This document shows, piece by piece, positions 1 through 64,000 of a DNA stretch of 64,000 nt. Each line of letters starts with the position of its first letter. Positions within the stretch are counted from its first letter, which is position 1. The notes under the pieces are model-generated. The model was given only the letters and a program-made list of their open reading frames with translations. It ran no database searches and was not told the origin of the DNA. Source of the stretch: an uncultured Gammaproteobacteria bacterium (GTDB lineage Bacteria; Patescibacteriota; Microgenomatia; CAZETR01; Amesbacteraceae); NCBI GenBank assembly GCA_964518565.1, contig CAZFGX010000001.1, positions 669,404 to 733,403 on the forward strand, in the 5' to 3' direction. The position numbers and the translations under genes are program-made.

Positions 1-566
1 TTGACGGTGGCATCAAACCCACCTCGGTTTCCACCCAACTCAAACGCAATACGAATCAGTTGCATGGTCTCAAAAGCCACACCAGCATAGTCACAATCCA
101 CATACTGTGTTGAGCGATTACGCGACAAAGGCTTACCGACAACCATCGGATCCTCTTGGACAAAGTCCTCGGGGACCACACCGATCGGATACAACCGAAC
201 CAAGCGACCACCGACATAAATACTGGGCTGCTTAAAATTGGCATCGCGACGAAGATCACTGATGTAGGCAGCAGTTTCCTGCACTGCCACTTCACGAGTC
301 CCCGGCTTGAAAGCCACGACAGGTTCGTTTCCAAACTTGCCCTGCAAAATGCCAACGGCAATATTGTCCGGATCTGTCGGTTCGTACATGTCGAGCAATG
401 CATCGATCTTGATCAAACCTAACAGCCGGCTTACATCACCACTTCCCATGAGCGCCATCATCAAGACATTTTGATCAACACCCAAAGTCTTTGCGATGGA
501 CTTGTCTTGTTGCACTTGCGTCTTGGTCGGCTTCACGATTTTCTTAGCAGTTTTCTTAGGAGCCAT
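1..566 (-). CDS. hypothetical protein, partial (3' end outside window); lysine-rich N-terminus MAPKKTAKK
   Basis: ATG at 566 on the minus strand opens a frame that runs past position 1 with protein-like composition. The track ORF 56..403 is in a different frame and shorter. No recognisable motif. Confidence 0.45.
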   Translation of the reverse strand, partial: MAPKKTAKKIVKPTKTQVQQDKSIAKTLGVDQNVLMMALMGSGDVSRLLGLIKIDALLDMYEPTDPDNIAVGILQGKFGNEPVVAFKPGTREVAVQETAAYISDLRRDANFKQPSIYVGGRLVRLYPIGVVPEDFVQEDPMVVGKPLSRNRSTQYVDCDYAGVAFETMQLIRIAFELGGNRGGFDATV

Positions 567-614
567 AGTAGATACTTCCTTTTTATACTGAATTGAAAAA
601 TTAAAAAACAAAAA

Positions 615-1076
615 CTATTTCGTCGGCCAAGTATAACTTGGACGCATTTCGGCAGCCATATTCAACAAATCCCGCTGGCTGCCTCTGCGTGTACAATACA
701 ACCAAAGATTTGCGATCTTCACAACCTTTGTGTTGCCACCAATGTTGCTAGGATCAGCCTGCATGGCCGTACACAAATCGATAACATCAGCCATACTAAA
801 AGCTTGATTGGCAACATCGGTAAATTGAGTAACCAGATTCTTTCCGACCAATCTGCGCGGATTCATCGAACACATCTGTTCAGCTGCTTCTTGCAATTTG
901 TCGAAAGTGCCACGACGATTTTGGTGCTGAATCAGCTGCAAGGCCTTCCCTTCTTTGGTATCACCAGAAATATTCTCCCAATCAGCAAACTCCAAACAAA
1001 GCAGCATGATCTCGTCCAGATCAAAATTATCAACCAAATACTGTCGTAATTGCGGTGGCGTCTTTCGTTCTGACAT
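615..1076 (-). CDS. small all-helical protein with two tandem death-like/EAD-like repeats
   Basis: 153 aa. Two copies of the pattern L..L...F...E...LC.......I.G.TK....LI....RRG....L, resembling effector-associated/death-like domains. No enzymatic motif. Confidence 0.5.
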   Translation of the reverse strand: MSERKTPPQLRQYLVDNFDLDEIMLLCLEFADWENISGDTKEGKALQLIQHQNRRGTFDKLQEAAEQMCSMNPRRLVGKNLVTQFTDVANQAFSMADVIDLCTAMQADPSNIGGNTKVVKIANLWLYCTRRGSQRDLLNMAAEMRPSYTWPTK

Positions 1077-1301
1077 AAAACCTCCATATCAAACAAAAAA
1101 TGAGTATTTTTCCTCCCGTAGGGAGACGATCCCAACACGAAATAAGCCGCTTAAAATAATGGATGCATTCATCCAATCTCTTAGAGCGACTTCTCATGTC
1201 GGAATAACTCCCTACGAAAATAGCTTTTTAAGGAGCCAGAACACTCTGCCCACTTTAGCATATTGAACTCAAAAATGCAACTATAGGCCTAGTGAATAAC
1301 C

Positions 1302-1342
1302 CAAAAAATGCGCCCTAGGGTGGAAATTCCACCCCAAGGCGC
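1302..1342 (-). terminator. intrinsic terminator for the minus-strand gene ending at 1355
   Basis: Two-tier hairpin GCGCC-cta-GGGTGGA-aat-TCCACCC-caa-GGCGC (1310-1342), followed on the minus strand by a U-run (plus-strand A-run 1303-1308). Confidence 0.5.
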
Positions 1343-1354
1343 AAACATCACAAT

Positions 1355-1639
1355 TTAGCGTAGCGTAATCGTCATGCGACGAGACGTCTTATCCAAGACT
1401 TTATCCAAATTTCCTGTCACTGGCGGTCGCTGACCTGCTGCACAGCAGCATCGCACTCTACCGGTAGAGATCTTGTCTGAATTTTGGCAATTCGGACATG
1501 GTTTGTTCTTCGGCGTCTGATTGCTGCCATTGGGCACATAGGTCAAACCATTACACGTCGGGCACGTTGCCCAGCCACTTCCCTGACATGTGCAAATCGA
1601 AACTGTTGCCTTCACTGGCTTCACGGAACTCTTATTCAT
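1355..1639 (-). CDS. small DnaJ-type (CxxCxGxG-like) zinc-finger protein
   Basis: The track ORF extends to 1801, but its N-terminal 54 aa are not protein-like. An internal ATG at 1639 has AGGAG about 11 nt upstream. Motifs CTCQGSGW, CPTCNG, CPNC and CCC, with a basic tail. Confidence 0.4.
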   Translation of the reverse strand: MNKSSVKPVKATVSICTCQGSGWATCPTCNGLTYVPNGSNQTPKNKPCPNCQNSDKISTGRVRCCCAAGQRPPVTGNLDKVLDKTSRRMTITLR

Positions 1640-1814
1640 ATCTAAACTTACTCCTATCAAAAAACTGTGAATGTACGCTGGGTGTCCTTTGGCAAAAAAT
1701 GCCGCGATTGGCCTCAGTTTTGCTCCTAGCCCCAGTCTGTCAATTATACCCCATAAAAAAAGCCGGAGAAAACCTATCAAGGTTTGCCCCGGCTGACCCA
1801 CTGATATGCAAATA

Positions 1815-2015
1815 CTATTTCACCAACTCCCGTTCATGTCGCACTCGCAAAAATTCCTTATGTAGATCCAAATCAGGCTGGATTTGCTCCCGCCAAACCC
1901 TGTCTACAAAGTCTTTTGCCCGCCGCTGCACAGCTACTTGTTCAGCAAACGACAATTTACGAGTCGTAGATTGGTTAAAAAATTTATCCCACATGTTTTT
2001 CCACCATTGTTCCAT
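1815..2015 (-). CDS. small hypothetical protein (66 aa)
   Basis: ORF overlaps the end of the upstream membrane-protein gene by 32 nt. GGAGG lies adjacent to the start. Weak support. Confidence 0.3.
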   Translation of the reverse strand: MEQWWKNMWDKFFNQSTTRKLSFAEQVAVQRRAKDFVDRVWREQIQPDLDLHKEFLRVRHERELVK

Positions 2016-2373
2016 CCCTCCACCATCCTAAAAACGCTGCCCCTGTTGCCAGAGTCGAAAAACCAAATCCTACTTCCAAGCTCAGCACTACACTTCCCAA
2101 GGCATACGCGGCTGCCAACAATCCACCCAAGATAAAACAGACCAATGCCCAGATGGTCAGCCGATAAGCCACCCCAGTCATAAATACTCGCAAAAACCAG
2201 CCCAGTGCACCTAATGCTATCAAAATAGCCACCGGGGTGACAAAAGCAATCGCCTCAGGCACATATAGCTTGGAAAATCCATTTGTCGCACTCGCCAAAA
2301 ACATTCCAGCGGTAAATGTCACAGTCGCTAACATTCCAAACACGACTCCCGGCCAAGACAATTGTCTTTCCAT
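1984..2373 (-). CDS. integral membrane protein (about 4 TM helices)
   Basis: 129 aa with four hydrophobic helices. Strong SD AAGGAG 7 nt upstream of the ATG at 2373. Confidence 0.6.
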   Translation of the reverse strand: MERQLSWPGVVFGMLATVTFTAGMFLASATNGFSKLYVPEAIAFVTPVAILIALGALGWFLRVFMTGVAYRLTIWALVCFILGGLLAAAYALGSVVLSLEVGFGFSTLATGAAFLGWWRDGTMVEKHVG

Positions 2374-2386
2374 TCGATATCTCCTT

Positions 2387-2806
2387 CTAACGAATCACAT
2401 TGCCCTGAGCATCCAATACCATGGTATAAGTTTTTCCATCATATTGGACAAAAACTCCAGTCCCATCCCAGGACATCATTGTTCCCACAGGCACACACGC
2501 CACATCTTTTGGCAATGCCACCACCGTCTCATTTTCTACCAACACCAACGCCACTTCACAGCCGCGTCGCGTATATAGACTCAGCATTCTGGCACCCAAA
2601 ATGACTACATCTTCGCAGCCTTTTTTACCTACTGGCGTATAGCGTTTACCGTCAAAACAGGCCTGTCCCATTGGCGGAGCTGTTGGCACTGTCGCTGCGG
2701 CTAAATTTCCCACAAGCGCAGCTGGTTTTACCCCTGTCGTAGTGGGCACTGCAGGGTTTGAACAAGCACACAGTATCAAAACCAACCACCAGATAAACCA
2801 TTTCAT
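2387..2806 (-). CDS. secreted/lipoprotein-like protein
   Basis: The internal start MKWFIWWLVLILCACS is a signal peptide with a Cys-containing lipobox-like end. AGGAGG lies 4 nt upstream of the ATG at 2806. The track ORF extends to 2875. Confidence 0.55.
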   Translation of the reverse strand: MKWFIWWLVLILCACSNPAVPTTTGVKPAALVGNLAAATVPTAPPMGQACFDGKRYTPVGKKGCEDVVILGARMLSLYTRRGCEVALVLVENETVVALPKDVACVPVGTMMSWDGTGVFVQYDGKTYTMVLDAQGNVIR

Positions 2807-3032
2807 TTCACCTCCTTTGCATATCAATGTCAAAGTTCTAGACCAATCCTCCACTGCATCAGTGGGGTTGATCAATTTGAGCTAATTATAGGACAATTCT
2901 CACCATTGACGCAAATCAAAAAAAAGCGTTTACTAAATCCCAGCTGTGTTCAAGGAACCGAGGTGAAACTCCCGGACTGTGCCGCAACCGTAAAGTCGGA
3001 AAACTAGCAGCCTTATTATCCCGAGCAGGAAT

Positions 3033-4214
3033 ATGTCGTATCAAACAAAAGAAAATTATCATGTCCCCCAGTTTTGGTTTGAGGCCGAATATGCCAAAGC
3101 CCGTACTATTTTAGATTCCTCTCCACTTCCCGATGCCAAACACTTGATATACGACCACATCACAGATAGTCTCAAGGGTACTCACAATGAATTTTTCCTC
3201 AATTTAGATGGTCAGCGCAGCCCAGTGCTCCCTTTCAAACTCGAAATTCGCGACCAGCGTTTATATGGCTTTGGGGATTGGTATACCGACGCCATAAAAA
3301 CTGAAGAACACCACGGCCAAACCAAAGCTACTTGCCAAAAAATCGAGCAGTTTCTCATCTCTGCCCCAGAAGGCAAACTGGCCTTCTTTGTCAGCCCATC
3401 TGGCCCCTCAGGCATGGAGGATGAACATGGCCAACCAGTTATTTATAAAGATACTGCTATTTATTTTTTTCAGCGTACCTCAACCACCCAAGTCCAATGC
3501 TGGAATGTCTTTACCGATCTATCTCTTTTAGAAAGCGAGCGCCTACTCCAATCGTATGGCATCAAATCCGACACGACAAAAGATTTACCAGATCGCATGG
3601 AGCATGTCATCGCTTCACCAGTATTTCCTTCTTCGGGTATTAGTGGGGTATTACACGATGTTCAGACCCTCCTCAATACCCCGTATATAAAAGGTACTCA
3701 AACATTCGAATATACTCAATGGTTAGTGGATAATCCAGATATTGTCGAGCAGTCTTGGAGCACATCAGAACAAATAAAATCTCTACTTTCTCAATTTGAA
3801 CAACTCATCCAAGCTGCTCCTGACAATATCTTGCTAATGAGCACACTCCAACGGGAACTCCCCACTCTCCTACTCAAAATTTCTGCCGTTGCTCGTGGCA
3901 AAGATGCCGCAAAGGCGGATCTATCACATGAAGCGAGTTATATTAGCTCTTTAGACGGTTGTACGAGTTCAGGCAGCGGTCTGGAAAATATTTCCGGCTA
4001 CCGCGAAACATATATCGATGGCGATAGCTACGTCATGTCTGGTGGCGTGTACCATTACGAAGTCGTTATCAAAACTCCCTGGGGCTACAAACGCTGCCGA
4101 CCACAACCAGTTCTGCGCTGCCCACACACTGGCTGCAACAAAGCCTATTACGGCCAGACGCTGCCTGTAGGCTTTCGTTGTGACTGCCGGCAGATCTTCT
4201 GGGGCATTTGTTAA
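3033..4214 (+). CDS. hypothetical protein with C-terminal Cys-rich (zinc-ribbon-like) tail
   Basis: 393-aa ORF with AGGA upstream. C-terminus CRPQPVLRCPHTGC...CDCRQ. No recognised catalytic motif. Confidence 0.6.
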   Translation: MSYQTKENYHVPQFWFEAEYAKARTILDSSPLPDAKHLIYDHITDSLKGTHNEFFLNLDGQRSPVLPFKLEIRDQRLYGFGDWYTDAIKTEEHHGQTKATCQKIEQFLISAPEGKLAFFVSPSGPSGMEDEHGQPVIYKDTAIYFFQRTSTTQVQCWNVFTDLSLLESERLLQSYGIKSDTTKDLPDRMEHVIASPVFPSSGISGVLHDVQTLLNTPYIKGTQTFEYTQWLVDNPDIVEQSWSTSEQIKSLLSQFEQLIQAAPDNILLMSTLQRELPTLLLKISAVARGKDAAKADLSHEASYISSLDGCTSSGSGLENISGYRETYIDGDSYVMSGGVYHYEVVIKTPWGYKRCRPQPVLRCPHTGCNKAYYGQTLPVGFRCDCRQIFWGIC

Positions 4215-4235
4215 ATAGCAAATTTGTGCTATACT
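4208..4235 (+). promoter_or_regulatory. candidate sigma70-type promoter for secE-nusG-rplK (TTGTTA-16-TATACT)
   Basis: -35-like TTGTTA at 4208-4213 and -10 TATACT at 4230-4235, preceded by TG. Confidence 0.3.
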
Positions 4236-4282
4236 ATTGACAGCGAGCCGAAAGGCTTTTTTTTAATGGTAGAATACAATCT

Positions 4283-4462
4283 ATGAACCCTGTCACGTAC
4301 TTTAAAGAGACCATGTCCGAACTGCGCCAAGTCCGCTGGCCTACCCGCCAAACGACCATCCAACTAACCAGTATCGTCATTGTTGTCTCCTTAATTGTTG
4401 CCTTGTACGTCGGTGCTCTAGATTTTAGCTTTACCAAATTACTCTCAGAACTGGTCAAATAA
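4283..4462 (+). CDS. secE: preprotein translocase subunit SecE (59 aa; below the ORF-track size cutoff)
   Basis: MNPVTYFKETMSELRQVRWPTRQTTIQLTSIVIVVSLIVALYVGALDFSFTKLL is a typical SecE sequence with a single TM helix. It lies immediately upstream of nusG. Confidence 0.8.
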   Translation: MNPVTYFKETMSELRQVRWPTRQTTIQLTSIVIVVSLIVALYVGALDFSFTKLLSELVK

Positions 4463-4479
4463 ACTGCTAAAATAAACAT

Positions 4480-5103
4480 ATGCAAGACGAAAATCCAAAT
4501 AAATCTATCAACGAACGAGGTCTTGGTGGCAAAGCCATCCCTGGCCATATCGTCGTCAACAGTGACGTCGCACTCACCGAAAAAGCCAAATGGTACGTCG
4601 TCCACACCTACTCTGGCCACGAAGCTCGTGTCGCCGAAACTCTTCGCCAACGTCTCGCCACCCTTGGCCAGACCGACAAGGTCGCCGAACTCCTCATCCC
4701 TACTCAAGATCAAATTCATATCAAATCTGGTAAAAAATACTCCGTCAAAGAAAAGATTTTCCCAGGATATCTACTGATCAAAATGATCGTCGATGACGAA
4801 TCCTGGCTGGTCGTTCGTACCACCCAAGGTATTACTGGCTTCGTCGGCGTAGGCAACAAGCCTACCCCACTCTCAGTCAAAGAAGTCGAAGCCATCATGC
4901 AATTTGCTCAGATCGGTGCACCAAAGCACAAGACCAACTTCACCACTGGCGAAGCCGTCAAAATTACCGATGGTCCATTTGCCGATTTCCTGGGCTCCAT
5001 CGAATCTATCGACGAAGCTCACGGCAAACTCCGCGTCCTGGTCTCTATCTTCGGCCGGGAAACGCCAGTCGAACTCGACTTTTTACAAGTAAAGAAGATA
5101 TAA
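4480..5103 (+). CDS. nusG: transcription antiterminator NusG (with N-terminal extension)
   Basis: NGN-domain sequence WYVVHTYSGHE and a KOW region. Canonical secE-nusG-rplK context. Confidence 0.9.
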   Translation: MQDENPNKSINERGLGGKAIPGHIVVNSDVALTEKAKWYVVHTYSGHEARVAETLRQRLATLGQTDKVAELLIPTQDQIHIKSGKKYSVKEKIFPGYLLIKMIVDDESWLVVRTTQGITGFVGVGNKPTPLSVKEVEAIMQFAQIGAPKHKTNFTTGEAVKITDGPFADFLGSIESIDEAHGKLRVLVSIFGRETPVELDFLQVKKI

Positions 5104-5115
5104 TCCCTACACTAT

Positions 5116-5541
5116 ATGGCAGCCAAAAAAATTAAAGTCATTTTAAAGCTCAATCTCCCAGCTGGTGGCGCAACTCCTGCACCACCTGTCGGTCCAGCTC
5201 TCGGTCAGCACGGTATTCCCATCATGGAATTCGTCAAACAATACAATGACCGCACCAAAGACCAAAAAGGTGACATTATCCCTGCTGTTATCACCGTCTA
5301 CGAAGATCGCAGCTTTACCTTTATCACCAAACTTCCCCCAGTCTCAGCCATGATCAAAAAGGCCTTAAACCTTGAATCTGCTTCCAAAAAACCCGGCCGT
5401 GAATCAGCCGGCAATATCACCAAAGATCAAATCCGCGAAATCGCCCAACGCAAACTCGTAGATCTCAATACTGACAATATCGAATCCGCCGTCAACTCCG
5501 TCGCCGGCACCGCCCGCTCCATGGGTATCAAAGTGATCTAA
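5116..5541 (+). CDS. rplK: 50S ribosomal protein L11
   Basis: [20 protein letters not shown] is the L11 hallmark. Confidence 0.95.
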
Positions 5542-6095
5542 TGGACATTTACCTGCTTAGCAAAAACTCCGGCAAGATCGCAGCCGCCAACTCTGTCTTC
5601 AACCAATACCACATCACGGTAAAAAGTATTTCCGAGGAATTCCCTGAAATTCAAGCCAATTCTAGTGCAGAGATCGCCAAATTTACCGTTCTAGAAGCGG
5701 TCCAAAAACTCCAGCTCCCCGTCATTCGTGAAGATCATAGTTTGTATATTCATGCCCTCGGTATCCCCGGGCCATATACGGCATTTATAGAAAAGACTCT
5801 GCCAGCAACCAAGCTCCTAGAAATCCTCGCCCTGCATCCAGATCGTACTGGCCATTTCGAAATCTCCGCCGCCTATGCCGATCCATCTGGCACACTCAAA
5901 GAATATTCCTATACAGTTCCCATCCATTTCAAAATCCAAGAAGTAGTCCCAGACCCTCGTGGAGGTTGGAGTGGACTCATGTGTCTAGAAGGCGAAACAC
6001 GAGCATTTACTGAATATCCAGAAGAAGACCGCCTATCTGTCTGGAACAAAAACTATATAGAAATAGCTAAATACCTCACTCAGGCTCAAGTATAG
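5541..6095 (+). CDS. Ham1/RdgB-family non-canonical purine NTP pyrophosphatase-like protein
   Basis: NSGKI...EDHSLYIHALGIPGPYTAF parallels Ham1 ATGNPGK...DDSGL.VDAL.G.PG.YSAR. A C-terminal EEDRLSVWNKN region resembles the EEKN..SHRG segment. Confidence 0.65.
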   Translation: MDIYLLSKNSGKIAAANSVFNQYHITVKSISEEFPEIQANSSAEIAKFTVLEAVQKLQLPVIREDHSLYIHALGIPGPYTAFIEKTLPATKLLEILALHPDRTGHFEISAAYADPSGTLKEYSYTVPIHFKIQEVVPDPRGGWSGLMCLEGETRAFTEYPEEDRLSVWNKNYIEIAKYLTQAQV

Positions 6096-6125
6096 TATAA
6101 TTAGCCTCCAGTCGAGGCTAAACAC

Positions 6126-6154
6126 TTGACAAATACAATACTATAGGATATAAT
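6126..6154 (+). promoter_or_regulatory. consensus sigma70 promoter TTGACA-17-TATAAT
   Basis: TTGACA at 6126-6131 and TATAAT at 6149-6154 with an exact 17-nt spacer. It lies upstream of a 176-nt structured leader before the gene at 6331. Confidence 0.5.
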
Positions 6155-6330
6155 CCTATTTAGGATAAGTTAGTGAGATCCAACATCTCGTTGACCATCT
6201 CACTCCTTGTTCAGCTCTTTAAAAATCGAGCGTGGACAAAATACTTCTGGACTCTCTTCCAGCGGCCATCTACGGCTGCTTAACAAATAATCTAAACAAT
6301 ATTCAAGTTCGTTTTTCAGGAGGTTAAGTT

Positions 6331-7029
6331 ATGCAAGCTAAGAAACAATCTAATCCATTCGCTATTGTTTTCATTGCCCTGCCAGTAGTAGTGGTAGTAG
6401 CACTGATAGTGTTCGGCATGTCCGACTCACCTTCTATCAGCCTCTCCACTGGAAACATTGCAGACGCAGCGCCAGAAAAAATCAATGTTTCATCGGTCAG
6501 CATGGACATGCCATCTATCGACGAACAATCACTAGAAGCTATCGTCCAAGTAGTAGAACCCGATGGTACATTGACGCTGCCTGCTGCAGATCCCGAAGGA
6601 TTTCAGCATGCCATGGAACGCCGTGGCATTTCAGCTGCTGGCTGTCCAGCCAAAACGAAGTATGCAGAACAGGCCGTGAATCAAGGGTATTTCATGATTA
6701 TGTCATGCTATGACCATGTTCGTGATAATCCCGAAGGCGCCTTTTTCTCACCCACCGCTGGAACAATCATGGTAATTGCCAACGCACCCCAACCTGTTGG
6801 GGCAATCGTTGTCATTTTCCAAGCAAACGTCCAGGGTGGAAATCTAATCGGCTTCGGCCGACCGTTAACCGTCTTAGTCAAAGGTGTAAATGTACACCGA
6901 GCTCGACTTTCTTCTTGTGCTAGCACACAGTTCTTTCCGCTAACCCAAGTGAAATTCCAGCCGGAATACGAACCACCCCCACTAGGCGGAGGCACCTGCC
7001 TCAAAAATAATAACGTCCATTCGTTTTAG
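6331..7029 (+). CDS. membrane-anchored hypothetical protein
   Basis: AGGAGG SD. N-terminal TM helix IVFIALPVVVVVALIVFG, followed by an extracytoplasmic domain. Confidence 0.6.
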   Translation: MQAKKQSNPFAIVFIALPVVVVVALIVFGMSDSPSISLSTGNIADAAPEKINVSSVSMDMPSIDEQSLEAIVQVVEPDGTLTLPAADPEGFQHAMERRGISAAGCPAKTKYAEQAVNQGYFMIMSCYDHVRDNPEGAFFSPTAGTIMVIANAPQPVGAIVVIFQANVQGGNLIGFGRPLTVLVKGVNVHRARLSSCASTQFFPLTQVKFQPEYEPPPLGGGTCLKNNNVHSF

Positions 7030-7044
7030 TAGCCACGCTCGTAG

Positions 7045-7082
7045 CCACCAGCCGACTCTTAGTTGGCTGGTGGTCTTTTTTG
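7045..7082 (+). terminator. rho-independent terminator
   Basis: Perfect 9-bp stem CCACCAGCC/GGCTGGTGG with an 11-nt loop, followed by TCTTTTTTG. Confidence 0.6.
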
Positions 7083-7119
7083 AAAAATTTCAATTATTTA
7101 CCAAAATATCGTATAATTT

Positions 7120-7677
7120 ATGGAGAACAAAATTGACATGATACCAAAATCTGAAGTTACAGCTATGCGCTCTGACGCTCCGAAGGCAGTACAACCAACA
7201 GAACTGGATCAACAAAACGAATTACTTAGAGATATTGATATGCGAAAAATTGCAGAAGCAACCACAAACACGTCTATTACCCAAGAAATGGTTCAAAAAC
7301 TGGTCGATTCAGAACCAGGGAGTTTGCGTAACCATTTATTTGGAATTAATGGCCAAAATCGAATGCGAAACCTCTGGCAAATATTGCAAATGAGCCTCTT
7401 GAGCGATGAAGATAAACAAAAAATGGTCGCGGGTGTAATAACTCAAATTGGGCTAGCCACTAAAGAAGCCTTAGACGAAAATGGATCAACAAAAGTTTTT
7501 AAACACGACATTACCCCAAGTGAATTACAAGTTCTAAAAACAGAAATGAATCCAGTTGTGATGAGTGAAGCCATGGAAATTCTAGACCATCCTGAAAAAA
7601 TTGAATCAACCGAAATCACTCCTGCACACATTGCAGCCATTGCAATGTTAAAAATAAACTCCACTACGAAAGAGTAA
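7120..7677 (+). CDS. hypothetical protein (alternative start 7138)
   Basis: 185-aa ORF of unknown function. TATAAT at 7112-7117 suggests the in-frame ATG at 7138 may be the true start. Confidence 0.55.
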   Translation: MENKIDMIPKSEVTAMRSDAPKAVQPTELDQQNELLRDIDMRKIAEATTNTSITQEMVQKLVDSEPGSLRNHLFGINGQNRMRNLWQILQMSLLSDEDKQKMVAGVITQIGLATKEALDENGSTKVFKHDITPSELQVLKTEMNPVVMSEAMEILDHPEKIESTEITPAHIAAIAMLKINSTTKE

Positions 7678-8023
7678 CATTCTCATAGTGGTTGATTCGT
7701 AACACGTCACCTTCTCTACCAAGCACAATCGCCACCATATCTATCCGGCAGGCCACTTCATCTCCTTTCAAATACACCTGTGCCATCCGTTTGACCTTGG
7801 TATATTTCCCTTTAGTAAACATCTCCTCAGGCCTTCCGTACCCTTCACCAATTTTTGTCTTCACTTCCACAAAAACCAATATTTTTTTATCCAGAAATAT
7901 CAGATCTATTTCCCCAAAACGAGTAGAAAAATTCCTCTGCACCAGTTCATAACCTTTTTTCATTAAATATTGCTCAGCTATCCCCTCACCCACTTGTCCA
8001 GTCGCTCGATTTTGCTGCTTCAT
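7664..8023 (-). CDS. yraN: YraN-family (UPF0102) endonuclease-like protein
   Basis: GEGIAEQYL...GYELVQRN...GEIDLIF......VFVEVKTK matches the UPF0102 pattern. The track ORF extends to 8071. Confidence 0.7.
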   Translation of the reverse strand: MKQQNRATGQVGEGIAEQYLMKKGYELVQRNFSTRFGEIDLIFLDKKILVFVEVKTKIGEGYGRPEEMFTKGKYTKVKRMAQVYLKGDEVACRIDMVAIVLGREGDVLRINHYENVTLS

Positions 8024-8052
8024 ACCGTATTGTACGAGTATAATCCCCCACA

Positions 8053-8772
8053 ATGGAACGCAATAGACCAATAAATCTGGATCACTATGTCGACGTCCTC
8101 GATGGCTGGCGATACAACAACGATTTTTTCTTAGCGCCTGAAGATATAAATCAGGCCGAAACCTATCTCCAAAATCAATATTCTCGTCTAGACACCCACA
8201 TGCTCAAAGAAGTGGCCAGTCGCACAATATTAGATCAGGACAGTCGACTGAAACCCCAAATTGTCCTAGCCCGTCAATTCTTACGTCAATTTTTTGGTGA
8301 TCTACCAGAACTGCAACCACTCACAAAATCCGGCGGCGGCATCGTTTTATACGGATCGCTGCAATATAACGATCCCAGAAACTTCGATGCAGATATTTTA
8401 ATCGTAAATCCAGGCCAAAAAGCTATTCGGGACTTTTCCTCACCACAATATCTGCAAATCGAACGCGAATTTATCTCCAAGTGGAGTCGCTACGGCAGCG
8501 AACCCCATATCGACGAACTCATGCTCAAATCTGCCCCATCCCAACTCGCCAGCCTACAAAAAACCGAAGGCGGCTGGTTCAACAATCTATCAATTCACAT
8601 TACCAAAGTGGTCACTGGACTTCCTCTCTGGCCAATTCCTACCAAATGGCATAACAATTGTTTCACTCAGGCCAAACAGATCTTAGAATCACACCCGCTC
8701 GCAGCTGCTCTAGCCAATGTCAGCATAGCCGAGACGCTCGATATCCGTCGCCAGCGCCAAAAACAAATCTAA
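8053..8772 (+). CDS. nucleotidyltransferase-fold (Pol-beta superfamily) domain protein
   Basis: GGGIVLYGSLQYNDPRNFDADILIV gives a hG[GS]-x9-DxD signature. Its partner and function are unknown. Confidence 0.55.
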   Translation: MERNRPINLDHYVDVLDGWRYNNDFFLAPEDINQAETYLQNQYSRLDTHMLKEVASRTILDQDSRLKPQIVLARQFLRQFFGDLPELQPLTKSGGGIVLYGSLQYNDPRNFDADILIVNPGQKAIRDFSSPQYLQIEREFISKWSRYGSEPHIDELMLKSAPSQLASLQKTEGGWFNNLSIHITKVVTGLPLWPIPTKWHNNCFTQAKQILESHPLAAALANVSIAETLDIRRQRQKQI

Positions 8773-10286
8773 ATCATTTGCCGATACTGCAACGCTTCAG
8801 CCAAATGACGAGCCAGTATCTGCTCAGAATCAGCCAAATCAGCAATAGTTCTCGCTACTTTAATAATCCGAAAATAGCTTCTAGCTGACAAATCAAATCG
8901 TTCTACCGCCAATCTCATCACCCCTTCCCCTTCAGGATCCAGCTTACAATATCGTTTTACCTGTTTATTTTTCATTTGCGAATTTGTATACATTCCATCA
9001 GATTCGAGCCTATGTTGCTGGATATTTCTACATTGGACAACCTGTTTTCTGATCTGTCCAGAATTAATCTGCTCCACTCCAGCCGCACCAGTCAGCTTCT
9101 CCACCTCCACCACACTTACATTAATATGCAAATCAATCCGGTCCAGTATTGGACCAGACAATCGGGCTCTATACTTAGCAATTTGCTTAGGAGAACAAAT
9201 GCACGCTCGCTTAGGATGCCCTAAATAGCCACACGGGCATGGATTCACAGCTGCCAAAAGCGTAAAACTAGCCGGATAACTCACATGAGCCGTAGCTCGG
9301 ACTATGCCTACAACCCCATCTTCCATTGGTTGCCTCAATGATTCCAAGACCGATCTGCCAAATTCTGGCATCTCATCCAAAAATAATACTCCCAAGTGAG
9401 CCAAGCTTACCTCACCAGGCATAGGATTGGATCCACCACCTATCATGCCTGCCGCGGATACTCCATGATGTGGACTACGATATGGCCGTCTTCGCACCAC
9501 AGATTCTCCCGGCTGCAGCAATCCAGATACTGAATATATTCGTGTTACCTCTAATGCTTCAGAGACTGAAAGTGGAGGCAAAATTCCCGGCATCGCTCGT
9601 GCCAACATCGTCTTTCCTGTACCCGGCGGCCCCCACAACAGCAAGTTGTGCCCACCTGCTGCCGCAATAGTCAGTGCCCGTTTGGCTTGTTCCTGACCAA
9701 TCACCTCTGCCAAATCAAATTCTATATGTGCATCTTCCACTAGCTCTTCTACTGCCAGACTTCGTAGCTGTTCCACAGATTTCACACCATTCAAATGATC
9801 TACCAGCTCCCCTAATTGTCGTATAGGATATACCGCGACACCTTTTACAATCGTTGCCTCATTCGCAGATTCAATGGGCACAAAAATAGCTCTCGACTTG
9901 GCAAACAAAGCTACCAACAGCACTCCCTTGGTAGCTCGGACTCCACCGTCTAAGCCTAATTCACCATAAAATATTCTCTCCTCAATACTCGCCACCGGTA
10001 TCTGGCCACTAGCTGCCAAGATGCCCACCGCTATCGCCAAATCATAAGCTCCGCCGTCCTTGGGCAAATCAGCGGGTGCTAGGTTCACAGTAATTTTCTT
10101 TGGTGGAAAGTCTAGACCAGAATTCCCGATCGCCGTCTTCACTCGCTCTCGAGCTTCTTCTACTGCCTTACCTGCCAATCCCACAATAGTAAATCCTGGA
10201 AATCCTTGATCTGCCACATCTACCTCCACCACAACCCCCACACTCTCCAGTCCCACATGTGCCACACTGTGGACTTTTACCAACAT
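8769..10286 (-). CDS. comM: Mg-chelatase-like AAA+ ATPase ComM/YifB
   Basis: N-terminal Lon-like domain, Walker A GPPGTGKT, Walker B LFLDE, and a C-terminal YifB-type region. Confidence 0.9.
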   Translation of the reverse strand: MLVKVHSVAHVGLESVGVVVEVDVADQGFPGFTIVGLAGKAVEEARERVKTAIGNSGLDFPPKKITVNLAPADLPKDGGAYDLAIAVGILAASGQIPVASIEERIFYGELGLDGGVRATKGVLLVALFAKSRAIFVPIESANEATIVKGVAVYPIRQLGELVDHLNGVKSVEQLRSLAVEELVEDAHIEFDLAEVIGQEQAKRALTIAAAGGHNLLLWGPPGTGKTMLARAMPGILPPLSVSEALEVTRIYSVSGLLQPGESVVRRRPYRSPHHGVSAAGMIGGGSNPMPGEVSLAHLGVLFLDEMPEFGRSVLESLRQPMEDGVVGIVRATAHVSYPASFTLLAAVNPCPCGYLGHPKRACICSPKQIAKYRARLSGPILDRIDLHINVSVVEVEKLTGAAGVEQINSGQIRKQVVQCRNIQQHRLESDGMYTNSQMKNKQVKRYCKLDPEGEGVMRLAVERFDLSARSYFRIIKVARTIADLADSEQILARHLAEALQYRQMI

Positions 10287-10310
10287 AATTTATGCTAACA
10301 CAACACACCT

Positions 10311-11102
10311 CTAAATCACCCAATACTTTCCGTCTCGTTCTTCAATTTGTCCCAACAATTGTAACTGCATCAATTCATAACTTAGTACATCAATTGGCTT
10401 TTCAACTAATCGACACAATTCATCAATTGTTAATGGTTCATTTTGTAACAAACTATATAAATCAGTAGATTTAATGTATCGATATTTTTTCATTTGCGGC
10501 ATCCAAAGTTTTGCCTGTCCGGTCGCAATCAAAGAATTGGTTCCCAAAGAAACAGCACTAGTAATCGGACCCGGCACAGCCCAAATTTCCTTGCCCATTT
10601 TTTTGGCAATTTCTACTGTTCCCAATGACCCAGATTTGACCCCTGCTTCGATGACATATACTCGCTGACAAAGTGCTGCCACAATTCGGTTGCGCAAAGG
10701 AAAAGTCCACAGTGCTCCTTTCTGTTTTTTCCACTCCGAAAAGATCAGTCCATCGGCTGCCAAAATAGCTCTTCCCAAATCATCGATTTGTTCATCAATT
10801 CCCCACCCCAAAACTGCAATAGTTTTTCCGCCCACGGTCAGACAAATCTCATGTGCGGTTCGATCCACTCCGTACATAAATCCGGACACAATTGTCCACC
10901 CGTCAGCGACCAACTGTGGCACCAAAATTTCCACCGCTCGTCTGCCGTATTGGGTCATCTGCCTGCTGCCAATAACTGCAGCCATTCGGGGTGGCATTTC
11001 ACCTTGCCAATTACCCAAATACCATAGCTCTTTCACAATCGGTTTCACATCTGCCAACCACCTCTCCAACACCCCCTGATCTAGTTGCCCAGCAGTTAGC
11101 AT
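10311..11102 (-). CDS. dprA: DNA processing protein DprA/Smf
   Basis: AVIGSRQMTQYGRR ... SGFMYGVDRTAH ... LGWGID is the DprA Rossmann core, with a C-terminal winged-helix tail. Confidence 0.9.
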   Translation of the reverse strand: MLTAGQLDQGVLERWLADVKPIVKELWYLGNWQGEMPPRMAAVIGSRQMTQYGRRAVEILVPQLVADGWTIVSGFMYGVDRTAHEICLTVGGKTIAVLGWGIDEQIDDLGRAILAADGLIFSEWKKQKGALWTFPLRNRIVAALCQRVYVIEAGVKSGSLGTVEIAKKMGKEIWAVPGPITSAVSLGTNSLIATGQAKLWMPQMKKYRYIKSTDLYSLLQNEPLTIDELCRLVEKPIDVLSYELMQLQLLGQIEERDGKYWVI

Positions 11103-11165
11103 ATATCAATATTAATTATATTGACTTTCTATGTGAAGTATGGGCACAATAGATACATAGTTAGA

Positions 11166-11220
11166 ACTTGTAAAAACTGGTAAAAACAGCTTCAAAAAAT
11201 TGTAAAAAGTTGTCAAAACC
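11166..11220 (+). repeat. phased array of T(T)GTAAAAA / TTGTCAAAA motifs upstream of the HTH-TM-Cache gene
   Basis: Copies start at 11168, 11178, 11200 and 11210 (about 10-11 bp phasing). The same motif, reverse-complemented, forms a longer array at 38097-38170. Confidence 0.6.
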
Positions 11221-11234
11221 AGCCCTGCCAAAAA

Positions 11235-13070
11235 ATGCCCAAAACATTCACCGTCAAAGAAGTCGCTGATGCCTTGGGTTTTTCGACCAATACCGTCTAC
11301 AAATACCTAGACGAAGGCAAGATAAAAGCTACCCGTTTAGGGTCAGAAGGTCGCTTCAAAATCCCAGCTTCTGAAGTAGAAAGATTACTAGGAAAACCCA
11401 AGACGGTTCAGGTCATAAATCAACCCGTCCAAACAGTCACAGTCGTAGAAGAAACTGCCGAAAGTTTGATCCGCGAAAAGCCCGCCTCATCCCCAGAACT
11501 TTTTGATTGGCTCCTCTCCCTAACTGCAGTGTTTACAGGCATCTCCCAACTGACCAGTCCAATCAAAAATTTTGCCCTAGCTTCAGATCAATTTCGCACT
11601 CTGTTTTCTATCGCAAATATTGACCTAATTTTGGCAGGTGGATCACTGTTTGCCCTGGACATGTTTTCCCCAAAAAAAACTCGCATATTTTCACTGATCG
11701 CACGCATTCCTCTTGCTGCCACTTTTGGCTATTTAAGCTACCTCCATTTCGTCACCAAAGACATGTGGCAAGCCAGTTATTTTTTTGTACTCAGTCTATT
11801 TACGTTTGCGTCATGTGTATGGCCGGAAAAACACTTTGAAACAAAGTGTTCTCTATTCATGTTTTCTCTTATTAGCATCACGGCAATCGCCTATAGTCGC
11901 AACCCTCAACCGTTTATTTTTTCCGACCCACGCTATGAAATTTCCAACAACCCCAATGGCTTTGTTATGGGAGTGCTTGCCGTCAGCGCCATCATCACCG
12001 CCATTCTGATTTTTGCCAAAAATCGCAGTCGAGTCCTATACCCCATCTTTACTACTTTGACCGGTTGCATCTTTTTGGTTTTGACCATCAGCTATATCGC
12101 TACTGGCGACTTAGCCAAAACCATTATTTGTTTATTCACTGGCTGCTTTGCCCTGATACTTCCACTCACCAACCAAATCGAGTCTTTCTCTCACTATACC
12201 AAACGCCAACTTGCAATTGGATTCATTTGGATCGTTGCTGCCATCGCTCTGGGAGTTGTCGGGGTTCAAGTCACCAAGGCTACCACTGGTTCTCTCGCTA
12301 TCAAAAATGCAAAAGACAAAACCGACTCTACAGCCAAAGTAGCCGACCGCAGTATCTCTGATGCTTCACTGAATGTGATTCGTGCTGCCTCAGATGACCG
12401 ACTCGATTCTCTTCCTATATCCGAAGCCTCTGAAACGACCCTACTGGAAATGTCCAAAAGTATCTATTTCACATCTTCACTTACTCGTCGAGTCTTTTTT
12501 GCCGACCAAGATGGGAACACGTTTGGTGTTTATCCCCCAATCAACTCCAATATCCGTTCAGTAGCTACGCGTGACTTCTTCCAACAAACCAAATCAACTC
12601 GCAAAACCGTAGTCTCAGATGTAATCCAACCCCAAGTAGCCCTTCCAGCCACCGTTTATATCTCCACTCCAATCATTTCTGAAGCCAATGAATTTCGCGG
12701 CACGATCACCATAGCTATTGATCCACAACTACTTCAGGATCGATTGACACTCATGACTCAAGCCGAAAACAGTCGGATTCTCATCACAGATGTCAAAGGT
12801 GATTATTTATTTGGCCAAGAGGTTCTCTCAAAAGAATCAGCCAAAAATCAAAACTCAATTGTATTCGATAATTCAAAAAATCTAGCCGTGCAAACCAAGT
12901 CAAAAGCCGAAGCTCTAGGCTGGAATATTACTCTAGTTCAACCATATGACGAGGTATTCAAAGAATCCACAGCCATCTCATCTTTCATCTTTTTTGTGAG
13001 CGCAGTCCTTGGTATTGGCGCTCTGCTTATAAACACCCACTTACCTCACACACAAAAAGACCATGAATAA
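11235..13070 (+). CDS. membrane protein with an N-terminal excisionase/MerR-type HTH, about nine TM helices, a Cache-like extracytoplasmic domain and a final TM helix
   Basis: FTVKEVADALGFSTNTVYKYLDEGKIKATRLGSEGRFKIPASEVERLL is an HTH_17-like domain. Multiple hydrophobic helices follow. FFADQDGNTFGVYPP...RDFF...VVSDVIQP...TVYISTPII...GTITIAIDPQLL is a Cache-like region. The stop overlaps the giant gene start by 8 nt. Confidence 0.75.
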   Translation: MPKTFTVKEVADALGFSTNTVYKYLDEGKIKATRLGSEGRFKIPASEVERLLGKPKTVQVINQPVQTVTVVEETAESLIREKPASSPELFDWLLSLTAVFTGISQLTSPIKNFALASDQFRTLFSIANIDLILAGGSLFALDMFSPKKTRIFSLIARIPLAATFGYLSYLHFVTKDMWQASYFFVLSLFTFASCVWPEKHFETKCSLFMFSLISITAIAYSRNPQPFIFSDPRYEISNNPNGFVMGVLAVSAIITAILIFAKNRSRVLYPIFTTLTGCIFLVLTISYIATGDLAKTIICLFTGCFALILPLTNQIESFSHYTKRQLAIGFIWIVAAIALGVVGVQVTKATTGSLAIKNAKDKTDSTAKVADRSISDASLNVIRAASDDRLDSLPISEASETTLLEMSKSIYFTSSLTRRVFFADQDGNTFGVYPPINSNIRSVATRDFFQQTKSTRKTVVSDVIQPQVALPATVYISTPIISEANEFRGTITIAIDPQLLQDRLTLMTQAENSRILITDVKGDYLFGQEVLSKESAKNQNSIVFDNSKNLAVQTKSKAEALGWNITLVQPYDEVFKESTAISSFIFFVSAVLGIGALLINTHLPHTQKDHE

Positions 13071-16000
13071 ACGCGGTATTTCACCCATCATCATCTTGCT
13101 CGTCATTGGCCTTGCTACTACTGTCACCTTTGGCACAGCCACGCTTGTTCGCCATTATTCAAACCCGTTCGCCAAAGCCAATCTCCAGCTCAATCTCAAA
13201 AACAGTCCAGACGTAATTGATGCCAGCAAACTAGCTGGAGCTGTACTCCAAAGCCCAGTCGTAGGCATTACCCAATTGGAATCTGGCAAATACACCGCGT
13301 TCCAAATCCAAGATGCCGATATCCAAAATATAGACAACACCCCAACGCTATCTCTCAGTGCCCGACTACTTTCACTTTCCAACGACCCAATATCTCTGAG
13401 TGGCCCAAACAAAATCGACTACATCGAACTCAAAAATCATAAAACTTCCAATGCGAAGGTTGTGATCCCTGGTATCGTCCAAGTCAAAACCAAATCCGGC
13501 GACATCATAAACGTTCTCCTTTCCCAGGCCAAAATTCGCAACGGCCAAATCATCGATGCCTTTTATGGCCAGGTCGTAGATTCAGCCCATTTAATCGCTG
13601 GTGTAGGTGAAATCTCCGGCAATCTTACCTACCCAGCTGTCGAAATCGGTGGCCAACCTGCCAATTCAGGCATTTCGTCACTAGTCAGACAAGCCATGCG
13701 GGTTGTACCTTCACTTTCACTAGATTCCCGACCAATTTCAATCTCCCAAACCCAAGGTACAGTTGTACTGGGTGCAACTACGGACATGCTCCAAAGTCTA
13801 AATCTAGATTTCTCTGCTCCATACGATGCTGTCTTCGATGAAAAGTCTGGCACTTGGACTTTGCCTGGTCAATCTGGCGTATCAATTTCTACCATTGCCA
13901 CAGACCGCCAAGTAGCCAAGGCAATTGAAGACAAAATTAGTTCAGGTGATTTAGTGCTACCTACAGCCACAAATGGCATTACCGAAATCAAATCAGCCAA
14001 CGACAAGCTTACAGTGACCACTAACGAATCGCTAGTTACTCTAAGACTATCACTCGTAAACAGTATCGACTCTGATAGTATTATTGACGGTTCCATCACC
14101 AATTCTGATATCTATTCCGGAGCAAATATTGGCGATAGTAAGCTAGATCAAATCAAATCAGCCAACAAAGTGGCTGGCTCAGCCATCCAACTCTCTACCA
14201 CTGGTGGACTAGAAAATAATTCTGGACTATCCCTACTTACCTCATGTTCAATTAACCAAGTTCTCAAATGGGATGGGTCGGACTGGATTTGTGCTACCCA
14301 ATCTGGTGGTGGTGGCAGTAGTATAGATATTCAAGAAAACGACAGCACAATTACCAGTGCCGCAGCTTTTCTGGATTTTCTGGGTTCAGACTTCACCGTC
14401 ACCAACTCTCCGAGCGGTGAAGCAAATGTAGCTATCGATTACACAAATTCAGCCATCACTCGCTCCAATCAAAATGAAACTATCTCCGGTACTTGGACCT
14501 TTTCTAGCACACCCACCATCACCAATCTTCCCAATTCAGCTTTAGCCAACTCTGGTATTACTGTCACCGCGGGTACAGGCCTATCTGGCGGCGGAGCAGT
14601 CTCCCTCGGCGGTTCAGTCACCTTGTCTTCTACCCTCGGCACAGCCATCGATTCCTCTGAAATCACTAACGACACAATAGTCAATGCCGACATCAATTCA
14701 GCAGCCGCAATAGACTTCACAAAACTCGCCAGTCTGACTGCTGGGTATATCTTGCTCGGAAACTCTTCAAACGTAGTTACCGCCACCGCTCTTAGTGGCG
14801 ATATCACCATAGATAGTTCCGGTGTCACTACCATCGGCGCGGACAAAGTCGCCCTGGGTACCGATACTACCGGCAACTACGTTGCTGGCGCCACCACAAA
14901 TGGCGGTCTGGCACTCACTGGCACCGAAGCTGGCACACTCGGCCTCATCACTTCTTGTAGCGACAACCAAGTGCTCAAATATACAGCGGCCGGCGGTTGG
15001 GCATGTGCCAACGATACCACTGGTGGTGGATCAGGAAATTCATTCGAAACTATTTCCACTGCCTCTGGCACTTCCCCAGTCGCTGATTCCTCTACAGATA
15101 CGTTGTCGCTTACTGCTGGTTCAGGAATCACAATTGTAGGCGATGCCTCAAACGACAGTATCGCTATTGCGGCAACGCTAGGCAACACTATCGATTCTTC
15201 AGAAATCACCAATGACACCATCGTCAATGCCGATATCAACTCTGCTGCCGCCATCGACTTCTCAAAGTTAGGTGCACTCACAGCTGGGAACATTCTTTTG
15301 GGTAACAGTTCAAACGTCGCCACCTCCACTGCCATGTCAGGTGATATTACGATCGACAGTTCTGGCGTCACCACCATCGGCGCAGACAAAGTGGCTCTGG
15401 CCACCGACACTACTGGCAACTATGTCGCCACTGTCACTGGCAATTCTCAAATCTCAGTGTCTGGATCTGGTTCAGAAAATGCTGGCGTTTCTCTTTCCAT
15501 CGCCGCTGATAGTATTGGTGATTCACAGCTCGCCTTCAATACCGGCCAAAACCTGACCACTTCCTCCACGCCAACATTTAGCGCGCTAACACTAAACGGC
15601 AATCTGACTCTAGCCAATGCAGAAACCTTATCCAATGGTACCGACGGTCAAATTACTTTTGGTCGAAATGATGCTGGCACAGTCACACTGACTGCCGCTG
15701 ACAATGACTCCACCGCAGCACTGACTATCTTGCCCGGCGGCGCCGCAGGATTGACTCTCGGCGGATCGTCTACCACGGCTATCACCATAACCACCGATGG
15801 CACTGGTGACAGTGAAGTCGTTCTACCTGCAAATTCCGTAGGTAATTCAGAATTGGTAAATTCTAGTATTACCATCAATTCCGCTGGCATCCTCTCTGGT
15901 GGCGCCTCAGTATCTCTCGGTGGAAATATCACCCTCACCGCCACAGAAGCAGACACGCTCAACACCGTTGCGGGGCGTGGTGCATCTACTGCCACTGCAT

Positions 16001-19000
16001 TGACCCTCTCCTCCACCTCAAATGCCATCACCGCCGGCACACTAACCATCAATGGCGACACGTTTACTGATTTAACCGGTACCGGCTTGACCATTTCTGG
16101 CGGCGCTCTGCAAACTACACTTGGCACAGCAATTGATAGTTCCGAAATTACCGACGATACAATTACCGCCTCAGATCTAGCTGCCACACTCACATTCGCC
16201 GACGGTGATCTTTTAGATCTTTCCAATATCAACAACTCTTCTACATCTGAAGGCTTAAAACTCCCCCAAGCTACCGCTTGTACTTCAGCTACTGCTAACG
16301 GTCAAATTTGTTGGGACAACGACACCTTTGTTCTATATGTTGGCAACGGTACAACCGCCAGCTCCATCTCAAACCCCTTTGGTGTCAGTATCGACAGTAG
16401 CGAAATTACCAACGACTCCATCGTCAACGCTGACATCAACTCATCTGCAGCCATCGACTTCTCAAAATTAGCTACTCTAACTGCTGGAAATGTTTTACTC
16501 GGCAATAGTTCAAACGTCGCCACCTCCACTGCTCTTTCCGGCGATGTCACAGTCGACAGTTCCGGTGTGACCACTATTGGTGCAGACAAAGTCGCCCTGG
16601 CCACCGACACTACTGGCAACTATGTTGCTACCGTGACGGGAAACTCCCAAATCTCCGTCTCTGGTTCTGGTTCAGAAAACGCAGGCGTATCACTCAGTAT
16701 CGCTGCAGACAGTATTGGCGATTCTCAACTGGCATTCAATACTGGCCAAAATTTGACCACCGCCTCTTCTCCATCATTTGCTAGCCAAACACTTTCAAAC
16801 ACTACCAACCAACTCGTTCTCGGTACGACCAACACTACGACCATTTCCAGCACTGCACCAAGTACATCCAGAACCTACACCATTCCAGACTTTGGTTCCA
16901 ACGATTCTTTTGTTGGTTTAGCCGCTACTCAGACTCTAACCAATAAAACCATTTCCGGTTCATCAAACACACTGAGTAACATTGGCAATTCTTCACTCAC
17001 CAACTCATCCATCACCATAAACACTAGCGGCATTCTTACTGGTGGCGCCTCCGTCTCACTCGGCGGCAACATTACTCTCACAGCTACTGAAGCAGACACA
17101 CTAGCCACAGTTACAGGTCGCGGCGCTTCCACCTCGACAACACTTTCTCTTGCTGCTTTCACCGCATCTGACACTTTCACTCAAACCTATACTCCAGCCG
17201 GCACAGTAGCATCTCCCCGCGGCGTCATTCTGACTCCTACGTTTGGCATCGACGCTACAGATCAAACCTTAGCTGCTCTCTATATCAATCCCAACACCAA
17301 CTCCAACTCAGATTCTGGCGACTCCCTCAACGGAATAAATATCGCCGCCATTACAGCTTCATCCGCCAATGAAACCGCCATTCTTATTGGCTCTGCCGGT
17401 GGTGGCTCTACTGGCTGGAACAATATATTGGCCGTCAACAGCAGTGTCATCATCAATGGTTCAGGTGTTCTACAATCTGCAGCTCTTTCCGGCACATATA
17501 GCAATGCTCTCACCTTGTCTTCAACCTCAAATGCCATTACTGCTGGTACAGTTACCGTCAACTCCGACGCTATCACCGACTTTACTGGTACTGGACTCCA
17601 GATGAACAGTGGTTCACTCGAAACCACGTTGGGCACAGACATTACCAATTCAGAAATCAACGCCTCCGCTGCCATCGATTTTTCAAAGCTTGCGACCCTC
17701 ACAGCTGGCAACGTCTTGCTCGGCAATGCTTCCAACATCGCCACCTCTACTACCTTGTCTGGCGATATCACTGTAGACAATTCCGGTGTTACTACTATTG
17801 GTGCAGACAAAGTGGCTCTAGGAACAGATACCACCGGCAACTATGTTTCTTCAGCCACCACAAACAAAGGTTTAACTCTATCTGGCACCGAAGGTGGTTC
17901 ACTGGGACTCCAAAACTGTGCTGACAACGAAATCCTCAAATATTCCACTGGCACTTCTACTTGGAGCTGTGCTTCAGATGCCACAGGCGGCACTATCAAT
18001 TCTTTTGAAACTATCACCACTACCTCAGGCACTTCCCCAGTAGCCGATTCTTCTACAGACACTCTTACTCTTACAGCTGGCACTGGTATCACTGTCACTG
18101 GCGATTCTTCTACTGACACTATTACACTCGCCGCCACTCTTGGCACTGCAATTGATTCTTCAGAAATCACCAACGACACCATCGTCAATGCAGATATCAA
18201 CTCGGCTGCTGCCATCGACTTCTCCAAACTCGCCGCGTTAACAGCAGGCAATATTCTTCTTGGAAACGGTTCCAATGTCGCTACATCCACCACTCTGTCT
18301 GGTGATATTACGATCGACAGCTCTGGCGTCACCACCATCGGTGCCAACACTGTTGCATTAGCTACAGATACTACTGGCAACTACGTTGCCACAATTACCG
18401 GCAACTCTCAAATCTCCGTCTCTGGTTCTGGTTCAGAAAACGCAGGTGTATCACTCAGCATTGCTGCCGATTCCATTGGTGATTCTCAACTAGCTTTCGA
18501 TACTGGTCAAAATCTGACCTCCACTTCCACTCCTACATTTGGCGCCTTAACTCTAAATGGCAGTCTTACTCTGGCCAACTCGGAAACTATTGCAAACTCT
18601 ACCAACTCTCAATTCACTTTTGGCCGCAACGATGCCGGTACAGTCACATTGACGGCTGCAGACAATGATGCCACTGCCGCACTTAGTATTCTCCCTGGTG
18701 GCGCAGCCGCTCTGACACTGGGTGGATCTTCCACTACAGCCGTTACTTTGACAACTGACAATACCGGCGATGCAGAAGTAGTTCTACCAGCCAACTCAAT
18801 AGGCAATTCAGAATTAGTCAATTCCAGTATTACGATCAACTCTGCCGGCATTCTCACCGGCGGCGCCTCAGTCTCACTCGGTGGCAATATCACCCTCACT
18901 GCGACAGAAGCAGACACGTTAGACGCAGTTGCTGGCCGAGGCGCCTCTACTTCCACAGCCCTAACTTTATCCTCCACATCAAATGCCATCACAGCTGGCA

Positions 19001-22000
19001 CACTTACTATTTCCGGAGATGCCTTCACTGATTTAACAGGCACCGGGTTGACTATCTCTGGCGGTGCTCTTCAAACAACACTAGGTACTGCCATCGATAG
19101 CTCTGAAATTACCGACAACACCATCACTGCTTCAGATCTCAATGCCACATTGACCTTTGCAGACAGCGATCTACTAGATCTTTCCAGTATCAACAACTCC
19201 TCTGCCAGTGAGGGGTTGTTATTACCCCAAGCCACTGCTTGTACTTCAGCTACCGCCAATGGTCAAATTTGTTGGGACAACGACACATTTGTGTTGTACG
19301 TTGGTAACGGCACCACAGCCACCTCAATTTCAAATCCTTTTGGCGCCAGCATTGATTCATCTGAAATTACCAACGACACCATCGTCAATGCCGACATCAA
19401 TTCCGCTGCTGCCATCGATTTCTCCAAACTTGCGACCCTCACAGCTGGCAACGTCTTGCTCGGCAATGCTTCCAACATCGCCACCTCTACTACCCTTTCC
19501 GGAGACGTAACCGTCGACAGTTCTGGTGTGACAACTATTGGTGCAGATAAAGTCGCCCTGACAACAGACACCACCGGTAACTACGTCGCTTCAGTCACCA
19601 ACGGCAACGGTATCACCGGTGGCAATGGTGGTTCCGAAGGCGCAGCTCTGACTCTCGCCGTCGACCAAACCTACGCCTTTACCTGGACTGGTCTCCAAAC
19701 CCACACCAACACCATTACCGACGACGGTAGTCAATCAATTTTCAATCTGACGCTTGGCAACGACGCCAATACCGATACCGTTTCCGCCATCAAAGTAGCT
19801 GCTACCTCCGCCGCCACCGGTGACGCTGATACCATCTACGGCCTAGATATTGCCAATCTTGCTTCAGCAAACGCTACTGTTGCCGAACAGGCTATCCATA
19901 TCGGTTCTGGTTGGGACAATATCTTTGATATCAACGGCACACTTATTTCAGCCACTGAAATTGGCTTGCTTGATGGTCTATCTGGCACAATTCTGACTTC
20001 TGGCAACTACTCTTCCACTCTGGACAGTGTCTACGTCAACGTCGGTGAATCTCCCGCTGCTGGAGATATCACTGGCTCATTCTCCGGCGGTTTAACTATC
20101 GGTTCAGACTCAGTCGCCTTAGCCACTGACACTACCGGTAATTATGTCGCCACAGTTACTGGCAACTCTCAGATTTCTGTTTCAGGATCTGGTTCCGAAA
20201 ATGCCGGCGTTTCACTCTCAGTAGCTGCGGACAGTATCGGCGATTCCCAACTTGCCTTTGATACTGGTCAAAATCTGACTTCCACCTCCACTCCAACCTT
20301 TGGCTCATTAACTCTCAACGGCTCCCTTACCCTGGCCAACTCAGAAACTATTGCCAATAGCACAAATTCCCAATTTACTTTCGGCCGCAACGATGCCGGT
20401 ACAGTTACTCTGACCGCTGCCGACAATGATGCTACTGCTGCTCTGAGTATCTTGCCTGGCGGAGCAGCTGCATTTACTCTCGGCGGAGCTTCCACTACTG
20501 CCATAACTCTCACTACCGACAGCACAGGTGACAGTGAAGTAGTCTTACCAGCCAACTCAATCGGTAATTCAGAATTAGTGAATTCTAGTATCACCATAAA
20601 TTCTGCCGGCATCCTCACTGGCGGTGCATCTGTATCCCTCGGTGGAAATATCACACTCACTGCCACTGAAGCCGACACTCTAAATTCAGTCGCCGGTCGC
20701 GGTGCATCTACTGCCACAGCTTTAACACTTTCCTCTACTTCAAATGCTATTACTGCTGGAACGCTTACAATCAACAGTGACGCGTTTACAGATCTGACAG
20801 GCACTGGTCTGACAATCTCAGGTGGAGCACTGCAAACCACACTCGGAACTGCTATCGATAGTTCTGAAATTACCGACGATACAATCACCGCCTCTGATCT
20901 AAACGCTACCTTAACATTCGCAGACGGTGATCTAATCGATCTTTCCTCAATCAATAACTCCTCCACCACCGAAGGTCTAAAACTTCCCCAAGCCACTGCC
21001 TGTACTTCAGCCACCGCCAATGGACAAATTTGTTGGGACAACGATACATTTGTGTTGTATGTCGGCAATGGTACTACTGCTACCTCCATCTCCAATCCAT
21101 TTGGCGCTAGTATAGATTCTTCAGAAATCACCAACGACACCATAGTCAACGCGGACATCAATTCTGCCGCTGCAATAGACTTCTCCAAACTAGCCGCTCT
21201 TTCTTCTGGAAACATCCTCGTCGGTTCAGTGGGCAACGTCGCCACCTCAGTCGCCATGTCTGGAGACGTCACTATAGATAATGCCGGCGCCACAACTATT
21301 GGTGCCGACAAAGTGGCACTAACAACTGATACTACCGGCAACTATGTCGCTTCAGTTACCAACGGCACAGGTATTACAGGTGGCAACGGTGGTTCAGAAG
21401 GTGCTGCTCTAACCTTGGCAGTAGACCAATCAACAGCATTTACTTGGACCGGTCTCCAAACTCATACCAATACAATCACAGACGACGGATCTCAATCTAC
21501 CTTCAACCTCACCCTTGGCAATGATGCAAATACCGACACCATTTCTGCCATCAAAGTCGCCGCCACTTCGGCTGCCACTGGCGACATCGATACAGTCTAC
21601 GGACTCGATATCGCCAACCTAGCTTCCGCCAATGGTACTGTCTTAGAACAAGCCATTCATATCGGCACAGGTTGGGACAATATCTTTGATCTAAACGGCA
21701 CACTTATTTCTGCCACTGAACTAGGTCTTTTGGACGGTCTATCAGGTACACTACTTACGTCAGCCAATTACACGTCCACTCTCGACAGTGTCTATGTCAA
21801 TGTCGGCGAATCACCTGCCGCAGGCGACATTGCCGGTTCCTTCTCTGGCGGCCTAACGGTCGGCGCTGATTCCGTTGCTCTAGCTACAGATACTACTGGA
21901 AACTATGTCGCCACTATCACTGGCGATTCTCAAGTTTCAGTCTCTGGTTCTGGATCTGAAAATGCTGGCGTATCTATCTCCATAGCTGCAAATAGCATCG

Positions 22001-25000
22001 CCGACGCCCAACTAGCTTTCAACACAGGTCAACACTTAACCACTACATCCACACCTACTTTTGGTTCACTCACCCTCAATGGATCCCTCACTTTGGCCAA
22101 CAGCGAAACGATTGCAAACGGCACAGACGGCCAAATCCTCTTCTCTCGCAACGACGCCGGCACAGTCACGATCAATGCTGCCGATAACGATGCCAATGCA
22201 GACCTCGTAATCAGAGCTGGTGGCACAGGTGCATTAACCTTTGGCAATGCAAGCAACACGTCCATCACCCTTACCACTGATAGTACTGGTGACGCGGAAG
22301 TCGTCCTACCAGCAAGCTCAGTTGGCAATTCTGAACTAGTAAATTCCTCAATTACCATCAATTCATCAGGCATCCTAACTGGTGGCGCTTCAGTATCTCT
22401 TGGTGGAAATATTACCCTAACCGCCACTGAAGCAGACACTCTAAACTCAGTCGCTGGTCGTGGCGCATCTACTGCCACTGCCCTGACACTTTCTTCCACT
22501 TCAAATGCCATTACTGCCGGTACGATCACAGTTAACGCCGATGCTATTACAGACTTCACCGGCACTGGTATCACGATTTCCGGTGGTGCACTCCAAACCA
22601 CTCTCGGTACTGCGATCGATTCTTCAGAAATTACTGACAATACTATCACTGCCTCAGATCTCAATGCCACATTGACCTTTGCAGACAGTGATCTAATCGA
22701 CCTCTCTGCCATAAACAACTCCTCAACAACTGAAGGCTTACTTCTTCCTCAAGCCACCGCTTGTACTTCAGCTACTGCCAACGGCCAAATCTGCTGGGAC
22801 AACGATTCCTTCACACTCAGTATCGGCAATGGCACAACTACCACATCCATAGGCAACCCCTTCGGTGCCAGTATCGATTCTTCAGAAATCACCAATGACA
22901 CCATCGTTAATGCCGACATCAACTCCGCTGCCGCCATCGACTTTTCCAAGCTGGCCGCTCTTTCCTCTGGAAACATCTTGGTCGGTTCTGTAGGCAACGT
23001 TGCCACATCAGTTACCATGTCTGGCGACATCACTATCGACAACACTGGCGCCACTACTATCGGAGCAGATAAAGTCGCCTTAACTACCGACACCACTGGT
23101 AACTATGTCACTTCCGTCACCAACGGCACAGGTATTACAGGTGGCAATGGTGGATCTGAAGGTGCAGCCTTAACCTTGGCTGTAGATCAAACCACCGCTT
23201 TCACTTGGACTGGTCTCCAAACCCACACCAACACCATCACCGACGATGGTAGTCAATCTATATTCAACCTCACTCTAGGCAACGATGCTAACACCGACAC
23301 TATTTCTGCCATCAAAGTCGCAGCCACTTCTGCGACCACTGGCGATGCCGACACAGTCTACGGTCTAGATATCGCCAACTTATCTTCAGCTGATGGCACT
23401 GTTGCAGAAAATGCAATTCACATCGGCACAGGCTGGGACAACGTCTTCGACCTCAACGGTACTCTTATTTCCAGCTCAGAACTTACTTTATTAGATGGAG
23501 TTTCTGGCACTCTCGTCACCACCACCACCAACCCCACTTCAGCCGACATATCTGGTTCATTCTCAGCTGGATTCACAGTCGCAGCTAATGCAGTAGCCTT
23601 AGCTACCGACACTACTGGCAATTATGTCGCAACCGTCGCCGGTGATTCCCAAATCTCAGTTTCAGGCTCTGGTTCAGAAAACGCTGGAGTTTCACTCTCA
23701 ATTGCCGCCGACAGTATTGGCGATTCCCAACTCGCTTTCAATACCGGTCAAAATCTAACCACTACTTCTACTCCCACCTTTGGCTCACTCACTCTCAATG
23801 GCTCTCTCACCCTCGCCAACTCAGAAACTATTGCCAATGGTACAGATGGTCAAATTCTTTTCTCTCGCAACGATGCTGGCACTGTCACCATAAACGCCGC
23901 AGACGATAATGCCAACGCAGATCTGGTTGTCAGAGCCGGCGGCACTGGCGCTCTTACACTCGGAAACTCTAGCAATACTGCCATTACACTAACCACTGAC
24001 AGTACTGGTGATGGCGAAATCGTTCTACCTGCCAACTCTATCGGCAACTCAGAACTCGTAAACTCTGCCATCACCATCAATTCCGCTGGCATTCTCTCCG
24101 GAGGCGCTTCCGTTTCACTAGGCGGCAATGTCACTCTAACCGCCACTGAAGCAGACACGCTCAACACAGTTGCAGGTCGCGGCGCCTCCACTGCTACTGC
24201 CTTGACACTCTCCTCCACATCAAACGCCATTACCGCCGGAACCATCACCGTCAATTCAGACGGAATCACCGACTTTACTGGTACTGGCTTACAAATGAAC
24301 AGTGGATCCTTAGAAGCCACCCTGGGTACCAGTATCGTTTCCGGCGAAATCACCGACGACACTATTACTGCCTCAGACCTAAACGCTACTCTCACATTTG
24401 CTGACAGTGACATGATTGACCTCTCCAGTATCAACGGTTCATCTACTACTGAAGGGCTTAAACTCCCACAAAATACCTCCTGTGCTTCATCTACTGCCAA
24501 TGGCCAGATTTGTTGGGACAACGACGGTTTTGTTCTCTACATCGGTAACGGCACTACGACCACGGCCATTACTGGTGGTGGCGGAAATTCATTTGAAACT
24601 ATCACTACCACTTCTGGCTCTTCCCCAGTCGCCGATTCTTCCACCGACACACTCACACTTACCGCCGGAACCGGTATGACCGTTACCGGTGATTCCTCTA
24701 CTGACACCATTACTCTCGCCACTACTCTCGGCACTGCTATCGATAGTTCAGAAATCACTAACGATTCGATCGTTAATGCTGATATTAATTCGGCTGCCGC
24801 CATCGACTTCTCCAAGCTCGCTACCTTGTCTTCAGGCAACATTCTCGTTGGATCAGTCGGCAATGTCGCCACATCAGTCGCGATGTCTGGCGACGTCACT
24901 ATCGACAACACAGGTGCCACCACCATCGGTGCAGACAAAGTTGCCTTAACGACAGACACCACTGGCAACTATGTCCAAAGTATCACCAACGGTACAGGTA

Positions 25001-28000
25001 TCTCCGGCGGCAATGGTGGTGGCGAAGGCTCAGCTCTTACTCTTGCAGTGGATCAAACCACGGCCTTCACTTGGACAGGTCTACAAACTCATACCAACAC
25101 TATTACCGATGATGGGGCCCAATCTACCTACAACCTCACCCTCGGCAATGATGCCAATACAGATACGGTTTCAGGTGTAGCTATCAATGTCACCTCCACA
25201 GCTACTGGTGACGCCGACACACTCTACGGTCTAAACATTGCCAATATCACTGCCCAAGCCGTGGTCACTGAAACCGCTATCAACATCGGCACAGGTTGGG
25301 AACAGGCTATCAACGCCGGCGGTACGTTGATCTCCCTCTCAGAACTCCAATTAATCGATGGTGGTATAGCTCTATCTGAACTCACTGATTCTGGTACTCT
25401 GACAGCTGGCACAGTCGACATCAACGGTGGCGCAATTGACGGCGTAACTATTGGTGGCTCTTCAGCAGGTGCCGGCACATTCACCACCCTAACAGCTACC
25501 GGCGATGTCACCATGAACGATGCTGGCGCAGACAATATCTTAATCGGTGCCGCCGCAGACACACTGACTCTGACATCAAATTCCCTCTCGCTCACCGATG
25601 ACAACTGGAGTATTTCCACCTCCGGCGCTCTTACCACTTCCGGAGCCATCAATGCCAACGGCGGCATCACCACATCCACTTCAAACACAGCTCTCGCTTT
25701 CACTGTAAACGGATCTGGAGACTTCACCTTTACTGCCGACAGTGACAGCCAAGTCCAAATCAGTCTCGACGACAGCAGTACCAACACCGGTCTCGAACTT
25801 CTGCGCCTGACCCGCACTACTTCCAGTACAGCAGCTGACAGTATCGGTGGCTACATAAGCTTCTATATCGAAAACGATACTAGTACTGCCGAAGCTGCCC
25901 GCATCTTAGCCAACCTCCGCGATGCCAATGTCGCCACAACAGTAGGTACAGATATAACCATGTACGTAGCACGCGACGGATCCACCGGTGAATTGATCGA
26001 CGGTATGACAGTCTATGTGGACGCTGCCAACAAATGGGTCTGTGGTAACGCCAACAAACTCGGCAACGATGGCTACGACTGTTTCGGTTTCCAAATCGGT
26101 ACATCCAACATCATCAACTTTAGCTTTGATGGGAGTAATAGATTCAATGTGGATTACAGTTCAGGTAGTACTCAGCTAGCTCTTTATTCTGTAAACAGTG
26201 GCGACGATCTCTTGGTTAAAACTCTCGGCGACCAGGCCATCAGCTTTGACCAAAACAACGACGGCAACAACATGGTTATTGATACTGATGGCCAAGTAGG
26301 TATCGGTACTGATACTCCAGCCAATGCCCTAGAAGTCTTGTCTACCACCACTCCCCAATTTAGAGTTTCCTACGACACCAGCAACTACACCACTTTCGCC
26401 GTTTCCTCCACCGGCGTACTCACCATCGACTACACTGGTACAGCTGGCGGAATTACTCTAGCCGATTTCACCGGCGGTGGCTCTGGCTGTTCAGCCCTGG
26501 AGACCAACAGTTCAGGCGTCCTTGCCTGTGGCACAGACGATACTGGTGGATCCTCCACTATGCAAGGTGTATATGACAACGATGTCAACGGCAGCGATGT
26601 TACTATTGCCATGAATACTACAGACGGCTCAATCATTTTCACAGAAGCTGCTGGTACTAATCACCAAATCACAACCACTGCCGCCCCAACGCTTGACCAG
26701 CTGGCTCTTACAAATACTGGATTTGGCACCACCACTGATGGTGTAGATGGTCTATCAATTGTCTTCGAACAAGCCGACGATGCCGACGCCACAGATACAA
26801 ACGCCGGCCTAAATGTTTCCGTCTCTGGAGCCTCTGGAGACCTAGGAGATATCCTTTCAGGAATCAGTATTAACACAACTGCTCAAACAGCCAACAATCG
26901 CGAAATTGGTCTCACTATCGGTACAGGATTCGATGAAGACATTCGCTTTGCTTCCGCTTCTGCAATAATTCGTATGCAAGACGGTGGCACACTCAGCTTT
27001 ATGGATGGCTCATATGGCCAAGGTGCTACAAAGGATCAACCAAATGCCCGCGTAATTGAGTACTTTAGCACCGCAAACTATGGCGTCTTTGAAGCTGGTG
27101 GGTTTGTAAATATTGATGGTAGCTACTATCAAGATAACTTTAGTATCCCCATGACAGCAGTAACAGCGGATGTGACTAGTCGCACAAACCGATTTGGTGA
27201 CCATGGAAACTGGTCGTTTGACGAAGCCGGTACCGGCGGTGGCTCAACCGCGACCAACTCAACAAAGTATGGATGTACTCTATCTCAAGGTGGTTCTGGT
27301 GCAGGAGCTGGTACAAACACATCCTTTGGTCGTTTAGAGTTCTCTCCAGATTTGGGAACACACACACATACTGCCGCAGATTCTGCCTGTGTCGCCCATC
27401 TTGGTATAGGCACCGGCACAAACACTGCTGGTGTATTAAACGCTGCCTACAAATATGTTCAATATTTCAAAGTTGGTTTTTCATCAGGTTTCACCAACAA
27501 CAATTCAGCCAATCAAGCGTTTGTAGGTGCACACAATTACACAGAAGCCTGGGGACAGAATTGGAGCTCAATTGCAGCAACTCATGGCTTTATTGGGTTT
27601 GCGAATCTTATCTCCACAACCACAGCCACAGATGCACAAGGCGGCACCCAATGGAACGGATTTGCTCGCGTAGGCAACGCTATTAGCTCGGTCGCCTGTG
27701 GAACAACCGGAAATATTAGTACAGCTTCAAATGCCTGGGCACTTATGCGTATCGAAGCACGTGCCACAAATGACGTGCACTTCTTTATTGATAGTGACGT
27801 AAGCAATGGTATAGCACTAACAGAGTGTGGCGCTGGTGTTTCTTCAAACATCTCCACTCGCAACTTAAACCCAGCCATGAATGTTGTCCATCAACAAAAC
27901 CTTTCCTCTGCCGGTAATTCTTGGACCATGTATGTAGACTTATATGCCCACGTTCAAGACGATCCAAAACCAGAAAATGGTCCAATAGCCTTCAGTGACA

Positions 28001-29262
28001 CAGTAGACACCAACTCACCACTGGATCCCATTTCTGGCGCGGACGTAGCCGAATACTACCAAATGCCAAACGGCTATGATTCTATAAACATTGGTGACAT
28101 CGTCTCCTTGGGCTCTGAGCCAGGCAAGGCTGAAGTTGCAACAAAACCTCAAGACCGAAAAATGCTAGGTGTAGTTTCCGAAAAGCCTGGACTCACACTC
28201 GGCCAATCTGAAGGCCAAAACATGATGCCTATTGCTCTCACCGGCCGCGTACCGGTTCGTATTAGCTCTAAAAATGGCACCATTAAAATCGGCGACGCAA
28301 TCACCTCTTCAGATATACCAGGTGTAGGTATCAAGGCTACCCAACCAGGAAAAATTCTCGGAACTGCCATGGAAAACTTCGACTCAAATGACGAAGGCCG
28401 CATCATGGTAAACATCAATGTCGGATATTACCTAGGTGAAGAATCTGAACAACCCCTACTCGTCCAAAAAAATGAAATAAACATCACACCTTCTATTGAA
28501 TCTGACACATCAATGGCCACAGATAGCGCTGGATTAACAGCTGGGTCAGTCGGAGAATTTATCATTAACAAACCCTCAGTGTTCCAACAACTCTCTCAAT
28601 TCATGAATGACATAATAGTGAACGGCAAAGCGACGTTTAACAATTCAGTAGCCTTCTTGGGCAACACACTATTTAAAGGTAAAGCAACCTTTGAAAAAAC
28701 TGTAGAGTTTAATGAAGACGCCGCTGGTTATGCTGTAATCAAAGCCGGCCATCGTGCAGTGAATATTACCTATGCTACTGAGTATTCAAATAATCCATTA
28801 GTAAACACCTCTCTCGTCGTCACCAAAATTACTCCAGAAATCTACACTGATCGTGTATCTCGCGGCATCTGTAATGAGACGGCCGGCATGCAAGCCTGCC
28901 AAGACAATATGGTAAATGAGGTACTTGGAAACGATGTAAAATTTGCCATCGTCGACAGCAGTACCCAAGGATTCATGATTCTTCTCAACAAGCCAACTCA
29001 AGTAGACATGACCTTCTCATGGACAGCTACTGCAGTAACAAAAACAAAGGTAAGCACAAGTACAACCGATCCAGCTCTAGAATCAGCATTTAAAAATATC
29101 AGCGAGTCATCGTCTGACTCAGCTAGTTTAATCCAGGAGATAAACGAACAAATAGCTACAACATCAGCAATTCTAGGAAGTCAAATCAGTATAAATGACC
29201 AATTGTTAAACGAAAATTCAGCTACTTCTTCAGCCTCACCCTCAGCATCGACATCCCCATAG
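13063..29262 (+). CDS. giant (5399 aa) secreted/surface-anchored repeat protein, fibre/adhesin-like
   Basis: Single uninterrupted ORF with an N-terminal signal anchor. Thr/Ser/Gly/Asn-rich beta-type repeats and a non-repetitive C-terminal 1300 aa containing VGIGTDTPANALEV and a beta-rich terminal domain. All minus-strand ORFs in this interval are shadows. Confidence 0.85.
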   Translation: MNKRGISPIIILLVIGLATTVTFGTATLVRHYSNPFAKANLQLNLKNSPDVIDASKLAGAVLQSPVVGITQLESGKYTAFQIQDADIQNIDNTPTLSLSARLLSLSNDPISLSGPNKIDYIELKNHKTSNAKVVIPGIVQVKTKSGDIINVLLSQAKIRNGQIIDAFYGQVVDSAHLIAGVGEISGNLTYPAVEIGGQPANSGISSLVRQAMRVVPSLSLDSRPISISQTQGTVVLGATTDMLQSLNLDFSAPYDAVFDEKSGTWTLPGQSGVSISTIATDRQVAKAIEDKISSGDLVLPTATNGITEIKSANDKLTVTTNESLVTLRLSLVNSIDSDSIIDGSITNSDIYSGANIGDSKLDQIKSANKVAGSAIQLSTTGGLENNSGLSLLTSCSINQVLKWDGSDWICATQSGGGGSSIDIQENDSTITSAAAFLDFLGSDFTVTNSPSGEANVAIDYTNSAITRSNQNETISGTWTFSSTPTITNLPNSALANSGITVTAGTGLSGGGAVSLGGSVTLSSTLGTAIDSSEITNDTIVNADINSAAAIDFTKLASLTAGYILLGNSSNVVTATALSGDITIDSSGVTTIGADKVALGTDTTGNYVAGATTNGGLALTGTEAGTLGLITSCSDNQVLKYTAAGGWACANDTTGGGSGNSFETISTASGTSPVADSSTDTLSLTAGSGITIVGDASNDSIAIAATLGNTIDSSEITNDTIVNADINSAAAIDFSKLGALTAGNILLGNSSNVATSTAMSGDITIDSSGVTTIGADKVALATDTTGNYVATVTGNSQISVSGSGSENAGVSLSIAADSIGDSQLAFNTGQNLTTSSTPTFSALTLNGNLTLANAETLSNGTDGQITFGRNDAGTVTLTAADNDSTAALTILPGGAAGLTLGGSSTTAITITTDGTGDSEVVLPANSVGNSELVNSSITINSAGILSGGASVSLGGNITLTATEADTLNTVAGRGASTATALTLSSTSNAITAGTLTINGDTFTDLTGTGLTISGGALQTTLGTAIDSSEITDDTITASDLAATLTFADGDLLDLSNINNSSTSEGLKLPQATACTSATANGQICWDNDTFVLYVGNGTTASSISNPFGVSIDSSEITNDSIVNADINSSAAIDFSKLATLTAGNVLLGNSSNVATSTALSGDVTVDSSGVTTIGADKVALATDTTGNYVATVTGNSQISVSGSGSENAGVSLSIAADSIGDSQLAFNTGQNLTTASSPSFASQTLSNTTNQLVLGTTNTTTISSTAPSTSRTYTIPDFGSNDSFVGLAATQTLTNKTISGSSNTLSNIGNSSLTNSSITINTSGILTGGASVSLGGNITLTATEADTLATVTGRGASTSTTLSLAAFTASDTFTQTYTPAGTVASPRGVILTPTFGIDATDQTLAALYINPNTNSNSDSGDSLNGINIAAITASSANETAILIGSAGGGSTGWNNILAVNSSVIINGSGVLQSAALSGTYSNALTLSSTSNAITAGTVTVNSDAITDFTGTGLQMNSGSLETTLGTDITNSEINASAAIDFSKLATLTAGNVLLGNASNIATSTTLSGDITVDNSGVTTIGADKVALGTDTTGNYVSSATTNKGLTLSGTEGGSLGLQNCADNEILKYSTGTSTWSCASDATGGTINSFETITTTSGTSPVADSSTDTLTLTAGTGITVTGDSSTDTITLAATLGTAIDSSEITNDTIVNADINSAAAIDFSKLAALTAGNILLGNGSNVATSTTLSGDITIDSSGVTTIGANTVALATDTTGNYVATITGNSQISVSGSGSENAGVSLSIAADSIGDSQLAFDTGQNLTSTSTPTFGALTLNGSLTLANSETIANSTNSQFTFGRNDAGTVTLTAADNDATAALSILPGGAAALTLGGSSTTAVTLTTDNTGDAEVVLPANSIGNSELVNSSITINSAGILTGGASVSLGGNITLTATEADTLDAVAGRGASTSTALTLSSTSNAITAGTLTISGDAFTDLTGTGLTISGGALQTTLGTAIDSSEITDNTITASDLNATLTFADSDLLDLSSINNSSASEGLLLPQATACTSATANGQICWDNDTFVLYVGNGTTATSISNPFGASIDSSEITNDTIVNADINSAAAIDFSKLATLTAGNVLLGNASNIATSTTLSGDVTVDSSGVTTIGADKVALTTDTTGNYVASVTNGNGITGGNGGSEGAALTLAVDQTYAFTWTGLQTHTNTITDDGSQSIFNLTLGNDANTDTVSAIKVAATSAATGDADTIYGLDIANLASANATVAEQAIHIGSGWDNIFDINGTLISATEIGLLDGLSGTILTSGNYSSTLDSVYVNVGESPAAGDITGSFSGGLTIGSDSVALATDTTGNYVATVTGNSQISVSGSGSENAGVSLSVAADSIGDSQLAFDTGQNLTSTSTPTFGSLTLNGSLTLANSETIANSTNSQFTFGRNDAGTVTLTAADNDATAALSILPGGAAAFTLGGASTTAITLTTDSTGDSEVVLPANSIGNSELVNSSITINSAGILTGGASVSLGGNITLTATEADTLNSVAGRGASTATALTLSSTSNAITAGTLTINSDAFTDLTGTGLTISGGALQTTLGTAIDSSEITDDTITASDLNATLTFADGDLIDLSSINNSSTTEGLKLPQATACTSATANGQICWDNDTFVLYVGNGTTATSISNPFGASIDSSEITNDTIVNADINSAAAIDFSKLAALSSGNILVGSVGNVATSVAMSGDVTIDNAGATTIGADKVALTTDTTGNYVASVTNGTGITGGNGGSEGAALTLAVDQSTAFTWTGLQTHTNTITDDGSQSTFNLTLGNDANTDTISAIKVAATSAATGDIDTVYGLDIANLASANGTVLEQAIHIGTGWDNIFDLNGTLISATELGLLDGLSGTLLTSANYTSTLDSVYVNVGESPAAGDIAGSFSGGLTVGADSVALATDTTGNYVATITGDSQVSVSGSGSENAGVSISIAANSIADAQLAFNTGQHLTTTSTPTFGSLTLNGSLTLANSETIANGTDGQILFSRNDAGTVTINAADNDANADLVIRAGGTGALTFGNASNTSITLTTDSTGDAEVVLPASSVGNSELVNSSITINSSGILTGGASVSLGGNITLTATEADTLNSVAGRGASTATALTLSSTSNAITAGTITVNADAITDFTGTGITISGGALQTTLGTAIDSSEITDNTITASDLNATLTFADSDLIDLSAINNSSTTEGLLLPQATACTSATANGQICWDNDSFTLSIGNGTTTTSIGNPFGASIDSSEITNDTIVNADINSAAAIDFSKLAALSSGNILVGSVGNVATSVTMSGDITIDNTGATTIGADKVALTTDTTGNYVTSVTNGTGITGGNGGSEGAALTLAVDQTTAFTWTGLQTHTNTITDDGSQSIFNLTLGNDANTDTISAIKVAATSATTGDADTVYGLDIANLSSADGTVAENAIHIGTGWDNVFDLNGTLISSSELTLLDGVSGTLVTTTTNPTSADISGSFSAGFTVAANAVALATDTTGNYVATVAGDSQISVSGSGSENAGVSLSIAADSIGDSQLAFNTGQNLTTTSTPTFGSLTLNGSLTLANSETIANGTDGQILFSRNDAGTVTINAADDNANADLVVRAGGTGALTLGNSSNTAITLTTDSTGDGEIVLPANSIGNSELVNSAITINSAGILSGGASVSLGGNVTLTATEADTLNTVAGRGASTATALTLSSTSNAITAGTITVNSDGITDFTGTGLQMNSGSLEATLGTSIVSGEITDDTITASDLNATLTFADSDMIDLSSINGSSTTEGLKLPQNTSCASSTANGQICWDNDGFVLYIGNGTTTTAITGGGGNSFETITTTSGSSPVADSSTDTLTLTAGTGMTVTGDSSTDTITLATTLGTAIDSSEITNDSIVNADINSAAAIDFSKLATLSSGNILVGSVGNVATSVAMSGDVTIDNTGATTIGADKVALTTDTTGNYVQSITNGTGISGGNGGGEGSALTLAVDQTTAFTWTGLQTHTNTITDDGAQSTYNLTLGNDANTDTVSGVAINVTSTATGDADTLYGLNIANITAQAVVTETAINIGTGWEQAINAGGTLISLSELQLIDGGIALSELTDSGTLTAGTVDINGGAIDGVTIGGSSAGAGTFTTLTATGDVTMNDAGADNILIGAAADTLTLTSNSLSLTDDNWSISTSGALTTSGAINANGGITTSTSNTALAFTVNGSGDFTFTADSDSQVQISLDDSSTNTGLELLRLTRTTSSTAADSIGGYISFYIENDTSTAEAARILANLRDANVATTVGTDITMYVARDGSTGELIDGMTVYVDAANKWVCGNANKLGNDGYDCFGFQIGTSNIINFSFDGSNRFNVDYSSGSTQLALYSVNSGDDLLVKTLGDQAISFDQNNDGNNMVIDTDGQVGIGTDTPANALEVLSTTTPQFRVSYDTSNYTTFAVSSTGVLTIDYTGTAGGITLADFTGGGSGCSALETNSSGVLACGTDDTGGSSTMQGVYDNDVNGSDVTIAMNTTDGSIIFTEAAGTNHQITTTAAPTLDQLALTNTGFGTTTDGVDGLSIVFEQADDADATDTNAGLNVSVSGASGDLGDILSGISINTTAQTANNREIGLTIGTGFDEDIRFASASAIIRMQDGGTLSFMDGSYGQGATKDQPNARVIEYFSTANYGVFEAGGFVNIDGSYYQDNFSIPMTAVTADVTSRTNRFGDHGNWSFDEAGTGGGSTATNSTKYGCTLSQGGSGAGAGTNTSFGRLEFSPDLGTHTHTAADSACVAHLGIGTGTNTAGVLNAAYKYVQYFKVGFSSGFTNNNSANQAFVGAHNYTEAWGQNWSSIAATHGFIGFANLISTTTATDAQGGTQWNGFARVGNAISSVACGTTGNISTASNAWALMRIEARATNDVHFFIDSDVSNGIALTECGAGVSSNISTRNLNPAMNVVHQQNLSSAGNSWTMYVDLYAHVQDDPKPENGPIAFSDTVDTNSPLDPISGADVAEYYQMPNGYDSINIGDIVSLGSEPGKAEVATKPQDRKMLGVVSEKPGLTLGQSEGQNMMPIALTGRVPVRISSKNGTIKIGDAITSSDIPGVGIKATQPGKILGTAMENFDSNDEGRIMVNINVGYYLGEESEQPLLVQKNEINITPSIESDTSMATDSAGLTAGSVGEFIINKPSVFQQLSQFMNDIIVNGKATFNNSVAFLGNTLFKGKATFEKTVEFNEDAAGYAVIKAGHRAVNITYATEYSNNPLVNTSLVVTKITPEIYTDRVSRGICNETAGMQACQDNMVNEVLGNDVKFAIVDSSTQGFMILLNKPTQVDMTFSWTATAVTKTKVSTSTTDPALESAFKNISESSSDSASLIQEINEQIATTSAILGSQISINDQLLNENSATSSASPSASTSP
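14600..25200 (+). repeat. intragenic tandem repeats of about 1.2-1.8 kb (6-7 units, roughly 85-90% nt identity)
   Basis: The motif coding for IDSSEITNDTIVNADINSAAAIDF recurs near 14641, 15181, 16381, 18141, 19341, 21111, 22861 and 24731. TGTTGGGACAACGAC recurs at 16311, 19271, 21031, 22791 and 24521. Confidence 0.8.
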
Positions 29263-30880
29263 CATCTAATTCAGGTGCAGCCTCAAACATAAACTTACGA
29301 GTAACTTCAGTACATTTATCAGGGTAGCGATCACAAGTATAAGTCTGAAGCAGATAAACATCTTTTCCTTTAGCTAATTGTTCTTGAACAAATTCTTGGG
29401 CAGAAGTGTTGTATAAAAAAGATCCATAGTAAACAACAGTGTGTCCATGCAACAAAGACAAAGCGGTCATCGCATGTATGACAACCGCATCAGAAGAAAT
29501 ACGCGGTGTCACGTAATCCTCAATATATGTATGAACATCCCGAGGTCCCTTATCCACATACTCATAATAAGGAGATACAGAAATCATTCTTTTATATCGA
29601 AAAACAGTCGGCAAAAGCGACAAAGCCACCACAACACTTAAAAGTATAAAAAAACTCTTTCTCTGACGATGCACAAAATACGCTCTGAGTAGTGATGCAG
29701 AATACCAAACAGCTAAAATCGTCAAGGGAACGACTAAAATTAAAAAATATCTACCATAAGACCCAGAATACTCAACAGAAAAAAACTCCCCAGCAAAATA
29801 AAACGAATAAATTAAAAAATAAAATCCAAACCAAGCAACAAACGCCCACTTACGAACATCTTTTATGGTCAAGATGCCCAGCAATGAAAATACAGTAAGA
29901 ACCACCGGCCACTCAGGCCTTTTAAATAAAGACAAAATATTGGGTAATGTATTCCTAATAACATATCCCACACTAAATGCTTCTAAAGGAGTTGCGTCTC
30001 CACAACACCACGTTTGACCTAAAACAGATAAAGACACGATAGCTCGGAATCCAATCAAGCATCCACTAACCAGCGCGTAGCCTACATCCTTTTTAGTAAA
30101 AAGAGGCAAACCCAACTGTTTACGAATAGCAAAAATAGCCATTAGCTGAACTCCCAAAAATAAAAAGGCTTCCAAACGCACAAACAATAAAAGTAGGGTA
30201 GCCGAAAGCAAAAATAACCAACTCCCAAACGCTGGACGAGATCCATACCAAGCAGCTCCAATGAAAGCAAGTAAAGCAAAAAAAACAAAGTAAGAATCCA
30301 ATCCAATAGACAAACTCCAAAAAATAGGCACTGGTAATATAGCAAAAATTCCAGCAGCCACCAAGCCCATACTACGTGACCGTAAATACATAACTACAGC
30401 TATAAAAACAAAAATAATTTGGCTAGTGCTAAAAATTCTTGAACCAATAAATAGGTATTTTTCACTATAACCGAACACTTTAAATATCCAAGCATTTAAA
30501 GTCGGAACTGTGACTCGCGCAACCAAATCCGGATCGCCTGTGAGAAAAGTATCATTTGTCGCAACGTTTATCAGACGCTGAGTGCCGAATTTTGCAAAAG
30601 TTACAGCCCCGGAAAGATAACGATCCTCATCAAAATAAATTCTATGTTGATCTGGACTATAAAAACGTAATAGTCCTCCAACAACAACAATAACTCCAAG
30701 CAATACCCAAATCCAAACAGACTGAGATCGACAATATTTAAAAATTTTCCCTAGCTGAAACAACCCAATAAATACTAAAACAAAACCACATATACTTACA
30801 ACCCAAGGAGACACATCCGAGATAAGCCAACTTCCCATATTACTTATTATCACTATCTGCTTCATCAATTGCCACACCAA
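29222..30880 (-). CDS. GT-C fold membrane glycosyltransferase (PMT/ArnT-like, GT39/GT83 type)
   Basis: More than 10 TM helices. The first extracytoplasmic loop carries RFYSPDQHRIYFDEDRY (DE motif). The 3' end overlaps the 3' end of the giant gene by 41 nt, convergently. Confidence 0.7.
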   Translation of the reverse strand: MVWQLMKQIVIISNMGSWLISDVSPWVVSICGFVLVFIGLFQLGKIFKYCRSQSVWIWVLLGVIVVVGGLLRFYSPDQHRIYFDEDRYLSGAVTFAKFGTQRLINVATNDTFLTGDPDLVARVTVPTLNAWIFKVFGYSEKYLFIGSRIFSTSQIIFVFIAVVMYLRSRSMGLVAAGIFAILPVPIFWSLSIGLDSYFVFFALLAFIGAAWYGSRPAFGSWLFLLSATLLLLFVRLEAFLFLGVQLMAIFAIRKQLGLPLFTKKDVGYALVSGCLIGFRAIVSLSVLGQTWCCGDATPLEAFSVGYVIRNTLPNILSLFKRPEWPVVLTVFSLLGILTIKDVRKWAFVAWFGFYFLIYSFYFAGEFFSVEYSGSYGRYFLILVVPLTILAVWYSASLLRAYFVHRQRKSFFILLSVVVALSLLPTVFRYKRMISVSPYYEYVDKGPRDVHTYIEDYVTPRISSDAVVIHAMTALSLLHGHTVVYYGSFLYNTSAQEFVQEQLAKGKDVYLLQTYTCDRYPDKCTEVTRKFMFEAAPELDAMGMSMLRVRLKK

Positions 30881-32864
30881 AATCCTTAGCGACTTTCCTT
30901 ACCCGTTCCCGTTCATCAGGAGGAAGTGGATAAGAATTATATCTCTTAAAATAATGTTCAGCTTTCGGGATATCGTGCAAACATCCTGCATACAAAACAG
31001 CAAGATCCAATACTGCCTTTGACACATTTGTTTCCTTGCGCTGGTCTAAAGCCAAAATAAACCATTTCTCAGCTAATCGACACTCACCCTTAGCTGCTTG
31101 AAGCCGAGCCATTTCCACCATGACGGAAAACGACCAATTTGCATCAGGAATTTCCTTTAAAATCCGCTCTGCATCAGCATAACGCTTCTGAATCCGCAAA
31201 ACAGTCGCCAACTGACCTCGGGCTAAAACTGCGTGTGGATAAAGTTTTACAAATCTTTCCAGTTCCAAAATAGCTTCATTACTTTTTTCAGGATCAAATC
31301 CCAAACTACGTCCAAACGTTACAGCGGAAAACCCCCTTGTCCTCAAATAATCATTTGACACTGCCGTTTTTCGCACATATACAAAGCCATCTTCATCAAA
31401 ATAAACAAGAGACCAATCAGGACTCTTACTTGTCGTGGCTATAAGATAATCAGCACTCCGACTCAAAAGAAGTGCATTAATGTTCTGGTCACGATAAAAC
31501 CGTTCAAATGCACTATTCTGTTCAGGCACCAATAAAGAATAAACATTAATACTTTCATATTCATCAAAAAACAAATCCATTACATCCAAATTCGCTAACC
31601 GTGGATATTGCACATAAAACATGTAAGCCGAAATATCAGGAGTAGTCGCTATATTTCCTTCTATATGTAGACTTCGAAGAGATCTTTCAGACTCTTGAGG
31701 TAAACGAAGAAGCAAGGCTTTGGGCGGAAAAAAAATAGTAAATACAGTTATCCCAAAAGCCAACCCGCAACAAATCAAAAAGATTTTTTTATAAAAAACT
31801 TTCTCCCAAAAGAGGTTCGTTAATATCCACGCAAACGGTACAATAAGCAAAATCCCTGAAAAAGGGACAAAACGAACCCACCAATACCCACTTAACGAAA
31901 GAATAAGTAAAGGTAAAAATACAGTAACACTAACAAATCCATTCCAGCCTCTACGTACCACATAAATCAAAAAACCCACAACACTAAACAGGCTAAGTAA
32001 TAGGAAAATTACATAGGGGTATGTGGATATATTTTCTCGAATATAATTTGAATTTGCTGCAATCAATATTCCAGATAGCGAGCTGTAAACCTTATTCGCA
32101 CCCGACAAGAGCCGCAAGTTATCAATATTCAACCACAATCGAATACCGTGGGGATTTATCAGTGTCAACCCAATACTCACAACCGACCACACGATCAAAG
32201 GGCTGATTTGTTTATTTGGCCGCTTGAAATCCAATTTCCATATTCGACTACAAATTATATAAATAGATTCCAAAATACATATCAAAATTAACAACCCAAA
32301 ACCCAAAGCAATATACTCACCCGCCAACTGTGCCCACAACCACATCACAAGTGGAAAAAGAATAAAAAGTGTTTTTCCTTTCAAAACCCATCGCTGATAC
32401 ACAAAAAAGAGGATCAACAACATAGCGGGAACCAACACCAGTGGATGAAGTTTCCAAAAAATCCCCACAAAAACCGCACTAAACAACCACAGCACGAGTA
32501 AAAGAGGCTGAGGAATTTTTAGTTCTTTACCCAGAAAAACAATGAGCCAACCTATTCCAAACCACAATAAAATTAACACAGAAACAACACTCCATGAACC
32601 GGCCAAAAATAGTACATAACTTAAAAGATCAAATAGCCACGAGGTGGCAACGAGTTGGTTTTCAACAGGAATTACTTTAAAAGAGATATCTTGGTGATCA
32701 GGTATGTGTCTATTTTCCAAAATAAACCTTCCAATACCCACATGAATCCATGAATCAGGAGCCATAAATGTAGCCAAACTTCCCACACGAAAAAGAATAC
32801 ATACTGAAATCACACCCATAACCAAAAACAACCAAGACTGTTTAATATGCGTCCACATACTCAT
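30840..32864 (-). CDS. polytopic membrane protein with C-terminal TPR repeats (probable GT-C-type glycosyltransferase)
   Basis: About 12 TM helices followed by soluble TPR-like helices (RGQLATVLRIQKRYADAERILKEI ... AEKWFILALDQ). Confidence 0.6.
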   Translation of the reverse strand: MSMWTHIKQSWLFLVMGVISVCILFRVGSLATFMAPDSWIHVGIGRFILENRHIPDHQDISFKVIPVENQLVATSWLFDLLSYVLFLAGSWSVVSVLILLWFGIGWLIVFLGKELKIPQPLLLVLWLFSAVFVGIFWKLHPLVLVPAMLLILFFVYQRWVLKGKTLFILFPLVMWLWAQLAGEYIALGFGLLILICILESIYIICSRIWKLDFKRPNKQISPLIVWSVVSIGLTLINPHGIRLWLNIDNLRLLSGANKVYSSLSGILIAANSNYIRENISTYPYVIFLLLSLFSVVGFLIYVVRRGWNGFVSVTVFLPLLILSLSGYWWVRFVPFSGILLIVPFAWILTNLFWEKVFYKKIFLICCGLAFGITVFTIFFPPKALLLRLPQESERSLRSLHIEGNIATTPDISAYMFYVQYPRLANLDVMDLFFDEYESINVYSLLVPEQNSAFERFYRDQNINALLLSRSADYLIATTSKSPDWSLVYFDEDGFVYVRKTAVSNDYLRTRGFSAVTFGRSLGFDPEKSNEAILELERFVKLYPHAVLARGQLATVLRIQKRYADAERILKEIPDANWSFSVMVEMARLQAAKGECRLAEKWFILALDQRKETNVSKAVLDLAVLYAGCLHDIPKAEHYFKRYNSYPLPPDERERVRKVAKDFGVAIDEADSDNK

Positions 32865-33531
32865 ATACTAATCTAAAAATCTTTTCAAACAAATCATCAC
32901 TTTTAGCCATCATGCACAATACGTAGGGTCTCTTCGGTCGGTAGACCAAACGGCAATCTCCAACGTTATTTTTTGATTTGAATCGAAACATGGAAACATC
33001 TGCTTCAGACACGTGTTGAACATGAGATTTTAAAATTTTATTTGAATTTTCCAAATCTAAATAAGTAGATAAATACAAATTTCTCAAAACAGATGAAAAA
33101 TTCTTAGGACTCACGACCAAATCAGAATCGTTTTGACTCTGAGGAAAATCTAAATAATCAAAAATAGGCTGATGAGAATTAAGGCTTTCTAATTCATTCA
33201 AAAGCGGAATCTGAGTCGTAGCAAACATGGGCACCTTTTCGTTTACCCCCACATAGACACCTGAGGGTAAATATTCAAAATATATACCCATGGCAGTATT
33301 CGCCACAATTTGCTCCAGTTGAGTTCGTAAGGAGACAAAGTTTATAAGAACATCATTTGGCTGGTTTATAAATACTCTCGGTGATAAAAACCGATAGGAT
33401 AAAACACTTGCAGATTGGAGCGATGAAGCCTGAACGGGATTATAGACGCGACGAAATATGATAACAAATAAAACAATATTTGTGACACATGATGCACAGA
33501 AAAAAACCCAAAATGAATGTTTTTTTGTCAT
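32842..33531 (-). CDS. degenerate paralog of the class A beta-lactamase-fold proteins (lacks SxxK and SDN)
   Basis: Shares the YFEYLPSGV..G.NE, SPKN.SSVLR.LY.S.YLD and RPYVLCMM blocks with its two neighbours, but the catalytic motifs are missing. Confidence 0.55.
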   Translation of the reverse strand: MTKKHSFWVFFCASCVTNIVLFVIIFRRVYNPVQASSLQSASVLSYRFLSPRVFINQPNDVLINFVSLRTQLEQIVANTAMGIYFEYLPSGVYVGVNEKVPMFATTQIPLLNELESLNSHQPIFDYLDFPQSQNDSDLVVSPKNFSSVLRNLYLSTYLDLENSNKILKSHVQHVSEADVSMFRFKSKNNVGDCRLVYRPKRPYVLCMMAKSDDLFEKIFRLVYEYVDAY

Positions 33532-34469
33532 GGAGTAGGTAATTTTGACACATAGTCATATACAATAGTAGAAATCCCCTTCATAGTAACATCAGCTTCT
33601 GCCTCTGAAGAATTAATCATCATACACAACAAATACGGTCTTTGAGGTAAATAAAAAATTCCGCAGTCAGTAAATACATCACTTACTCCTGGCTTTCCCT
33701 TTCGTACACCTATTTTGTGAGCAACAGTCAAATCTTTTGGCACCCCAGCTACAATCATGTCGGAAAACTCACTACGACTAAGCAAATCCAGAACTGAATT
33801 GGAATTTGTTGGATTTATAAAAGACGAAAAATATAAGCTTCGCAAAATTGAAGAATAATTCTTAGGGGAAATCGTTGGCTCTTCACCAAAATCTTTAGGA
33901 ATTCCCAAATAATCATAAACATCCACTATTTGTTGCTGAGATACAAGTTTGAACAACAAATTTCTGGCAGTATTATCAGATTCTGCCAAAATTTTTTCCA
34001 AAGCGACAGACACGGTTAGTCGAGTACCTACCCCTTGTTTATACAACTCACCAAAATTCGGGTCTATGTCTTGTTCGGCTATTTCGATTTGATCCCCCGT
34101 ACCAATCCTTCCACTTTCGACTTGTTTCAAAACCGCCATGGCTAAAGGAATTTTCAACAACGACGCTTGAATAAATTCTTGATTTTCATGAATGCCAATA
34201 GACGTCCCACTGGGCAAATATTCAAAATACAATCCAACATTATCCTTTGTAGCCAGTATCTCGTTGAGAGCGGAACGTAAAACCACAAAATTAGTTAACA
34301 AGTGATATTGATGTCCTGCAAAAACACGCCGTGAGATATAAGGATACTGCTGGCTTAAATCTGAAGCCTGAGACACACCACTTTCCAAAGCTTTGGGTGA
34401 AAAATTAATTAAAAACGCCGCTAAAACAATATTTATACCAACAGAAACACAAAACAAAACATATTTCAT
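33528..34469 (-). CDS. class A beta-lactamase-fold serine hydrolase-like protein with signal anchor
   Basis: ASLLK (SxxK), ESDNTARNLL (SDN motif, close to the TEM sequence SDNTAANLL), an EEP...SP omega-loop-like segment, and HKIGV in the KTG position. Confidence 0.7.
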   Translation of the reverse strand: MKYVLFCVSVGINIVLAAFLINFSPKALESGVSQASDLSQQYPYISRRVFAGHQYHLLTNFVVLRSALNEILATKDNVGLYFEYLPSGTSIGIHENQEFIQASLLKIPLAMAVLKQVESGRIGTGDQIEIAEQDIDPNFGELYKQGVGTRLTVSVALEKILAESDNTARNLLFKLVSQQQIVDVYDYLGIPKDFGEEPTISPKNYSSILRSLYFSSFINPTNSNSVLDLLSRSEFSDMIVAGVPKDLTVAHKIGVRKGKPGVSDVFTDCGIFYLPQRPYLLCMMINSSEAEADVTMKGISTIVYDYVSKLPTP

Positions 34470-34471
34470 AA

Positions 34472-35401
34472 TTAGTAATCCCTAATATATGAATATACAT
34501 CCTGAGAAATACTCTTAAACACGGATCGAGCCACATCTTCACTAGACTTCATCATCAAACATAAAATGTATGGCCGCTTCGGCATATATACTATTCCACA
34601 ATCTGTATATACCGAATCTGGAGTATCAGGTGAATAAACACCAATTTTATGAGCCACTTTTACCTGTTCAGGTACACCAGCTCGCAATTTATCGGTAAAT
34701 TTACTTTGAGTCATTAAATCCAATATCTCATTTGAATCAGCCATATCTAAATAAGAAGATAGATACAAGCTTCTAAGTACCGAAGAATAATTTTTAGGTG
34801 TCACCACTACAGTATTTTGTTCTAATTCCTTAGGAATATCCAATGAATCAAACACATCTTCAATCGTTCCTGCAGGCAATCTATTAAACAACACACTTTT
34901 TGCCGTATTGTCAGACTCGGTAAGCACCAAACGAACCGCATCATTTACTGAAATTTTCGCCCCCACCCCCTGTTTCCAAAAATCCCCAAAATTATTATCT
35001 ATATTCTCAGGTTGTATGGTTAATATTTCATTCATATCCAGAGCATGGTTCTCTTTCTGTTTATATACACCCATAACCATAGGGACTTTCAAAAGCGACG
35101 CCAATACAAACTGTTTTTTTTCATTAATCCCTATAGATACACCCGAAGGCAAATATTCAAAATACACACCAAGTTCACCTGAAACAGTCGAGGAATTAAT
35201 TACTTCTCGTAATTCTGACCGCAATTTCACAAAATTTATAAGTATTTCATTCTTCTCACTCGCCATTATCCTCGGAGACAAAAATTGAAATTCCTGCTTA
35301 TCATAAACATGCAAATGACGAAATGGCCTACGGAGCAAAAAGTAGCCATTGATGATAAGGCTAACAATCAAAAACCCTAGCAAAAGCATCCTGCTTCGCA
35401 T
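34472..35401 (-). CDS. class A beta-lactamase-fold serine hydrolase-like protein with signal anchor (paralog)
   Basis: ASLLKVPMV (SxxK), ESDNTAKSVL (SDN) and HKIGV. Start taken at MRSRM (35401). The track ORF extends to 35428. Confidence 0.7.
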   Translation of the reverse strand: MRSRMLLLGFLIVSLIINGYFLLRRPFRHLHVYDKQEFQFLSPRIMASEKNEILINFVKLRSELREVINSSTVSGELGVYFEYLPSGVSIGINEKKQFVLASLLKVPMVMGVYKQKENHALDMNEILTIQPENIDNNFGDFWKQGVGAKISVNDAVRLVLTESDNTAKSVLFNRLPAGTIEDVFDSLDIPKELEQNTVVVTPKNYSSVLRSLYLSSYLDMADSNEILDLMTQSKFTDKLRAGVPEQVKVAHKIGVYSPDTPDSVYTDCGIVYMPKRPYILCLMMKSSEDVARSVFKSISQDVYSYIRDY

Positions 35402-35426
35402 GAATATATGCAGTATACTCCAACCC

Positions 35427-36350
35427 ATGCCAAAAAAAATTGTCCTTACTGGTAGTTCAGGTTTTTTAGGCCAGCACCTTTTCTCAAGCCTGAAAAGAGT
35501 CTACCCAAAAAGCATTATCAGTACTCCCAGTTCAAAAGATGCAGATCTAAGAATTCTTGAAAATTGTCTAAAAATTACTACTAAAGCGGATTTAGTAATC
35601 CACGCAGCAGCTAATGTTGGAGGTATTGGTAAAAATCAACAACTTCCCGGTACCTTGCTTTACGACAACGCCATCATGGGTCTGTATATGATCGAAGCAG
35701 CTAAATTAAATAAGGTGTCTAAAACAATAGTTATAGGTACGGTATGTGAATACCCCAAATATACCGACATTCCGTTCAAAGAATCAGATATATGGCTCGG
35801 ATATCCTGAATCAACCAACGCGCCCTACGGACTAGCCAAAAAACTTCTCCTTGTTCAAGGTCAAGCATATCATCAAGAATTTGGCATAAATATCATCCAC
35901 ATCCTACCCACAAATTTATATGGACCACACGACCACATAGACGCACAATATGCTCATGTAATCCCCGACCTAATTCGCAAATTTCATACCGCAAAGAACA
36001 CAAAACAACCCACTGTCACACTCTGGGGCGACGGCTCAGCCACCAGAGAATTCATGTATGTAGCAGATGCGGCTGATGCAATTGTACTAATTAGCAAAAA
36101 ATACGATTCCCAAGATCCAATAAACATTGGCTCAGGCGAAGAAATCTCTATTAAGGACCTAGCCGAACTAATAAAAAATAAAATAGGGTATACGGGTGAA
36201 ATAATTTGGGACACCAGCCGTCCAAACGGCCAACCTCGTCGGCTAATTGATCATTCTAAACTTGCGAGTCTGAAATTTAAACCCAAAACAAATATTTCCA
36301 CTGGACTAGATAAAACAATTAATTGGTATATCAAAAGCATTCAAACATGA
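35427..36350 (+). CDS. NAD(P)-dependent epimerase/reductase, GDP-L-fucose synthase (Fcl/WcaG)-like
   Basis: Rossmann start KKIVLTGSSGFLG, then AAANVGGI, GTVCEYPK, and NAPYGLAKK (YxxxK). The track's start at 35349 is a TTG. ATG 35427 fits the family's N-terminus. Confidence 0.75.
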   Translation: MPKKIVLTGSSGFLGQHLFSSLKRVYPKSIISTPSSKDADLRILENCLKITTKADLVIHAAANVGGIGKNQQLPGTLLYDNAIMGLYMIEAAKLNKVSKTIVIGTVCEYPKYTDIPFKESDIWLGYPESTNAPYGLAKKLLLVQGQAYHQEFGINIIHILPTNLYGPHDHIDAQYAHVIPDLIRKFHTAKNTKQPTVTLWGDGSATREFMYVADAADAIVLISKKYDSQDPINIGSGEEISIKDLAELIKNKIGYTGEIIWDTSRPNGQPRRLIDHSKLASLKFKPKTNISTGLDKTINWYIKSIQT

Positions 36351-37537
36351 ACAATCTGCAACGTTTCTATCTCAATCAGCATTCAAACTTAATCAACCAT
36401 CTAGTACCAGTTGGTGCCCATTCCAACTATCGAGTACTAAATGACAATATTGGCGAACAAACAGATATTTTAAAAACTCTAGAAAAAGCCCGAAGTGAAT
36501 TGTCTGCCAATGGTCGGATAGTCTTCACATCTATTAATTTCCTATGGCAACCCATAGTTACCCTAGCTGAGTACCTAAAAATCAAAAGGCCACAACCGCA
36601 ACAAAGCTGGCTATCACATACCGACATAAAAAATTTACTCTATCTTGCAAATTTTGAAGTTGTCACATCAGGCACCCACCTCCTATTGCCTATCTATATC
36701 CCTTATTTCAGTTCATTTATAAACCAATATATAGCTCGTCTTCCTATTATTAAACACCTTTGCCTTATTCAGTATTTCGTCGCCAAAAAAATACCCCAGA
36801 CAAACCCAGACAAAGACTATAGTGTATCTATTATCGTCCCAGCCAGAAACGAATCAGGAACTATAGAGACCATTATCAAAAACCTACCTTATCTAGGCAC
36901 CCATACAGAAATTATTTTTGTCGAAGGTCATTCAAAAGATGGTACCAACACAACTATTCGCCAAGCAATTACAAAATTCAAACATAAAGATATAAAACTA
37001 ATTACTCAAACCACTACATCTGGCAAAGGCGATGCCGTTAGAAAAGGTTTTAATCGAGCCACTGGTGACATACTTGTGATATTTGACGCAGATCTATCCA
37101 TGTCCGCAAATGAATTACCCATTTTTTACCACGTGCTTAGAACCCACAAAGCAGACTTTGTCATGGGTTCGAGACTTATTTACCCCATGGAAAACCAAGC
37201 CATGAGGTTTCTAAACATTTTAGGCAATAAAGCATTTAGTCTCATTTTTTCTTGGATTTTAAATCTACCAGTAAAAGATACGCTCTGTGGCACAAAGTGT
37301 TTATTTAAAAAGGACTATCAGTTAATAGCTAAAAATAGAGCATATTTTGGCGACTTTGATCCCTTCGGCGATTTTGACCTCATTCTTGGCGCCTCAAAAG
37401 CAAATCTAAAAATTATCGAAGTTCCTATTCATTACAAAGCAAGAGTCTATGGCAAAACCAACATTAGTCGTTTCCGCCACGGTTGGTTACTAGTACAAAT
37501 GACTTTATTTGCCGCCAAAAAGCTCAAATTCTTTTAA
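36347..37537 (+). CDS. GT2 glycosyltransferase, DPM1/GtrB-like polyprenyl-phosphate sugar synthase with N-terminal extension
   Basis: ATGA overlap with the upstream gene. VSIIVPARNESGTIETII, FVEGHSKDGT and GKGDAVRKGFNRATGDILVIFDADLS are GT2 signatures. Confidence 0.75.
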   Translation: MNNLQRFYLNQHSNLINHLVPVGAHSNYRVLNDNIGEQTDILKTLEKARSELSANGRIVFTSINFLWQPIVTLAEYLKIKRPQPQQSWLSHTDIKNLLYLANFEVVTSGTHLLLPIYIPYFSSFINQYIARLPIIKHLCLIQYFVAKKIPQTNPDKDYSVSIIVPARNESGTIETIIKNLPYLGTHTEIIFVEGHSKDGTNTTIRQAITKFKHKDIKLITQTTTSGKGDAVRKGFNRATGDILVIFDADLSMSANELPIFYHVLRTHKADFVMGSRLIYPMENQAMRFLNILGNKAFSLIFSWILNLPVKDTLCGTKCLFKKDYQLIAKNRAYFGDFDPFGDFDLILGASKANLKIIEVPIHYKARVYGKTNISRFRHGWLLVQMTLFAAKKLKFF

Positions 37538-38117
37538 AAACCAGCCTGGTAATAGGAAACCAGGTCGGATTTTTCTCCACCAAAGCTAACCCCACACTCC
37601 TGGCTTGATTCACAATCTTGGGCATATCCACTCTTTGATGAGGACCTTCAGGCATTTTCCAGCCCATTTTTTCCCAGACTATCAGTAACGGCTCCCAAAA
37701 CGGACCCACAAATGTCACTATCAGCCGACCATCAGCTTCTAAATGCGATTTAATCCAATCCAAGTCCCCTCTCAGATCCATTGTGTGCTCTACAACATCT
37801 GCCATAATCACTGTATTAAATTTGTCTTTTATCTCTGATTTTTTAGCCGTAAATCTGAAGTTTGGGAATTTTCTTGCCGCAAGTTTTACCATTTCACTAC
37901 TAATATCAAAACCTGTTCCCATTATCGGGTCTAAATAAGCCAATATCTGGCCAGTTCCGCATCCATAATCTAATACGTTTTTTTTATTACCAGCTTTTGA
38001 ACGAATTATCCTTTTAAGTACACTATAATAAATGCCATTTTTTCGCTTAAAACTGTCATACAAATGTGCGATTTCATCAAAATGTTGTTCTACGTCGTTT
38101 TTACAAGTTTTTACCAT
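37524..38117 (-). CDS. class I SAM-dependent methyltransferase
   Basis: VLDYGCGTGQILAYL (motif I) and ADVVEH (post-I acidic region). Confidence 0.8.
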   Translation of the reverse strand: MVKTCKNDVEQHFDEIAHLYDSFKRKNGIYYSVLKRIIRSKAGNKKNVLDYGCGTGQILAYLDPIMGTGFDISSEMVKLAARKFPNFRFTAKKSEIKDKFNTVIMADVVEHTMDLRGDLDWIKSHLEADGRLIVTFVGPFWEPLLIVWEKMGWKMPEGPHQRVDMPKIVNQARSVGLALVEKNPTWFPITRLVFKRI

Positions 38118-38170
38118 ATTTTAGCCTTGTTTTTACAAGTTTTTACAACTTATTACAAGTGTTTACAATC
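38097..38170. repeat. phased array (6-7 copies, about 10.5 bp period) of TTTTTACAAG, the reverse complement of CTTGTAAAAA
   Basis: Copies start at 38098, 38108, 38130, 38140, 38151 and 38162. The array overlaps the methyltransferase start codon and matches the array at 11166-11220. Confidence 0.65.
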
Positions 38171-38218
38171 AATAAAATGCTTGCAATTTAGATAAAAATA
38201 GTGCTAAGGTAATTTTAG

Positions 38219-38962
38219 ATGGCATTTATTACCAAAAAGAAACTCCTTATTGGCACGGTTGTCTTACCATTTATCGCCGGAATTGCTGGCGGCGGTTATT
38301 ATTTCTACAAACAATATAGCACTACCAAGTCCCAACTAGAGCAACTCAAGTCTCAAGCTCCAAACAATGCTTCAGCTGAGGAAAACCAAAAAACCGTCTC
38401 CCAAGTAGCCAAGCTCATGGACCTCCCATCAGATCAGCCAACAGTAGCAACCATCACAGACAAAGAAAAGCTTAAAGATCAGCCATTTTTTAGCCGTGCA
38501 GACAACGGTGACAAGGTTTTAATATTCGCCGCCTCTAAAAAAGCCATTATCTATAGACCTAGTACAAACAAAATTGTAGATATTGCCCCAATCAATATCT
38601 CAAATGCCACACCCTCTGGTCAAACCGCTCAGCCGACTGGAAAAGTAGCCGGAGCCACGGCCTCCACACCCACGACTAAACCCCTGAGCGTACTACTGGT
38701 AAATGGTACAGATTCTTCTGGCTTGACCAACAAATTCGAAGCCTCTGTCAAAAAAGTAATTACCGGAGCCACTGTCACCAAGGAACAAGGCCAAAAACAA
38801 GATCATGACAAATCAGTCATTGTCGTCTCAAAAGATGAATTTAAAGACGCCGCCGACAAACTCAGCAAAGAGTTAGGTATATCTCTGGGAGATTCCCCCT
38901 ATGGCGAAGATCTAGCCGGCAAAGCTGACATCGTAGTTCTATTCGGCACAGATAAAAAATAA
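38219..38962 (+). CDS. membrane-anchored LytR_C-domain protein
   Basis: N-terminal TM helix. C-terminal VLLVNGTDSSGLTNKFEASV...DIVVLFGTD resembles the LytR C-terminal (cell envelope-related) domain. Confidence 0.6.
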   Translation: MAFITKKKLLIGTVVLPFIAGIAGGGYYFYKQYSTTKSQLEQLKSQAPNNASAEENQKTVSQVAKLMDLPSDQPTVATITDKEKLKDQPFFSRADNGDKVLIFAASKKAIIYRPSTNKIVDIAPINISNATPSGQTAQPTGKVAGATASTPTTKPLSVLLVNGTDSSGLTNKFEASVKKVITGATVTKEQGQKQDHDKSVIVVSKDEFKDAADKLSKELGISLGDSPYGEDLAGKADIVVLFGTDKK

Positions 38963-39017
38963 ACCAAAACAAAGGCAATTCACTTTTTAAATCGAATCTT
39001 GTATAATCCTCCAAGCC

Positions 39018-39806
39018 ATGGGTAAAAAACGCGCTGCAGTTCTTGGATCAGACCAAGAAGAATCATTAAAAGCTGAAAAAGCCGTCAAACGCGAGCAAAA
39101 AAAATTGCGTGAAGGCCAAACAGTAAAAAAATCTTCTGAAAAAGAAGCTGCTCCTGTCATGGAACAAACAGCCCCTGAAGTAGAAACCAAATCCACTTCT
39201 CCCAAAAAAGACCATCATCGCTCTAAAGCCTATCAAACAGCAAAATCCGCAATTGACAGTAATAAAGTATATTCAATCGATGCTGGACTTACTCTGCTTC
39301 GCAAAGTTTCACTTACCAAATTTGATTCCACCGTCGAGCTTCACATTGTTCTCAAAAAAGCCCCAGAAGCCAAACTCTCAGTAAATCTTCCTCACAACAC
39401 CAAAGCTGGCAAAAAAGTTTCCCTCGTTACCGATGAACTCCTAGCCAAGCTCGAATCTGGCAATACCAATCTTGATCTAGACTTTATCGTCGCCACTCCA
39501 GCTCAAATGGGCAAACTCGTCAAATTTGCCAAAGTCTTAGGTCCAAAAGGTCTAATGCCAAATCCAAAAACCGGAACCGTCAGCGAAAAGCCAGAAGAAG
39601 CAGCCAAAAAACTCGCCGCAGACACCTCCATGGCTTTAAAAATCGACAAATCCGCCCCAGTAATCCACACAACAGTCGGCAAACTCTCACTCAAAGACGA
39701 TCAACTCCAAGAAAATATCCAAGCAATTCTCACTCTTTTACCCGGAAATCTGAAAAAAATCGTACTCAAATCAACTATGTCCCCAGCCATCAAGTTGCAA
39801 GCCTAA
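39018..39806 (+). CDS. rplA: 50S ribosomal protein L1 with lysine/glutamate-rich N-terminal extension
   Basis: KVYSIDAGLTLLRKVSLTKFDSTVELHIVLKK and the downstream L1 core. Immediately precedes rplJ. Confidence 0.9.
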   Translation: MGKKRAAVLGSDQEESLKAEKAVKREQKKLREGQTVKKSSEKEAAPVMEQTAPEVETKSTSPKKDHHRSKAYQTAKSAIDSNKVYSIDAGLTLLRKVSLTKFDSTVELHIVLKKAPEAKLSVNLPHNTKAGKKVSLVTDELLAKLESGNTNLDLDFIVATPAQMGKLVKFAKVLGPKGLMPNPKTGTVSEKPEEAAKKLAADTSMALKIDKSAPVIHTTVGKLSLKDDQLQENIQAILTLLPGNLKKIVLKSTMSPAIKLQA

Positions 39807-39823
39807 GCTTCTCTTGATACAAT
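39795..39823 (+). promoter_or_regulatory. candidate promoter for rplJ-rplL (TTGCAA-17-TACAAT), overlapping the rplA stop
   Basis: TTGCAA at 39795-39800 and TACAAT at 39818-39823 with a 17-nt spacer. Confidence 0.4.
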
Positions 39824-39878
39824 ACGTATCGTTAACCAAAGACAGCGTGCACACAAATAAGCCACGCCGAGGCAAAAT

Positions 39879-40391
39879 ATGGCTCCCAAAAAACTATCCA
39901 CCAAAAAAACAGATTCATTAGCCAAAATTAAAGATTTACTTCAAAAATCTAAATCTGTTGCTGTCGTCGACTACACTGGTCTAAAAGTCTCCCAAGCTAC
40001 TGAACTTCGAAAAACTATTCGCCAAGCAGGTGGTGAATATTTAGTTACCAAAAATACCCTCTTCAAGATTGCTACGGGAAACGACGAAGTCAATGTCACT
40101 GGTCTTTCAGGCTATGTCTTTTCTACTAAAGATGAAGTCTCAGCTATCAAATCCGTCGCAGAATTTTCAAAGAAAAACAACGTTTTAGCCTTCAAGGGTG
40201 GCATGCTTGGAGAAAAAATCCTGTCAGCCGAAGAGGTTTCCCAACTAGCTTCCCTACCAGACAAGCCAACCATGGTCGCCAAAATGCTGGGCAGTGTCAA
40301 AGCGCCTCTATTCAATCTAACCTACAACCTCAACTGGAATATTTCCAAATTAGTTCGCACGCTCGATGCAGTAGCCAAATCAAAATCTTAA
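39879..40391 (+). CDS. rplJ: 50S ribosomal protein L10
   Basis: L10 fold sequence. Sits upstream of L7/L12. Confidence 0.9.
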
Positions 40392-40410
40392 AGGAGGTGA
40401 CCAATTAACA

Positions 40411-40800
40411 ATGTCAGACAAAGTAACCAAAATCATAGAACATATCGAAGCCTTGACCGTTATTGAACTCAACGAATTGGTCAAAGCATTAGAAGAAAAA
40501 TTCGGCGTCACAGCCGCAGCCCCAGTAGCTATGGCCGCAGCCCCAGCCGCTGGTGGAGCAGATGCTGCTGCCGCAGGTGAAGAAAAGTCTTCTTTCACCA
40601 TCGTCTTGAAAGATGCCGGAGCTCAAAAAATCGCCGTCATTAAAGCTCTTCGCGAAATCAACCCCAACTTAGGTTTGAAAGAAGCCAAAGATCTTTCAGA
40701 AAAAGCTGGTGCAGTTGTAGCAGAAAACGTCAACAAAGCTACAGCCGATGAAGCCAAAGCTAAACTCACCGCCGCAGGTGCAACCGTAGAACTGAAGTAA
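40411..40800 (+). CDS. rplL: 50S ribosomal protein L7/L12
   Basis: Ala-rich hinge and a C-terminal domain [10 protein letters not shown]...LGLKEAKDL. Confidence 0.95.
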
Positions 40801-40814
40801 AGCTTCCTCTACAA

Positions 40815-40847
40815 ACAAAAAAAACGCTCCCATAAGGAGCGTTTTTT
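40815..40847. terminator. bidirectional intrinsic terminator
   Basis: AACGCTCC-cataa-GGAGCGTT flanked by an A-run (5') and a T-run (3'). It ends rplL on plus and the gene ending at 40856 on minus. Confidence 0.6.
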
Positions 40848-40855
40848 AATCCAAA

Positions 40856-41146
40856 TTACCCTCTACGCAGAATTTTTGCAGCCACATACACAGACACCCT
40901 TTGTTCATGAGAAAGCCGAATGGGAGAATCAGGATTTGCATGAGATTTAATTTTTGCCGACGCGTCATCAATAAGCTGCTGCAAATATACCCCAGAATTT
41001 CTGGATGTTTGGCGATTATTCATCGCACGTAAAGCAGTCACAACATCAGACACAGAGTCTATATACAGCTCTCCTGATGCAAAAAGTTTATCCAATCTGT
41101 CAGCACAGGCCTCATTGACCAATCGCTGTACGTCTCGTTCTATCAT
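40856..41146 (-). CDS. small hypothetical protein (96 aa)
   Basis: ORF with a protein-like helical sequence. No recognised motif. Confidence 0.45.
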   Translation of the reverse strand: MIERDVQRLVNEACADRLDKLFASGELYIDSVSDVVTALRAMNNRQTSRNSGVYLQQLIDDASAKIKSHANPDSPIRLSHEQRVSVYVAAKILRRG

Positions 41147-41226
41147 GGCGGTATTATACTATAAGTCTAAAAAAACAGCCAATGTTAAAATAAATCCCAA
41201 TCCCCCTCGCACATTCAAAAAGGAGT

Positions 41227-42006
41227 TTGATAAAAATGGTAAATGTTTTGTTATTTATCAGTATCGTTCTTATCTCTGTAACCTTGCACGAAATTGGTCA
41301 CTATATCTTCGCAAAACTATTTAATGTGTTTACAAACGAATTTGGCATCGGCGGACCTCCGTTTGGTCCTAAAAAGGTTTTATTCAAAATTGATGGAATG
41401 CCAGTTGTTCTACGCCCAATTCCTATAATGGGCTATGTGAAAGTTGCCACCGAAAAGGAAGACGTACCTTCAAATATGAAAAACAAGTTTGCCCTAGAAG
41501 AAATTTCAAAAATCAAGCAAATATTTTTCCTACTCTCAGGCGTAATTATGAACTATATCCTAGCAGTATTTGCATTTATTCTAGCTGCTATAGAAAAATT
41601 TAATGGTCATTTACTTGAGTTGTTCCTTCGAGCCATATCCGCACCAGTTCTTGGTATGGGTTTTATGTTTCAGTTGTTTTTTGGGACATTAAAGAATGCT
41701 TCATTCACTGACTTTTCAAATGTAAACGCGCTCGATATTGTGTCTCAAAAACCTACCATTGTTGGTAGTGATATTTGGGTATATGTATTTTTAATCAACC
41801 TGAGTTTAATTTTCTTCAATCTATGCTTACCAATTTTTGGGGTAACTGATGGTGGAAAAATCATTTTGATAGTTATAGAAAAAATCTTTGGCAAGCATGG
41901 ACCGTTTATCAAACAAATTTTAACCGCAACCGGAGTATTTGTGTTCTTATTATTTGTTTTGGTCAGCTGTGGCGCTGATGCTTTTCATCTAATAACACGC
42001 AAATAA
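41227..42006 (+). CDS. M50-family (site-2 protease-like) membrane zinc metalloprotease
   Basis: HEIGHY in the first TM helix (HExxH), polytopic, no PDZ domain. SD AAAGGAG lies upstream. Confidence 0.65.
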   Translation: MIKMVNVLLFISIVLISVTLHEIGHYIFAKLFNVFTNEFGIGGPPFGPKKVLFKIDGMPVVLRPIPIMGYVKVATEKEDVPSNMKNKFALEEISKIKQIFFLLSGVIMNYILAVFAFILAAIEKFNGHLLELFLRAISAPVLGMGFMFQLFFGTLKNASFTDFSNVNALDIVSQKPTIVGSDIWVYVFLINLSLIFFNLCLPIFGVTDGGKIILIVIEKIFGKHGPFIKQILTATGVFVFLLFVLVSCGADAFHLITRK

Positions 42007-42014
42007 ACTCTACA

Positions 42015-42048
42015 CCCCAGCATCACAATTGTGATTCTGGGGTTTTTT
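42015..42048 (+). terminator. intrinsic terminator after the M50 gene
   Basis: CCCCAG-c-ATCACAA/TTGTGAT-t-CTGGGG hairpin followed by TTTTTT. The T-run overlaps the mreB stop on the opposite strand. Confidence 0.5.
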
Positions 42049-43054
42049 ATTTCTTAGTCACACTTTTTTTGTACAAATCCAAATTTTCAATCGCAATTCC
42101 TGTTCCCCGAACCACACATAATAGCGGCTCTTCAGCCACATGACATGGCACTCCAGTCAGTTCTGTCATCAATCGATCAAAATTTCGTATCGTGGACGTT
42201 CCGCCACTCATGACAATCCCCTTATCAATAATATCTGATGCCAATTCTGGTGGAGTTTCCTCTAGCACTCCACGAGCGGCACCCACTATTTGCATCAAAA
42301 CTGGTCGGATAGCCTCCGTAATTTCAGTGGAAGTTACCATCATTGCTCTGGGTAATCCGGTGACATAATCCCGACCCTTAACCTCCACTGTTTCAACGAC
42401 TGGCAATACTGTGGCTGAGCCAATTCGTTTTTTTACCTCTTCTGCCGTCGTATCACCCACCAACAAATTATGACGTTTTTTAAGATACATAATAATCGCC
42501 TCATCTATTTTATTTCCCGCCACCCGCACGCTTTTATGTACCACCACTCCACCCAAAGAAATCACCGCTGCTTCGGCCGACCCACCACCAATATCGATAA
42601 TCATATTTCCACTGGCTGCAGCAATCGGAATTTTTGCTCCAATAGCGGCTGCCAATGGCTCATCTATTAAATATGCCACCTTAGCCCCTGCTGAAAGCGC
42701 AGCATCCAATACCGCCCGCCGTTCAACCTGGGTCACCCCTGCTGGCACGCAAATCATTACTTCTGGTTTGAGAAAAAACACTCTTCCGCAGACTTTTTGA
42801 ATAAACACCTGCAACATAGCTTGGGTTACTTTGTAATCCGCAATCACCCCATCACGCATCGGGCGTGAAGCTTTAATATTGCCGGGGGTCTTCCCCAGCA
42901 TTTCTTTTGCCTCATTCCCCACCGCCAATACCCGACCATCATCACTCGAAACCGCCACTACAGTTGGCTCATTCATCACAATCCCTTCTCCAGCCACATA
43001 GACCAGACTATTCGCAGTCCCCAAATCAATACCTATACGTCTTCCAAATTTCAT
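42047..43054 (-). CDS. mreB: rod-shape-determining actin homolog MreB
   Basis: IGIDLGTANSLVY phosphate-1 motif and the actin-fold motifs throughout. Confidence 0.95.
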   Translation of the reverse strand: MKFGRRIGIDLGTANSLVYVAGEGIVMNEPTVVAVSSDDGRVLAVGNEAKEMLGKTPGNIKASRPMRDGVIADYKVTQAMLQVFIQKVCGRVFFLKPEVMICVPAGVTQVERRAVLDAALSAGAKVAYLIDEPLAAAIGAKIPIAAASGNMIIDIGGGSAEAAVISLGGVVVHKSVRVAGNKIDEAIIMYLKKRHNLLVGDTTAEEVKKRIGSATVLPVVETVEVKGRDYVTGLPRAMMVTSTEITEAIRPVLMQIVGAARGVLEETPPELASDIIDKGIVMSGGTSTIRNFDRLMTELTGVPCHVAEEPLLCVVRGTGIAIENLDLYKKSVTKK

Positions 43055-43094
43055 AAAAAAAATAAATATCTAACTCGAGCAGATTGTACAGTAA

Positions 43095-44336
43095 ATGCTA
43101 GAATCTATGTATATGCAAGGCGCATTAAAAACTCGCATCCTCCTCTCATGTCTCAGTGTGATTGTCGTGATTATTGGAACCATCTTCGCCATTAAGTTTG
43201 CCAAAGGTTACCGACCAGATTTACAAAATGGCACTTTTCGACCAACCGGAATCATTAACATGGAGTCATATCCTGAATCCGCAAAGGTTTATATCAATGG
43301 CGAATACAAAACTATTACCAAAGACAAAATAAATCTTGACCCAGGTATCTATGATGTAGAAATTCGTCTCGATGGCTTTGTTACCTGGAAAAAACAAATT
43401 ACAATCGAACCCGAAGTCGTGAGCAACGTCACTGCCTGGCTTTTCCCATCAGTCCCATCACTCAAGGCAATTACTAGTAACGGCGCCAGTATGCCAGTCA
43501 TCTCTCCAGATGGCACAAAAATTGCCTATATCAGAACAGAAAAAAATAGCAATAAACTATACACACTAGATCTTACAGAATCAGCTTTTGGCTTCATCAG
43601 CCGCGACCCAAAAGAGATCTCTACTGATCTTTCTACTCCAAATTCCATTCGTTGGTCACCTGACAGTCGACAAATTTTATATTCCGCCTCCGCCTCTGCA
43701 ATACTTATTGACACCAACGGTCAAAAAACCACCCCAGATGTCGTAGCACTCCAAAAACAATGGCAAACACTCGCCGACCAAAAAGAAGCAGATAAATTTG
43801 CGAATCTACCAGAGAAACTGCAACAGATTTTTGCCACTTCTTCGGCCAATGTTGTCTGGTCACCAAAAGAAGACAAAATTATGTATACCGCTACCGCTTC
43901 GGCCGTTATAGCTGAAAATATCATTCCCCAATTACCCGGATCCAGTTCCCAAATCCAACAACGTACACTAGTACCAAACCATGTTTATATTTATGATGTC
44001 GAAGAAGATCGAAATTTCTTAATAGATACCATCAATCCAGTAATTCCTACTCAATGTCCACCAAAATCCAAATGCCCAAACATAAATCCTGTGAACACGT
44101 CAGCCAAAAATAATAATTGGCAATGGTTCCCCACCTCAAACCACATTATTCGCGCTCTTGATGGCAAAATTACAATCATGGAATACGATGCGCAAAATGC
44201 CACCACTGTCTATGCAGGACCCATGGAAAGCAATTTCATCGCCCCATACCCATCCACCAAACAAGTACTCATCCTCTCAAATCTCAACCCCACTCTCTCC
44301 CTCACACCCAACCTCTACGCAGTGAGCCTTAGGTAA
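43095..44336 (+). CDS. membrane-anchored PEGA-domain / TolB-like beta-propeller protein
   Basis: TM helix, then AKVYINGEYKTITKDKINLDPGIYDVEIRLDGF (PEGA), then repeated SPDG/SPDS/SPKE..Y blades. Confidence 0.6.
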   Translation: MLESMYMQGALKTRILLSCLSVIVVIIGTIFAIKFAKGYRPDLQNGTFRPTGIINMESYPESAKVYINGEYKTITKDKINLDPGIYDVEIRLDGFVTWKKQITIEPEVVSNVTAWLFPSVPSLKAITSNGASMPVISPDGTKIAYIRTEKNSNKLYTLDLTESAFGFISRDPKEISTDLSTPNSIRWSPDSRQILYSASASAILIDTNGQKTTPDVVALQKQWQTLADQKEADKFANLPEKLQQIFATSSANVVWSPKEDKIMYTATASAVIAENIIPQLPGSSSQIQQRTLVPNHVYIYDVEEDRNFLIDTINPVIPTQCPPKSKCPNINPVNTSAKNNNWQWFPTSNHIIRALDGKITIMEYDAQNATTVYAGPMESNFIAPYPSTKQVLILSNLNPTLSLTPNLYAVSLR

Positions 44337-44357
44337 TTGTATATAATCATCTCTGAC

Positions 44358-44432
44358 GCCCTAGTAGCTCAACGGATAGAGCAGACCCGTCCTAAGGGTA
44401 AGATGAGGGTTCAATTCCTTCCTGGGGCACCA
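44358..44432 (+). tRNA. tRNA-Arg (anticodon CCU), CCA encoded
   Basis: Cloverleaf with acceptor GCCCTAG/CTGGGGC, D-stem GCTC/GAGC, anticodon loop gUCCUaa, T-arm GAGGG-TTCAATT-CCTTC, discriminator A and CCA. Confidence 0.8.
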
Positions 44433-44454
44433 AAGAGTAAAATAACGTGATTCT

Positions 44455-44529
44455 CGGGGTGTAGGTCATCGGTAGACCGCCTGTTTCGGGTACAGGAGGC
44501 AGAGGGTTCAATTCCCTCCACCCCGACCA
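44455..44529 (+). tRNA. tRNA-Pro (anticodon CGG), CCA encoded
   Basis: Acceptor CGGGGTG/CACCCCG, D-stem GGTC/GACC, anticodon stem CCTGT/ACAGG with loop uUCGGGu (G37), T-arm GAGGG-TTCAATT-CCCTC and CCA. Confidence 0.85.
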
Positions 44530-44532
44530 AAT

Positions 44533-44565
44533 GGAGGAAATAAAAGACACCGCCTTCGCGGTGTC
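44533..44565 (-). terminator. intrinsic terminator for the long minus-strand operon (reads through the ndk 3' region)
   Basis: GACACCGC-cttc-GCGGTGTC hairpin at 44546-44565, followed on the minus strand by UUUUAUUUCC. Confidence 0.45.
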
Positions 44566-44910
44566 ATAATAAAAACTCCAACCAAAAATATCCTACGCAA
44601 AATCTCCACCGACCAACAAGAAATCTTTAATAACGGAAAAGATATTTTTTACTGTCACTGGTTTCTCTTCCACAATGGGTGAAGCGATTTTTTTGATTAC
44701 CAATCCTTTTATCTTTATAGCAGTCATAAATATATAGAACCACTTAGCTCATAGTACTGTCAATACCCAGAAATTAAAAACAAACACAATTTGTGTTCAT
44801 TTATTAGACCAATATATACTCAATAAAATGCCTCAACATCGGCCAATAAATAAAATTAATTAATCAATTTTTATATACAATTTCAGAAGAGGACCAAAAT
44901 ACTATGAGAC

Positions 44911-45384
44911 TTATTTTCTCTCTTGTTCGGAGTATACCAATGCATCCATGCCACTTTGATAATCAAAAATTTCTTCTTTTTTAAACAACATAGCAATTTC
45001 TTTTTCTGCTGATTCTATTGAGTCAGAAGCATGAATCATATTTTGTGCACCACTCATTCCGAAATCTCCACGGATAGATCCCGCCTCTGCTTCTCTGCCT
45101 TTTGTAGAACCAACTATTTTACGAACAGCAGGAATAACATCATATCCTTCTAGCACCATAGCAACTACTGGTGTCCATTGCATAAAACTCTTCAATTCAC
45201 CAAAAAAACTCTTCTCCTTGTGGTGAGCATACCAAGTGTCAATAATCTGATCAGTCAACGCCACCATTTTGAGCCCTAGAATTTTTAGTCCTTTACGTTC
45301 GAATCGATGAACTATTTCACCCACCAAACCACGTTGCATGCCATCCGGCTTTATCAACACAACAGTTTTTTGCATATTTATCAT
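44911..45384 (-). CDS. ndk: nucleoside diphosphate kinase
   Basis: VVLIKPDGMQRGLVGEIV ... catalytic His region NMIHASDS. The family start is probably MQKT at 45375. Confidence 0.9.
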   Translation of the reverse strand: MINMQKTVVLIKPDGMQRGLVGEIVHRFERKGLKILGLKMVALTDQIIDTWYAHHKEKSFFGELKSFMQWTPVVAMVLEGYDVIPAVRKIVGSTKGREAEAGSIRGDFGMSGAQNMIHASDSIESAEKEIAMLFKKEEIFDYQSGMDALVYSEQERK

Positions 45385-45402
45385 TTGCTGATTATATCAA
45401 AG

Positions 45403-46686
45403 CTAATCCAAACTGAGAAGACTACGCAAACTCTTTGCTCTGTCTTTATTGACAGGTCCCACCACTGCCAAATTCAAATTCTGAGTCACAAAGATATCTT
45501 TTGCTATATTTTGTATATCGTCCACGGTAACTTTATTCATACCCTCTTCTATTTGCGAGTAGGTCAACACCTCCTCTGGCGTATCTAATACTTGTTTGGC
45601 ATAAAAATTCATTTGGTTAATTGGATTCTCCATTGAAAACAACATCGGTCCTCGCAGTTTCTCTCTGGCAGCATCCAATTCAGATTGAGTTAATTTTTCC
45701 GTCTTCATTCGTTTTAGCTCAGCCAGAATAGCCACGATCGCATCTTCCAACTTTTCAATATTCAACCCAGCATAGACTCCCCAAATACCAGTATCTGGAT
45801 ACCGCTCCTCCGATGCATGAACGGCATAACACAAACCTCGCTTCTCTCGTAGTTCCAAAAACAACCGACTAGACAATCCGCTACCCAAATAAGAAGTCAA
45901 TATTCCCAATGCAAACCTACGCGGATCTTTTGAAGTCAATCCTCGCAAACCAATCTCGATGTGTACTTGTTGTGCCAAATCTTTTTCATGAACCAAAATT
46001 TCCGGACCAGTTTGATTGACCTCAACTGGAGCAAACCCACCAGGCTCACCATCCCGAGCCCCCAAAAACCAGTCACCGATGACCGATCTGACAGTGGCCA
46101 TATCAGAGATTTTTCCCGCCAAAACTACGACGATATTTTTGGCCACATATTGAGATTGGTGATAATCCAAAAAATCTTGACGCGAAATCTGTTTAATATT
46201 CTCTGCCGGACCCAAAACAGTCATACCCAAAGAATTTTGACCAAATAACAACTGGTACAAATCTTCAGATACAATCTCATCTGGACGATCTTCACGTCTG
46301 TTAATTTCTTCCAATATTACTCCACGCTCAATTTCCAGATCATTAGCAGGCAATGTCGGGTTCAGGGCCAGCTCTTTCACCAGTTCCAGCCCTTCAGACC
46401 AACGATTATGAGGCACCTTACACCAATAAGCCGTAGCATCTACATCCGTCCAGGCGTTTTGGATGGCACCTAGTCCTTCCAAATAACTTGTTTCAGTATG
46501 TGAAGGGTATTTCTTGGTTCCTTTAAATACCATATGTTCCAAAAAATGTGAGATACCATTAATTCGAGTAGATTCATATCGAGATCCTGTTCCCACATAA
46601 ACACCAATAGCAGTACTTTGTACACCTTCCATTGGCACCATAACTACTCGCACACCATTTGCCAATGAATATTGTTCAAAACTCAT
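45403..46686 (-). CDS. M16-family (insulinase/pitrilysin-like) zinc peptidase
   Basis: Inverted zinc motif HFLEHMVFKGT (HxxEH) and a downstream E in the typical M16 position. Confidence 0.85.
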   Translation of the reverse strand: MSFEQYSLANGVRVVMVPMEGVQSTAIGVYVGTGSRYESTRINGISHFLEHMVFKGTKKYPSHTETSYLEGLGAIQNAWTDVDATAYWCKVPHNRWSEGLELVKELALNPTLPANDLEIERGVILEEINRREDRPDEIVSEDLYQLLFGQNSLGMTVLGPAENIKQISRQDFLDYHQSQYVAKNIVVVLAGKISDMATVRSVIGDWFLGARDGEPGGFAPVEVNQTGPEILVHEKDLAQQVHIEIGLRGLTSKDPRRFALGILTSYLGSGLSSRLFLELREKRGLCYAVHASEERYPDTGIWGVYAGLNIEKLEDAIVAILAELKRMKTEKLTQSELDAAREKLRGPMLFSMENPINQMNFYAKQVLDTPEEVLTYSQIEEGMNKVTVDDIQNIAKDIFVTQNLNLAVVGPVNKDRAKSLRSLLSLD

Positions 46687-46698
46687 CGCTGTATTCTC

Positions 46699-48432
46699 CT
46701 ACATTCGTTTCACTGCTTCAATGCCCAAAATATGCAGGCCATTTTTCAATACCTGGCCGACAGCGGTAGTCATTAAAATTCGAAAATCCCGCTGAATAGC
46801 CTCATCTGCCTGCAATACACTAAAATTATTATAAAAAGCATTGTAACTTTGGGCTAATTCAAATAAATAATTACATAGCAGATTTGGCTGTAGTCTGCTA
46901 GCCGACTGTTCAACAACAGAGCCAAATTTAATGACAGTTTTTACAACCATTTCTTCAGCCAAATTTATCCTGTAATCTTTAAACATGTCTATATCAAAGG
47001 ATTTTTTTTCATATTTCTCTAGGATACTTTGCGTACGCGCATATGCATATTGCAAGTAAGGTCCAGAGTTACCTTGTAAAGCCATAATCGACTCCCAATC
47101 AAAAACAATGTCTGAAGAAATATTGTGAGACAGATCAAAATATTTGACGGCACCTACACCGACCGAAGTTGCAGTCTCGCGATCGTCCACCCCTAAACGA
47201 GTGGCCCGATCGATCGCCTCCTCCAAAACAGCCTCAAGTTTAACAGTCTTACCAGAACGAGTGCTAAACTTTTTACCATCTGGCGCCAGGTATAAACCAT
47301 GTTTTGTATGAACAAGTTCTGTAGAAGCAGTGGTATAGCCCAACGCCGATGCCACGGAAAATATCTGCTGAAAATGCAATGTTTGTTCATGACCCACTTC
47401 GTAAATAATTTTTACCGGTTTCCACTCTTGCATACGAAACTTTATCGTCGCCAAATCTCGAGTTGCGTAGGTACTCGCCCCATCGCTCTTGACCAACATT
47501 AGAGGCGTGTGACTACCGGGTACATCTATCACAAGAGCCCCCTCACTTTCGTATGCCAAACCTAGACGTTTTGCATCGGAAATCACTTCCGGCATAATTT
47601 GCTCGTAAAAACTCTCACCATACGCATGATCAATCGTTACATTTAGCAGTGAGTAAATCGGTTTATATTCAGACATAGATATATCTACACATATCTTCCA
47701 TAGTTTCTTAGCTTGTTCATCTCCAGACTCCAATCGTTTAAACCATTCTCGCCCAGCTTGTTCTAATTCAGGCTCTTTCTCCAATCGAGAGTGAAATTCT
47801 ACATACCACTGCTCTAGTTTTTCGATCGTGAGATTTGAATCCTTTTTTTCATCAATCATGTAAAGCAATTTACCAAATTGTGTACCCCAATCTCCCAAAT
47901 GGTTGTCCCCTATGACTTTATAGCCCTGGAATCGCAAAAGATTATAGAGAGCTTGACCAATAATCGTAGACCGCAAGTGGCCAATCCCAAAAGGTTTTGC
48001 TATATTAGGAGCAGAATAATCGACAACTATTCGCTTCTCTTCATCTATTTTACCTTTTCCATACTCTTTACCCTCTTTTAGCACTCTATACAAATCTTTG
48101 ATAACGCAATCAGTTTGGAGCCATATATTGAGAAAACCGGGTCCTGCAACTTCTACCTTTTTAATAATTTCATCACCAGTAAGATTTGCACAAATATAAT
48201 TGGCAAACTCTTTAGTATTACTGAATTTACTAGGAATATTATTAGTTTTAACTCCAGAAATTGAAGTTTTTATTTTTTTAAATGCTATTAAAGCCAAGTT
48301 TGTTGATATATCACCAAATTCACTAGAGTCAGGATATTCTAAATGTATTTCTGATTCTTCAAAATTTTCAATAATTTGATCTTTTAAGATATTAAATATT
48401 CTTCTTTTAATATGTGATTGTATATTATCCAT
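46699..48432 (-). CDS. argS: arginyl-tRNA synthetase
   Basis: PNIAKPFGIGHLRSTIIG (HIGH-class signature region) and a C-terminal DALR anticodon-binding region. Confidence 0.9.
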   Translation of the reverse strand: MDNIQSHIKRRIFNILKDQIIENFEESEIHLEYPDSSEFGDISTNLALIAFKKIKTSISGVKTNNIPSKFSNTKEFANYICANLTGDEIIKKVEVAGPGFLNIWLQTDCVIKDLYRVLKEGKEYGKGKIDEEKRIVVDYSAPNIAKPFGIGHLRSTIIGQALYNLLRFQGYKVIGDNHLGDWGTQFGKLLYMIDEKKDSNLTIEKLEQWYVEFHSRLEKEPELEQAGREWFKRLESGDEQAKKLWKICVDISMSEYKPIYSLLNVTIDHAYGESFYEQIMPEVISDAKRLGLAYESEGALVIDVPGSHTPLMLVKSDGASTYATRDLATIKFRMQEWKPVKIIYEVGHEQTLHFQQIFSVASALGYTTASTELVHTKHGLYLAPDGKKFSTRSGKTVKLEAVLEEAIDRATRLGVDDRETATSVGVGAVKYFDLSHNISSDIVFDWESIMALQGNSGPYLQYAYARTQSILEKYEKKSFDIDMFKDYRINLAEEMVVKTVIKFGSVVEQSASRLQPNLLCNYLFELAQSYNAFYNNFSVLQADEAIQRDFRILMTTAVGQVLKNGLHILGIEAVKRM

Positions 48433-48444
48433 AAGCCAATTTTA

Positions 48445-50923
<2,479 letters not shown>

Positions 50924-50925
50924 AT

Positions 50926-52359
50926 TCAGTTTGAAAATAAAATGTTGGCTATAGATCGGATTTTTTCAGTCAATTTTTGCAAAGAATCAGAAGAAGTGAC
51001 AGCAGTCTCAACTTTCTTTTGATAGTCCTGATCTTTCGTATATTTCTCTACTAGTGGCGAGATATTTTTACCATCCCACATCCCAGAGAGTAATGCAGCA
51101 AGTAACACAAGTTGTAAAGAAAATGGTAAGGGTAAATATGCAGGTTGATCAAAAAATGCCAAAATTTTATCTCCCAAAGCCAATATTTGCCTGGAATTTT
51201 CTCCGAGTTCGGCACCAAAACGCAAAAATTGCTGGGTCTTCTCATACTCTCCCATGAGTTGTAACAACTGTCTACCTGCTTCTTTAGCAATCAAACTCTG
51301 CGTCTGATGACCTACACGAGTAACCGAAATAAACGGATTTATAGCCGGTCTTCTTCCTTTGAAGAATAAATCACTGTCAAAATAAATATGCCCATCTGTC
51401 ATAGACATCAAATTTGTCTGAATATAACCAGTGATGTCACCTTGAACAGTTTCTACAACGGGCAAACAGGTAATAGAAGCTTCTTTATCCCCAATTTGAA
51501 AATTTCCCGCCCGTTCTACCAGCTTTGAATGAACATAAAATATGTCACCGGGATAGGAATCTCTACCTGGGAATTTCCGGGATAATAAAGATAATTCTCG
51601 ATAAAACTTTGCGTGCGTGGACATATCATCAAAAACTACCAACACATCTCGACCTTGATCTCTAAAATACTCCGCAATTGTCATTGCGGTATAAGGAGCC
51701 AAAAAAATCTCCGCTGCAGAATCTTCTAATGCTGCACCTACGATAATAGTATTATTACGAACACCTTGTTGGACAAATAAATCGCCTATTCGTGCTATTT
51801 CAGTATTTTTTTTGCCCACTGCTGCATATACACACACTGTTCCAGAACGAGCCTGATTTAAAATCGTTTGAGACAACAAATAACTTTTACCAGTTTTACG
51901 ATCTCCCATTATCAACTCACGCTGACCATAACCAATAGGCACCACCAGATCAATCATGGCAACGCCCGTCACTAACTGTCGGCCAATTTTTCGTCTAGGC
52001 ACAATACCCTGAGGTGTAATATCTATTTCTCGTGTTTCGCTAGATTCGAAAAAATCTTCCCCTACACCAATTGCATTTACCGACTTTCCCAAAAGGGCCT
52101 CTGATACAGAAATTGTTAATGCCGACCCAGTACGAGCCACACGTGTCCCTACAGCCACTGGTATAGATGACAATACCAAAACTTCAACAGTTGATACTGT
52201 CAATGCAGAAACCATCCCCGACTGACCACTTTCAAACAACACCAGTTCACCCAAACGCACAGTCGGCAATCCATCGACAATTGCCACCCAATGAATAGAC
52301 TTACTTACAAAGCCAACCTCACCCAATTCATGAAGGCATACTTGAAAAGTTTTGATCAT
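50926..52359 (-). CDS. atpA: F-type ATP synthase alpha subunit
   Basis: GDRKTGKS Walker A variant and the alpha-type nucleotide-binding core. Confidence 0.95.
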   Translation of the reverse strand: MIKTFQVCLHELGEVGFVSKSIHWVAIVDGLPTVRLGELVLFESGQSGMVSALTVSTVEVLVLSSIPVAVGTRVARTGSALTISVSEALLGKSVNAIGVGEDFFESSETREIDITPQGIVPRRKIGRQLVTGVAMIDLVVPIGYGQRELIMGDRKTGKSYLLSQTILNQARSGTVCVYAAVGKKNTEIARIGDLFVQQGVRNNTIIVGAALEDSAAEIFLAPYTAMTIAEYFRDQGRDVLVVFDDMSTHAKFYRELSLLSRKFPGRDSYPGDIFYVHSKLVERAGNFQIGDKEASITCLPVVETVQGDITGYIQTNLMSMTDGHIYFDSDLFFKGRRPAINPFISVTRVGHQTQSLIAKEAGRQLLQLMGEYEKTQQFLRFGAELGENSRQILALGDKILAFFDQPAYLPLPFSLQLVLLAALLSGMWDGKNISPLVEKYTKDQDYQKKVETAVTSSDSLQKLTEKIRSIANILFSN

Positions 52360-52826
52360 AACTCAAAATACCCCCTAATCCAGTCAGATTGTTTTGAAAA
52401 AAAGTCTAAAAATTTCGTCTTAAATGATAAATCAATATAATTTCCCTTATAAGAAATAGTCGCTCCAGATATCAACCCTGGATTGTAAATAAATTCGACA
52501 AGACAGGCCTCAGAAATATTCTCTTTCACCCATGAAACGATGCTATTTTGTGATTCCGAATCTAAATTTATGGCTATTCGCAACTCTACAATATCCATAG
52601 CTAATATTTGCTCAGATATTTGAGATAGCAATCCTTTACGAGGCAAAATATCAGTTCTATCTTCAATATTAGAATCTAAAAACAACCTCAAATTATCAGC
52701 AATCTTTGAGGATTGCTGACTAATAACAGTTGGAGTAAATATAGATTTACTTAATTGATCTATTTCAAATAACCAATCAATCTGCTCTGATCTCGTACCG
52801 ATTTTTTTAAGAAGTTCAGAATACAT
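52356..52826 (-). CDS. atpH: F-type ATP synthase delta (OSCP) subunit
   Basis: Size and position. The C-terminal ISGATISYKGNYIDLSFKTKF resembles the delta C-terminal strand motif. Confidence 0.6.
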   Translation of the reverse strand: MYSELLKKIGTRSEQIDWLFEIDQLSKSIFTPTVISQQSSKIADNLRLFLDSNIEDRTDILPRKGLLSQISEQILAMDIVELRIAINLDSESQNSIVSWVKENISEACLVEFIYNPGLISGATISYKGNYIDLSFKTKFLDFFSKQSDWIRGYFEL

Positions 52827-53373
52827 GCCCCTCCTTTGCTTCTTCCAAACTTTTTAAAATAAATTCCTTTTGGGTTTCCGGTTTTATTGAATCAGACAAA
52901 ACTTTTAAAGACAGTTCTTTGATAAAAGACATCATGCGGTTATTAATTTCAATAATTTTTTTCTGCTTATAATCATCCACTTGTTGTTCTGCGGTTTTTA
53001 ATAATTCCCGCATTTTATCGTCTACAATATTTTTACCTTCAATTATTTCCCGCACACTCGAATCTTCGATATCTTTTGATACCTTTTGTATTGTTTGTTT
53101 ATATTCTTTGAGTTCTGTTTCATTTACCGCATCTAGTTTTGAATCAAGACTATTTTGAATTTTCTTCGCATCTACATGAGCCGAGTCAACGATTCTTATT
53201 GCTTCTGCGTTTGCATCATCAATAATCCTCTTTGCACGAGCCTTCAATTCTTTCTCGTGTTCAGAGTTTACAGATTCCAGCTTTGATATTTTCCGCATCC
53301 GAAGCTGATATACCCACAACAATGCTGCTACACAAATTGCCAGTAATAAAACAATAATATGTTCAATAATCAT
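52816..53373 (-). CDS. atpF: F-type ATP synthase subunit b
   Basis: Single N-terminal TM helix followed by a long charged coiled coil. Operon position. Confidence 0.6.
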   Translation of the reverse strand: MIIEHIIVLLLAICVAALLWVYQLRMRKISKLESVNSEHEKELKARAKRIIDDANAEAIRIVDSAHVDAKKIQNSLDSKLDAVNETELKEYKQTIQKVSKDIEDSSVREIIEGKNIVDDKMRELLKTAEQQVDDYKQKKIIEINNRMMSFIKELSLKVLSDSIKPETQKEFILKSLEEAKEGHVF

Positions 53374-53377
53374 ATAA

Positions 53378-54160
<783 letters not shown>

Positions 54161-54189
54161 TCATGCTAAAAGCAATCTCAGGCTGTGTC

Positions 54190-54350
54190 AACCAATGTCC
54201 AAGTTTTTTTCCCGAAAATTTTGAGGCTAAAAATTTTTTTTAAGTCAAAATTGAACAGATCTTGTATCCAAAAATGATCGACATAAAAAAATGAATACTC
54301 TAGGATATTTACCCTGCAAAAAATGTCCAAGATTTTTTCCGAAAAAAATA
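54190..54350. repeat. pair of direct repeats AATGTCCAAG-T7-CCGAAAA(A), 128 bp apart, in the divergent intergenic region
   Basis: Copies at 54194-54222 and 54322-54347. Each contains the near-palindrome T(n)CC(C)GA(n). Confidence 0.55.
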
Positions 54351-54458
54351 ATGTTTTTTTGACCTATTTATTTTGGAGAAATTAGCTTCATTTGTCCAAA
54401 AATTTTACTGACAGAATTGTAAAAGATTTTTTGACTGATCAAAAATAAAAACTACATA

Positions 54459-54488
54459 TTGACACAGGAGTCAAAATTACCGTAATCT
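54459..54488 (+). promoter_or_regulatory. candidate promoter for giant gene 2 (TTGACA-18-TAATCT)
   Basis: Consensus -35 TTGACA at 54459-54464. A -10-like TAATCT lies at 54483-54488. Confidence 0.35.
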
Positions 54489-54526
54489 AAAGTTAGACAT
54501 ACTTATACATTTCGATTCTGCCAAAA

Positions 54527-57500
54527 ATGCCCAACTCAATTTCAGATTTAAATGCAAATTCCCGCTTAACTATTCAAGAAGCGGCAAAAATTCTCAAAGT
54601 CTCCACAAAGACTCTTCGTCGTTGGGAAGCCCAAGGCTTGATCGTTCCAGAAAGAACACCAGGCAACCAAAGACGCTACAACAAATATCAATTAGAAAAT
54701 ATTGGCAAATCCCCTATTTTAGTCAAAGCACCAGTCATAAATCCCGAACCAGAAATTGATTCCATCATCGAAGAAAAAAATAACGAAGAAGTTGTTCATC
54801 AAATTCCCGCATCTATACCCACCACACCAAAACGTTCATTGTCCAAGTTCCCCTTTATTGCCACTGCAGCCATAGCTGTATTCATAGGTCTCATTGCAGC
54901 TAGTAAATCATTTAGTGCGGAAAAACTTACCCAAATTCTCCCTAAATTCACTGCCTCAAAATCTGAACCCACTATCAAAGCAATCGCCCAAGACGTCAAA
55001 AATATTCAACAAGGCACAGTTCTTGCAGAACAAACATCCGCGCTAAATGACTATATATTCTCAGTCAATGTTCCAGCTAAATTTGCCCAAGATGCGACCA
55101 TCTCAGGCAAGTTGACTGCTCCTAATGTCGTTTACAATATAAATGCAGGCACAGGTATCACCCTTTCTGGCGATCCACAAACCCCCACCATCTCAGCAAA
55201 CACCTCCGCCTTAGATTTCTTTAATAGTATCAAGGTCTCTGGTCAATCAGATGTAGTGGCCAATACCAACAACGATAGTTTTACCTTAGTCGGCGGATCC
55301 AATGTTTCTATTACTACAGATGCCACAAATAAAAAAATTACTATCACTTCAACTGATACTCAAGGTCTTACAGGCACAATTGAAGTTGGTAATGGTGGAA
55401 CTGGTCTCACTTCTTACACCACTGGAGACATTTTATATGCCTCAGCCGACGATACTCTTAGCGCTTTACCCATCGGCAGTGCCAATCAAGTGCTTACAGT
55501 CTCCGGTGGCATTCCTTCATGGACCACTTCATCCTCCAGCTGTGTTGGTGGCTGTGTTGGCCTGAATCCTTCTGCCACTCAGACTATCACTCCCGGATCT
55601 AGCACTGTCACTGGCTTAGTAGTAGCCCAAGCCTCTAGTGGCTCAGTGGATGTCTTCTCTGTTACCAACAATGCTGGCTCCACCAAATATCTATATGTAG
55701 ATTCTACTGGCAGTTTAAACGTAAATTCGCAAATAAGCTTTCCCGGTGCTGGCAGTGTCAAGTCTACTTCGACAAGTAGCCTCACTTTAGACTCTGGAAC
55801 CACCGGAGATGTGAACCTGGGTACTGGAAACAATCCCAAAACCGTCAACATCGCCACTGGTACTGGTGGAGACATTACAAATATCTCCACAGACAACACC
55901 ACCGCCGACACTATAAACATTGGCTCCTCTTTAGATACCACAACCATCCTCGGTACCACACTTATTCGTGGTGCAACTACTATCAACGACACTGGATCCA
56001 CAGCTACAAACATCGGTACAGGCTCTTCGACTGGCACCATCACTCTCGGTCGAACAACTGGTACAGACCTAGTCTTAAACGATTCAAACTGGAACATTTC
56101 CGGAGCTGGTGCAGCCAATTTTGCCACTATCGGCGCCACCACTCGCGGTACCGGCGCCTTCACTACACTTGGTGCGAATTCCACAGTCACCTTCTCTGGA
56201 CTATCATCTGGATCTGGAACAAATCTATGTCTAGATGGTAGCAACAACGTTGTTACTTGTAGCGGTGCTACTGGTATCACTGGAAGTGGCACCACAAACC
56301 GGCTCGCCAAATTCACATCTGCCTCAGTCATCGGTGACGCTATTCTTTCAGACGATGGCACTACCGTTTCTTGGACTTCCACAGCCACCACCGCAGATGC
56401 TCTTGATATCACAGCTTCATCACTCACCACAGGTAAATTGGCCAATTTCACAGGTACTTCTACTCCAGCTACAAATACAGCTACAAGTCAAAATCTGTTT
56501 GATGTCACCTACGCTCAAAGCAGCTTGGCCAACACTGCCGGCTTTGCTGGTATCAGCCTAAACTTTACCAACAATCCTACAGTTGCTGGCAATACCGAAT
56601 ATGCGATGCGAATTCAAAATCAAATCACTACAAACACTACTGACAACGCCGTCGCCGCTTTGCTCTTACTAGACAACGCTGACACTGCTGGCACTGGATC
56701 CACTGTAGTGACAGACGCCCTACGCATTACAAATTCCGGAGCTATCGGTAGCGGTATTACCAACGGTATTACATTTGGCTCTACCTCTATTGCTACCGGA
56801 TTAAACTTCTCCTCCACGCCTACTACAAATTACGTTTCAGGCACAAATTGGAGTATTACCGCAGCTGGTGCGCAAACTCTAGCCTCCTCACTCCAAGCCA
56901 CAGCTGGTACCTTTACTACGGGAAATGTCGCCATCACTGCCGGAGCTCTCACTTTAAATGGCACTACCCGCATCGCCAATTCAGGTGTAGCCACTTTGGC
57001 CGCCAACTCCACTATCGGTACTCAAACTTTTAGTGCCAATAGCATTACCGACTCCGGATCGCTAACCATCAACTCAACTAGTAATAATGCCCTGACATTG
57101 GACTCCGGTACTACTGGTACCGTAAATATCGGTACAGGCAGTGCCGGCAAAACTATCAACATCGCTACCGACAATTCAAACGCCGATACTATTAATATTG
57201 GCTCAGGCTTAGACACATTAACACTTCTTGGCACCACCAATATCAACACCACCGGCACCGCGACCACTACTCTTGGCGCCACTAGCAACACAAATCTAGT
57301 TCTCAACGACGCAGATTGGAACATTTCCGGCGCAGGAGCTGCAAACTTCGCCAGTATCGGCGCCACCACCCGCGGCACTGGAGCATTTACTACCCTTGGT
57401 GCTAATTCTACCGTCACATTCTCCGGCCTATCAGGCGGCAACGGTACAGCCTTATGTCTAGATGGTTCCAACAATGTAGTTACCTGTACAGCCGGTAACG

Positions 57501-60500
57501 GTGCCATCACCGGTTCAGGTACCACCAACCAACTAGCCAAATTCACAGCTACAGGCATCATCGGCGATAGTAGTATCTCAGACAACGGCACTACTGTGAC
57601 CATCGCTGCAGGTAAAAACCTCAGTCTAGCCGACGGGGTTGGTACATTTGCACAAACCTTCTCTCCTCTAGGAACAACTGCCACTGCTAACGGCCTTACA
57701 ATTACTCCCAAATTTACTCTGGATGCTACAGATCAAACCTTATCTTCAATATATGTAAACGCCAACAGCAACTCAAACAACGATTCCGGCGATACTCTTT
57801 ATGGCATAAACTTGGACAACATCACTTCCTCTTCAGCCTCAGAAACAGCCATAAAAGTCGGCACTGGTTGGGACAATATTATTTCATCCGCAAACTTTAC
57901 AGTTACGCAGTCTGGTGGAGTGACTGCTACTAGTGCTAGCCTCACTGGAACAGTCGACATCAACACTTCTGGATCAGCCACCACCACCATCGGCGCTGCA
58001 TCTGGCACGAACCTAGTCTTGGCCGATGCCGATTGGAATATCGCCGGCAACGGTACGGCAAACTTTGCCAGTATCGGCGCCACCACCCGCGGCACCGGCG
58101 CCTTCACCACCCTAGCCGCCAACTCTACAGTCACCTTTTCAGGTCTCTCATCTGGTACTGGCACTTCACTTTGTGTAGACGGTTCAAACAACGTCGTCAC
58201 TTGTACTGCTACTTCTAGTCAATGGCAAACAAACAGCAATGTGGTCAATCTGGTCACTTCTACTGACAATGTCACTGTCGGTTCAGCCACAAATCTGGGC
58301 AAACTCGCTGTCGATGGCGACACAGATGAAGTCCAATTGCTTATCCAAGGCAATGGCACTCAGACTTCAAATCTAGCCGTCTTCGAACAAAGCGATGGCA
58401 CAGACGCCTTCTCTATCACCAACGCTGGAAATGTTACAGTTGCTGGCACAATTACAGCCGGTTCAGGTGGTCAAGTAATCACCACTTCAGCAGGTAAAAT
58501 TGATGCAGACGCAATTGGCCTTATTTCCTCTGATGGTACTGGTGGCACTAGCTCTGGATCTGGCCTAGAAGTAGATACAGATCGACTAGGTCTATTACAA
58601 GGTTGTAGTGATGGCCAAGTTCTCAAGTGGAACGATTCAAATACCAATTGGGAATGTGCCAACGACACTGGCGCCACCTCAGCTGTCGTAAACATTCAAA
58701 ATAATGATGTAGCCGTTGGCACTAGTGTAGACACTATCGATTTCTCAACTGATTTCTCAGTCACAGCCTCACCTTCAAACGAAGCCAATATCGCCATCGA
58801 TTACTCTGCTTCAGGTATTACTCGCAAAGCTCAGGCCGAGAGTATCACTGGTGGCTGGACATTTGGTACAGGCAGCACCACCTTCAATTCCCTTTCTACC
58901 TTCAACACCGACGTAGATCTGACTTTTGCTGGTACAGAAAATCTTAGCCTTACCTCAGATCTAGCCGGCACTGTAAATCTCGCCTCCATAGTAGGTACAC
59001 CTTCTTCTACTTCAGGTACCACTCGCGGTCTATTTATCCAACAAGCCAACAGTGCCAATACAAACGGGTTAGATACAGCCATCGCTATAGACAATGCTGA
59101 TGCAGATCTAGCTCTCACCACAGCTATTAGTATCGCCAATTCTGGGGGTGGTGGCTACACCACTATTCTAGATACCACTTCCCTCGACATCTCCGGCACT
59201 GGTGCTATTACAGGTGCCACTGGTATCACCTCCTCAGGCACAATCAACTTCTCTGGTCTAACGGCCAGCAAAGTCGTCTTTACTGATGGTTCAAAAAATC
59301 TGACCTCTTCAGGCACAGTCGGTGTCGATCAAGGTGGTACTGGTGCCGGTACATTTACAACCAACGGCGTTCTCTATGGCAACGGTACTTCAGCCATTGG
59401 CGTAACCGCCGCAGGCACAAATGGTCAATTATTATTAGGCGTCACTTCCAGCGCTCCAGCCTTTGGCACTATGAGCGGCGATGCTACCATAAACAATACC
59501 GGCACACTCACCATAGCCGCGGATGCAGTAGCTCTCGGCACAGACACTACTGGAAATTACGTCGCCACAATTACCGCTGGAAATGGTATTTCCGGTTCAG
59601 TCTCTTCTGAAGGATCCACTCCCACTATTGCTCTATCAGCACTAACTGGAGACTGGGATCAAACCGGTGCTTTCGATATACTTCTAGATAATGCTAGCTC
59701 AGAATTAAAGATTTTAGAATCTTCGGGTGCCACCTATTTTGGCATCATTGATGTCGGTGACCTATCCGCAGATCGTACGTATACTTTCCCAGATGCCACC
59801 GGCACTGTGTGTTTAACTTCTGGAAACTGTTCTGGTGTCGGCGGCAGTGTCAGCACTGCGGGTGGCAGCACTAATCAACTGGCCAAATTCACTGGCGCCT
59901 CCTCTATTGGCGACTCAAATATTTCCGATGACGGCACTACAGTTACCATTGCTGCTGGCAAAAATTTAGCTCTAGCCGACGGAGTTGGCACATTTGCTCA
60001 AACTTTCTCCCCCTTAGGTACCACTTCTAATGCCAATGGTCTGACTGTCACTCCTAAATTTACTCTGAATGCTACTGACCAAACTCTATCAGCCATCTAC
60101 ATAAATCCCGACACAAATTCAAACAACGACACCGGTGACACGCTCTACGGCTTAAACATCGACAACATTACTGGATCTTCTGCAAATGAATTTGCCCTCA
60201 GACTTGGATCTGGTTATGACGCTCCCATCTATTTCGAACTCGGCTCAAATGATCTCAAACTCACCGCCACTGCCCCATCTGGTGCAACTCGTGCAGTAAA
60301 CATTCCTGCAGTTTCGGCTGACGATGAATTTTGTATCCGCACACTTGGAAATTGTTTTGGTGGCGGTGGTGGTGGTATCACTGGATCCGGTTCGGCCAAC
60401 CAAGTCGCCTATTGGTCTTCTAGTTCTGCAATCGCTGGAAATGCTGGTTACACCTTTGATCCTTCCGCCACTACCGGAAATACTCTTGCGCTTTCAAACA

Positions 60501-63500
60501 CCGGTCTAACTACCGGAAAGCTGACCTCATTCACTGGGACTTCTACTCCAGCAGCCAACACCGCTACTACTCAAAATCTATTCGATATTACATTTGCCCA
60601 ATCTACTGCCGCCAATACCAATGGCTTTACAGGTCTGGGAGTAAATTTCACCAACAACCCATCTATTTCTGGAAACACCGAATACGCAGCACGCATCCAA
60701 AACCAAGTTACTACAAACACCACTGACAATGCCGTCGCCGCTTTATTACTTTTAGACAACGCTGACACCAATGGTACTGGTTCCACCGTAGTTACCGATG
60801 CGTTAAGAATTACCAATTCTGGTGCCATCACTGCCGGCGTCACCAACGGTATCACCTTTGGTTCCACCACTATCGGAACTGGCTTAAACTTCTCTTCTAC
60901 ACCAGCTACTAACTATGTCTCTGGTACAAATTGGAGCATCACTGCCGCTGGTGCCGAAACACTCGCCTCTTCACTTCAAGCTACAGCTGGTACTTTCACT
61001 ACAGGTGACGTCGCCATCACTTCTGGCGCCCTCACTTTAAATGGCTCAACCCGAATCTCAAATGCTGGTGTCGGCTCATTCATCACCGGCACCACTATCG
61101 GTTCTCAAACATTCACGACCAACAACATTGCCGATTCAGGTGCTTTGACTATCAAATCTGCCACATCAAATGCCATTACTCTAGATTCCGGCACCACTGG
61201 TACTGTCAATATCGGTACCGGCTCATCCGGCAAAACTATTAATATCGGCACTGACAACACCAATGCAGACACCATCAACTTGGGTTCAATTGCTGACACC
61301 ACTGCTATTTCCGGAACCATCAACATTGGCACTGGCTCAAACACTGGCACCATCACCCTCGGTCGCACTGCTAGCACAGATTTAGTCTTAAACGATGCTG
61401 ATTGGAATATTTCTGGAGCTGGTGCGGCAAATCTAGCCAGTATCGGTGCCACCACTCGCGGTACTGGTGCATTTACCACGCTGGCTGCCAATTCCACAGT
61501 CACTCTTTCTGGCATATCCTCTGGTTCCGGCAGTGCTCTATGTCTAGATGTTTCAAACAACGTAGTTACTTGTTCCTCAGGATCCTCCGTCTCCGGTTCT
61601 GGTGCCGCAAACCGAGTTGCTTATTGGTCAGGCGCCAGCTCACTTACTAGTAGTGCCAACTTTACTATCGATCCTTCAGCTACCACCGGCAACACTCTGG
61701 CTCTTACAAACACTGGTCTTACCACAGGCAAACTCTTAAACCTCACTTCCACCACCAATTCAGCCGCAAACACTGCCTGGGCTGCCAATCAATTCAATGT
61801 CACCAACGCTCAAGGTACTACTGCTGTCTCCACCGGTTCAATCGCCGGAGTCGATGTTCAATTCACCCAAGGCACATCAGTTTCTGGCAACAACGAAACC
61901 GCCCTTCGAGTCAATGCAGCTCAAAACGATTCTTCCACCACAGATGCCACCATTGCTTCACTTATCGATGTCGCCAACAATGATACGTCCACTGGCAATC
62001 AAATCACCGTTACTGATGGCTTGAAAATTACTGGCTCAAACATCACCAACGGTATAAATCTATCTGGCACATTCGGCACAAATCTCATCACTTCTTCAAA
62101 CTTTAGTGTTTCCCAAGCCGGTGCCATCACTGCAGCAACTTCTAGCAACACCATCAATGGATTGATAATTAATTCTGGTGCTCTTTCCGGCATCACTGGC
62201 TACACCCAAACCTCAGGAAACTTTGCCATGTCTGGCACAGGCAGCTTTGGCACAGGTACTGGCGCCATCTCTCTCAATGGTGATACTACTATTGCTGCCG
62301 ACAAAAACTTCGTCATGACTTCTGGTACTGGCAACTTCACTGAAACTTTTGCCCCAGCTGGCACTTCTGCTACTGCCCGAGCCATGATCTTGACTCCCAC
62401 ATTTGGCATCGACGCTACAGATCAAACTCTCGCGGGTCTATACATTAATCCAAATACAAACAGCAACAGTGATTCTGGTGACGCGCTTAACGGTATAAAT
62501 ATCGCCGCGATTACCGCTTCATCGGCAAACGAAAGCGCGATCCTTATTGGTTCAGCTGGTGGTGGATCATTGGGCTGGAACAATATTTTAGTCTCAAATA
62601 GTACAGTCCTTATCAATGGTTCAGGTATCGTCCAGTCATCTGCCATCTCTGGTAGTTACACCGGTATCACCGGCACCGGTGCCTTAGATGCCGGCTCCAT
62701 CACTTCAAACTTTGGTGCCATAGATACAGGTGCCGACAACATCACCACGACTGGTACAGTCTTTGCCAACAACTTTGATCGCTCCACTTCTGGCGCCCTC
62801 ACCTTTGGCAACACCAATGCCACCTCAGTTTCTATTTGTAACTCAGCGGCATGTGACACCATCGATATCGGCACCAACACCGACGCAGATACTATTACTC
62901 TTGGTGACACAAACGACACCCTCTCTATCGCCTCCACTGGTCTAAACGTCTCTTCTGGTGGCGCACTCACTGGAGTGGCATCAATTGATACTATTGCCAC
63001 CTCAGCTACAGCATTAACATTTGCCGGTGCTGGCACAATTTCTTCAACAACCACTAGTGCTCTGACACTAGATACTGGCTCAACTGGTACATTAAATCTC
63101 GGCACAGGCAACAACGCCAAAACTATTAATCTCGGCACAGGCAATGCTGGTGACACTATCAATATCGGTACAAACAACACAGTTGCCGATACAATCAACA
63201 TTGCCTCAGCATTAGACACCACCACAGTAGCTGGAGCTGTTAAATTAACCAATCTTTCATCTGGCACAGGCAATGCTATTTGTCTGGATGGCACAAATGC
63301 ACTAGTTACTTGTACTGTTGGTTCCGGCGGCGTATCCGGCTCTGGTTCTGCCAACCAAATCACCTACTTCAGTGGCACCTCTGCCGTCACTGGGAATGCC
63401 AACTTCACTATCAACCCCGGCTCTACCACTGGCAACACCCTTGCACTGGCCAACACATCTCTGACTACAGGTTCACTGGCAAACTTCTCCGCCACTTCCA

Positions 63501-64000
63501 CACCCACCGGCGCCGCATCTACTTCAAATGGTATAACATTAGATCTTACTGAATCAGCTGGTACCAATGCCACGACATATACAGGCTTAAATCTTAAATT
63601 CACCAGCACTCCAACTGTAGCTGGTAACACCGAATACGTCGCCCAAATCCAAAACCAAGCCACCACCAATACTACCGACAATTCAGTAAATGCACTTCTT
63701 TTACTGGACAACGCTGACACAAATTCTACTGGCTCAACCGTAGTCGCAGACGCACTCCGCATTACCAATTCTGGTGCTATCTCTGGCGGTATCACCAATG
63801 GCATCACTTTTGGCTCAGCCACCATTAGTAATGGTATTAATTTCAGCAGTGATCCGGCTTCCAAATACATCAACTCCACCAACTTCAATGTCACCACAGC
63901 TGGCGCCATGACACTCGCCTCTTCACTTCAAGCCACAGCTGGTACTTTCACTACAGGTGACGTCGCCATCACATCTGGCGCCCTAACCCTAAACGGCTCC
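54527..64000 (+). CDS. second giant repeat surface protein (over 3158 aa, continues past window end) with N-terminal MerR/excisionase-type HTH and a single TM helix
   Basis: Frame checked open from 54527 to 64000. LTIQEAAKILKVSTKTLRRWEAQGLIVPERTPGNQRRYNKYQLENI is the HTH. FPFIATAAIAVFIGLIAASKSF is the TM helix. Large Thr/Ser/Gly/Asn repeats follow, sharing segments with giant gene 1. Confidence 0.8.
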   Translation, partial: MPNSISDLNANSRLTIQEAAKILKVSTKTLRRWEAQGLIVPERTPGNQRRYNKYQLENIGKSPILVKAPVINPEPEIDSIIEEKNNEEVVHQIPASIPTTPKRSLSKFPFIATAAIAVFIGLIAASKSFSAEKLTQILPKFTASKSEPTIKAIAQDVKNIQQGTVLAEQTSALNDYIFSVNVPAKFAQDATISGKLTAPNVVYNINAGTGITLSGDPQTPTISANTSALDFFNSIKVSGQSDVVANTNNDSFTLVGGSNVSITTDATNKKITITSTDTQGLTGTIEVGNGGTGLTSYTTGDILYASADDTLSALPIGSANQVLTVSGGIPSWTTSSSSCVGGCVGLNPSATQTITPGSSTVTGLVVAQASSGSVDVFSVTNNAGSTKYLYVDSTGSLNVNSQISFPGAGSVKSTSTSSLTLDSGTTGDVNLGTGNNPKTVNIATGTGGDITNISTDNTTADTINIGSSLDTTTILGTTLIRGATTINDTGSTATNIGTGSSTGTITLGRTTGTDLVLNDSNWNISGAGAANFATIGATTRGTGAFTTLGANSTVTFSGLSSGSGTNLCLDGSNNVVTCSGATGITGSGTTNRLAKFTSASVIGDAILSDDGTTVSWTSTATTADALDITASSLTTGKLANFTGTSTPATNTATSQNLFDVTYAQSSLANTAGFAGISLNFTNNPTVAGNTEYAMRIQNQITTNTTDNAVAALLLLDNADTAGTGSTVVTDALRITNSGAIGSGITNGITFGSTSIATGLNFSSTPTTNYVSGTNWSITAAGAQTLASSLQATAGTFTTGNVAITAGALTLNGTTRIANSGVATLAANSTIGTQTFSANSITDSGSLTINSTSNNALTLDSGTTGTVNIGTGSAGKTINIATDNSNADTINIGSGLDTLTLLGTTNINTTGTATTTLGATSNTNLVLNDADWNISGAGAANFASIGATTRGTGAFTTLGANSTVTFSGLSGGNGTALCLDGSNNVVTCTAGNGAITGSGTTNQLAKFTATGIIGDSSISDNGTTVTIAAGKNLSLADGVGTFAQTFSPLGTTATANGLTITPKFTLDATDQTLSSIYVNANSNSNNDSGDTLYGINLDNITSSSASETAIKVGTGWDNIISSANFTVTQSGGVTATSASLTGTVDINTSGSATTTIGAASGTNLVLADADWNIAGNGTANFASIGATTRGTGAFTTLAANSTVTFSGLSSGTGTSLCVDGSNNVVTCTATSSQWQTNSNVVNLVTSTDNVTVGSATNLGKLAVDGDTDEVQLLIQGNGTQTSNLAVFEQSDGTDAFSITNAGNVTVAGTITAGSGGQVITTSAGKIDADAIGLISSDGTGGTSSGSGLEVDTDRLGLLQGCSDGQVLKWNDSNTNWECANDTGATSAVVNIQNNDVAVGTSVDTIDFSTDFSVTASPSNEANIAIDYSASGITRKAQAESITGGWTFGTGSTTFNSLSTFNTDVDLTFAGTENLSLTSDLAGTVNLASIVGTPSSTSGTTRGLFIQQANSANTNGLDTAIAIDNADADLALTTAISIANSGGGGYTTILDTTSLDISGTGAITGATGITSSGTINFSGLTASKVVFTDGSKNLTSSGTVGVDQGGTGAGTFTTNGVLYGNGTSAIGVTAAGTNGQLLLGVTSSAPAFGTMSGDATINNTGTLTIAADAVALGTDTTGNYVATITAGNGISGSVSSEGSTPTIALSALTGDWDQTGAFDILLDNASSELKILESSGATYFGIIDVGDLSADRTYTFPDATGTVCLTSGNCSGVGGSVSTAGGSTNQLAKFTGASSIGDSNISDDGTTVTIAAGKNLALADGVGTFAQTFSPLGTTSNANGLTVTPKFTLNATDQTLSAIYINPDTNSNNDTGDTLYGLNIDNITGSSANEFALRLGSGYDAPIYFELGSNDLKLTATAPSGATRAVNIPAVSADDEFCIRTLGNCFGGGGGGITGSGSANQVAYWSSSSAIAGNAGYTFDPSATTGNTLALSNTGLTTGKLTSFTGTSTPAANTATTQNLFDITFAQSTAANTNGFTGLGVNFTNNPSISGNTEYAARIQNQVTTNTTDNAVAALLLLDNADTNGTGSTVVTDALRITNSGAITAGVTNGITFGSTTIGTGLNFSSTPATNYVSGTNWSITAAGAETLASSLQATAGTFTTGDVAITSGALTLNGSTRISNAGVGSFITGTTIGSQTFTTNNIADSGALTIKSATSNAITLDSGTTGTVNIGTGSSGKTINIGTDNTNADTINLGSIADTTAISGTINIGTGSNTGTITLGRTASTDLVLNDADWNISGAGAANLASIGATTRGTGAFTTLAANSTVTLSGISSGSGSALCLDVSNNVVTCSSGSSVSGSGAANRVAYWSGASSLTSSANFTIDPSATTGNTLALTNTGLTTGKLLNLTSTTNSAANTAWAANQFNVTNAQGTTAVSTGSIAGVDVQFTQGTSVSGNNETALRVNAAQNDSSTTDATIASLIDVANNDTSTGNQITVTDGLKITGSNITNGINLSGTFGTNLITSSNFSVSQAGAITAATSSNTINGLIINSGALSGITGYTQTSGNFAMSGTGSFGTGTGAISLNGDTTIAADKNFVMTSGTGNFTETFAPAGTSATARAMILTPTFGIDATDQTLAGLYINPNTNSNSDSGDALNGINIAAITASSANESAILIGSAGGGSLGWNNILVSNSTVLINGSGIVQSSAISGSYTGITGTGALDAGSITSNFGAIDTGADNITTTGTVFANNFDRSTSGALTFGNTNATSVSICNSAACDTIDIGTNTDADTITLGDTNDTLSIASTGLNVSSGGALTGVASIDTIATSATALTFAGAGTISSTTTSALTLDTGSTGTLNLGTGNNAKTINLGTGNAGDTINIGTNNTVADTINIASALDTTTVAGAVKLTNLSSGTGNAICLDGTNALVTCTVGSGGVSGSGSANQITYFSGTSAVTGNANFTINPGSTTGNTLALANTSLTTGSLANFSATSTPTGAASTSNGITLDLTESAGTNATTYTGLNLKFTSTPTVAGNTEYVAQIQNQATTNTTDNSVNALLLLDNADTNSTGSTVVADALRITNSGAISGGITNGITFGSATISNGINFSSDPASKYINSTNFNVTTAGAMTLASSLQATAGTFTTGDVAITSGALTLNGS

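Follow-up and report, generated by a model that had tools for sequence, protein, structure and literature searches.

A stand-alone protein with two EAD7 domains and its gene cluster in a probable Patescibacteria-type genome: a putative adaptor

The tandem-EAD7 gene and its two domains

The DNA analysed here is a single stretch of 64,000 nucleotides, referred to as the window. Its beginning carries, on the reverse strand, a short stand-alone gene that is followed by the 5' part of a second one. The features in this part of the window are listed below.

1309..1343, reverse strand: intrinsic terminator with a 16-bp stem (10 G-C pairs) followed by a T-run, from the terminator scan
1081..1085, reverse strand: Shine-Dalgarno sequence GGAGG, read from the sequence, with a 4-nt spacer to the ATG at 1076
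615..1076, reverse strand: tandem-EAD7 gene, ATG to TAG, coding for a stand-alone protein of 153 aa (P0001), from the list of open reading frames and two Pfam EAD7 matches
876..1049, reverse strand: EAD7 repeat 1, aa 10-67, the best Pfam stretch (profile positions 1-59 of 62)
627..833, reverse strand: EAD7 repeat 2, about aa 82-150, the second Pfam stretch
1..566, reverse strand: 5' part (188 of 247 codons) of the second gene, coding for the protein PB (P0002, 247 aa), the frame being completed on a Logan contig
192..500, reverse strand: N-terminal module of PB, about aa 23-125, with the motif AFKPGTREVAV, duplicated in three proteins encoded off the window

The reading frame at 615..1076 on the reverse strand is a real gene. 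Four contigs from independent samples and one NCBI genome encode the identical protein of 153 residues, and the coding-strand letters directly 5' of its start are GGAGGTTTTATG. Eight terminator-like sites were found where 3.4 were expected. By far the strongest of them, at 1343..1309, closes the preceding unit of a zinc-finger ORF and is separated from the tandem-EAD7 gene by a 232-nt spacer, so that the latter is the first gene of its own transcription unit. PB starts 48 nt after the tandem-EAD7 stop codon, with no terminator between the two genes. GC content is 0.44-0.47 throughout and is the same at the EAD7 locus as in its surroundings; base composition gives no signal of a horizontal acquisition of the cluster.

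The initial annotation, made by reading the sequence, had described the protein as two tandem EAD-like domains and nothing else, a description that was borne out by the profile searches. Hmmscan matched the protein to Pfam EAD7 (PF19960) in two independent stretches with an E-value of 1.4e-25 and 89.3 bits, the cutoff being 32 bits, and the same family is precomputed for it in the protein database. The two halves are 39% identical to each other over 51 aa (E 6e-7). Of the two, repeat 1 is closer to the canonical form and shares 41-42% identity with the EAD7 domains fused to CHAT and PNPase on unrelated contigs. Repeat 2 is more divergent, and its nearest local copy is a solo EAD7 protein of 78 aa encoded further along the cluster (30% identity, BLASTP E 3e-6). 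The pattern F..(D/E)(I/L)..LC..L..D..N(I/L)(S/G)G.TK..K...L......R.G....L......P is common to the protein and to EAD7 domains of unrelated metagenome contigs. Two domains of about 65 aa and their linkers account for the 153 residues, which leaves no place for other domains. No transmembrane or hydrophobic segment and no Walker A motif or P-loop were found by scanning the sequence. Word-indexed homologue searches returned only the protein itself when it served as query, and only the 78-aa protein when the four local EAD7 domains were aligned and used as query.

Small size and a helical character are all that would favor a chance resemblance, or a small helical helix-turn-helix (HTH) regulator misread as an EAD, a reading of practically negligible probability. 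The EAD7 score lies 57 bits over the curated Pfam cutoff and is reached in two independent stretches, the motif is kept across unrelated EAD7 proteins, and no other Pfam family, HTH domains and regulators included, matches at E <= 1. With 89.3 bits against 32, hmmscan rules this reading out. Neither of the outcomes that the initial annotation had named as telling against it, a lack of EAD or death-like matches or an unrelated fold such as an HTH regulator, was seen. The shared motif and the Pfam scores are, as judged from the sequence, far beyond chance, and the presence of two EAD7 domains in the protein can be taken as close to certain.

The helical nature of the two halves follows the description of the EAD7 family, and the term 'death-like', also used by the initial annotation, appears fair as an analogy or as a distant relationship. 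The published profile-profile table ties EAD7 to EAD6 and EAD1 and only weakly to bDLD1, Pyrin and DED, the HHpred p-values being 9.4e-8 for EAD6, 4.3e-7 for EAD1, 2.3e-4 for bDLD1, 9.4e-4 for Pyrin and 1.1e-3 for DED (PMC8195603, supplement). In our own hmmscan, none of the Death, CARD, DED and PYD families matched the protein at E <= 1. PADLOC and NCBIfam scans of the protein gave no match either, nor did a comparison with PDB sequences at E <= 10.

The cluster beyond the edge of the window

The cluster could be followed beyond position 1 on a 16.7-kb Logan contig (L001/L019), which matches window positions 5534..1 over its first 5534 nt with 100% identity and adds 10.5 kb past position 1. 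All cluster genes in this extension lie on the same strand as the tandem-EAD7 gene. Counting the latter as the first gene and PB as the second, they are listed below in order.

Order 3, past position 1, same strand: 78 aa, solo EAD7 (Pfam E 4.8e-10)
Order 4, past position 1, same strand: 219 aa, PB-like (PB-family HMM, 7.5e-6)
Order 5, past position 1, same strand: 130 aa, PB-like, marginal (PB-family HMM, E 8.6e-3)
Order 6, past position 1, same strand: 224 aa, N-terminus PB-like (PB HMM, 7.6e-11), C-terminus EAD7 (E 5.2e-13)
Order 7, same strand: 305 aa with four transmembrane (TM) segments, followed by soluble proteins of 223 and 191 aa that are paralogous to its C-terminal domain
Order 8, past position 1, same strand: 283-aa orphan
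Order 9, past position 1, same strand: GH57 and glycosyltransferase
Order 10, past position 1, same strand: 87-aa orphan
Order 11, past position 1, same strand: 125 aa, C-terminus EAD7-like (hhalign E 5.7e-5, probability 66%)
Order 12, past position 1, same strand: 70-aa TM protein
Order 13, past position 1, same strand: 276 and 268+ aa, with hydrophobic N-termini

The intergenic gaps measure 3-59 nt and GGAGG precedes most of the genes, which indicates co-expression; as far as gene arrangement can tell, the cluster is co-transcribed. It adjoins secE-nusG-rplK. The 125-aa protein is a probable divergent EAD7 protein. The C-terminus of the 219-aa protein and the 87-aa protein were also considered as EAD-like and were ruled out (hhalign probability < 1%). 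The 276- and 268+-aa proteins are probably secreted, and they look paralogous when their sequences are read side by side, a formal comparison aside.

The initial annotation had suggested that the other parts of a defence or conflict system would lie off the window, and had named STAND NTPases, peptidases and nucleases as the genes to look for upstream. Partners were indeed found there in the form of a solo EAD7 protein, a fusion of a PB-like module with EAD7 and a probable fourth EAD7 protein. The enzymes were not: no STAND NTPase, peptidase or nuclease of the expected kind was detected in the 10.5 kb past position 1 or in the window. More broadly, no core NTPase (STAND, MoxR, GTPase), vWA protein, peptidase, nuclease or TIR protein was recognised in the 64-kb window and the 10.5-kb extension. 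This DNA amounts to about 75 kb out of a genome of about 1 Mb. The Pfam searches covered the six ORFs at window positions 1-4214 and ten extension proteins, those with PADLOC and NCBIfam covered the cluster proteins, and the rest of the window was covered by a scan with a local HMM of the EAD7 copies and by a Walker-A search in ORFs of at least 120 aa. As none of these enzymes turned up, the NTPase-centred defence system of the initial annotation stays hypothetical.

The extension proteins contain no Walker A motif, those scanned gave no meaningful match to Pfam (beyond EAD7), PADLOC, NCBIfam or PHROGs, and the local HMM detected no further EAD7 copy in the 64-kb window. At the search depths used, an EAD-fused core component (VMAP, iSTAND/STAND, GAP1 GTPase, Ubl or TRADD-N) was seen neither in the window nor in the extension. 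The only EAD7 fusion seen locally is that with the PB-like module in the 224-aa protein, while the foreign relatives show CHAT, TIR or PNPase. The Walker-A search in window ORFs of at least 120 aa returned a 505-aa protein with the motif GPPGTGKT and F1-ATPase-like subunits. Motif, size and gene order suggest that these are housekeeping genes, and no unexplained P-loop protein was left in the rest of the window. Among these housekeeping assignments in the window, that of MreB is the only one backed by comparison (synteny). The window also contains a giant ORF at 13063..29262 (5399 aa), whose first 2500 aa have no sequence relative in the PDB.

PB, a widespread family apparently recruited into the cluster

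The frame at 1..566 on the reverse strand, which had been noticed for its lysine-rich N-terminus, turned out to be the first 188 of the 247 codons of PB. The lysine-rich tail is followed by a domain that belongs to a large uncharacterised family. The N-terminus of the 224-aa protein resembles PB (BLASTP E 7e-9), and the combination of this module with a C-terminal EAD7 in one predicted chain is a physical link between PB and the EAD7 proteins of the cluster.

A HMMER search with a three-sequence profile against 1.84 billion representatives retrieved 586 clusters of the PB family at E <= 1e-3, of which 376 remained at E <= 1e-10. The typical length of the members is about 300 aa, and a Pfam domain covers the PB core in none of the 68 members sampled. 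Among these sampled members, P0051 (574 aa) has its PB core followed by an EAD9, and a weak HNH match was seen in another. AlphaFold2 modelled PB with a pLDDT of 88.5 when an alignment of 68 sequences was supplied and of 37 with three sequences. Neither the PDB nor BFVD contained a fold matching the model of PB, and the family profile retrieved only noise from PDB sequences.

Relatives of PB were found in MAGs, one assigned to Patescibacteria (45% identity) and one to Aenigmatarchaeota, as well as in three IMG/VR contigs of 52-58 kb and in one huge phage of 595 kb. Judged by these sequences, PB represents a conserved family common to CPR/Patescibacteria, DPANN archaea and viral contigs or huge phage. 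On the viral-type contigs, a lysozyme or SleB-type hydrolase lies upstream of PB, and a conserved zinc-ribbon protein of about 420 aa (the '420-aa family') and a vWA protein (phrog_7371) lie downstream. The closest relatives (43-50% identity) occupy chromosomal housekeeping contexts beside mreB, purA, nusA or argS, apparently in single copy. No EAD7 was found near PB relatives at the five loci examined, so that the link between PB and EAD7 is thus far unique to this genome.

The window itself holds one of these housekeeping contexts. Its synteny block at 42047-48432 consists of mreB, a PEGA-like gene, ndk, an M16 peptidase gene and argS. In a related genome (L011), mreB and the PEGA-like gene are separated by PB, a gene of 81 aa and a member of the '420-aa family' with 338 aa, and the two MreB proteins are 61% identical in addition to their synteny. 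In the window, mreB and the PEGA-like gene are 40 nt apart and the PB slot is empty. PB sits instead in the EAD7 cluster, where three further paralogues, truncated or diverged, have arisen. An HMM search of the window and extension did not detect its usual partner and ruled out that the '420-aa family' is present in the cluster in a diverged form. The association of PB with EAD7 looks like a lineage-specific innovation.

These genomic contexts are also what could speak for a purely cellular role, in which EAD7 would have been co-opted in a reduced genome as a housekeeping scaffold that assembles PB complexes, for instance at the envelope or the cytoskeleton. The PB relatives that stand apparently alone beside mreB, purA, nusA or argS are in line with such a role. 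So are the gene neighbourhood (secE-nusG-rplK on one side, then GH57, a glycosyltransferase and secreted or transmembrane orphans), a GC content that is not atypical, and the absence of any match to defence families among the cluster proteins scanned. On the other hand, every characterised EAD7 context is of the conflict type (CHAT, TIR, PNPase, STAND, TRADD-N), conflict loci typically show expanded paralogues and rapid divergence, and the link between PB and EAD7 is absent from the related genomes examined. We consider a housekeeping scaffold quite improbable.

EAD7 systems elsewhere and the putative role of the tandem protein

EADs are small non-catalytic domains. One copy is found on a core component (VMAP, iSTAND, Ubl, GAP1) and further copies on effector or signalling proteins, often encoded by the adjacent gene; they were proposed to couple proteins as adaptors through homotypic contacts, much as Death, CARD and DED domains do (Kaur, Burroughs, Iyer and Aravind, eLife 2020, PMC7159879). 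EAD7 is described as all-alpha and related to EAD1 and EAD6, and is listed among the EADs that primarily recruit other effectors (PMC7159879). It was later found on STAND-FGS and TRADD-N proteins (2021 follow-up, PMC8195603). In published neighbourhoods, EAD7 stands alone in a gene near EAD7+TRADD-N+TM in Anaerolineae SG8_19, an EAD5+EAD7-only protein lies beside EAD8+iSTAND2-MoxR in Chloroflexi, and the architectures EAD7+TIR+FGS and LRR+AP-GTPase+COR+EAD7 also occur; the architecture EAD7+EAD7 is absent from the published supplementary tables searched. A motif scan of JGI metagenomes added six EAD7 loci, with fusions to CHAT (549 aa), TIR (297 aa), PNP_UDP_1 (430 aa) or regions without an assigned domain.

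The domain of the tandem protein is, by these sequence comparisons, a bona fide member of the EAD7 family, whose known contexts are all of the conflict type. Both halves score above threshold, the protein is small, non-catalytic and stand-alone, and, in keeping with the 'EAD principle', further EAD7 genes cluster with it, namely those for the 78-aa and 224-aa proteins and for the EAD7-like 125-aa protein. It departs from the family pattern in consisting of EAD7+EAD7 alone, in having no NTPase core or known effector nearby in the DNA covered, and in that the local fused partner is a PB-like module, which is not among the listed effectors. EAD systems were reported to be enriched in multicellular bacteria with large genomes, whereas the host genome here is probably a reduced one of Patescibacteria type, as suggested by its contig of about 1 Mb, the PB relatives in Patescibacteria MAGs, the MreB identity and synteny with L011, and the 5399-aa ORF. 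The EAD-only adaptors of Anaerolineae SG8_19 and Chloroflexi offer the nearest parallel, as adaptor-only proteins beside other EAD-bearing proteins, although those loci have an identifiable core (TRADD-N, iSTAND2-MoxR) and none was seen in the DNA covered here. The vWA-MoxR-VMAP and iSTAND ternary systems are those in which EAD7 was first described; in contrast to them, the present cluster shows no adjacent MoxR AAA+ ATPase, vWA, VMAP or iSTAND component. Taken by itself, the tandem protein is a routine Pfam EAD7 match, and what appears unusual from the sequences is an architecture of EAD7+EAD7 only, accompanied by PB-like partners and no visible NTPase.

Our preferred reading, to which we give a probability of about 0.6, is that the tandem-EAD7 protein is a cytoplasmic, non-catalytic and bivalent adaptor hub that links EAD7-tagged partners. 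From the family literature we infer homotypic EAD7 binding, an effector-recruiting or hub role and a conflict purpose, the most likely function being that of a connector within an assembly of the conflict or immunity type. EADs would bind copies of themselves in the manner of Death, CARD and DED domains (the 'EAD principle'), and a protein that has two EAD7 heads and nothing else would then work only by docking to other EAD7 proteins. It might cross-link two EAD7 partners, or seed or extend an EAD7 oligomer. Its likely partners would be the 78-aa solo EAD7 protein, the 224-aa fusion and probably the divergent 125-aa protein, and through the PB-like module of the fusion this EAD7 network would be connected with PB and the other PB paralogues. 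Candidate agents of damage are the four-TM protein with its two paralogues, or PB itself. To our knowledge, EAD-EAD binding has never been shown by experiment for EAD7, and we know of no EAD that has been tested biochemically so far.

Several observations support the hub. The closest EAD7 domains from elsewhere occur in fusions with CHAT, TIR and PNP_UDP_1, which matches the description of Kaur et al. (2020). Published solo EAD7 genes and the EAD5+EAD7-only protein point the same way, and in another genome a member of the PB family carries an EAD9 fusion. Counted against it are the core NTPase or recognisable effector that was not found in the window and extension, and the five PB relatives elsewhere that have no EAD7 nearby.

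Adaptor-only proteins do not always connect. In metazoans and their viruses, Death-fold proteins such as FADD, ASC, the tandem-DED c-FLIP and v-FLIP, and the CARD-only and Pyrin-only proteins either bridge or block assemblies. By analogy, the tandem-EAD7 protein shares with them small homotypic modules, two per chain, a predicted helical fold and the lack of an enzyme; it differs in having no significant Death, CARD, DED or PYD match in Pfam, so that this is a likeness and not an established membership. On the model of the tandem-DED FLIPs and of the CARD-only and Pyrin-only proteins, an EAD7-only protein might cap or compete with EAD7-EAD7 contacts and hold the system off, as a decoy or threshold-setter; even an anti-defence factor derived from a mobile element is conceivable. 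The adaptor domains do stand alone without an effector, the two heads have diverged with repeat 1 canonical and repeat 2 not, the gene is the first and presumably the most highly translated of the operon, and PB has relatives in viral contigs and a huge phage. However, with these queries EAD7 was not detected in the 2.9 million viral contigs of IMG/VR or in 50,697 GenBank phage records, and the GC content of the locus does not set it apart from its surroundings. Inhibition and bridging cannot be told apart at the level of sequence, and a decoy seems to us unlikely.

A more specific version of the network, which is speculative and to our mind rather improbable, would dispense with the NTPase altogether. 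The adaptor domain would have been grafted onto a truncated PB paralogue, and PB would have left the mreB slot, lost its partner of about 340-420 aa and expanded to four paralogues. The PB-like modules would serve as guards or decoys, sensing either a PB homologue of a phage or a disturbance of the host PB, and the tandem-EAD7 protein would convert this sensing into EAD7 oligomerisation. If true, the network would amount to an immune switch in the style of death domains that works without a STAND or MoxR motor. EADs were proposed as bacterial counterparts of the Death, CARD and DED adaptors, and a multi-gene EAD7 cluster in a genome of about 1 Mb, tied to a widespread family shared with viruses, would extend the use of EAD adaptors, provided that the genome is truly without an NTPase core.

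As regards the preferred reading of a bivalent hub, the tandem protein beside three small EAD7-tagged partners comes close to the simplest natural object on which EAD7-EAD7 binding, bridging and polymerisation could be tested. When all these domains are aligned, identity among the local EAD7 copies is 16-30%, against 24-42% with foreign copies. That they are no closer mutually than to foreign domains was counted against the hub. The neighbouring copies thus appear not to be each other's closest relatives, contrary to the published trend for neighbouring EADs. They may be either old or fast-evolving, and their pairing may be specific rather than promiscuous.

The PB family and its viral and cellular contexts

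PB, the product of the gene downstream of the tandem-EAD7 gene, belongs to a family of 586 representative clusters whose members are typically about 300 aa long and for which no Pfam, PHROG or NCBIfam model was found. Relatives were recovered on contigs L003-L011, L015, L026 and L027, and the family extends over Patescibacteria-like and Aenigmatarchaeota MAGs, IMG/VR contigs and one huge phage of 595 kb. The AF2 model of PB is confident (pLDDT 88.5) and retrieved no fold match from the PDB or BFVD.

Window 1..566, minus strand (4969-5712 on L019, the 16.7-kb Logan contig that continues past window position 1): PB gene, 247-aa product

A partner gene is conserved downstream of PB. It codes for a protein of about 340-450 aa containing a CxxH...CxxC zinc ribbon and, at the C-terminus, a 'VGAGA..Q...DDP' motif. 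The corresponding regions are as follows.

L003 2441-3745
L004 1730-3770
L008 10642-12680
L009 10619-12476
L010 10656-12714
L011 11632-12648

On viral-type contigs, the gene after the partner codes for a vWA protein (phrog_7371), and the upstream side carries a gene for a lysozyme or SleB-type hydrolase. This arrangement seems to be an uncharacterised viral module of three genes. CPR and DPANN genomes also contain PB paired with the partner. Neither the window nor its extension was found to encode the partner.

The closest relative of PB is encoded in the genome represented by L011, where it occupies the slot between mreB and a PEGA-like gene. The surrounding region (L011 8376-21032) is syntenic with window 42047-48432, with mreB, the PEGA-like gene, ndk, an M16 peptidase and argS. 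In the window, mreB and the PEGA-like gene are only 40 nt apart, so PB of this genome was either relocated to the EAD7 cluster, i.e. the genes around the tandem-EAD7 gene, or survives only there.

Orphan genes of the EAD7 cluster and comparable loci

Past window position 1, L019 carries two sets of orphan genes.

L019 8182-10361: three consecutive paralogous orphan proteins, directly after the gene coding for a PB-like module fused to EAD7
L019 14378-15208: orphan, 276-aa product
L019 15402-16008: neighbouring orphan, product of at least 202 aa

The first protein of the row of three (305 aa) has four N-terminal TM segments, and the second and third (223 and 191 aa) share 35% identity. None of the three had a database match; they are possible effectors of the EAD7 cluster. 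The products of the two neighbouring genes are probably secreted since each has a hydrophobic N-terminus, and they look paralogous from a reading of their sequences alone.

The sole PB-family protein found with an EAD fusion is P0051 (574 aa), on a contig from JGI 3300071358. Its domain is EAD9, and the region C-terminal to it looks beta-helix- or bactofilin-like by eye. The genes that follow are orphan pairs of similar size (244/244 aa and 257/261 aa), a run reminiscent of the EAD7 cluster. A classical-looking EAD7-coupled locus on a metagenome contig (L022 1-5490) serves as a further comparator. It encodes, in order, FtsH (AAA + M41), a 131-aa product, a 218-aa protein with a C-terminal EAD7, an EAD7+TIR protein and an MBL-fold hydrolase.

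Other features of the window

Window 1355..1639, minus strand (reaching 1801 if a GTG start is used): small ORF with many CxxC pairs
Window 1309-1343: strong terminator, directly 3' of this ORF
Window 3033..4214, plus strand: 393-aa orphan between the EAD7 cluster and secE
Window 13063..29262, plus strand: single ORF of 5399 aa with a TM or signal segment at the N-terminus

The small ORF, predicted by one gene caller (94 aa, L002) and skipped by another (L001), contains CTCQGSGWATCPTCNG...CPNCQ, resembling a DnaJ-type zinc finger. The C-terminus of the 393-aa orphan is Cys-rich (CPHTGC...CDC), and neither Pfam nor PADLOC gave a match for this protein. For the first 2500 aa of the 5399-aa ORF, no relative was found among PDB sequences.

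Across window 1..64000, GC skew stays strongly negative, at about -0.2, independently of gene orientation. Between about 28 and 56 kb, GC content is 0.36-0.41, down from 0.45-0.51; on our reading of gene order and N-termini, this stretch would encode membrane proteins, the ribosomal proteins L10 and L7/L12, and an ATP synthase operon. Between 55.5 and 64 kb, several minus-strand ORFs overlap in different frames, with N-termini that look to be of low complexity and in which V, P, A and E seem frequent.

Follow-up and report, generated by a model that had tools for sequence, protein, structure and literature searches.

The conserved gene cluster secE-nusG-rplK-rplA-rplJ-rplL is split in the DNA stretch of 64,000 nt analyzed here (referred to as the window), where 33,476 nt lie between the rplK stop codon and the rplA ATG. 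The genome belongs to Candidatus Amesbacteria (Microgenomates, CPR), and the best matches of its L11 and L1 proteins were found in Amesbacteria MAGs. Taking all data together, we consider it probable that the split goes back to an ancient break at the level of the clade, that the resulting gap is plastic, and that the window inherited a 33.5-kb state of it, with the two halves forming separate units and a predicted leaderless rplA-rplJ-rplL mRNA.

The left half (4283-5541) is opened by secE (4283..4462, plus strand; Pfam SecE, E 9.7e-18), which has a TAGAAT box 7 nt ahead of its ATG, and continues with nusG (4480..5103, plus; Pfam NusG plus KOW) and rplK (5116..5541, plus; Pfam Ribosomal_L11_N and Ribosomal_L11). 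The product of rplK, the final ribosomal gene of this half, shares 72-86% identity with L11 of other Amesbacteria. The right half (39018-40800) consists of rplA (39018..39806, plus; Pfam Ribosomal_L1, 7e-24), rplJ (L10; 39879-40391, plus) and rplL (L7/L12; 40411-40800, plus). The latter two were identified by Pfam as well and each have a Shine-Dalgarno site. The rplA product (uL1) is divergent, reaching 123 bits with TIGR01169 at a cutoff of 216, and carries a Lys/Glu-rich N-terminal extension of ~65 aa. Gene identities and spacing thus bear out the preliminary description, which had placed rplK and rplA 33.5 kb apart.

The same description had regarded adjacency of the L11 and L1 genes as a nearly universal rule. 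This is correct outside Amesbacteria, where rplK and rplA were less than 1 kb apart in 127 of the 133 informative loci; Gottesman-, Roizman-, Woese- and Daviesbacteria are among those with the adjacent arrangement. Within Amesbacteria the genes were split in 17/18 informative loci. The minimal gap common in the clade is about 3.5-8 kb in size and contains yraN, comM and dprA on the minus strand, with dprA abutting rplA. Most relatives are represented by fragmentary MAG contigs. Identical order and orientation of yraN-comM-dprA between rplK and rplA was found in loci L002, L004, L007, L008, L010, L012, L013 and L089, where the gap measures 3.5-7.8 kb and dprA is next to rplA. In L003 and L011, which contain only the rplK end, the core genes adjoin rplK, and in L090 and L091, where rplK is not reached, dprA abuts rplA. 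The additional content of the gap varied. A single 264-kb contig carries both L003 and L082, which delimit a gap of 36.4 kb; in it, a CHASE-PAS kinase is paired with a response regulator, and SH3 proteins, a beta-helix protein and Tat genes are also present. NUDIX and 23S_rRNA_IVP genes were present in L002, and L005 carried an HD protein and a 1204-aa protein but lacked comM and dprA. In L094, rplK and rplA are adjacent with a spacer of 271 nt. Linkage of rplL to mreB is also found in outgroups with adjacent rplK and rplA (L062, L070); judged by this linkage, rplA is the member of the cluster that kept its place.

In the window, rplK is directly followed by a Ham1/RdgB-like NTP pyrophosphatase gene (5541..6095, plus; Pfam Ham1p_like 3e-13; NCBIfam PRK14821 9e-24, under its cutoff), as had been noted before. 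The rplK stop codon and the ATG of this gene overlap in the sequence TAATG, so that the gene fills the coupled slot that is normally occupied by rplA. Among the fetched loci a homolog was found only in L006, 1.5 kb past rplK (tblastn, E<=1e-5), and on this distribution the position after rplK is lineage-specific. Two further lineage-specific ORFs (6331-7029 and 7120-7677, both plus), to which no function was assigned, had zero Pfam or NCBIfam matches and no homolog in the loci of relatives. A consensus promoter was predicted by the promoter scan at 6126-6154 and a hairpin by the terminator scan at 7044-7074. The core follows with yraN/UPF0102 (7664-8071), comM (8769-10286) and dprA (10311-11102), all on the minus strand and identified by Pfam, and with an extra ORF (orf8053; 8053-8772, plus) between yraN and comM.

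The extra 28 kb of the window are located between dprA and rplA. An HTH_17-dCache sensor/regulator gene (11235..13070, plus; Pfam) overlaps the start of a giant ORF of 5399 aa (13063..29262, plus), which has internal repeats of roughly 1761 nt and in which no known domain was found. Across CPR, the HTH_17-dCache family adjoins very large ORFs. A cell-envelope cluster (29222..35428, minus; Pfam) encodes a 552-aa unknown, a 674-aa TPR protein and three Beta-lactamase2-like paralogs. Genes for an NAD-dependent epimerase (plus), a GT2 glycosyltransferase (plus) and a methyltransferase (minus) were assigned by Pfam at 35349..38117. Directly 5' of rplA lies orf38219 (38219..38962, plus; 247 aa, function not assigned), and this is also the case in L084 and L085. 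The previously listed contents (comM-dprA, HTH gene and giant gene) were recovered; the label of a glycosylation cluster fits only in part, because three unknowns, the TPR protein and the three Beta-lactamase2-like paralogs are also in the cluster. Additionally, two arrays of the decamer (C/G)TTGTAAAAAC were found. The first, with 2+2 copies and a 10-nt period (11168..11219, plus), is located 5' of the HTH_17-dCache gene and is a candidate operator. The second, with 2+4 copies (38097..38168, minus), lies in the divergent methyltransferase/orf38219 intergenic region, and the array is likewise present 5' of the orf38219 homologs in L085 and L087.

From the distribution of the split we infer the direction of events. 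In the Amesbacteria ancestor the universal secE-nusG-rplK-rplA-rplJ-rplL cluster would have been broken between rplK and rplA, and the oppositely oriented DNA-uptake/recombination block yraN-comM-dprA would have come to sit in the break. Since then the gap would have been a plastic zone, with unrelated cargo added on either side of the core, depending on the lineage. One sub-lineage would have lost the core, leading back to adjacency in L094 and to other genes in its sister L005. The 33.5 kb of the window would represent one expanded state, inherited and common to the closest sampled relatives instead of recently acquired, with Ham1 and small ORFs after rplK and with HTH_17-dCache, the 5399-aa protein and the cell-envelope cluster between dprA and rplA.

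A hot spot that took up insertions repeatedly and independently would also explain why the cargo is very different between lineages. Here, yraN-comM-dprA and the other cargo would be separate entries and L094 would be ancestrally adjacent, which is consistent with the adjacency in L094 and with a sister, L005, without comM and dprA. A neighbor-joining distance tree (300 bootstraps) was calculated from nusG, L11 and L1, with 536 columns taken from tblastn HSPs. Amesbacteria were monophyletic (100%) and L005 and L094 were sisters (100%). Support for deeper nodes was moderate, the node with L010/L012 as basal receiving only 69%, which leaves some room for repeated entry. However, L094 was basal in 0% of the bootstraps, and L005+L094 were jointly basal, as sister to the rest, in 1%. 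Furthermore, lineages across the whole clade, including the most divergent ones (L010-L013, L11 72-73% identical), have the three core genes in a single order and orientation in which dprA faces rplA, and one origin of such an identical core is far more parsimonious. We regard repeated insertion as unlikely.

An ancient break followed by inheritance also has to be compared with a recent horizontal insertion, in which an island or mobile element of 28-33 kb broke an intact cluster in this genome. The preliminary description had pointed in this direction by treating the interval as an inserted or rearranged block. In similarly divergent relatives (L002, L004, L007, L008, L089 and others) dprA indeed directly abuts rplA and the block is absent. 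However, nearly all Amesbacteria have the split without the block, and the block is thus not its cause. GC content within the interval varies from 0.36 to 0.51, but the range is equal outside of it. HTH_17 is an excisionase-type fold, and 25-nt imperfect inverted repeats are present at 11153-11177 and 38129-38153; these repeats, however, are the phased decamer arrays, which recur 5' of orf38219 homologs elsewhere and therefore look like operators and not like element ends. Integrase and transposase genes were not detected, nor was a tRNA or a direct repeat flanking the interval.

Against recent insertion, both junctions of the block are kept in relatives at only 37-74% protein identity. In L086, comM-dprA, HTH-dCache and the start of the giant gene follow in the order of the window (58-74% identity), the HTH-dCache homolog being located after dprA as here (60%) and the giant 5' end being 58% identical. 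L084 is syntenic from the TPR protein through the methyltransferase and orf38219 to rplA (37-64%): identity is 44-61% for the four genes running from the TPR protein through bla2 and 37-64% for the epimerase, GT2 glycosyltransferase and methyltransferase, and a 538-aa gene truncated by the locus end occupies the position of the 552-aa unknown. Because L084, L085 and L086 each show one side of the gap, sharing of the whole block is deduced from its two ends. In the more distant CPR locus L087, large ORFs were found together with an HTH-dCache gene and a gene like orf38219 beside mreB, PEGA, ndk and M16, which is the same neighbourhood as in the window. The composition is native as well. Within the interval as well as beyond it, third-position G/C skew tracks the replication strand in nearly all genes and is weak only in the short orf7120 and orf32842; the 29-39 kb cluster has a GC3 of 0.30-0.35, like that of argS and atpA (0.31). 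Conserved junctions, host strand bias and the lack of mobile-element signs mark the extra 28 kb, on the sequence evidence, as old and resident and not as a recent island. A recent insertion is very unlikely, and the claim of a block inserted in this genome does not hold, as the split with its yraN-comM-dprA core is found across Amesbacteria. What stands is that the site was inserted into or rearranged, apparently anciently and repeatedly, with differing cargo and one reversal.

Finally, a misjoining of the two halves through the repetitive giant gene during assembly or binning, which would make the 33.5-kb spacing unreal, is hardly credible: short-read contigs do break within the giant gene, and its repeat-rich middle (~15.2-23.2 kb) is present in the 1.0-Mb contig only, but independent short-read contigs from two runs reproduced at 99.99-100% identity both window 1-15218, with rplK, the genes from Ham1 to dprA, the HTH gene and the 5' end of the giant gene, and, on another contig, 29018-49806, with the giant 3' end through orf38219 and then rplA, so that the split stands whatever the true length of the giant gene; moreover, the ORF is open over 5399 codons, the similarity to a second giant gene does not exceed 76% identity over 299 nt, which is too little for a mis-join, strand skew is uniform, and relatives have dprA next to rplA, as would be the case if a single locus intervenes here.

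Expression of the two halves would be separate. The secE-nusG-rplK(-ham1) unit would be driven by the promoter at secE. The rplA-rplJ-rplL unit would use its own sigma-70-type promoter, so that the mRNA would have no leader or almost none and would terminate at a hairpin after rplL (40819..40847; 13 bp, with an A-run on one side and a T-run on the other), a predicted bidirectional terminator. As two separate transcription units, they are predicted to no longer couple L11 and L1 synthesis translationally. The predicted rplA promoter is TTCACT-17-TATAAT (38979..39007, plus), its -10 box ending 10 nt ahead of the ATG in the arrangement TATAAT-CCTCCAAGCC-ATG. CCTCC is present, and the 10-nt spacer contains no Shine-Dalgarno sequence. 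The TATAAT box (there placed 11 nt before the ATG), CCTCC and the missing Shine-Dalgarno sequence had been described before, together with the proposal of a near-leaderless, independently transcribed rplA, and this proposal agrees with the relatives: TATAAT was located 7-10 nt ahead of the rplA start in 10/16 Amesbacteria loci, and rplA looks independently transcribed from its own promoter. In 4 or 5 loci the -10 box lies 33-60 nt upstream, one of them with a GGGAGG Shine-Dalgarno sequence, and leaderless rplA is thus not universal in the clade. The window contains seven TATAAT-N6-12-ATG sites at a chance expectation of 4.9, a count not above chance. Five of the seven coincide with listed gene starts and a sixth with a gene prediction from the independent contig L001, and only this coincidence exceeds chance.

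If the predicted layout is true, no room is left for an L1-binding leader RNA, and L1 feedback may have been lost. Neither at the gathering threshold nor with E values up to 10 did Rfam detect a leader, although it may hold no model of the L1-binding RNA, and conserved structure in the first ~120 nt of rplA was not detected across 12 Amesbacteria loci. The small size and poor conservation of the L1-binding RNA (PMC3616713) make its non-detection weak evidence for its absence from the predicted rplA-rplJ-rplL mRNA.

In E. coli and B. subtilis, with their L11 and L10 operons, rplK and rplA are adjacent and translationally coupled, and there are L1-binding and L10 leaders (PMC3616713). Compared with this secE-nusG/rplKA/rplJL(-rpoBC) type, the window has the same six genes in the same order and orientation, and secE-nusG-rplK and rplA-rplJ-rplL are each still contiguous; however, 33.5 kb separate rplK from rplA, which are neither adjacent nor coupled. 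An L1-binding leader was not found before rplK (12-nt spacer) or rplA (10 nt from -10 box to ATG), nor an L10 leader before rplJ (72-nt spacer). Cyanobacteria, Actinobacteria and Chloroflexi have their L1-binding RNA directly before rplA, with rplK and rplA adjacent (PMC3616713). Expression and regulation of rplA would similarly be centred on its own 5' region and not on an rplK leader, but here adjacency and a structured element between the two genes are missing. In the archaeal L1 operon of Methanococcus vannielii, rplA-rplJ-rplL is separate from rplK, and feedback is exerted through an L1-binding RNA located where the rplA message begins (PMC3616713). Here too rplA heads its own unit and is uncoupled from rplK, whereas the predicted leader is almost nil and the first ~120 nt of rplA lack detectable conserved structure across the 12 Amesbacteria loci. 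This likeness is convergent and not homologous; sister Microgenomates retain the gene arrangement of bacteria. In leaderless genes of the type known from Actinobacteria and Deinococcus-Thermus, the -10 box lies ~7 nt from a 5'-terminal AUG (PMC3160421, PMC6028130). The 10-nt spacing of rplA is predicted to leave a leader of 2-4 nt and not a true 5'-terminal AUG. The general layout is nevertheless shared, as the operon-leading genes secE, orf8053, dprA, rplA and ndk have TATAAT or TAnAAT 6-12 nt before the ATG without a Shine-Dalgarno sequence, nusG and argS match by spacing alone, and internal genes in the window carry Shine-Dalgarno sites.

Few bacterial gene adjacencies are as stable as that of rplK and rplA, a pair that is also a textbook example of translational coupling with L1 autoregulation. 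In the window, Pfam matches and ORF coordinates revealed the complete series of secE (4283-4462), nusG (4480-5103), rplK (5116-5541), rplA (39018-39806), rplJ (39879-40391) and rplL (40411-40800), all in this order on the plus strand. The preliminary description had reported the cluster to be split between rplK and rplA, and the ORF listing confirmed a distance of 33,476 nt with 18 ORFs in between, 10 of them on the opposite strand. Every gene named in that description was recovered by the ORF listing and Pfam scans, including the Ham1/RdgB-like gene (5541-6095, plus strand) directly after rplK, whose ATG overlaps the rplK stop codon as TAATG.

The gap starts with two ORFs without assigned function, followed by yraN (UPF0102), a further ORF without assigned function, comM and dprA, with yraN, comM and dprA on the minus strand. 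An HTH_17-dCache gene encoding a 611-aa protein (11235-13070, plus strand) is overlapped by a giant ORF of 5399 aa (13063-29262, plus strand). The cluster at the end of the gap codes for a 552-aa protein, a TPR protein, three Beta-lactamase2-like paralogs, an epimerase, a GT2 glycosyltransferase, a methyltransferase and a 247-aa protein (orf38219). Neither NCBIfam nor Pfam gave a match for the giant ORF, which thus has no known domain, or for the ORFs starting at 3033, 6331, 7120, 8053, 29222, 32842 and 53378.

A second giant ORF (54497-64000, more than 3160 aa) runs out of the window end and carries a MerR/HTH_17 domain fused at its N-terminus. The first one contains internal repeats of about 1761 nt and has its HTH_17-dCache gene separately upstream. 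Both HTH-bearing genes start with CCAAAAA-ATG-CCC-AA.

An assembly artefact is contradicted by independent short-read contigs from two sequencing runs, which matched window positions 1-15218 and 29018-49806 with 99.99-100% identity, which establishes both flanks of the split as real. The repeat-rich centre of the giant gene is covered by a single assembly, and the second giant gene is not similar enough to it to have produced a mis-join.

Candidatus Amesbacteria MAGs (Microgenomates/OP11, CPR) supplied the closest L11 and L1 sequences. Exact-sequence look-ups of L11 and Ham1 matched no record; those of comM and L1 did, with the identical L1 placed on an NCBI contig of 1,001,365 bp. To place the split in a wider context, homologous loci were sampled via L11 (80 from species-representative genomes), via L1 (80 from metagenomes) and, for a few more, via exact look-up, and the window proteins were mapped onto all of them by tblastn. 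Outside Amesbacteria, rplK and rplA were less than 1 kb apart in 127 of 133 informative loci, among them the sister Microgenomates Gottesman-, Roizman-, Woese- and Daviesbacteria; the earlier statement that L11 and L1 are almost always adjacent is thereby borne out. Within Amesbacteria the pair was split in 17 of 18 informative loci. The split is thus far from chance, but it belongs to the clade and not to this genome. Our literature search turned up no account of such a gene order in Amesbacteria or CPR.

Outside Amesbacteria, rplK-rplA adjacency was also missing in two loci labelled as Saccharibacteria (L036, L061), two labelled as Paceibacteria (L041, L043) and two metagenome contigs (L101, L102). 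L041 and L043 may represent lineages lacking any uL1 through loss. Other junctions are loosened in several Microgenomates genera as well, by 3-4 kb between nusG and rplK (L017, L019, L029, L033, L035) or by 2-6 kb between rplA and rplJ (L023, L025, L026, L029, L034, L035, L056, L070). Some Amesbacteria (L084, L002, L005) carry extra ORFs between rplA and rplJ.

The most common state in Amesbacteria was a minimal gap of 3.5-7.8 kb, consisting of the minus-strand genes yraN-comM-dprA with dprA abutting rplA (L002, L004, L007, L008, L010, L012, L013 and L089). dprA also abuts rplA in L090 and L091, which both end before rplK. Beyond this core the cargo was heterogeneous. L002 carried NUDIX and 23S_rRNA_IVP genes. 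L003 and L082 are parts of a single 264-kb contig and delimit a gap of 36.4 kb, in which the core is accompanied by a CHASE-PAS histidine kinase/response regulator pair, SH3 proteins, a run of Tat genes and a beta-helix protein. In L005 comM and dprA were absent, with an HD-domain gene and a 1204-aa ORF in their place. In L094 rplK and rplA are adjacent, with a non-coding spacer of 271 nt. The gap thus ranged from 0.27 kb to 36 kb with differing cargo, a patchy presence at a conserved site.

A neighbour-joining tree of nusG, L11 and L1 (536 columns from HSPs, 300 bootstraps) recovered Amesbacteria as monophyletic and L005 and L094 as sisters (bootstrap 100% each). A basal position relative to the remaining Amesbacteria received 0% for L094 and 1% for L005 and L094 jointly. 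The most parsimonious reading would be a single gain of the yraN-comM-dprA block at the base of Amesbacteria, a secondary loss on the L005/L094 branch and independent additions of other cargo in other lineages; as this is a simple distance tree from HSPs, the order of these events can only be inferred.

Relocation of rplA-rplJ-rplL is difficult to reconcile with the linkage of rplL to mreB, which is also found in L062 and L070, outgroups that keep rplK and rplA adjacent. This indicates that DNA came between rplK and rplA, while rplA, rplJ and rplL stayed in place. Altogether, the compared loci argue for an ancient, clade-wide break with a gap that was repeatedly remodelled.

The 28 kb from dprA to rplA, which the window has in addition to the core, might be taken for a recent insertion. 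The preliminary description had called the layout consistent with an inserted or rearranged block, to be checked by synteny and by GC and codon usage. Both checks spoke against an insertion in this genome, since relatives share the split and both ends of the 28 kb, and skew and GC3 gave no signal of a foreign block. The nearest relatives on the right side were L084 and L085 (L12 84-85%, MreB 88-90% identity), in both of which orf38219 and Beta-lactamase2-like genes lie directly upstream of rplA. L084 has the same run as the window, from the TPR protein through three beta-lactamase-like genes, the epimerase, GT2, the methyltransferase and orf38219 to rplA, with 37-64% identity. On the left side, L086 showed comM-dprA (minus strand), HTH_17-dCache (plus strand) and the start of an overlapping giant gene with 58-74% identity to the window. 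Furthermore, the more distant CPR locus L087 carries an HTH_17-dCache gene, ORFs of 1636 aa and 1278 aa and an orf38219-like gene next to mreB, PEGA, ndk and M16. This is the same neighbourhood as in the window, and the module is therefore old and local.

The composition of the gap lies inside the host range. The plus strand is strongly C-rich across all 64 kb (GC skew about -0.1 to -0.3), and in nearly all genes within and beyond the gap the third-codon-position skew takes its sign from gene orientation, which points to a replication-type strand bias. GC3 of the cluster at 29-39 kb was 0.30-0.35, matching that of argS, ndk and the atp genes. With respect to mobile elements, no gap ORF had an integrase, transposase or recombinase domain in Pfam, the tRNAs of the window were confined to 44.3-44.5 kb with none bordering the gap, and k-mer and repeat searches found no direct repeats at its borders. 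In contrast to a genomic island or integrated mobile element, the gap thus lacks a recombinase, a bordering tRNA, direct repeats and deviating composition. Like an island it is patchily present among relatives, yet the cargo of the window is common to its nearest relatives. Because the junctions are syntenic, the module old, the composition host-like and signs of mobile elements absent, the extra 28 kb is not a recent insertion.

The ribosomal-protein genes and both giant genes are located on the C-rich strand. The C-rich strand is normally the lagging strand.

Two apparent inverted repeats of 25 nt, situated near 11.15 and 38.13 kb and considered as element ends, were actually arrays in which the decamer (C/G)TTGTAAAAAC recurs in phase, strictly every 10 nt. 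The arrays are located at 11168-11219 (plus strand; 2+2 copies), upstream of the HTH_17-dCache/giant operon, and at 38097-38168 (minus strand; 2+4 copies), between the divergent methyltransferase gene and orf38219. Two other CPR genomes carry the same array ahead of their orf38219 homologs (L085, 9106-9157; L087, 21177-21206). It may be the operator of the HTH_17-dCache regulator, which would join both ends of the 27-kb block in one regulon.

Further features were noted near the cluster. A promoter with perfect 12/12 consensus (TTGACA-17-TATAAT, 6126-6154, within 6096-6330) precedes orf6331, which has a leader of about 176 nt without a match to any Rfam family, a strong AGGAGG Shine-Dalgarno site and a 14-bp terminator hairpin behind it (7044-7074). 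Small proteins with effector-associated domain 7 (EAD7) are encoded just upstream of the secE cluster (615-1076, minus strand) and likewise in L169 (14143-14604 and 15456-15692). Upstream of the atp operon atpF-H-A-G-D-C (48445-54157, minus strand), no a- or c-subunit gene could be recognised; the ORF at 53378-54157 (259 aa), which matched no family, ends by eye in a c-subunit-like hydrophobic hairpin. This is relevant to the suggestion in the preliminary description that the second giant locus likewise borders a broken operon.

Upstream of rplA we found TTCACT-17 nt-TATAAT-CCTCCAAGCC-ATG and no Shine-Dalgarno site, in accordance with the earlier description of this sequence. The sigma-70-like promoter (38979-39007) has 10/12 matches and its -10 box lies 10 nt from the ATG. 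TATAAT was located 7-10 nt ahead of the rplA start codon in 10 of 16 Amesbacteria loci. Four others had a -10-like box 33-60 nt upstream, once together with a GGGAGG Shine-Dalgarno site, and L094 had TAGAAT about 50 nt upstream. The close arrangement of -10 box and ATG was also present at secE, orf8053, dprA and ndk. Within the window, TATAAT-N6-12-ATG sites were not significantly enriched (7 observed, 4.9 expected). Five of them coincided with listed gene starts and a sixth with a gene that was called in L001; only this coincidence is informative, not the number of sites. Shine-Dalgarno sites were found at the internal genes rplJ, rplL, atpH and M16, and a 13-bp hairpin with flanking A and T runs after rplL (40819-40847) is a predicted terminator. 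Based on promoter, spacing, internal Shine-Dalgarno sites and hairpin, rplA is predicted to head a leaderless or near-leaderless unit with rplJ and rplL, apart from secE-nusG-rplK(-ham1). The independent, near-leaderless rplA proposed before thus stands as a prediction.

A conserved leaderless promoter was also considered for rplK. The TATAAT 11 nt upstream of rplK in the window is not kept in relatives and is probably incidental, because in these the start of rplK lies 1-5 nt behind the nusG stop codon.

In E. coli, L1 represses the rplKA message through a leader that mimics rRNA, and translation of rplA is coupled to that of rplK; other phyla and Methanococcus have the L1 site at the start of rplA (PMC3616713). 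Rfam detected no ribosomal leader RNA in the whole window at the gathering threshold, nor at E up to 10 in the regions 38850-40450 and 4150-6350; these scans yielded two tRNAs and chance snoRNA-like matches only. The lack of an Rfam match before rplK or rplA at E up to 10 concerns an L1-binding element of very small size and low conservation (PMC3616713). With a nusG-rplK spacer of 12 nt and 10 nt between the rplA -10 box and the ATG, there is no space for a leader at either site. RNAalifold gave 0 pairs for the rplA region from -10 to +120 in 12 Amesbacteria loci, and an operator hidden in the coding region of the uL1 N-terminal extension was likewise without support by RNAalifold in 12 loci.

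The uL1 protein itself is divergent, scoring 123 bits against the NCBIfam rplA cutoff of 216 (TIGR01169). It carries a Lys/Glu-rich N-terminal extension of about 65 aa (39018-39215), whose first residues MGKK(R/K)xxxLGSExEE are kept across Amesbacteria. Microgenomatia were reported in a recent survey to lack 23S helix H78, which is contacted by the N-terminus of uL1 (PMC12641178). A divergent uL1 and a missing H78 fit an altered L1 stalk, and the extension might compensate for the loss of H78. It is plausible that classical L1 feedback has been lost or replaced.

These observations could be combined into one model, which we consider unlikely. The rplK/rplA junction of Amesbacteria would be a long-lived plasticity zone in which modules for giant surface proteins, cell envelope, signalling and secretion were repeatedly exchanged, with one clean reversal. 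Exchange would proceed by homologous recombination anchored in the highly conserved flanking ribosomal-protein genes and would be fuelled by the natural-transformation genes dprA and comM inside the zone. A broken cluster would have been tolerated for two reasons: operon-leading genes of these genomes have leaderless promoters of their own, and L1 feedback via the rRNA-mimic leader was already gone in a class without H78.

An entire CPR lineage without rplK-rplA adjacency shows that the coupling is dispensable. With rplA in its own apparently leaderless operon and no detectable L1 operator, Amesbacteria offer a natural system for asking how L11:L1 stoichiometry holds without coupling. As a clean, synapomorphy-like marker of Amesbacteria, the break can serve binning and taxonomy, and it cautions annotators against taking every large gap in a "universal" ribosomal cluster of CPR genomes for a misassembly or an island. 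In practical terms the finding is of modest significance, being a piece of comparative-genomic natural history rather than a system of a new kind.

Compared with known systems, the rplA start resembles leaderless mRNA genes, having as predicted from the sequence a -10 box within about 6-12 nt and no Shine-Dalgarno site. All six genes of the canonical bacterial L11 and L10 operons are kept in the same order on one strand, but the adjacency and coupling of rplK and rplA that characterize the L11 operon are missing. The L10(L12)4-binding leader of the canonical L10 operon was not found either; the spacer before rplJ is 72 nt and has no match to Rfam L10_leader at E up to 10. The separation of rplA-rplJ-rplL from rplK is similar to the layout of the archaeal L1 operon, in which an L1-binding rRNA mimic lies at the 5' end of the rplA message; for this end, RNAalifold gave 0 pairs across 12 Amesbacteria loci. 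Since the sister lineages keep the bacterial order, the Amesbacteria layout is not homologous to the archaeal L1 operon.

What the first reader, a model, noticed from the sequence alone, without database searches (positions are those of the whole stretch)
11235..29262. Two-gene module: HTH-polytopic-Cache membrane protein translationally coupled to a 5399-aa repeat protein
The upstream gene (11235-13070) has the same kind of N-terminal HTH as giant gene 2, but here it is fused to about nine TM helices plus an extracytoplasmic Cache-like ligand-binding domain. Its stop overlaps the start of the 16.2-kb giant gene by 8 nt. Both HTH proteins begin MPK/MPN with the shared context CTGCCAAAAA(A)TGCCCAA. 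So the two loci look like split and fused versions of one sensor-regulator plus giant fibre system. A one-component membrane regulator with a Cache sensor and MerR-like HTH, hard-wired to a giant adhesin, is unusual.
Basis: partly seen in the sequence, partly recalled or inferred. Interest (0 to 1): 0.8.

Follow-up and report, generated by a model that had tools for sequence, protein, structure and literature searches.

The report
Membrane sensor-regulator paired with giant surface protein
In an ultra-small (CPR/Microgenomates-type) bacterium, a membrane protein with an inside DNA-binding head and an outside ligand-sensing domain is always encoded just ahead of a giant surface protein and behind conserved 10-bp DNA repeats, which suggests a one-protein switch for the cell's largest surface structure.

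Summary
ORF 11235-13070 (611 aa) is HTH_17, a disordered linker, 9 TM helices, an extracytoplasmic dCache domain and a 10th TM helix. Its stop overlaps by 8 nt (ATGAATAA) the start of a 5399-aa, N-terminally anchored repeat protein (13063-29262).

The pair is a conserved module. In all 18 distinct loci examined (CPR/Patescibacteria, mainly Microgenomates), the homologue is followed on the same strand by a giant ORF. These giants share a colinear N-terminal ~500 aa, while the flanking genes differ between loci.

I also found a conserved cis-element. Between a sigma70-like promoter and the ATG there are 2-6 helically phased TTGTAAAAAC direct repeats. The HTH is 75% identical across a family that is otherwise about 27-31% identical. 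An independent metagenome scan for the repeat 20-mer recovered this HTH subtype just downstream in 11 of 60 loci, fused to four different membrane architectures.

Best model: a membrane-integral, ToxR-like-in-logic one-component autoregulator. BldC/Xis-type HTH heads bind the repeats, and an extracellular ligand gates expression of the giant fibre. DNA binding, ligand and regulatory sign are inferred.

The "split versus fused versions" link to giant gene 2 is only weakly supported. This is a new variant of a known kind, uncharacterised in the literature I could search.

The parts
11121..11150 (+). Sigma70-like promoter candidate: -35 TTGACT, 18-nt spacer, -10 CACAAT
   Evidence: Consensus scan. 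An equivalent TTGACA...TATATA(GT) element sits upstream of the repeats in orthologous loci. The transcription start was not determined.
11168..11219 (+). Four TTGTAAAAAC-type direct repeats (11168, 11178, 11200, 11210) in a pair, 12-nt gap, pair layout. Candidate operator for the HTH.
   Evidence: 21 matches with <=1 mismatch in the window versus 8.4+-2.9 expected. Present as 2-6 copies in all 18 orthologous leaders, spaced 10 nt or 20-24 nt. TTGT[AG]A density is 21.7/kb in leaders versus 0.45/kb elsewhere.
11225..11237 (+). Conserved start context CTGCCAAAAA-ATG. There is no Shine-Dalgarno sequence.
   Evidence: CTGCC-N1-5-ATG is seen in most orthologous leaders.
11235..13070 (+). Gene for the 611-aa HTH_17 / 9-TM / dCache / TM10 protein
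11247..11390 (+). Excisionase/BldC-type winged HTH (residues 5-52), cytoplasmic. Followed by a disordered linker (residues 55-80, pLDDT<50).
   Evidence: PF12728 40.3 bits and TIGR01764 39.2 bits. 75% mean pairwise identity in the family versus 27-31% for the rest of the protein. Linker.
11499..12275 (+). Nine-helix transmembrane domain (residues 89-347), found only in this family
12276..12959 (+). Extracytoplasmic dCache domain (residues ~348-575): long stalk helix plus two PAS-like modules
12960..13040 (+). Tenth TM helix (residues 576-602), followed by a 9-residue cytoplasmic tail. No C-terminal output domain.
13063..13070 (+). 8-nt overlap ATGAATAA between the two genes
   Evidence: Overlap or a gap of <=1 nt in 10 of 16 orthologous junctions.
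13063..29262 (+). Gene for the 5399-aa giant repeat protein
   Evidence: No Pfam, NCBIfam, PHROG or PDB sequence match.
13063..14562 (+). Giant protein N-terminus. A basic segment, the G-I-S-P motif and a hydrophobic anchor (residues 1-30) are followed by the juxtamembrane region conserved among orthologous giants (to about residue 500).
   Evidence: Alignment of 16 orthologues. Colinear BLASTP matches at 25-33% identity, E down to 1e-75.
14560..25362 (+). Repeat body: T/S/A/G-rich modules in super-repeats of about 587 aa, with paired cysteines
   Evidence: Motif positions (ICWDND at residues 2069, 2656, 3243), composition and Cys pairs.
28000..29112 (+). C-terminal non-repeat region (residues ~4980-5350). 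Shared with only one orthologue; the tips differ between lineages.
38097..38168 (-). Second array of 6 TTGTAAAAAC repeats with the same pair-gap-pair layout. It overlaps the start of a Methyltransf_23 gene (37524-38117, - strand) next to GT2 and epimerase genes. Possible second target of the same HTH.

Best explanation
This is a membrane-integral one-component regulator that controls its own operon, which includes a giant surface protein.

Proposed mechanism: transcription starts at a sigma70-like promoter and runs through an ~80-nt leader carrying four phased TTGTAAAAAC repeats. The 611-aa protein inserts with its excisionase/BldC-type HTH in the cytoplasm on a ~30-residue flexible tether. 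A 9-helix bundle sits in the membrane, a dCache ligand-binding domain lies outside, and a 10th helix returns to the cytoplasm. Several HTH heads bind the direct repeats side by side on one face of the DNA, in the manner of BldC and Xis. The sites lie downstream of the -10 element, and in several orthologues also inside the promoter spacer, so occupancy most likely represses transcription (negative autoregulation). Ligand binding to the dCache domain moves TM9/TM10, changes the packing or oligomeric state of the membrane domain, and so changes HTH occupancy. This sets production of the regulator and of the downstream, frequently overlapping gene for a 5399-aa N-anchored repeat fibre, presumably an attachment structure of this episymbiotic-type bacterium.

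Shown: domain identities, topology, gene-pair conservation, repeat conservation, and the association between the HTH subtype and the repeats.

Inferred: actual DNA binding, the sign of regulation, the ligand (perhaps a carboxylate, via R446), the signal path, co-transcription, and the adhesive role of the giant.
For: No kinase, receiver, MCP or other output domain is present. The C-terminal tail is 9 residues, so the HTH is the only candidate output.

The gene pair was found in 18 of 18 distinct loci with different flanking genes.

The HTH is 75% identical across the family, and its predicted recognition helix FSTNTVYKY is invariant or nearly so. The rest of the protein is 27-31% identical. 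This implies a conserved target.

The matching conserved target candidate is the TTGTAAAAAC repeats: 2-6 copies in every leader, spaced 10 nt or 20-24 nt, with a 48-fold density enrichment.

Where a gap separates the two genes, it also carries repeat-like copies (L001, L005, L012; weaker in L018), in inverted orientation in L012.

Independent test: an exact 20-mer scan of metagenomes gave 60 loci. In 11 of them the same HTH subtype starts 20-410 nt downstream on the same strand. It is fused to four different membrane-anchored architectures, including one full HTH-9TM-dCache plus giant pair.

Precedent: BldC, a MerR-like wHTH, binds 9-bp direct repeats as head-to-tail multimers (PMC5859096). 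ToxR binds in tandem and tethers DNA to the membrane (PMC10629549, title and abstract only).

The leader RNA is unstructured (z -0.76) and has no Rfam match. The KinD residue R131 aligns with R446, which is Arg in 35 of 48 family members.
Against: No binding, expression or ligand data exist, and the organism is uncultured.

The window protein's dCache_1 score (41.6 bits) is just below Pfam's 45-bit cutoff.

Operators downstream of the promoter fit repression, yet a constitutively autorepressed giant gene is odd. The sign of regulation is a guess.

The role of a 9-helix membrane domain is unexplained. ToxR-type regulators need only one TM helix.

The HTH and the upstream repeats could travel together by descent rather than because they interact. 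However, nucleotide conservation at this evolutionary depth still implies selection.

Most of the 60 20-mer hits have no such HTH nearby, so the repeat is not exclusive to this family.

The frequent start-stop overlap and the conserved juxtamembrane domain of the giant fit a physical partnership as well as they fit regulation.
Confidence: 0.55

Rival explanations
1. The 611-aa protein is mainly a structural or assembly partner of the giant protein. Its membrane or dCache part would dock the giant's conserved N-terminal juxtamembrane domain as a base or anchor complex. The HTH would tether the operon DNA to the membrane so that the 16-kb gene is transcribed, translated and inserted at one site (transertion). 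Regulation by ligand would be secondary or absent.
For: The part of the giant that is conserved across orthologues is the membrane-proximal N-terminal ~500 aa. The distal tips vary between lineages. The pair is strictly adjacent, and start-stop overlap or a gap of <=1 nt occurs in 10 of 16 junctions. This is compatible with coupled, co-localised synthesis. The 9-TM domain is found only in this family, so only next to such giants. The same HTH subtype is fused directly to other membrane-anchored ectodomain proteins, each behind the same repeats. Transertion driven by a membrane-bound regulator has a precedent in VtrA/VtrC (PMC9977878, abstract only).
Confidence: 0.2
2. The TTGTAAAAAC repeats are not an operator for this HTH. 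They could be a general leader or promoter element, such as an A-rich translation enhancer or S1-binding leader in an organism that largely lacks Shine-Dalgarno sequences. They could also be phased A-tract curvature, or sites for another protein. The HTH would then act elsewhere or on another partner.
For: Genes in this window mostly lack SD sequences, and many look leaderless. The repeats are A-rich, lie in the presumably transcribed leader, and abut the start codon. Arrays also precede unrelated genes: the methyltransferase at 38117 in the window, and a glycogen-synthase-like ORF (L041) and a small zinc-ribbon-like ORF (L044) in the metagenome scan (my reading of the N-terminal sequences, not scanned).
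Against: There is a specific association with one HTH subtype in four different architectures. Inverted-orientation copies occur in the L012 intergenic gap, and repeat-like copies in either orientation occur inside promoter spacers by eye. An RNA element could not work in both orientations. Only two arrays occur among about 36 genes in the window. The 10/20-24-nt phasing points to one DNA face. There is no RNA structure signal.
Confidence: 0.12
3. The adjacency is incidental: two unrelated genes that happen to be neighbours, with the HTH-Cache protein regulating distant targets.
For: Nothing beyond the lack of experimental data. The giant has no recognisable domain that would tie it to the sensor.
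Against: The pair was found in 18 of 18 distinct loci, at 21-60% protein identity to the window protein and in non-syntenic surroundings. Junctions frequently overlap.
Confidence: 0.03

Closest known systems
ToxR / CadC / VtrA-type membrane-bound one-component regulators
   Same: One polypeptide joins a cytoplasmic N-terminal DNA-binding domain, a membrane anchor and an extracytoplasmic sensor, with no phosphorelay. ToxR binds multiple tandem sites and tethers DNA to the membrane (PMC10629549, abstract). VtrA/VtrC is linked to transertion of a large envelope machine (PMC9977878, abstract).
   Different: Those proteins use an OmpR-type wHTH and a single TM helix, and their periplasmic domains are not Cache domains. 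Here the HTH is excisionase/BldC-type (PF12728), there are 10 TM helices, the sensor is a dCache domain, and the sites lie downstream of the promoter.
BldC and excisionase (Xis) family wHTH proteins
   Same: The HTH is in the same family (PF12728, TIGR01764). The family profile also hits the PDB chain 4j2n 'Gp37' at E 1.5e-4. BldC binds variable numbers of 9-bp direct repeats head-to-tail as cooperative multimers (PMC5859096), which matches the 2-6 direct repeats seen here.
   Different: BldC and Xis are small soluble proteins of about 55-70 aa with no sensor. The NCBIfam BldC model scores only 13.5 bits against a 77-bit cutoff. Here the domain is tethered to a polytopic sensor, the repeat unit is 10 bp, and the sequence differs (TTGTAAAAAC versus AATTNNNNC).
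dCache_1 sensor domains of KinD, PctA/B/C and Mlp24/37 (histidine kinases and chemoreceptors)
   Different: Those proteins signal through a C-terminal cytoplasmic kinase or MCP domain after TM2. Here nothing follows TM10. The only output candidate is N-terminal, separated from the sensor by nine helices. One database source names a family member a methyl-accepting chemotaxis transducer, but no MCP signal domain is present.
ArnR/ArnR1 of Sulfolobus (membrane-bound one-component regulators of the archaellum)
   Same: An N-terminal HTH protein anchored in the membrane controls a large surface filament (PMC6396743, title and abstract).
   Different: Different HTH class, two C-terminal TM helices, no Cache ectodomain, and an archaeal host.
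LapD/LapG control of the giant adhesin LapA
   Same: A membrane receptor with a Cache/PAS-like periplasmic domain is dedicated to a giant repeat adhesin. (This comparison rests on my own knowledge.)
   Different: LapD works post-translationally: c-di-GMP is sensed inside and a protease is sequestered outside. It has HAMP-GGDEF-EAL domains. None of these are present here, and a DNA-binding domain is present instead.

Membership tests
HTH_17 / excisionase-family DNA-binding domain (PF12728, TIGR01764) | Profile score above the curated cutoff | tested here: met
   PF12728: 40.3 bits against a cutoff of 27. TIGR01764: 39.2 bits against 28.8. The AF2 model gives a helix-helix-strand-strand-helix wHTH at residues 4-52 with pLDDT 85-93.
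BldC subfamily (NF033787) | Score above the 77-bit cutoff; small stand-alone wHTH protein | tested here: not met
   13.5 bits, and the domain is fused to a 550-aa membrane protein. It may work like BldC, but it is not a member.
BldC subfamily (NF033787) | Binds tandem direct repeats as head-to-tail multimers | not testable with these tools
   Suitable direct repeats are present and conserved. Binding itself needs EMSA or footprinting.
Classical MerR regulators | HTH plus coiled-coil dimerisation helix plus effector domain, with a palindromic operator in a 19-bp promoter spacer | tested here: not met
   PF00376 scores 16.9 bits against 28.2, and MerR_1 scores 14.2 against 21.6. The HTH is followed by a disordered linker, not a coiled coil. 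The candidate sites are direct repeats, not a palindrome.
dCache_1 (PF02743) | Profile score above the Pfam gathering cutoff | tested here: not met
   The window protein scores 41.6 bits against 45, with E 1.4e-10. PF02743 is recorded for 49 of the 50 family homologues P0001-P0050. The family profile hits the KinD dCache domain at 1.3e-12.
dCache_1 (PF02743) | Fold: long N-terminal helix plus two PAS-like modules, extracytoplasmic, flanked by TM helices | tested here: met
dCache_1 (PF02743) | Functional ligand pocket | tested here: inconclusive
   R446 aligns with KinD R131 and with the Arg of the Mlp37 RPWY motif. It is Arg in 35 of 48 members. Other pocket positions could not be mapped reliably.
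ToxR-like transmembrane transcription regulators | OmpR/PhoB-type wHTH at the N-terminus | tested here: not met
   No Trans_reg_C hit; the HTH is PF12728.
ToxR-like transmembrane transcription regulators | Single TM helix linking the HTH to a periplasmic sensor | tested here: not met
   Nine TM helices precede the ectodomain and one follows it.
ToxR-like transmembrane transcription regulators | Input and output in one membrane protein, with no phosphotransfer domains | tested here: met
   Only HTH and Cache-type domains were detected. It works like this family but is not a member.
Methyl-accepting chemotaxis proteins (name given to P0040 by a source) | Cytoplasmic MCPsignal domain (PF00015) after TM2 | tested here: not met
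   No such hit. The cytoplasmic C-terminal tail is 9 residues.
Fibrillar / giant repeat adhesins | Long stalk of tandem repeats, with a secretion signal and a cell anchor | tested here: met
   587-aa super-repeats, T/S/G/A-rich composition, paired Cys and an N-terminal hydrophobic anchor.
Fibrillar / giant repeat adhesins | Recognisable adhesive or stalk domain families | tested here: not met
   No Pfam, NCBIfam, PHROG or PDB sequence match anywhere in the 5399 aa. The adhesin role is an inference.
Type IV pilin-like (class III) signal peptides | G-F-T-L-I-E type N-terminal motif recognised by prepilin peptidase | tested here: inconclusive
   The giants' N-termini share basic-G-[ILFMV]-[TSI]-P followed by a hydrophobic stretch. 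Glu5 is absent, and model hits are insignificant (E 0.012-0.2).

The most novel reading that the evidence does not exclude
CPR bacteria may have a class of membrane-anchored HTH proteins that bind phased repeats in the leader of their own gene and so pin that locus to the membrane. The HTH subtype is STNTVYKY. It is sometimes fused to a polytopic dCache sensor and sometimes fused directly to surface proteins. Under this reading the sensor-gated DNA tether makes a 16-kb giant-fibre gene be transcribed, translated and exported at one membrane site, in complex with the fibre's conserved base domain. That would be a dedicated, ligand-controlled transertion device rather than a conventional repressor.
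Probability: 0.15. Interest if true: 0.8.

Novelty: new variant of a known kind. Interest (0 to 1): 0.62.

Why it matters
CPR/Patescibacteria have about 1-Mb genomes, few recognisable regulators, and a lifestyle thought to depend on attaching to host cells. How they control their giant surface proteins is unknown.

This module supplies a concrete and testable handle. It includes a conserved sensor with a ligand-binding pocket, a DNA-binding head with a candidate 10-bp operator, and a defined target gene that is the largest in the window.

The parts are small enough for direct tests: EMSA or footprinting with a 60-aa domain and 70 bp of DNA, and ligand screening with a ~230-aa ectodomain. If binding is confirmed, TTGTAAAAAC arrays could be used to read out a regulon in uncultured genomes.

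It would also add a new architecture (excisionase-type HTH, polytopic domain, dCache) to the short list of membrane-bound one-component regulators.

Tried and rejected
1. Homology searches with the giant's N-terminal 330 aa, and with a 14-sequence alignment of it, returned nothing, not even the protein itself. This is a word-index limitation. I established orthology from fetched loci instead.

The single-sequence model was unusable (pLDDT 35), so no fold search was run on it.

3. The AFDB Foldseek library was unavailable.

5. An RNA element in the leader is not supported: no Rfam hit and fold z-score -0.76.

6. A pilin-like class III signal on the giant gave only insignificant hits. I kept it as a lead.

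7. Pfam, NCBIfam, PHROG and PDB sequence scans of all parts of the giant found no matches.

8. Seven literature searches found no paper on this family, motif or module. One search located the BldC precedent.

9. Mapping the amino-acid-sensor motif (PctA numbering) onto the family was ambiguous beyond the Arg.
Full report
**1. What is in the sequence**

The window contains ORF 11235-13070 (+, 611 aa) and ORF 13063-29262 (+, 5399 aa). The junction reads gaccATGAATAAacg, so the giant's ATG lies inside the last codons of the upstream gene and the overlap is 8 nt. Upstream, on the opposite strand, are DprA (10311-11102) and a ComM/Mg-chelatase-like gene (8769-10286). The context is a bacterial chromosome. 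An identical copy of the 611-aa protein is on record on a contig of 1,001,365 bp. All relatives come from CPR/Patescibacteria, mostly Microgenomates such as Amesbacteria and Woesebacteria.

**2. The 611-aa protein**

- Profile searches give HTH_17 at residues 5-52 (40.3 bits, cutoff 27) and the excisionase-family domain TIGR01764 (39.2 bits, cutoff 28.8).
- dCache_1 matches residues 414-540 with E 1.4e-10 but 41.6 bits, slightly under Pfam's 45-bit cutoff.
- An AF2 model built on 48 homologues is confident (mean pLDDT 84, pTM 0.71).
- The model shows a winged HTH (residues 4-52), a disordered linker (55-80), and nine TM helices (89-347).
- The last of these TM helices continues into a long stalk helix.
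- Two alpha/beta PAS-like modules follow (to about residue 570), then a tenth TM helix (576-602) and a 9-residue tail.
- Family-averaged hydropathy and the positive-inside distribution agree with the HTH inside and the Cache domain outside.
- The family profile hits KinD at 1.3e-12 and Mlp37/Mlp24 at 1e-10.
- Window R446 (TRDFF) aligns with KinD R131, the position that is Ala in the 4jgq chain, and with the Arg of the Mlp37 RPWY motif. It is Arg in 35 of 48 family members.
- A full phmmer pass with the TM domain over 1.84 billion representatives found only 18 proteins. Full-length ones have the same architecture, and the shorter ones look like fragments.
- No kinase, receiver, MCP, GGDEF or other output domain exists, so the HTH is the only candidate output.

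**3. The giant protein**

- It starts with MNKRGISPIIILLVIGLATTVTFG, a basic segment followed by a long hydrophobic stretch. This is a signal-anchor or a signal peptide.
- It is rich in T, S, A, G and N (15, 12, 11, 11 and 8%).
- It carries 26 cysteines, nearly all in close pairs.
- It is built from modules arranged in super-repeats of about 587 aa (ICWDND at residues 2069, 2656 and 3243).
- No part matches Pfam, NCBIfam, PHROGs or PDB sequences.

It is therefore a giant, probably extracellular, N-terminally anchored repeat protein. 'Adhesin' or 'fibre' is an inference from size, composition and repeats.

**4. The pair is a conserved module**

The 611-aa protein has 50 homologous clusters of about 600-660 aa in a 5.8-billion-protein collection, and 49 of them carry both HTH_17 and dCache_1. 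I examined every homologue for which flanking DNA could be fetched. These were L001, L002, L003, L005, L006 and L008. They also included L010-L013 and L015-L019, L029 and L050. With the window, that makes 18 distinct loci.

- In all of them the next gene on the same strand is very long (1636 to more than 3800 aa) or runs off the contig end.
- The downstream proteins share a colinear N-terminal region. It has a basic segment, G-[ILFMV]-[TSI]-P, and a hydrophobic anchor.
- A juxtamembrane domain follows, with motifs such as YLDxxK, VGTVxLPDGSYSAY, FYLKDGTKT and KILxGxVxNGxLxGxFxGQTY.
- BLASTP gives 25-33% identity over the first 500-900 residues, with E down to 1e-75. The C-terminal tips differ between lineages.
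- Flanking genes differ from locus to locus (DprA, LysM-M23 peptidase, prenyltransferase, ABC transporter, LepA and others). The pair is therefore kept together by selection, not by general synteny.
- The junction overlaps or leaves at most 1 nt in 10 of 16 loci: -8 in the window and L029, -4 in three loci, and -1, 0, +1 and -17 in others.

**5.

In the window, a promoter-like site (-35 TTGACT at 11121, -10 CACAAT ending at 11150) lies upstream of the ATG. Between it and the ATG are four copies of TTGTAAAAAC at 11168, 11178, 11200 and 11210, arranged as pair, 12-nt gap, pair. The window has 21 matches with at most one mismatch, against 8.4 +- 2.9 expected. No shuffle reached 21.

The same element precedes the orthologous gene in every locus.

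- There are 2-6 copies per leader, spaced 10 nt (19 cases) or 20-24 nt (18 cases), which places them on one face of the helix. The consensus is AC-TTGTAAAAAC.
- The core TTGT[AG]A occurs at 21.7 per kb in the 130 nt upstream of the gene, versus 0.45 per kb in the rest of about 307 kb of the same loci.
- Where a gap separates the sensor gene from the giant gene, it also carries repeat-like copies (L001, L005, L012; weaker in L018). In L012 they are in inverted orientation.
- By eye, several promoters carry a repeat-like copy inside the -35/-10 spacer, in either orientation.
- The leader RNA is not unusually structured (z -0.76), and Rfam finds nothing.

**6. Link between the repeats and the HTH**

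Across the family the HTH (residues 1-53) is 75% identical on average. The linker is 14% identical, the TM domain 27% and the Cache domain 31%. The stretch F16-S-T-N-T-V-Y-K-Y-L25, together with R34, G39-R-F41 and E47, is invariant or nearly so. An unusually conserved DNA-binding head next to an unusually conserved repeat suggests that one recognises the other.

As an independent test, I scanned the metagenome collection for the exact 20-mer TTGTAAAAACTTGTAAAAAC. It returned 60 loci. In 11 of them an ORF beginning 20-410 nt downstream on the same strand starts with this HTH subtype (family HMM E 3e-8 to 1e-22). These ORFs have four different architectures:

- one full HTH-9TM-dCache gene followed by a giant with the conserved N-terminal domain (L050);
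- a 1003-aa HTH-TM-ectodomain protein (L034, L037, L057, L066);
- a 318-aa HTH-TM protein whose C-terminus looks SH3-like by eye (not scanned) (L078);
- proteins of about 155 aa with an HTH, a Pro-rich linker and a hydrophobic C-terminal part (L031, L061).

The HTH subtype and the repeats therefore travel together whatever is fused behind the HTH. All of these fusion partners appear membrane-anchored, judged from their sequences.

The precedent is BldC, a MerR-like wHTH that binds variable numbers of 9-bp direct repeats as head-to-tail cooperative multimers (PMC5859096). The family profile also weakly hits the PDB chain 4j2n, 'Gp37' (E 1.5e-4).

**7. Most likely mechanism**

I read the module as a membrane-integral one-component autoregulator. 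HTH heads on flexible 30-residue tethers occupy the phased repeats in the promoter-proximal leader. The dCache ectodomain binds an extracellular small molecule. Movement of TM9/TM10 changes the packing or oligomerisation of the membrane domain and hence cooperative HTH occupancy. The operon output, meaning the regulator plus the giant protein, follows.

The sites lie downstream of the -10 element, so repression is the simplest sign. DNA binding, sign, ligand, signal path, co-transcription and the function of the giant are all inferences.

The main rival is that the protein is a physical partner or base for the giant, and that the HTH mainly tethers the locus to the membrane (transertion). The evidence does not exclude this, and the two readings can coexist. 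The giant's conserved part is its membrane-proximal base, and the 9-TM domain occurs only next to such giants. A second rival treats the repeats as a general leader or translation element. It is disfavoured by the specific HTH association, the inverted copies, and the rarity of arrays (two among about 36 genes in the window).

**8. Giant gene 2 and the 'split versus fused' idea**

Giant gene 2 (54527 to beyond the window end, at least 3158 aa) begins with a bona fide MerR-type HTH (PF00376, 51.9 bits) and then has a single TM helix and repeats. The idea is only loosely supported.

- Its HTH is only 28% identical to that of the 611-aa protein (E 2e-4). The family HMM does not detect it even at E<=10.
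- It has no polytopic or Cache part.
- It has no TTGTAAAAAC array. A single degenerate copy lies at 54418, and there are no hits with at most one mismatch in 54100-54526.
- It has no counterpart of the giant-1 N-terminal domain.
- It shares some repeat modules (70% identity over 133 aa) and the CTGCC-A5-TG-CCCAA start context.

The broader theme is real: a cytoplasmic MerR-superfamily HTH at the N-terminus of membrane-anchored surface proteins.

**9. Comparison with known systems, and novelty**

In logic the protein resembles ToxR, CadC and VtrA, which are membrane-bound one-component regulators. It fails their defining features: it lacks an OmpR-type HTH and it does not have a single TM helix. 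Its HTH belongs to the excisionase/BldC superfamily but not to the BldC subfamily (13.5 bits against a 77-bit cutoff). Its sensor is a dCache domain like those of KinD or PctA, but with no C-terminal transmitter. One source's name, 'methyl-accepting chemotaxis transducer', is wrong because there is no MCP domain.

Database records call the family 'hypothetical' or 'excisionase family DNA binding protein'. Seven literature searches found no description of the family, the repeat or the gene pair. I rate it a new variant of a known kind. The sensor-HTH principle is known. The new features are the architecture, the dedicated pairing with giant genes across a CPR lineage, and the conserved tandem operator candidate.

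**10. Verdict**

Interest is 0.62: a real, conserved, uncharacterised and experimentally tractable regulatory module for the largest surface protein of an uncultured ultra-small bacterium. Its operating principle has precedents, and every functional step is still inferred.

Noticed in passing
window 38097-38168 (- strand): A second array of six TTGTAAAAAC repeats with the same pair-gap-pair layout. It overlaps the start of a Methyltransf_23 gene (37524-38117, - strand), which lies beside GT2 glycosyltransferase and epimerase genes. The divergent gene 38219-38962 encodes a protein with an N-terminal hydrophobic anchor. This may be a second target of the same HTH.
   Followed up: partly
window 54440-54526: The promoter region of giant gene 2 has TTGACA overlapping a short palindrome, TTGAC-acagga-GTCAA, followed by TAATCT. 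A palindrome in or near the spacer is the classical position of a MerR operator, which hints that this giant's own N-terminal MerR HTH could act on its own promoter. The arms are only 5 nt, so the statistics are weak.
   Followed up: no
window 54190-54350: Two copies of an imperfect direct repeat of about 22 nt (ATGTCCAAG-T/A-TTTTTTCC(C)GAAAA) lie about 130 nt apart, upstream of giant gene 2.
   Followed up: no
whole window: GC skew is strongly and uniformly negative (-0.07 to -0.31 in every 2-kb bin), whatever the gene orientation. G+C is higher (0.49-0.51) inside the giant genes than in the flanks (0.36-0.46).
   Followed up: no
window gene starts (e.g. 5116, 7120, 8053, 39018, 45384): Many genes have a TATAAT-like box only 4-11 nt before the ATG and no Shine-Dalgarno sequence. 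This suggests widespread leaderless or near-leaderless mRNAs. The HTH-sensor gene is an exception, with a leader of about 80 nt.
   Followed up: no
L020 10001-14538 (Candidatus Amesbacteria MAG): A relative with the same DprA neighbour has only a 77-aa HTH ORF (75% identical over residues 1-55). It is followed by a giant ORF that lacks its N-terminal anchor and the first part of the conserved domain. This is either a natural deletion or decay of the sensor, or an assembly artefact.
   Followed up: partly
L034, L057, L066, L037, L078, L031, L061: The same HTH subtype, behind the same repeats, is fused to other membrane-anchored proteins. These are a 1003-aa protein with an ectodomain and a long C-terminal hydrophobic/amphipathic repeat region, a 318-aa protein whose C-terminus looks SH3-like by eye, and ~155-aa proteins with a Pro-rich linker and a hydrophobic C-terminal part.
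   Followed up: partly
L062 and L086 (metagenome); L040, L051, L071, L081: The 20-mer also occurs as long arrays (8 tandem copies visible, L062/L086) in an unknown context. In a group of contigs it occurs as a pair followed by AAAGCAGC, upstream of small HTH-like and ParA-like ORFs. By eye this looks like a plasmid iteron arrangement; organism not determined. These hits are unrelated to the CPR family.
   Followed up: no
N-termini of the giant proteins (window 13063-13150; L001-L019): A conserved basic-G-[ILFMV]-[TSI]-P motif lies directly before the hydrophobic anchor. From memory it resembles archaeal-type class III (pilin-like) signal peptides. Model hits to pseudopilin N-termini are insignificant (E 0.012-0.2).
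   Followed up: partly
window 33528-35428 (- strand): Two tandem paralogous Beta-lactamase2-family genes (313 and 318 aa) lie downstream of the giant gene, next to a weakly TPR-matching ORF and ORFs without family matches.
   Followed up: no

What the first reader, a model, noticed from the sequence alone, without database searches (positions are those of the whole stretch)
14600..25200. Near-identical 1.2-1.8 kb tandem repeats inside the giant gene
The same coding blocks (for example IDSSEITNDTIVNADINSAAAIDFSKLA and ATACTSATANGQICWDNDTFVLYVGNG) recur with spacings of 540, 1200 and about 1760 nt at high nucleotide identity. Such arrays are substrates for RecA-mediated expansion and contraction, so the fibre length or epitopes may vary between cells. 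They are also a classic assembly-collapse hazard, and the true copy number may differ.
Basis: seen in the sequence. Interest (0 to 1): 0.5.

Follow-up and report, generated by a model that had tools for sequence, protein, structure and literature searches.

The report
Diverged module repeats in giant fibre gene
The repeats are real, but they are old, codon-scrambled copies (about 85% identical as protein, only about 75% as DNA) of shaft modules in a 5,399-residue, phage-tail-fibre-like surface protein of an ultrasmall (CPR) bacterium, so they are a stable structural feature, not a recombination hotspot or an assembly artefact.

Summary
The coding blocks recur at the stated spacings (543/540, 1200 and 1761 nt, plus 1719, 1866 and 2961), all in frame, inside one ORF (13063-29262, 5399 aa). 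This is far beyond chance.

They are not near-identical as DNA. Module copies are 72-95% identical as protein but 63-81% as DNA. Synonymous sites are almost saturated (pS 0.6-0.75, dN/dS 0.03-0.08). Only five exact repeats reach 31 nt; the longest is 66 nt.

The array is a mosaic of five module types (a, p, e, l, n) forming 1200-nt (a-e-l) and 1761-nt (a-n-e-l) units.

The protein has an N-terminal membrane anchor. Module a resembles cyanopodovirus tail fibres. The C-terminus carries a Peptidase_G2 intramolecular-chaperone domain like phi29 gp12. It reads as a self-assembling, probably trimeric, cell-surface fibre of a Patescibacteria cell.

Five other giant genes of this kind show the same pattern. 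Orthologues keep both ends, but total length varies (3075-5399 aa).

Frequent RecA-driven length switching and assembly collapse are therefore unlikely. k=31 assemblies do fragment exactly at the 32- and 36-nt exact repeats.

The gene forms a conserved pair with an HTH-Cache membrane protein.

The parts
13063..29262 (+). Giant ORF, 5399 aa, rich in T/S/A/G. It is identical to database protein P0152, which is known from a single NCBI contig of 1,001,365 bp.
13072..13149 (+). N-terminal hydrophobic signal-anchor (aa 4-29), the only TM-like segment. It is preceded by the motif RG-ISP, which is conserved in orthologues.
   Evidence: Kyte-Doolittle scan; orthologue N-termini
14065..14355 (+). Divergent partial a'-p' modules (aa 335-431).
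   Evidence: module HMM hits
14647..15189 (+). Block [a p], 543 nt
15190..16389 (+). Block [a e l], a 1200-nt unit, copy 1
16390..17637 (+). Block [a e'], where e' is a variant e module with an inserted segment. Part of that insert (17231-17466) is 79% identical in DNA to 62391-62626 in the second giant gene.
17638..18150 (+). Block [a(truncated) p]
18151..19350 (+). Block [a e l], a 1200-nt unit, copy 2. It is 90% aa and 77% nt identical to copy 1.
19351..21111 (+). Block [a n e l], a 1761-nt (587-aa) unit, copy 1
21112..22872 (+). Block [a n e l], a 1761-nt unit, copy 2. Against copy 1 it is 85.5% aa and 74.4% nt identical, with pS 0.69 and dN/dS 0.055.
22873..24591 (+). Block [a n e l], a 1719-nt unit, copy 3 (14 codons shorter in module n)
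24505..25506 (+). Last block [p(partial) a n], which ends the repeat region at aa 4148. This n copy is closer to a copy in another protein (73%) than to its sister copies (61%).
17689..17754 (+). 66-nt exact match to 19429-19494, the only long identical run. It is a probable short gene-conversion patch.
   Evidence: permutation test (0 of 2000 shuffles reached it; 99th percentile 33 nt)
27130..27972 (+). Possible concanavalin-A/SO2946-like lectin-fold domain (aa ~4690-4970) just before the cleavage site. Weak evidence.
   Evidence: Foldseek top hits 2a5z and legume lectins on a model region of pLDDT 50-70; Pfam SO2946-like_C E=0.16
27973..28452 (+). Peptidase_G2 intramolecular-chaperone (autoproteolytic) domain. 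The Pfam match itself covers aa 4971-5050; the stated end (aa 5130) is my extrapolation. Predicted cleavage is between A4993 and D4994 (D codon at 28042-28044).
   Evidence: Pfam PF11962, 32.8 bits against a cut-off of 25; profile aligned to residue 1 of the phi29 gp12 autochaperone chain 3gqh; A, D, A, E and Y invariant among 10 homologues
28618..29034 (+). Conserved C-terminal domain (aa 5186-5324), also found in P0154 and the L009 giant, followed by an S/T/P-rich tail
11235..13070 (+). Upstream partner gene encoding HTH_17, several TM segments, dCache_1 and a final TM (611 aa). Its stop overlaps the giant gene's start by 8 nt. The pairing is conserved in relatives.

Best explanation
The region is the shaft-coding part of one giant gene for a membrane-anchored, phage-tail-fibre-like surface fibre of a Patescibacteria (CPR) cell.

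The shaft is built from five module types: a (85 aa), p (~96), e (229), l (86) and n (~178-187). These were duplicated in frame, singly and as blocks (a-e-l = 1200 nt, a-n-e-l = 1761 nt, and a larger 2961-nt super-block).

The duplications are old. Synonymous sites have drifted almost to saturation, while strong purifying selection (dN/dS 0.03-0.08) has kept the protein copies 72-95% identical. I infer that the constraint comes from each module having to pack into the same, probably trimeric, fibre.

Inferred assembly route: the chain is exported and held by its N-terminal anchor. The C-terminal Peptidase_G2 intramolecular chaperone nucleates folding and trimerisation and then cuts itself off at A4993|D4994. 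This would leave a long fibre with a possibly lectin-like tip that contacts a host or partner cell.

The repeats set fibre length. Length changes on evolutionary time scales through rare module gain or loss and occasional short gene-conversion patches. It is not a high-frequency switch.

Shown: the repeat anatomy, the divergence statistics, the G2 domain, the module similarity to phage fibres, the variable length of orthologues and the conserved gene pair. Inferred: trimer formation, autocleavage, surface display and an adhesion role.
For: Repeat anatomy and significance.

Protein against DNA identity, pS 0.60-0.76, dN/dS 0.03-0.08 for unit pairs at 80% aa identity or more. Same-codon use at identical residues is 0.40-0.50 against 0.38-0.40 expected from random codon draws. 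Few exact repeats.

The same pattern (up to 97% aa with 83% nt or less, pS 0.57-0.75) holds in five other giant genes of this kind: L006, L007, L009, L010 and the window's second giant.

Tail-fibre nature. Module a is 52-65% identical to segments of cyanopodovirus proteins, including the annotated P-SSP7 gp17 tail fibre. Relatives carry Mtd_N and Peptidase_S74 domains and are named 'tail fiber domain-containing protein'. Peptidase_G2 scores above the Pfam gathering score. The alignment reaches the first residue of the phi29 gp12 autochaperone chain 3gqh, and the A-D-x-A-E-x-Y motif is invariant.

There is a single N-terminal TM segment. The context is a cellular chromosome with DprA, ComM, ribosomal proteins, ATP synthase and ArgRS, and no phage genes.

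Orthologues share the N-terminal ~500 aa (L008, L009, L010/L011) and the C-terminal region (L009, L006), but total length ranges from 3075 to 5399 aa. Copies within a protein are usually more alike than copies in different proteins, and copy number varies from 1 to 7. Very large surface proteins with adhesion domains are already noted in Patescibacteria (PMC13059738).
Against: No structural confirmation. AlphaFold2 monomer models were poor (pLDDT 51 and 43), so the fibre or trimer fold of the modules is inferred from homology only.

The PDB match to phi29 gp12 is weak on its own (E 0.06), and the lectin-like tip rests on a low-confidence model.

The interior of the gene (15218-23208) could not be checked against an independent assembly.

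The absence of young, DNA-identical duplicates in the six genes may partly reflect ascertainment, because genes containing such repeats rarely assemble completely.

The adhesion function is untested.
Confidence: 0.75

Rival explanations
1. The array consists of near-identical DNA repeats that RecA recombines frequently, so fibre length or epitopes vary from cell to cell, as in a contingency locus.
For: In-frame head-to-tail repeats of a surface protein. One 66-nt identical patch and four others of 32-38 nt exceed shuffle expectation, which shows that some exchange between copies has happened. Family members differ in module number.
Against: Nucleotide identity is 63-82% everywhere, and synonymous sites are near saturation. 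Long unit pairs have no identical runs longer than shuffled controls. From general knowledge, recombination frequency falls steeply with this much divergence. Two other samples carry the same allele at both gene ends at 99.99-100% identity. RTX-type adhesins, where this model does apply, have dozens of identical repeats (10.1101/2025.09.30.679566).
Confidence: 0.06
2. Assembly artefact. The true locus has a different copy number, either through collapse of identical copies or through a mis-join between paralogous copies.
For: Short-k assemblies break inside the gene. The interior could not be verified independently. Truly identical extra copies would be invisible in a short-read assembly.
Against: All copies differ by at least 18%, so reads of about 100 nt place uniquely. 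Only one exact repeat exceeds 38 nt. The 16.2-kb frame is intact and every module boundary is in register. The breakpoints of the two independent k=31 assemblies (15218 and 23208) fall exactly where the window's own 36-nt and 32-nt repeats predict, which implies that the distant partner copies exist in those samples too. The source contig is 1.0 Mb.
Confidence: 0.08
3. Active selection for codon divergence. Copies are kept different at the DNA level because identical repeats would be deleted by recombination or slippage, so only codon-scrambled arrays persist. This is not exclusive of the best explanation.
For: All six giant genes of this kind that I examined lack any copy pair above 83% nt identity, although aa identity reaches 97%. 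No young duplicates were seen.
Against: Same-codon use is slightly above the random expectation, not below it. Identical-run lengths match shuffled controls and are not shorter. Plain saturation under purifying selection therefore suffices. There is also ascertainment bias against assembling identical repeats.
Confidence: 0.2

Closest known systems
Phage tail fibres and tailspikes with a C-terminal intramolecular chaperone, specifically phi29 gp12 pre-neck appendage (Peptidase_G2; PDB 3gqh/3gqk) and T7-like cyanopodovirus gp17 fibres (P-SSP7)
   Same: C-terminal G2 autochaperone domain with the conserved Asp at the position of the phi29 cleavage product's first residue. Module a is 52-65% identical to stretches of cyanopodovirus fibre proteins. 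Serial shaft modules are followed by a distal domain.
   Different: The protein is encoded in a cellular chromosome with no phage genes nearby. It has an N-terminal membrane anchor in place of a virion-attachment domain. It is 5-6 times longer than these phage proteins. It is paired with an HTH-Cache membrane protein.
Giant repetitive bacterial adhesins (RTX/BIg-extender adhesins, Bap/Rib-type proteins)
   Same: It is probably among the largest proteins of the genome. It is surface-located, has a long repetitive extender region and may have a ligand-binding region near the distal end. Short-read assemblies are disrupted by it.
   Different: Those arrays commonly contain many DNA-identical repeats, and copy number varies among strains (10.1101/2025.09.30.679566). 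Here copies are 63-81% identical in DNA. The modules are tail-fibre-like, not Ig-like. There are no RTX or T1SS signals.
Very large surface proteins of Patescibacteria/CPR episymbionts
   Same: Length above 1500 aa, a TM or signal segment, putative adhesion domains, and proposed roles in host recognition (PMC13059738). Homologues are named from Woesebacteria, Levybacteria, Moraniibacteriota, Paceibacterota and Uhrbacteria.
   Different: As far as my searches showed, this particular architecture has not been described. It consists of an anchor, a conserved N-terminal domain, tail-fibre modules and a G2 chaperone, always next to an HTH_17-dCache gene.
Bordetella phage BPP-1 Mtd (target of a diversity-generating retroelement)
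   Same: Module l gives a sub-threshold Mtd_N match (13.6 bits). Several relatives carry PF18454.
   Different: There is no TR/VR-type repeat pair outside the gene. The ORFs I scanned around it include no reverse transcriptase. The match is to the N-terminal structural domain of Mtd, not to its variable lectin domain.

Membership tests
Near-identical tandem-repeat (recombination-prone, length-variable) surface-protein genes | Head-to-tail in-frame repeats inside a surface-protein ORF | tested here: met
   all spacings are multiples of 3
Near-identical tandem-repeat (recombination-prone, length-variable) surface-protein genes | Copies nearly identical at the DNA level (roughly 95% or more), with long exact tracts | tested here: not met
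   63-82% nt identity; pS 0.6-0.75; longest exact tract 66 nt; TRF finds nothing
Near-identical tandem-repeat (recombination-prone, length-variable) surface-protein genes | Copy-number polymorphism within a population or among close strains | not testable with these tools
   Only the gene ends are visible in two other samples, and they are identical there. The giant protein's 90%-identity cluster has one member, from one contig.
Tail-fibre/tailspike proteins with a Peptidase_G2 intramolecular chaperone | C-terminal Peptidase_G2 (PF11962) domain above the gathering score | tested here: met
   32.8 bits against a cut-off of 25, aa 4971-5050
Tail-fibre/tailspike proteins with a Peptidase_G2 intramolecular chaperone | Conserved cleavage-site Asp at the start of the chaperone domain | tested here: met
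   D4994 aligns with residue 1 of 3gqh (weak E 0.06). A4993, D4994, A4996, E4997 and Y4999 are invariant in 10 homologues.
Tail-fibre/tailspike proteins with a Peptidase_G2 intramolecular chaperone | Homotrimeric fibre or beta-helix fold, and actual autocleavage | not testable with these tools
   Only monomer AF2 was available, and it gave pLDDT 51 and 43.
Tail-fibre/tailspike proteins with a Peptidase_G2 intramolecular chaperone | Part of a virion, prophage or tailocin gene cluster | tested here: not met
   The neighbours are DprA, ComM, HTH-Cache, beta-lactamase-like genes, GT2, ribosomal proteins and ATP synthase. The C-terminal profile found no relatives in IMG/VR.
CPR/Patescibacteria giant surface (adhesin-like) proteins | Length above 1500 aa with a signal or TM segment, in a CPR genome | tested here: met
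   5399 aa with a TM segment at aa 4-29. Homologues carry CPR names, and the source contig is 1.0 Mb.
CPR/Patescibacteria giant surface (adhesin-like) proteins | Recognisable adhesion or ligand-binding domain | tested here: inconclusive
   A ConA/SO2946-like fold was seen only on a low-confidence model, plus a Pfam match at E=0.16.
DGR variable proteins (Mtd-like) | Template/variable repeat pair and a nearby reverse transcriptase | tested here: not met
   No extra-genic partner repeat apart from the second giant gene. No RT among the ORFs scanned; not every small ORF was scanned.

The most novel reading that the evidence does not exclude
The giant fibre and its invariably adjacent HTH_17-multiTM-dCache protein form a contact-sensing device peculiar to CPR bacteria. 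In some relatives, and in the window's second giant gene, the HTH is fused directly to the fibre's cytoplasmic N-terminus ahead of the TM helix. In this reading a cell-length extracellular fibre is mechanically or chemically coupled, through the membrane, to a DNA-binding domain, so that host contact at the fibre tip is relayed to transcription. The shaft modules are kept codon-diverged so that this long repetitive gene stays genetically stable in a tiny genome.
Probability: 0.12. Interest if true: 0.75.

Novelty: new member of a known kind. Interest (0 to 1): 0.35.

Why it matters
For the scan, this corrects a plausible misreading. Identical peptides do not imply identical DNA. The locus is not a recombination hotspot, and the assembled copy number can probably be trusted.

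For evolution, six genes of this kind show internal repeats kept up to 97% identical as protein while synonymous sites are near saturation. This is the opposite of the concerted-evolution pattern usual in bacterial repeat adhesins.

For biology, the gene is a strong candidate for the host-contact fibre of an uncultured episymbiont. It borrows phage tail-fibre parts, including a self-cleaving assembly chaperone, and it sits in a conserved two-gene cassette with a membrane HTH-Cache protein. That cassette gives a concrete, testable handle on how CPR cells recognise partners.

Tried and rejected
- Tandem Repeats Finder found nothing, because the copies are too diverged and the period is too long.
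- Self-blastp returned only the identity hit, so I used chunked queries and landmark motifs instead.
- Pfam, PHROGs and NCBIfam on the repeat region gave no significant family.
- AlphaFold2 on the 587-aa unit (pLDDT 51) and on the C-terminal 1200 aa (pLDDT 43) was too poor for confident fold assignment. I ran one Foldseek search and treat its result as a lead only.
- PDB sequence search with the unit gave no hit.
- Scans of genome contigs and metagenome contigs with 5000 aa of the protein found only one partial relative, Woesebacteria GW2011_GWB1_39_12. A close-strain comparison of repeat number was therefore impossible.
The scan with the C-terminal alignment found nothing.
The 674-aa downstream protein is not on record in that index.
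- The giant protein's cluster listing showed no variants.
- The DGR idea prompted by Mtd_N was rejected.
- Selection for shorter-than-random identical runs was tested and not seen.
- Literature searches found no description of this family.


Full report
**1. The observation**

The region lies inside a single ORF, window 13063-29262 (+), which encodes 5399 aa with no internal stop. Direct repeats were found from about 14597 to about 25512. Their start-to-start spacings are 543, 540, 1200, 1221, 1719, 1761 and 1866 nt, all multiples of three.

A k-mer dot-plot summary shows 196 shared 11-mers at offset 1761, 136 at 2961, 96 at 3522, 67 at 4722 and 65 at 1200. No offset in 20 codon-shuffled versions of the gene exceeded 7. 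The two quoted peptides recur exactly 4 and 3 times.

**2. 'Near-identical at high nucleotide identity' is wrong**

- Self-blastn gives 72-80% identity over the long alignments; only a few short segments (71-215 nt) reach 83-88%. Tandem Repeats Finder reports nothing.
- Per module, copies are 60-95% identical as protein but 63-81% identical as DNA. The best 150-codon chunk in the whole gene is 95% aa and 82% nt identical.
- For the two full 587-codon units: aa identity 85.5%, nt identity 74.4%, third-position identity 45%, pS 0.69, pN 0.097, dN/dS 0.055. Other unit pairs at 80% aa identity or more give pS 0.60-0.76 and dN/dS 0.03-0.08.
- At positions where both copies have the same amino acid, the same codon is used in 40-50% of cases. 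Random draws from the region's own codon usage predict 38-40%. Synonymous sites are close to saturation.
- The DNA encoding the identical 28-residue peptide differs at 10-15 of 84 positions between copies.
- Only five exact repeats reach 31 nt (66, 38, 36, 35 and 32 nt). Only the 66-nt run (17689-17754 = 19429-19494) is clearly beyond permutation expectation. The long unit pairs have identical runs no longer than shuffled controls.

I read the 66-nt run as a rare short gene-conversion patch on an otherwise old, diverged background.

**3. Anatomy of the array**

Landmark motifs and module HMMs resolve five module types:

- a: 85 aa, IDSSEIT...DTTGNYV
- p: about 96 aa, ...LKY...NSFETI...
- e: 229 aa, SGSGSENAG...SSTSNAITAG...
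- l: 86 aa, IDSSEITDDTITASDL...ICWDND...
- n: about 178-187 aa, ...WTGLQTH...

Their order is: a'p' (degenerate, from nt 14065), [a p], [a e l], [a e'], [a p], [a e l], [a n e l] three times, then [p a n], ending at nt 25506.

This explains the 1200-nt (a-e-l), 1761-nt (a-n-e-l), 543-nt (a-p) and 2961-nt (super-block) periodicities. It is a nested mosaic, not a simple tandem array.

**4. What the gene is**

The protein has a single N-terminal hydrophobic anchor at aa 4-29.

The repeat modules match no curated family, but several results point to phage tail fibres:

- Module a is 52-65% identical to stretches of cyanopodovirus proteins, including the annotated T7-like tail fibre gp17 of P-SSP7.
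- Module l gives a sub-threshold Mtd_N match.
- Many of the 2138 library relatives (E up to 0.001; lengths of the best 150 listed run from 210 to 5838 aa) carry Mtd_N or Peptidase_S74 domains, or are named 'tail fiber domain-containing protein'. Where named, they come from Patescibacteria lineages.

Near the C-terminus, aa 4971-5050 match Pfam Peptidase_G2, the intramolecular-chaperone autoproteolytic domain, at 32.8 bits against a gathering score of 25. A profile of ten homologues aligns this stretch to the first residue of PDB 3gqh, the cleaved autochaperone domain of the phi29 gp12 pre-neck appendage. That places D4994 at the position of the phi29 product's first Asp. This alignment is weak on its own (E 0.06). 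A4993, D4994, A4996, E4997 and Y4999 are invariant in the family alignment.

Just upstream of that site, a moderately confident part of an otherwise poor AF2 model resembles SO2946 and legume-lectin jelly-rolls. A weak Pfam SO2946-like_C match agrees with this. I treat it as a lead only.

The surroundings are ordinary chromosomal genes: ComM, DprA, NusG, L11, L1, L10, L7/L12, MreB, the ATP synthase operon, ArgRS and two tRNAs. There are no phage genes.

The proteins occur on one NCBI contig of 1,001,365 bp. That size, a GC content of 44% and the names of the homologues indicate a Patescibacteria genome. The organism itself was not identified.

**5. Most likely mechanism**

The following steps are inferred. 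They rest on what is established for phi29 gp12 and for endosialidase-type fibres (my own knowledge of Xiang et al. 2009 and of Schwarzer/Schulz et al.), not on tests made here.

- The chain is exported and stays anchored by its N-terminus.
- The C-terminal G2 chaperone nucleates trimerisation and folding of the fibre, then excises itself at A4993|D4994.
- This would leave a very long fibre whose distal domain binds a partner-cell surface.

On this reading the repeats are the shaft, and their number sets its length. The very low dN/dS fits modules that must all pack into the same intertwined fold.

**6. Comparative evidence**

The HTH_17-multiTM-dCache gene directly upstream (11235-13070) overlaps the giant gene's start by 8 nt. 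It belongs to a family of about 50 similarly built CPR proteins.

Every locus examined shows the same pairing:

- L008 (60% identical; also has DprA upstream and the same 8-nt overlap), L009, L010 and L011: the next gene is a giant orthologue.
- L006: a dCache gene is followed by an HTH-TM-fibre fusion of 4387 aa.

L008, L009 and L010/L011 align with the window protein over the N-terminal ~500 aa (26-58% identity). L009 and L006 align over the C-terminal G2 region. Total lengths are 3075, 3166, 4387 and 5399 aa. The middle of the protein, and so fibre length, is what varies between lineages.

Module copies within one protein are generally more alike than copies in different proteins, and copy numbers range from 1 to 7. 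This indicates lineage-specific amplification.

Five further giant genes show the same signature: L006, L007, L009, L010 and a second giant ORF in this window at 54527 to beyond 64000. Their internal repeats reach up to 97% aa identity, never exceed 83% nt identity, and have pS 0.57-0.75.

Expansion and contraction therefore happen on evolutionary time scales. No young duplicates are visible. One caveat applies: genes containing DNA-identical repeats seldom assemble whole, so they would be under-represented among the genes I could examine.

**7. The assembly question**

Two independent Logan (k=31) assemblies, from SRR29476910 and SRR16481186, carry this strain. They are 99.993-100% identical to the window over 9.7-21 kb.

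Their contigs end at window 15218 and 23208. These are exactly the last unique 31-mers before the 36-nt repeat (15189-15224 = 22872-22907) and the 32-nt repeat (19684-19715 = 23206-23237).

The exact coincidence also implies that the distant partner copies exist in those samples.

Every copy differs from every other by at least 18%, and only one exact tract exceeds 38 nt. Collapse is therefore unlikely with ordinary reads. I could not retrieve the interior from a second assembly, so only read mapping or long reads can close this point.

**8. Comparison with what is known**

The closest mechanistic relatives are phage fibres and spikes with a G2 intramolecular chaperone, and the giant adhesins of bacteria.

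It fails the defining test for recombination-prone repeat adhesins, which is DNA-identical repeats. RTX adhesins, by contrast, often have more than 20 identical repeats that defeat short-read assembly (10.1101/2025.09.30.679566).

It is not part of a phage cluster. It shows no DGR hallmarks.

It fits the already noted class of very large surface proteins of Patescibacteria that are proposed to mediate host contact (PMC13059738).

I therefore file it as a new member of a known kind. Two less ordinary aspects are worth recording: the family-wide pattern of conserved protein with scrambled codons, and the conserved HTH-Cache/fibre cassette.

**9. Verdict**

It is not supported for near-identity, for frequent RecA-driven variation or for collapse. 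Interest is moderate to low for the repeat claim itself. The cassette, and the HTH-fused fibres in particular, are the most novel thread.

Noticed in passing
window 54527-64000 (+), runs off the window end: A second giant ORF of at least 3158 aa, not listed by the ORF listing because it runs off the end. It begins with a MerR/HTH_17-like helix-turn-helix, then a TM helix at aa ~105-130, then fibre-like repeats. It shares a 133-aa segment with giant 1 (71% aa; 79% nt, 17231-17466 against 62391-62626). Its internal repeats show the same pattern of conserved protein and diverged DNA.
   Followed up: partly
window 11235-13070 (+); loci L006, L008, L009, L010, L011: The HTH_17-multiTM-dCache_1 membrane protein is always directly upstream of a giant fibre orthologue, with an 8-nt overlap here and in L008. 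In L006 and in the window's second giant gene the HTH is fused to the fibre protein itself. This suggests a conserved sensor/regulator-fibre cassette in CPR bacteria.
   Followed up: partly
window 13063-13150; N-termini of the giants in L008, L009, L010: The motif G-[IL]-[ST]-P-[IL] sits just before the hydrophobic helix (RG-ISPIIILL, KA-FSPIIILL, AG-ITPLLVL, AG-LTPLVVL). It is reminiscent of class III (prepilin-type) signal peptides but lacks the Glu at +5. Pfam found no pilin N-terminal domain.
   Followed up: no
window 14877-25817, minus strand: Eight long antisense ORFs (179-357 aa, mostly TTG starts; for example 20268-21341) lie inside the giant gene. They are most likely by-products of its biased T/S/A/G codon content and not genes.
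   Followed up: no
proteins P0130, P0132, P0139, P0144; L009 giant: Relatives of the non-repeat C-terminal region carry Peptidase_M23, SH3_3 or pectate-lyase-type domains. Some family members therefore combine the fibre with cell-wall-binding or cell-wall-degrading modules.
   Followed up: no
L007 6001-17219: The 2171-aa Mtd_N-bearing relative P0153 sits among many small unannotated genes. It is followed, after one 507-aa gene without a Pfam match, by four 2OG-Fe(II) oxygenase genes in a row (one unannotated gene on the other strand sits among them). This may be a phage or mobile-element context, unlike the window.
   Followed up: no
window 33528-35428 (-): Two adjacent paralogous Beta-lactamase2-family genes (313 and 318 aa) lie downstream of three unannotated genes that follow the giant gene.
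   Followed up: no
window 29222-29262: The convergent downstream ORF (29222-30880, minus strand, 552 aa as listed, no family match) overlaps the giant gene's 3' end by about 40 nt. In the independent contig L004 the same gene is called 14 residues shorter (538 aa), which leaves the same ~40-nt overlap with the giant gene's 3' end.
   Followed up: no
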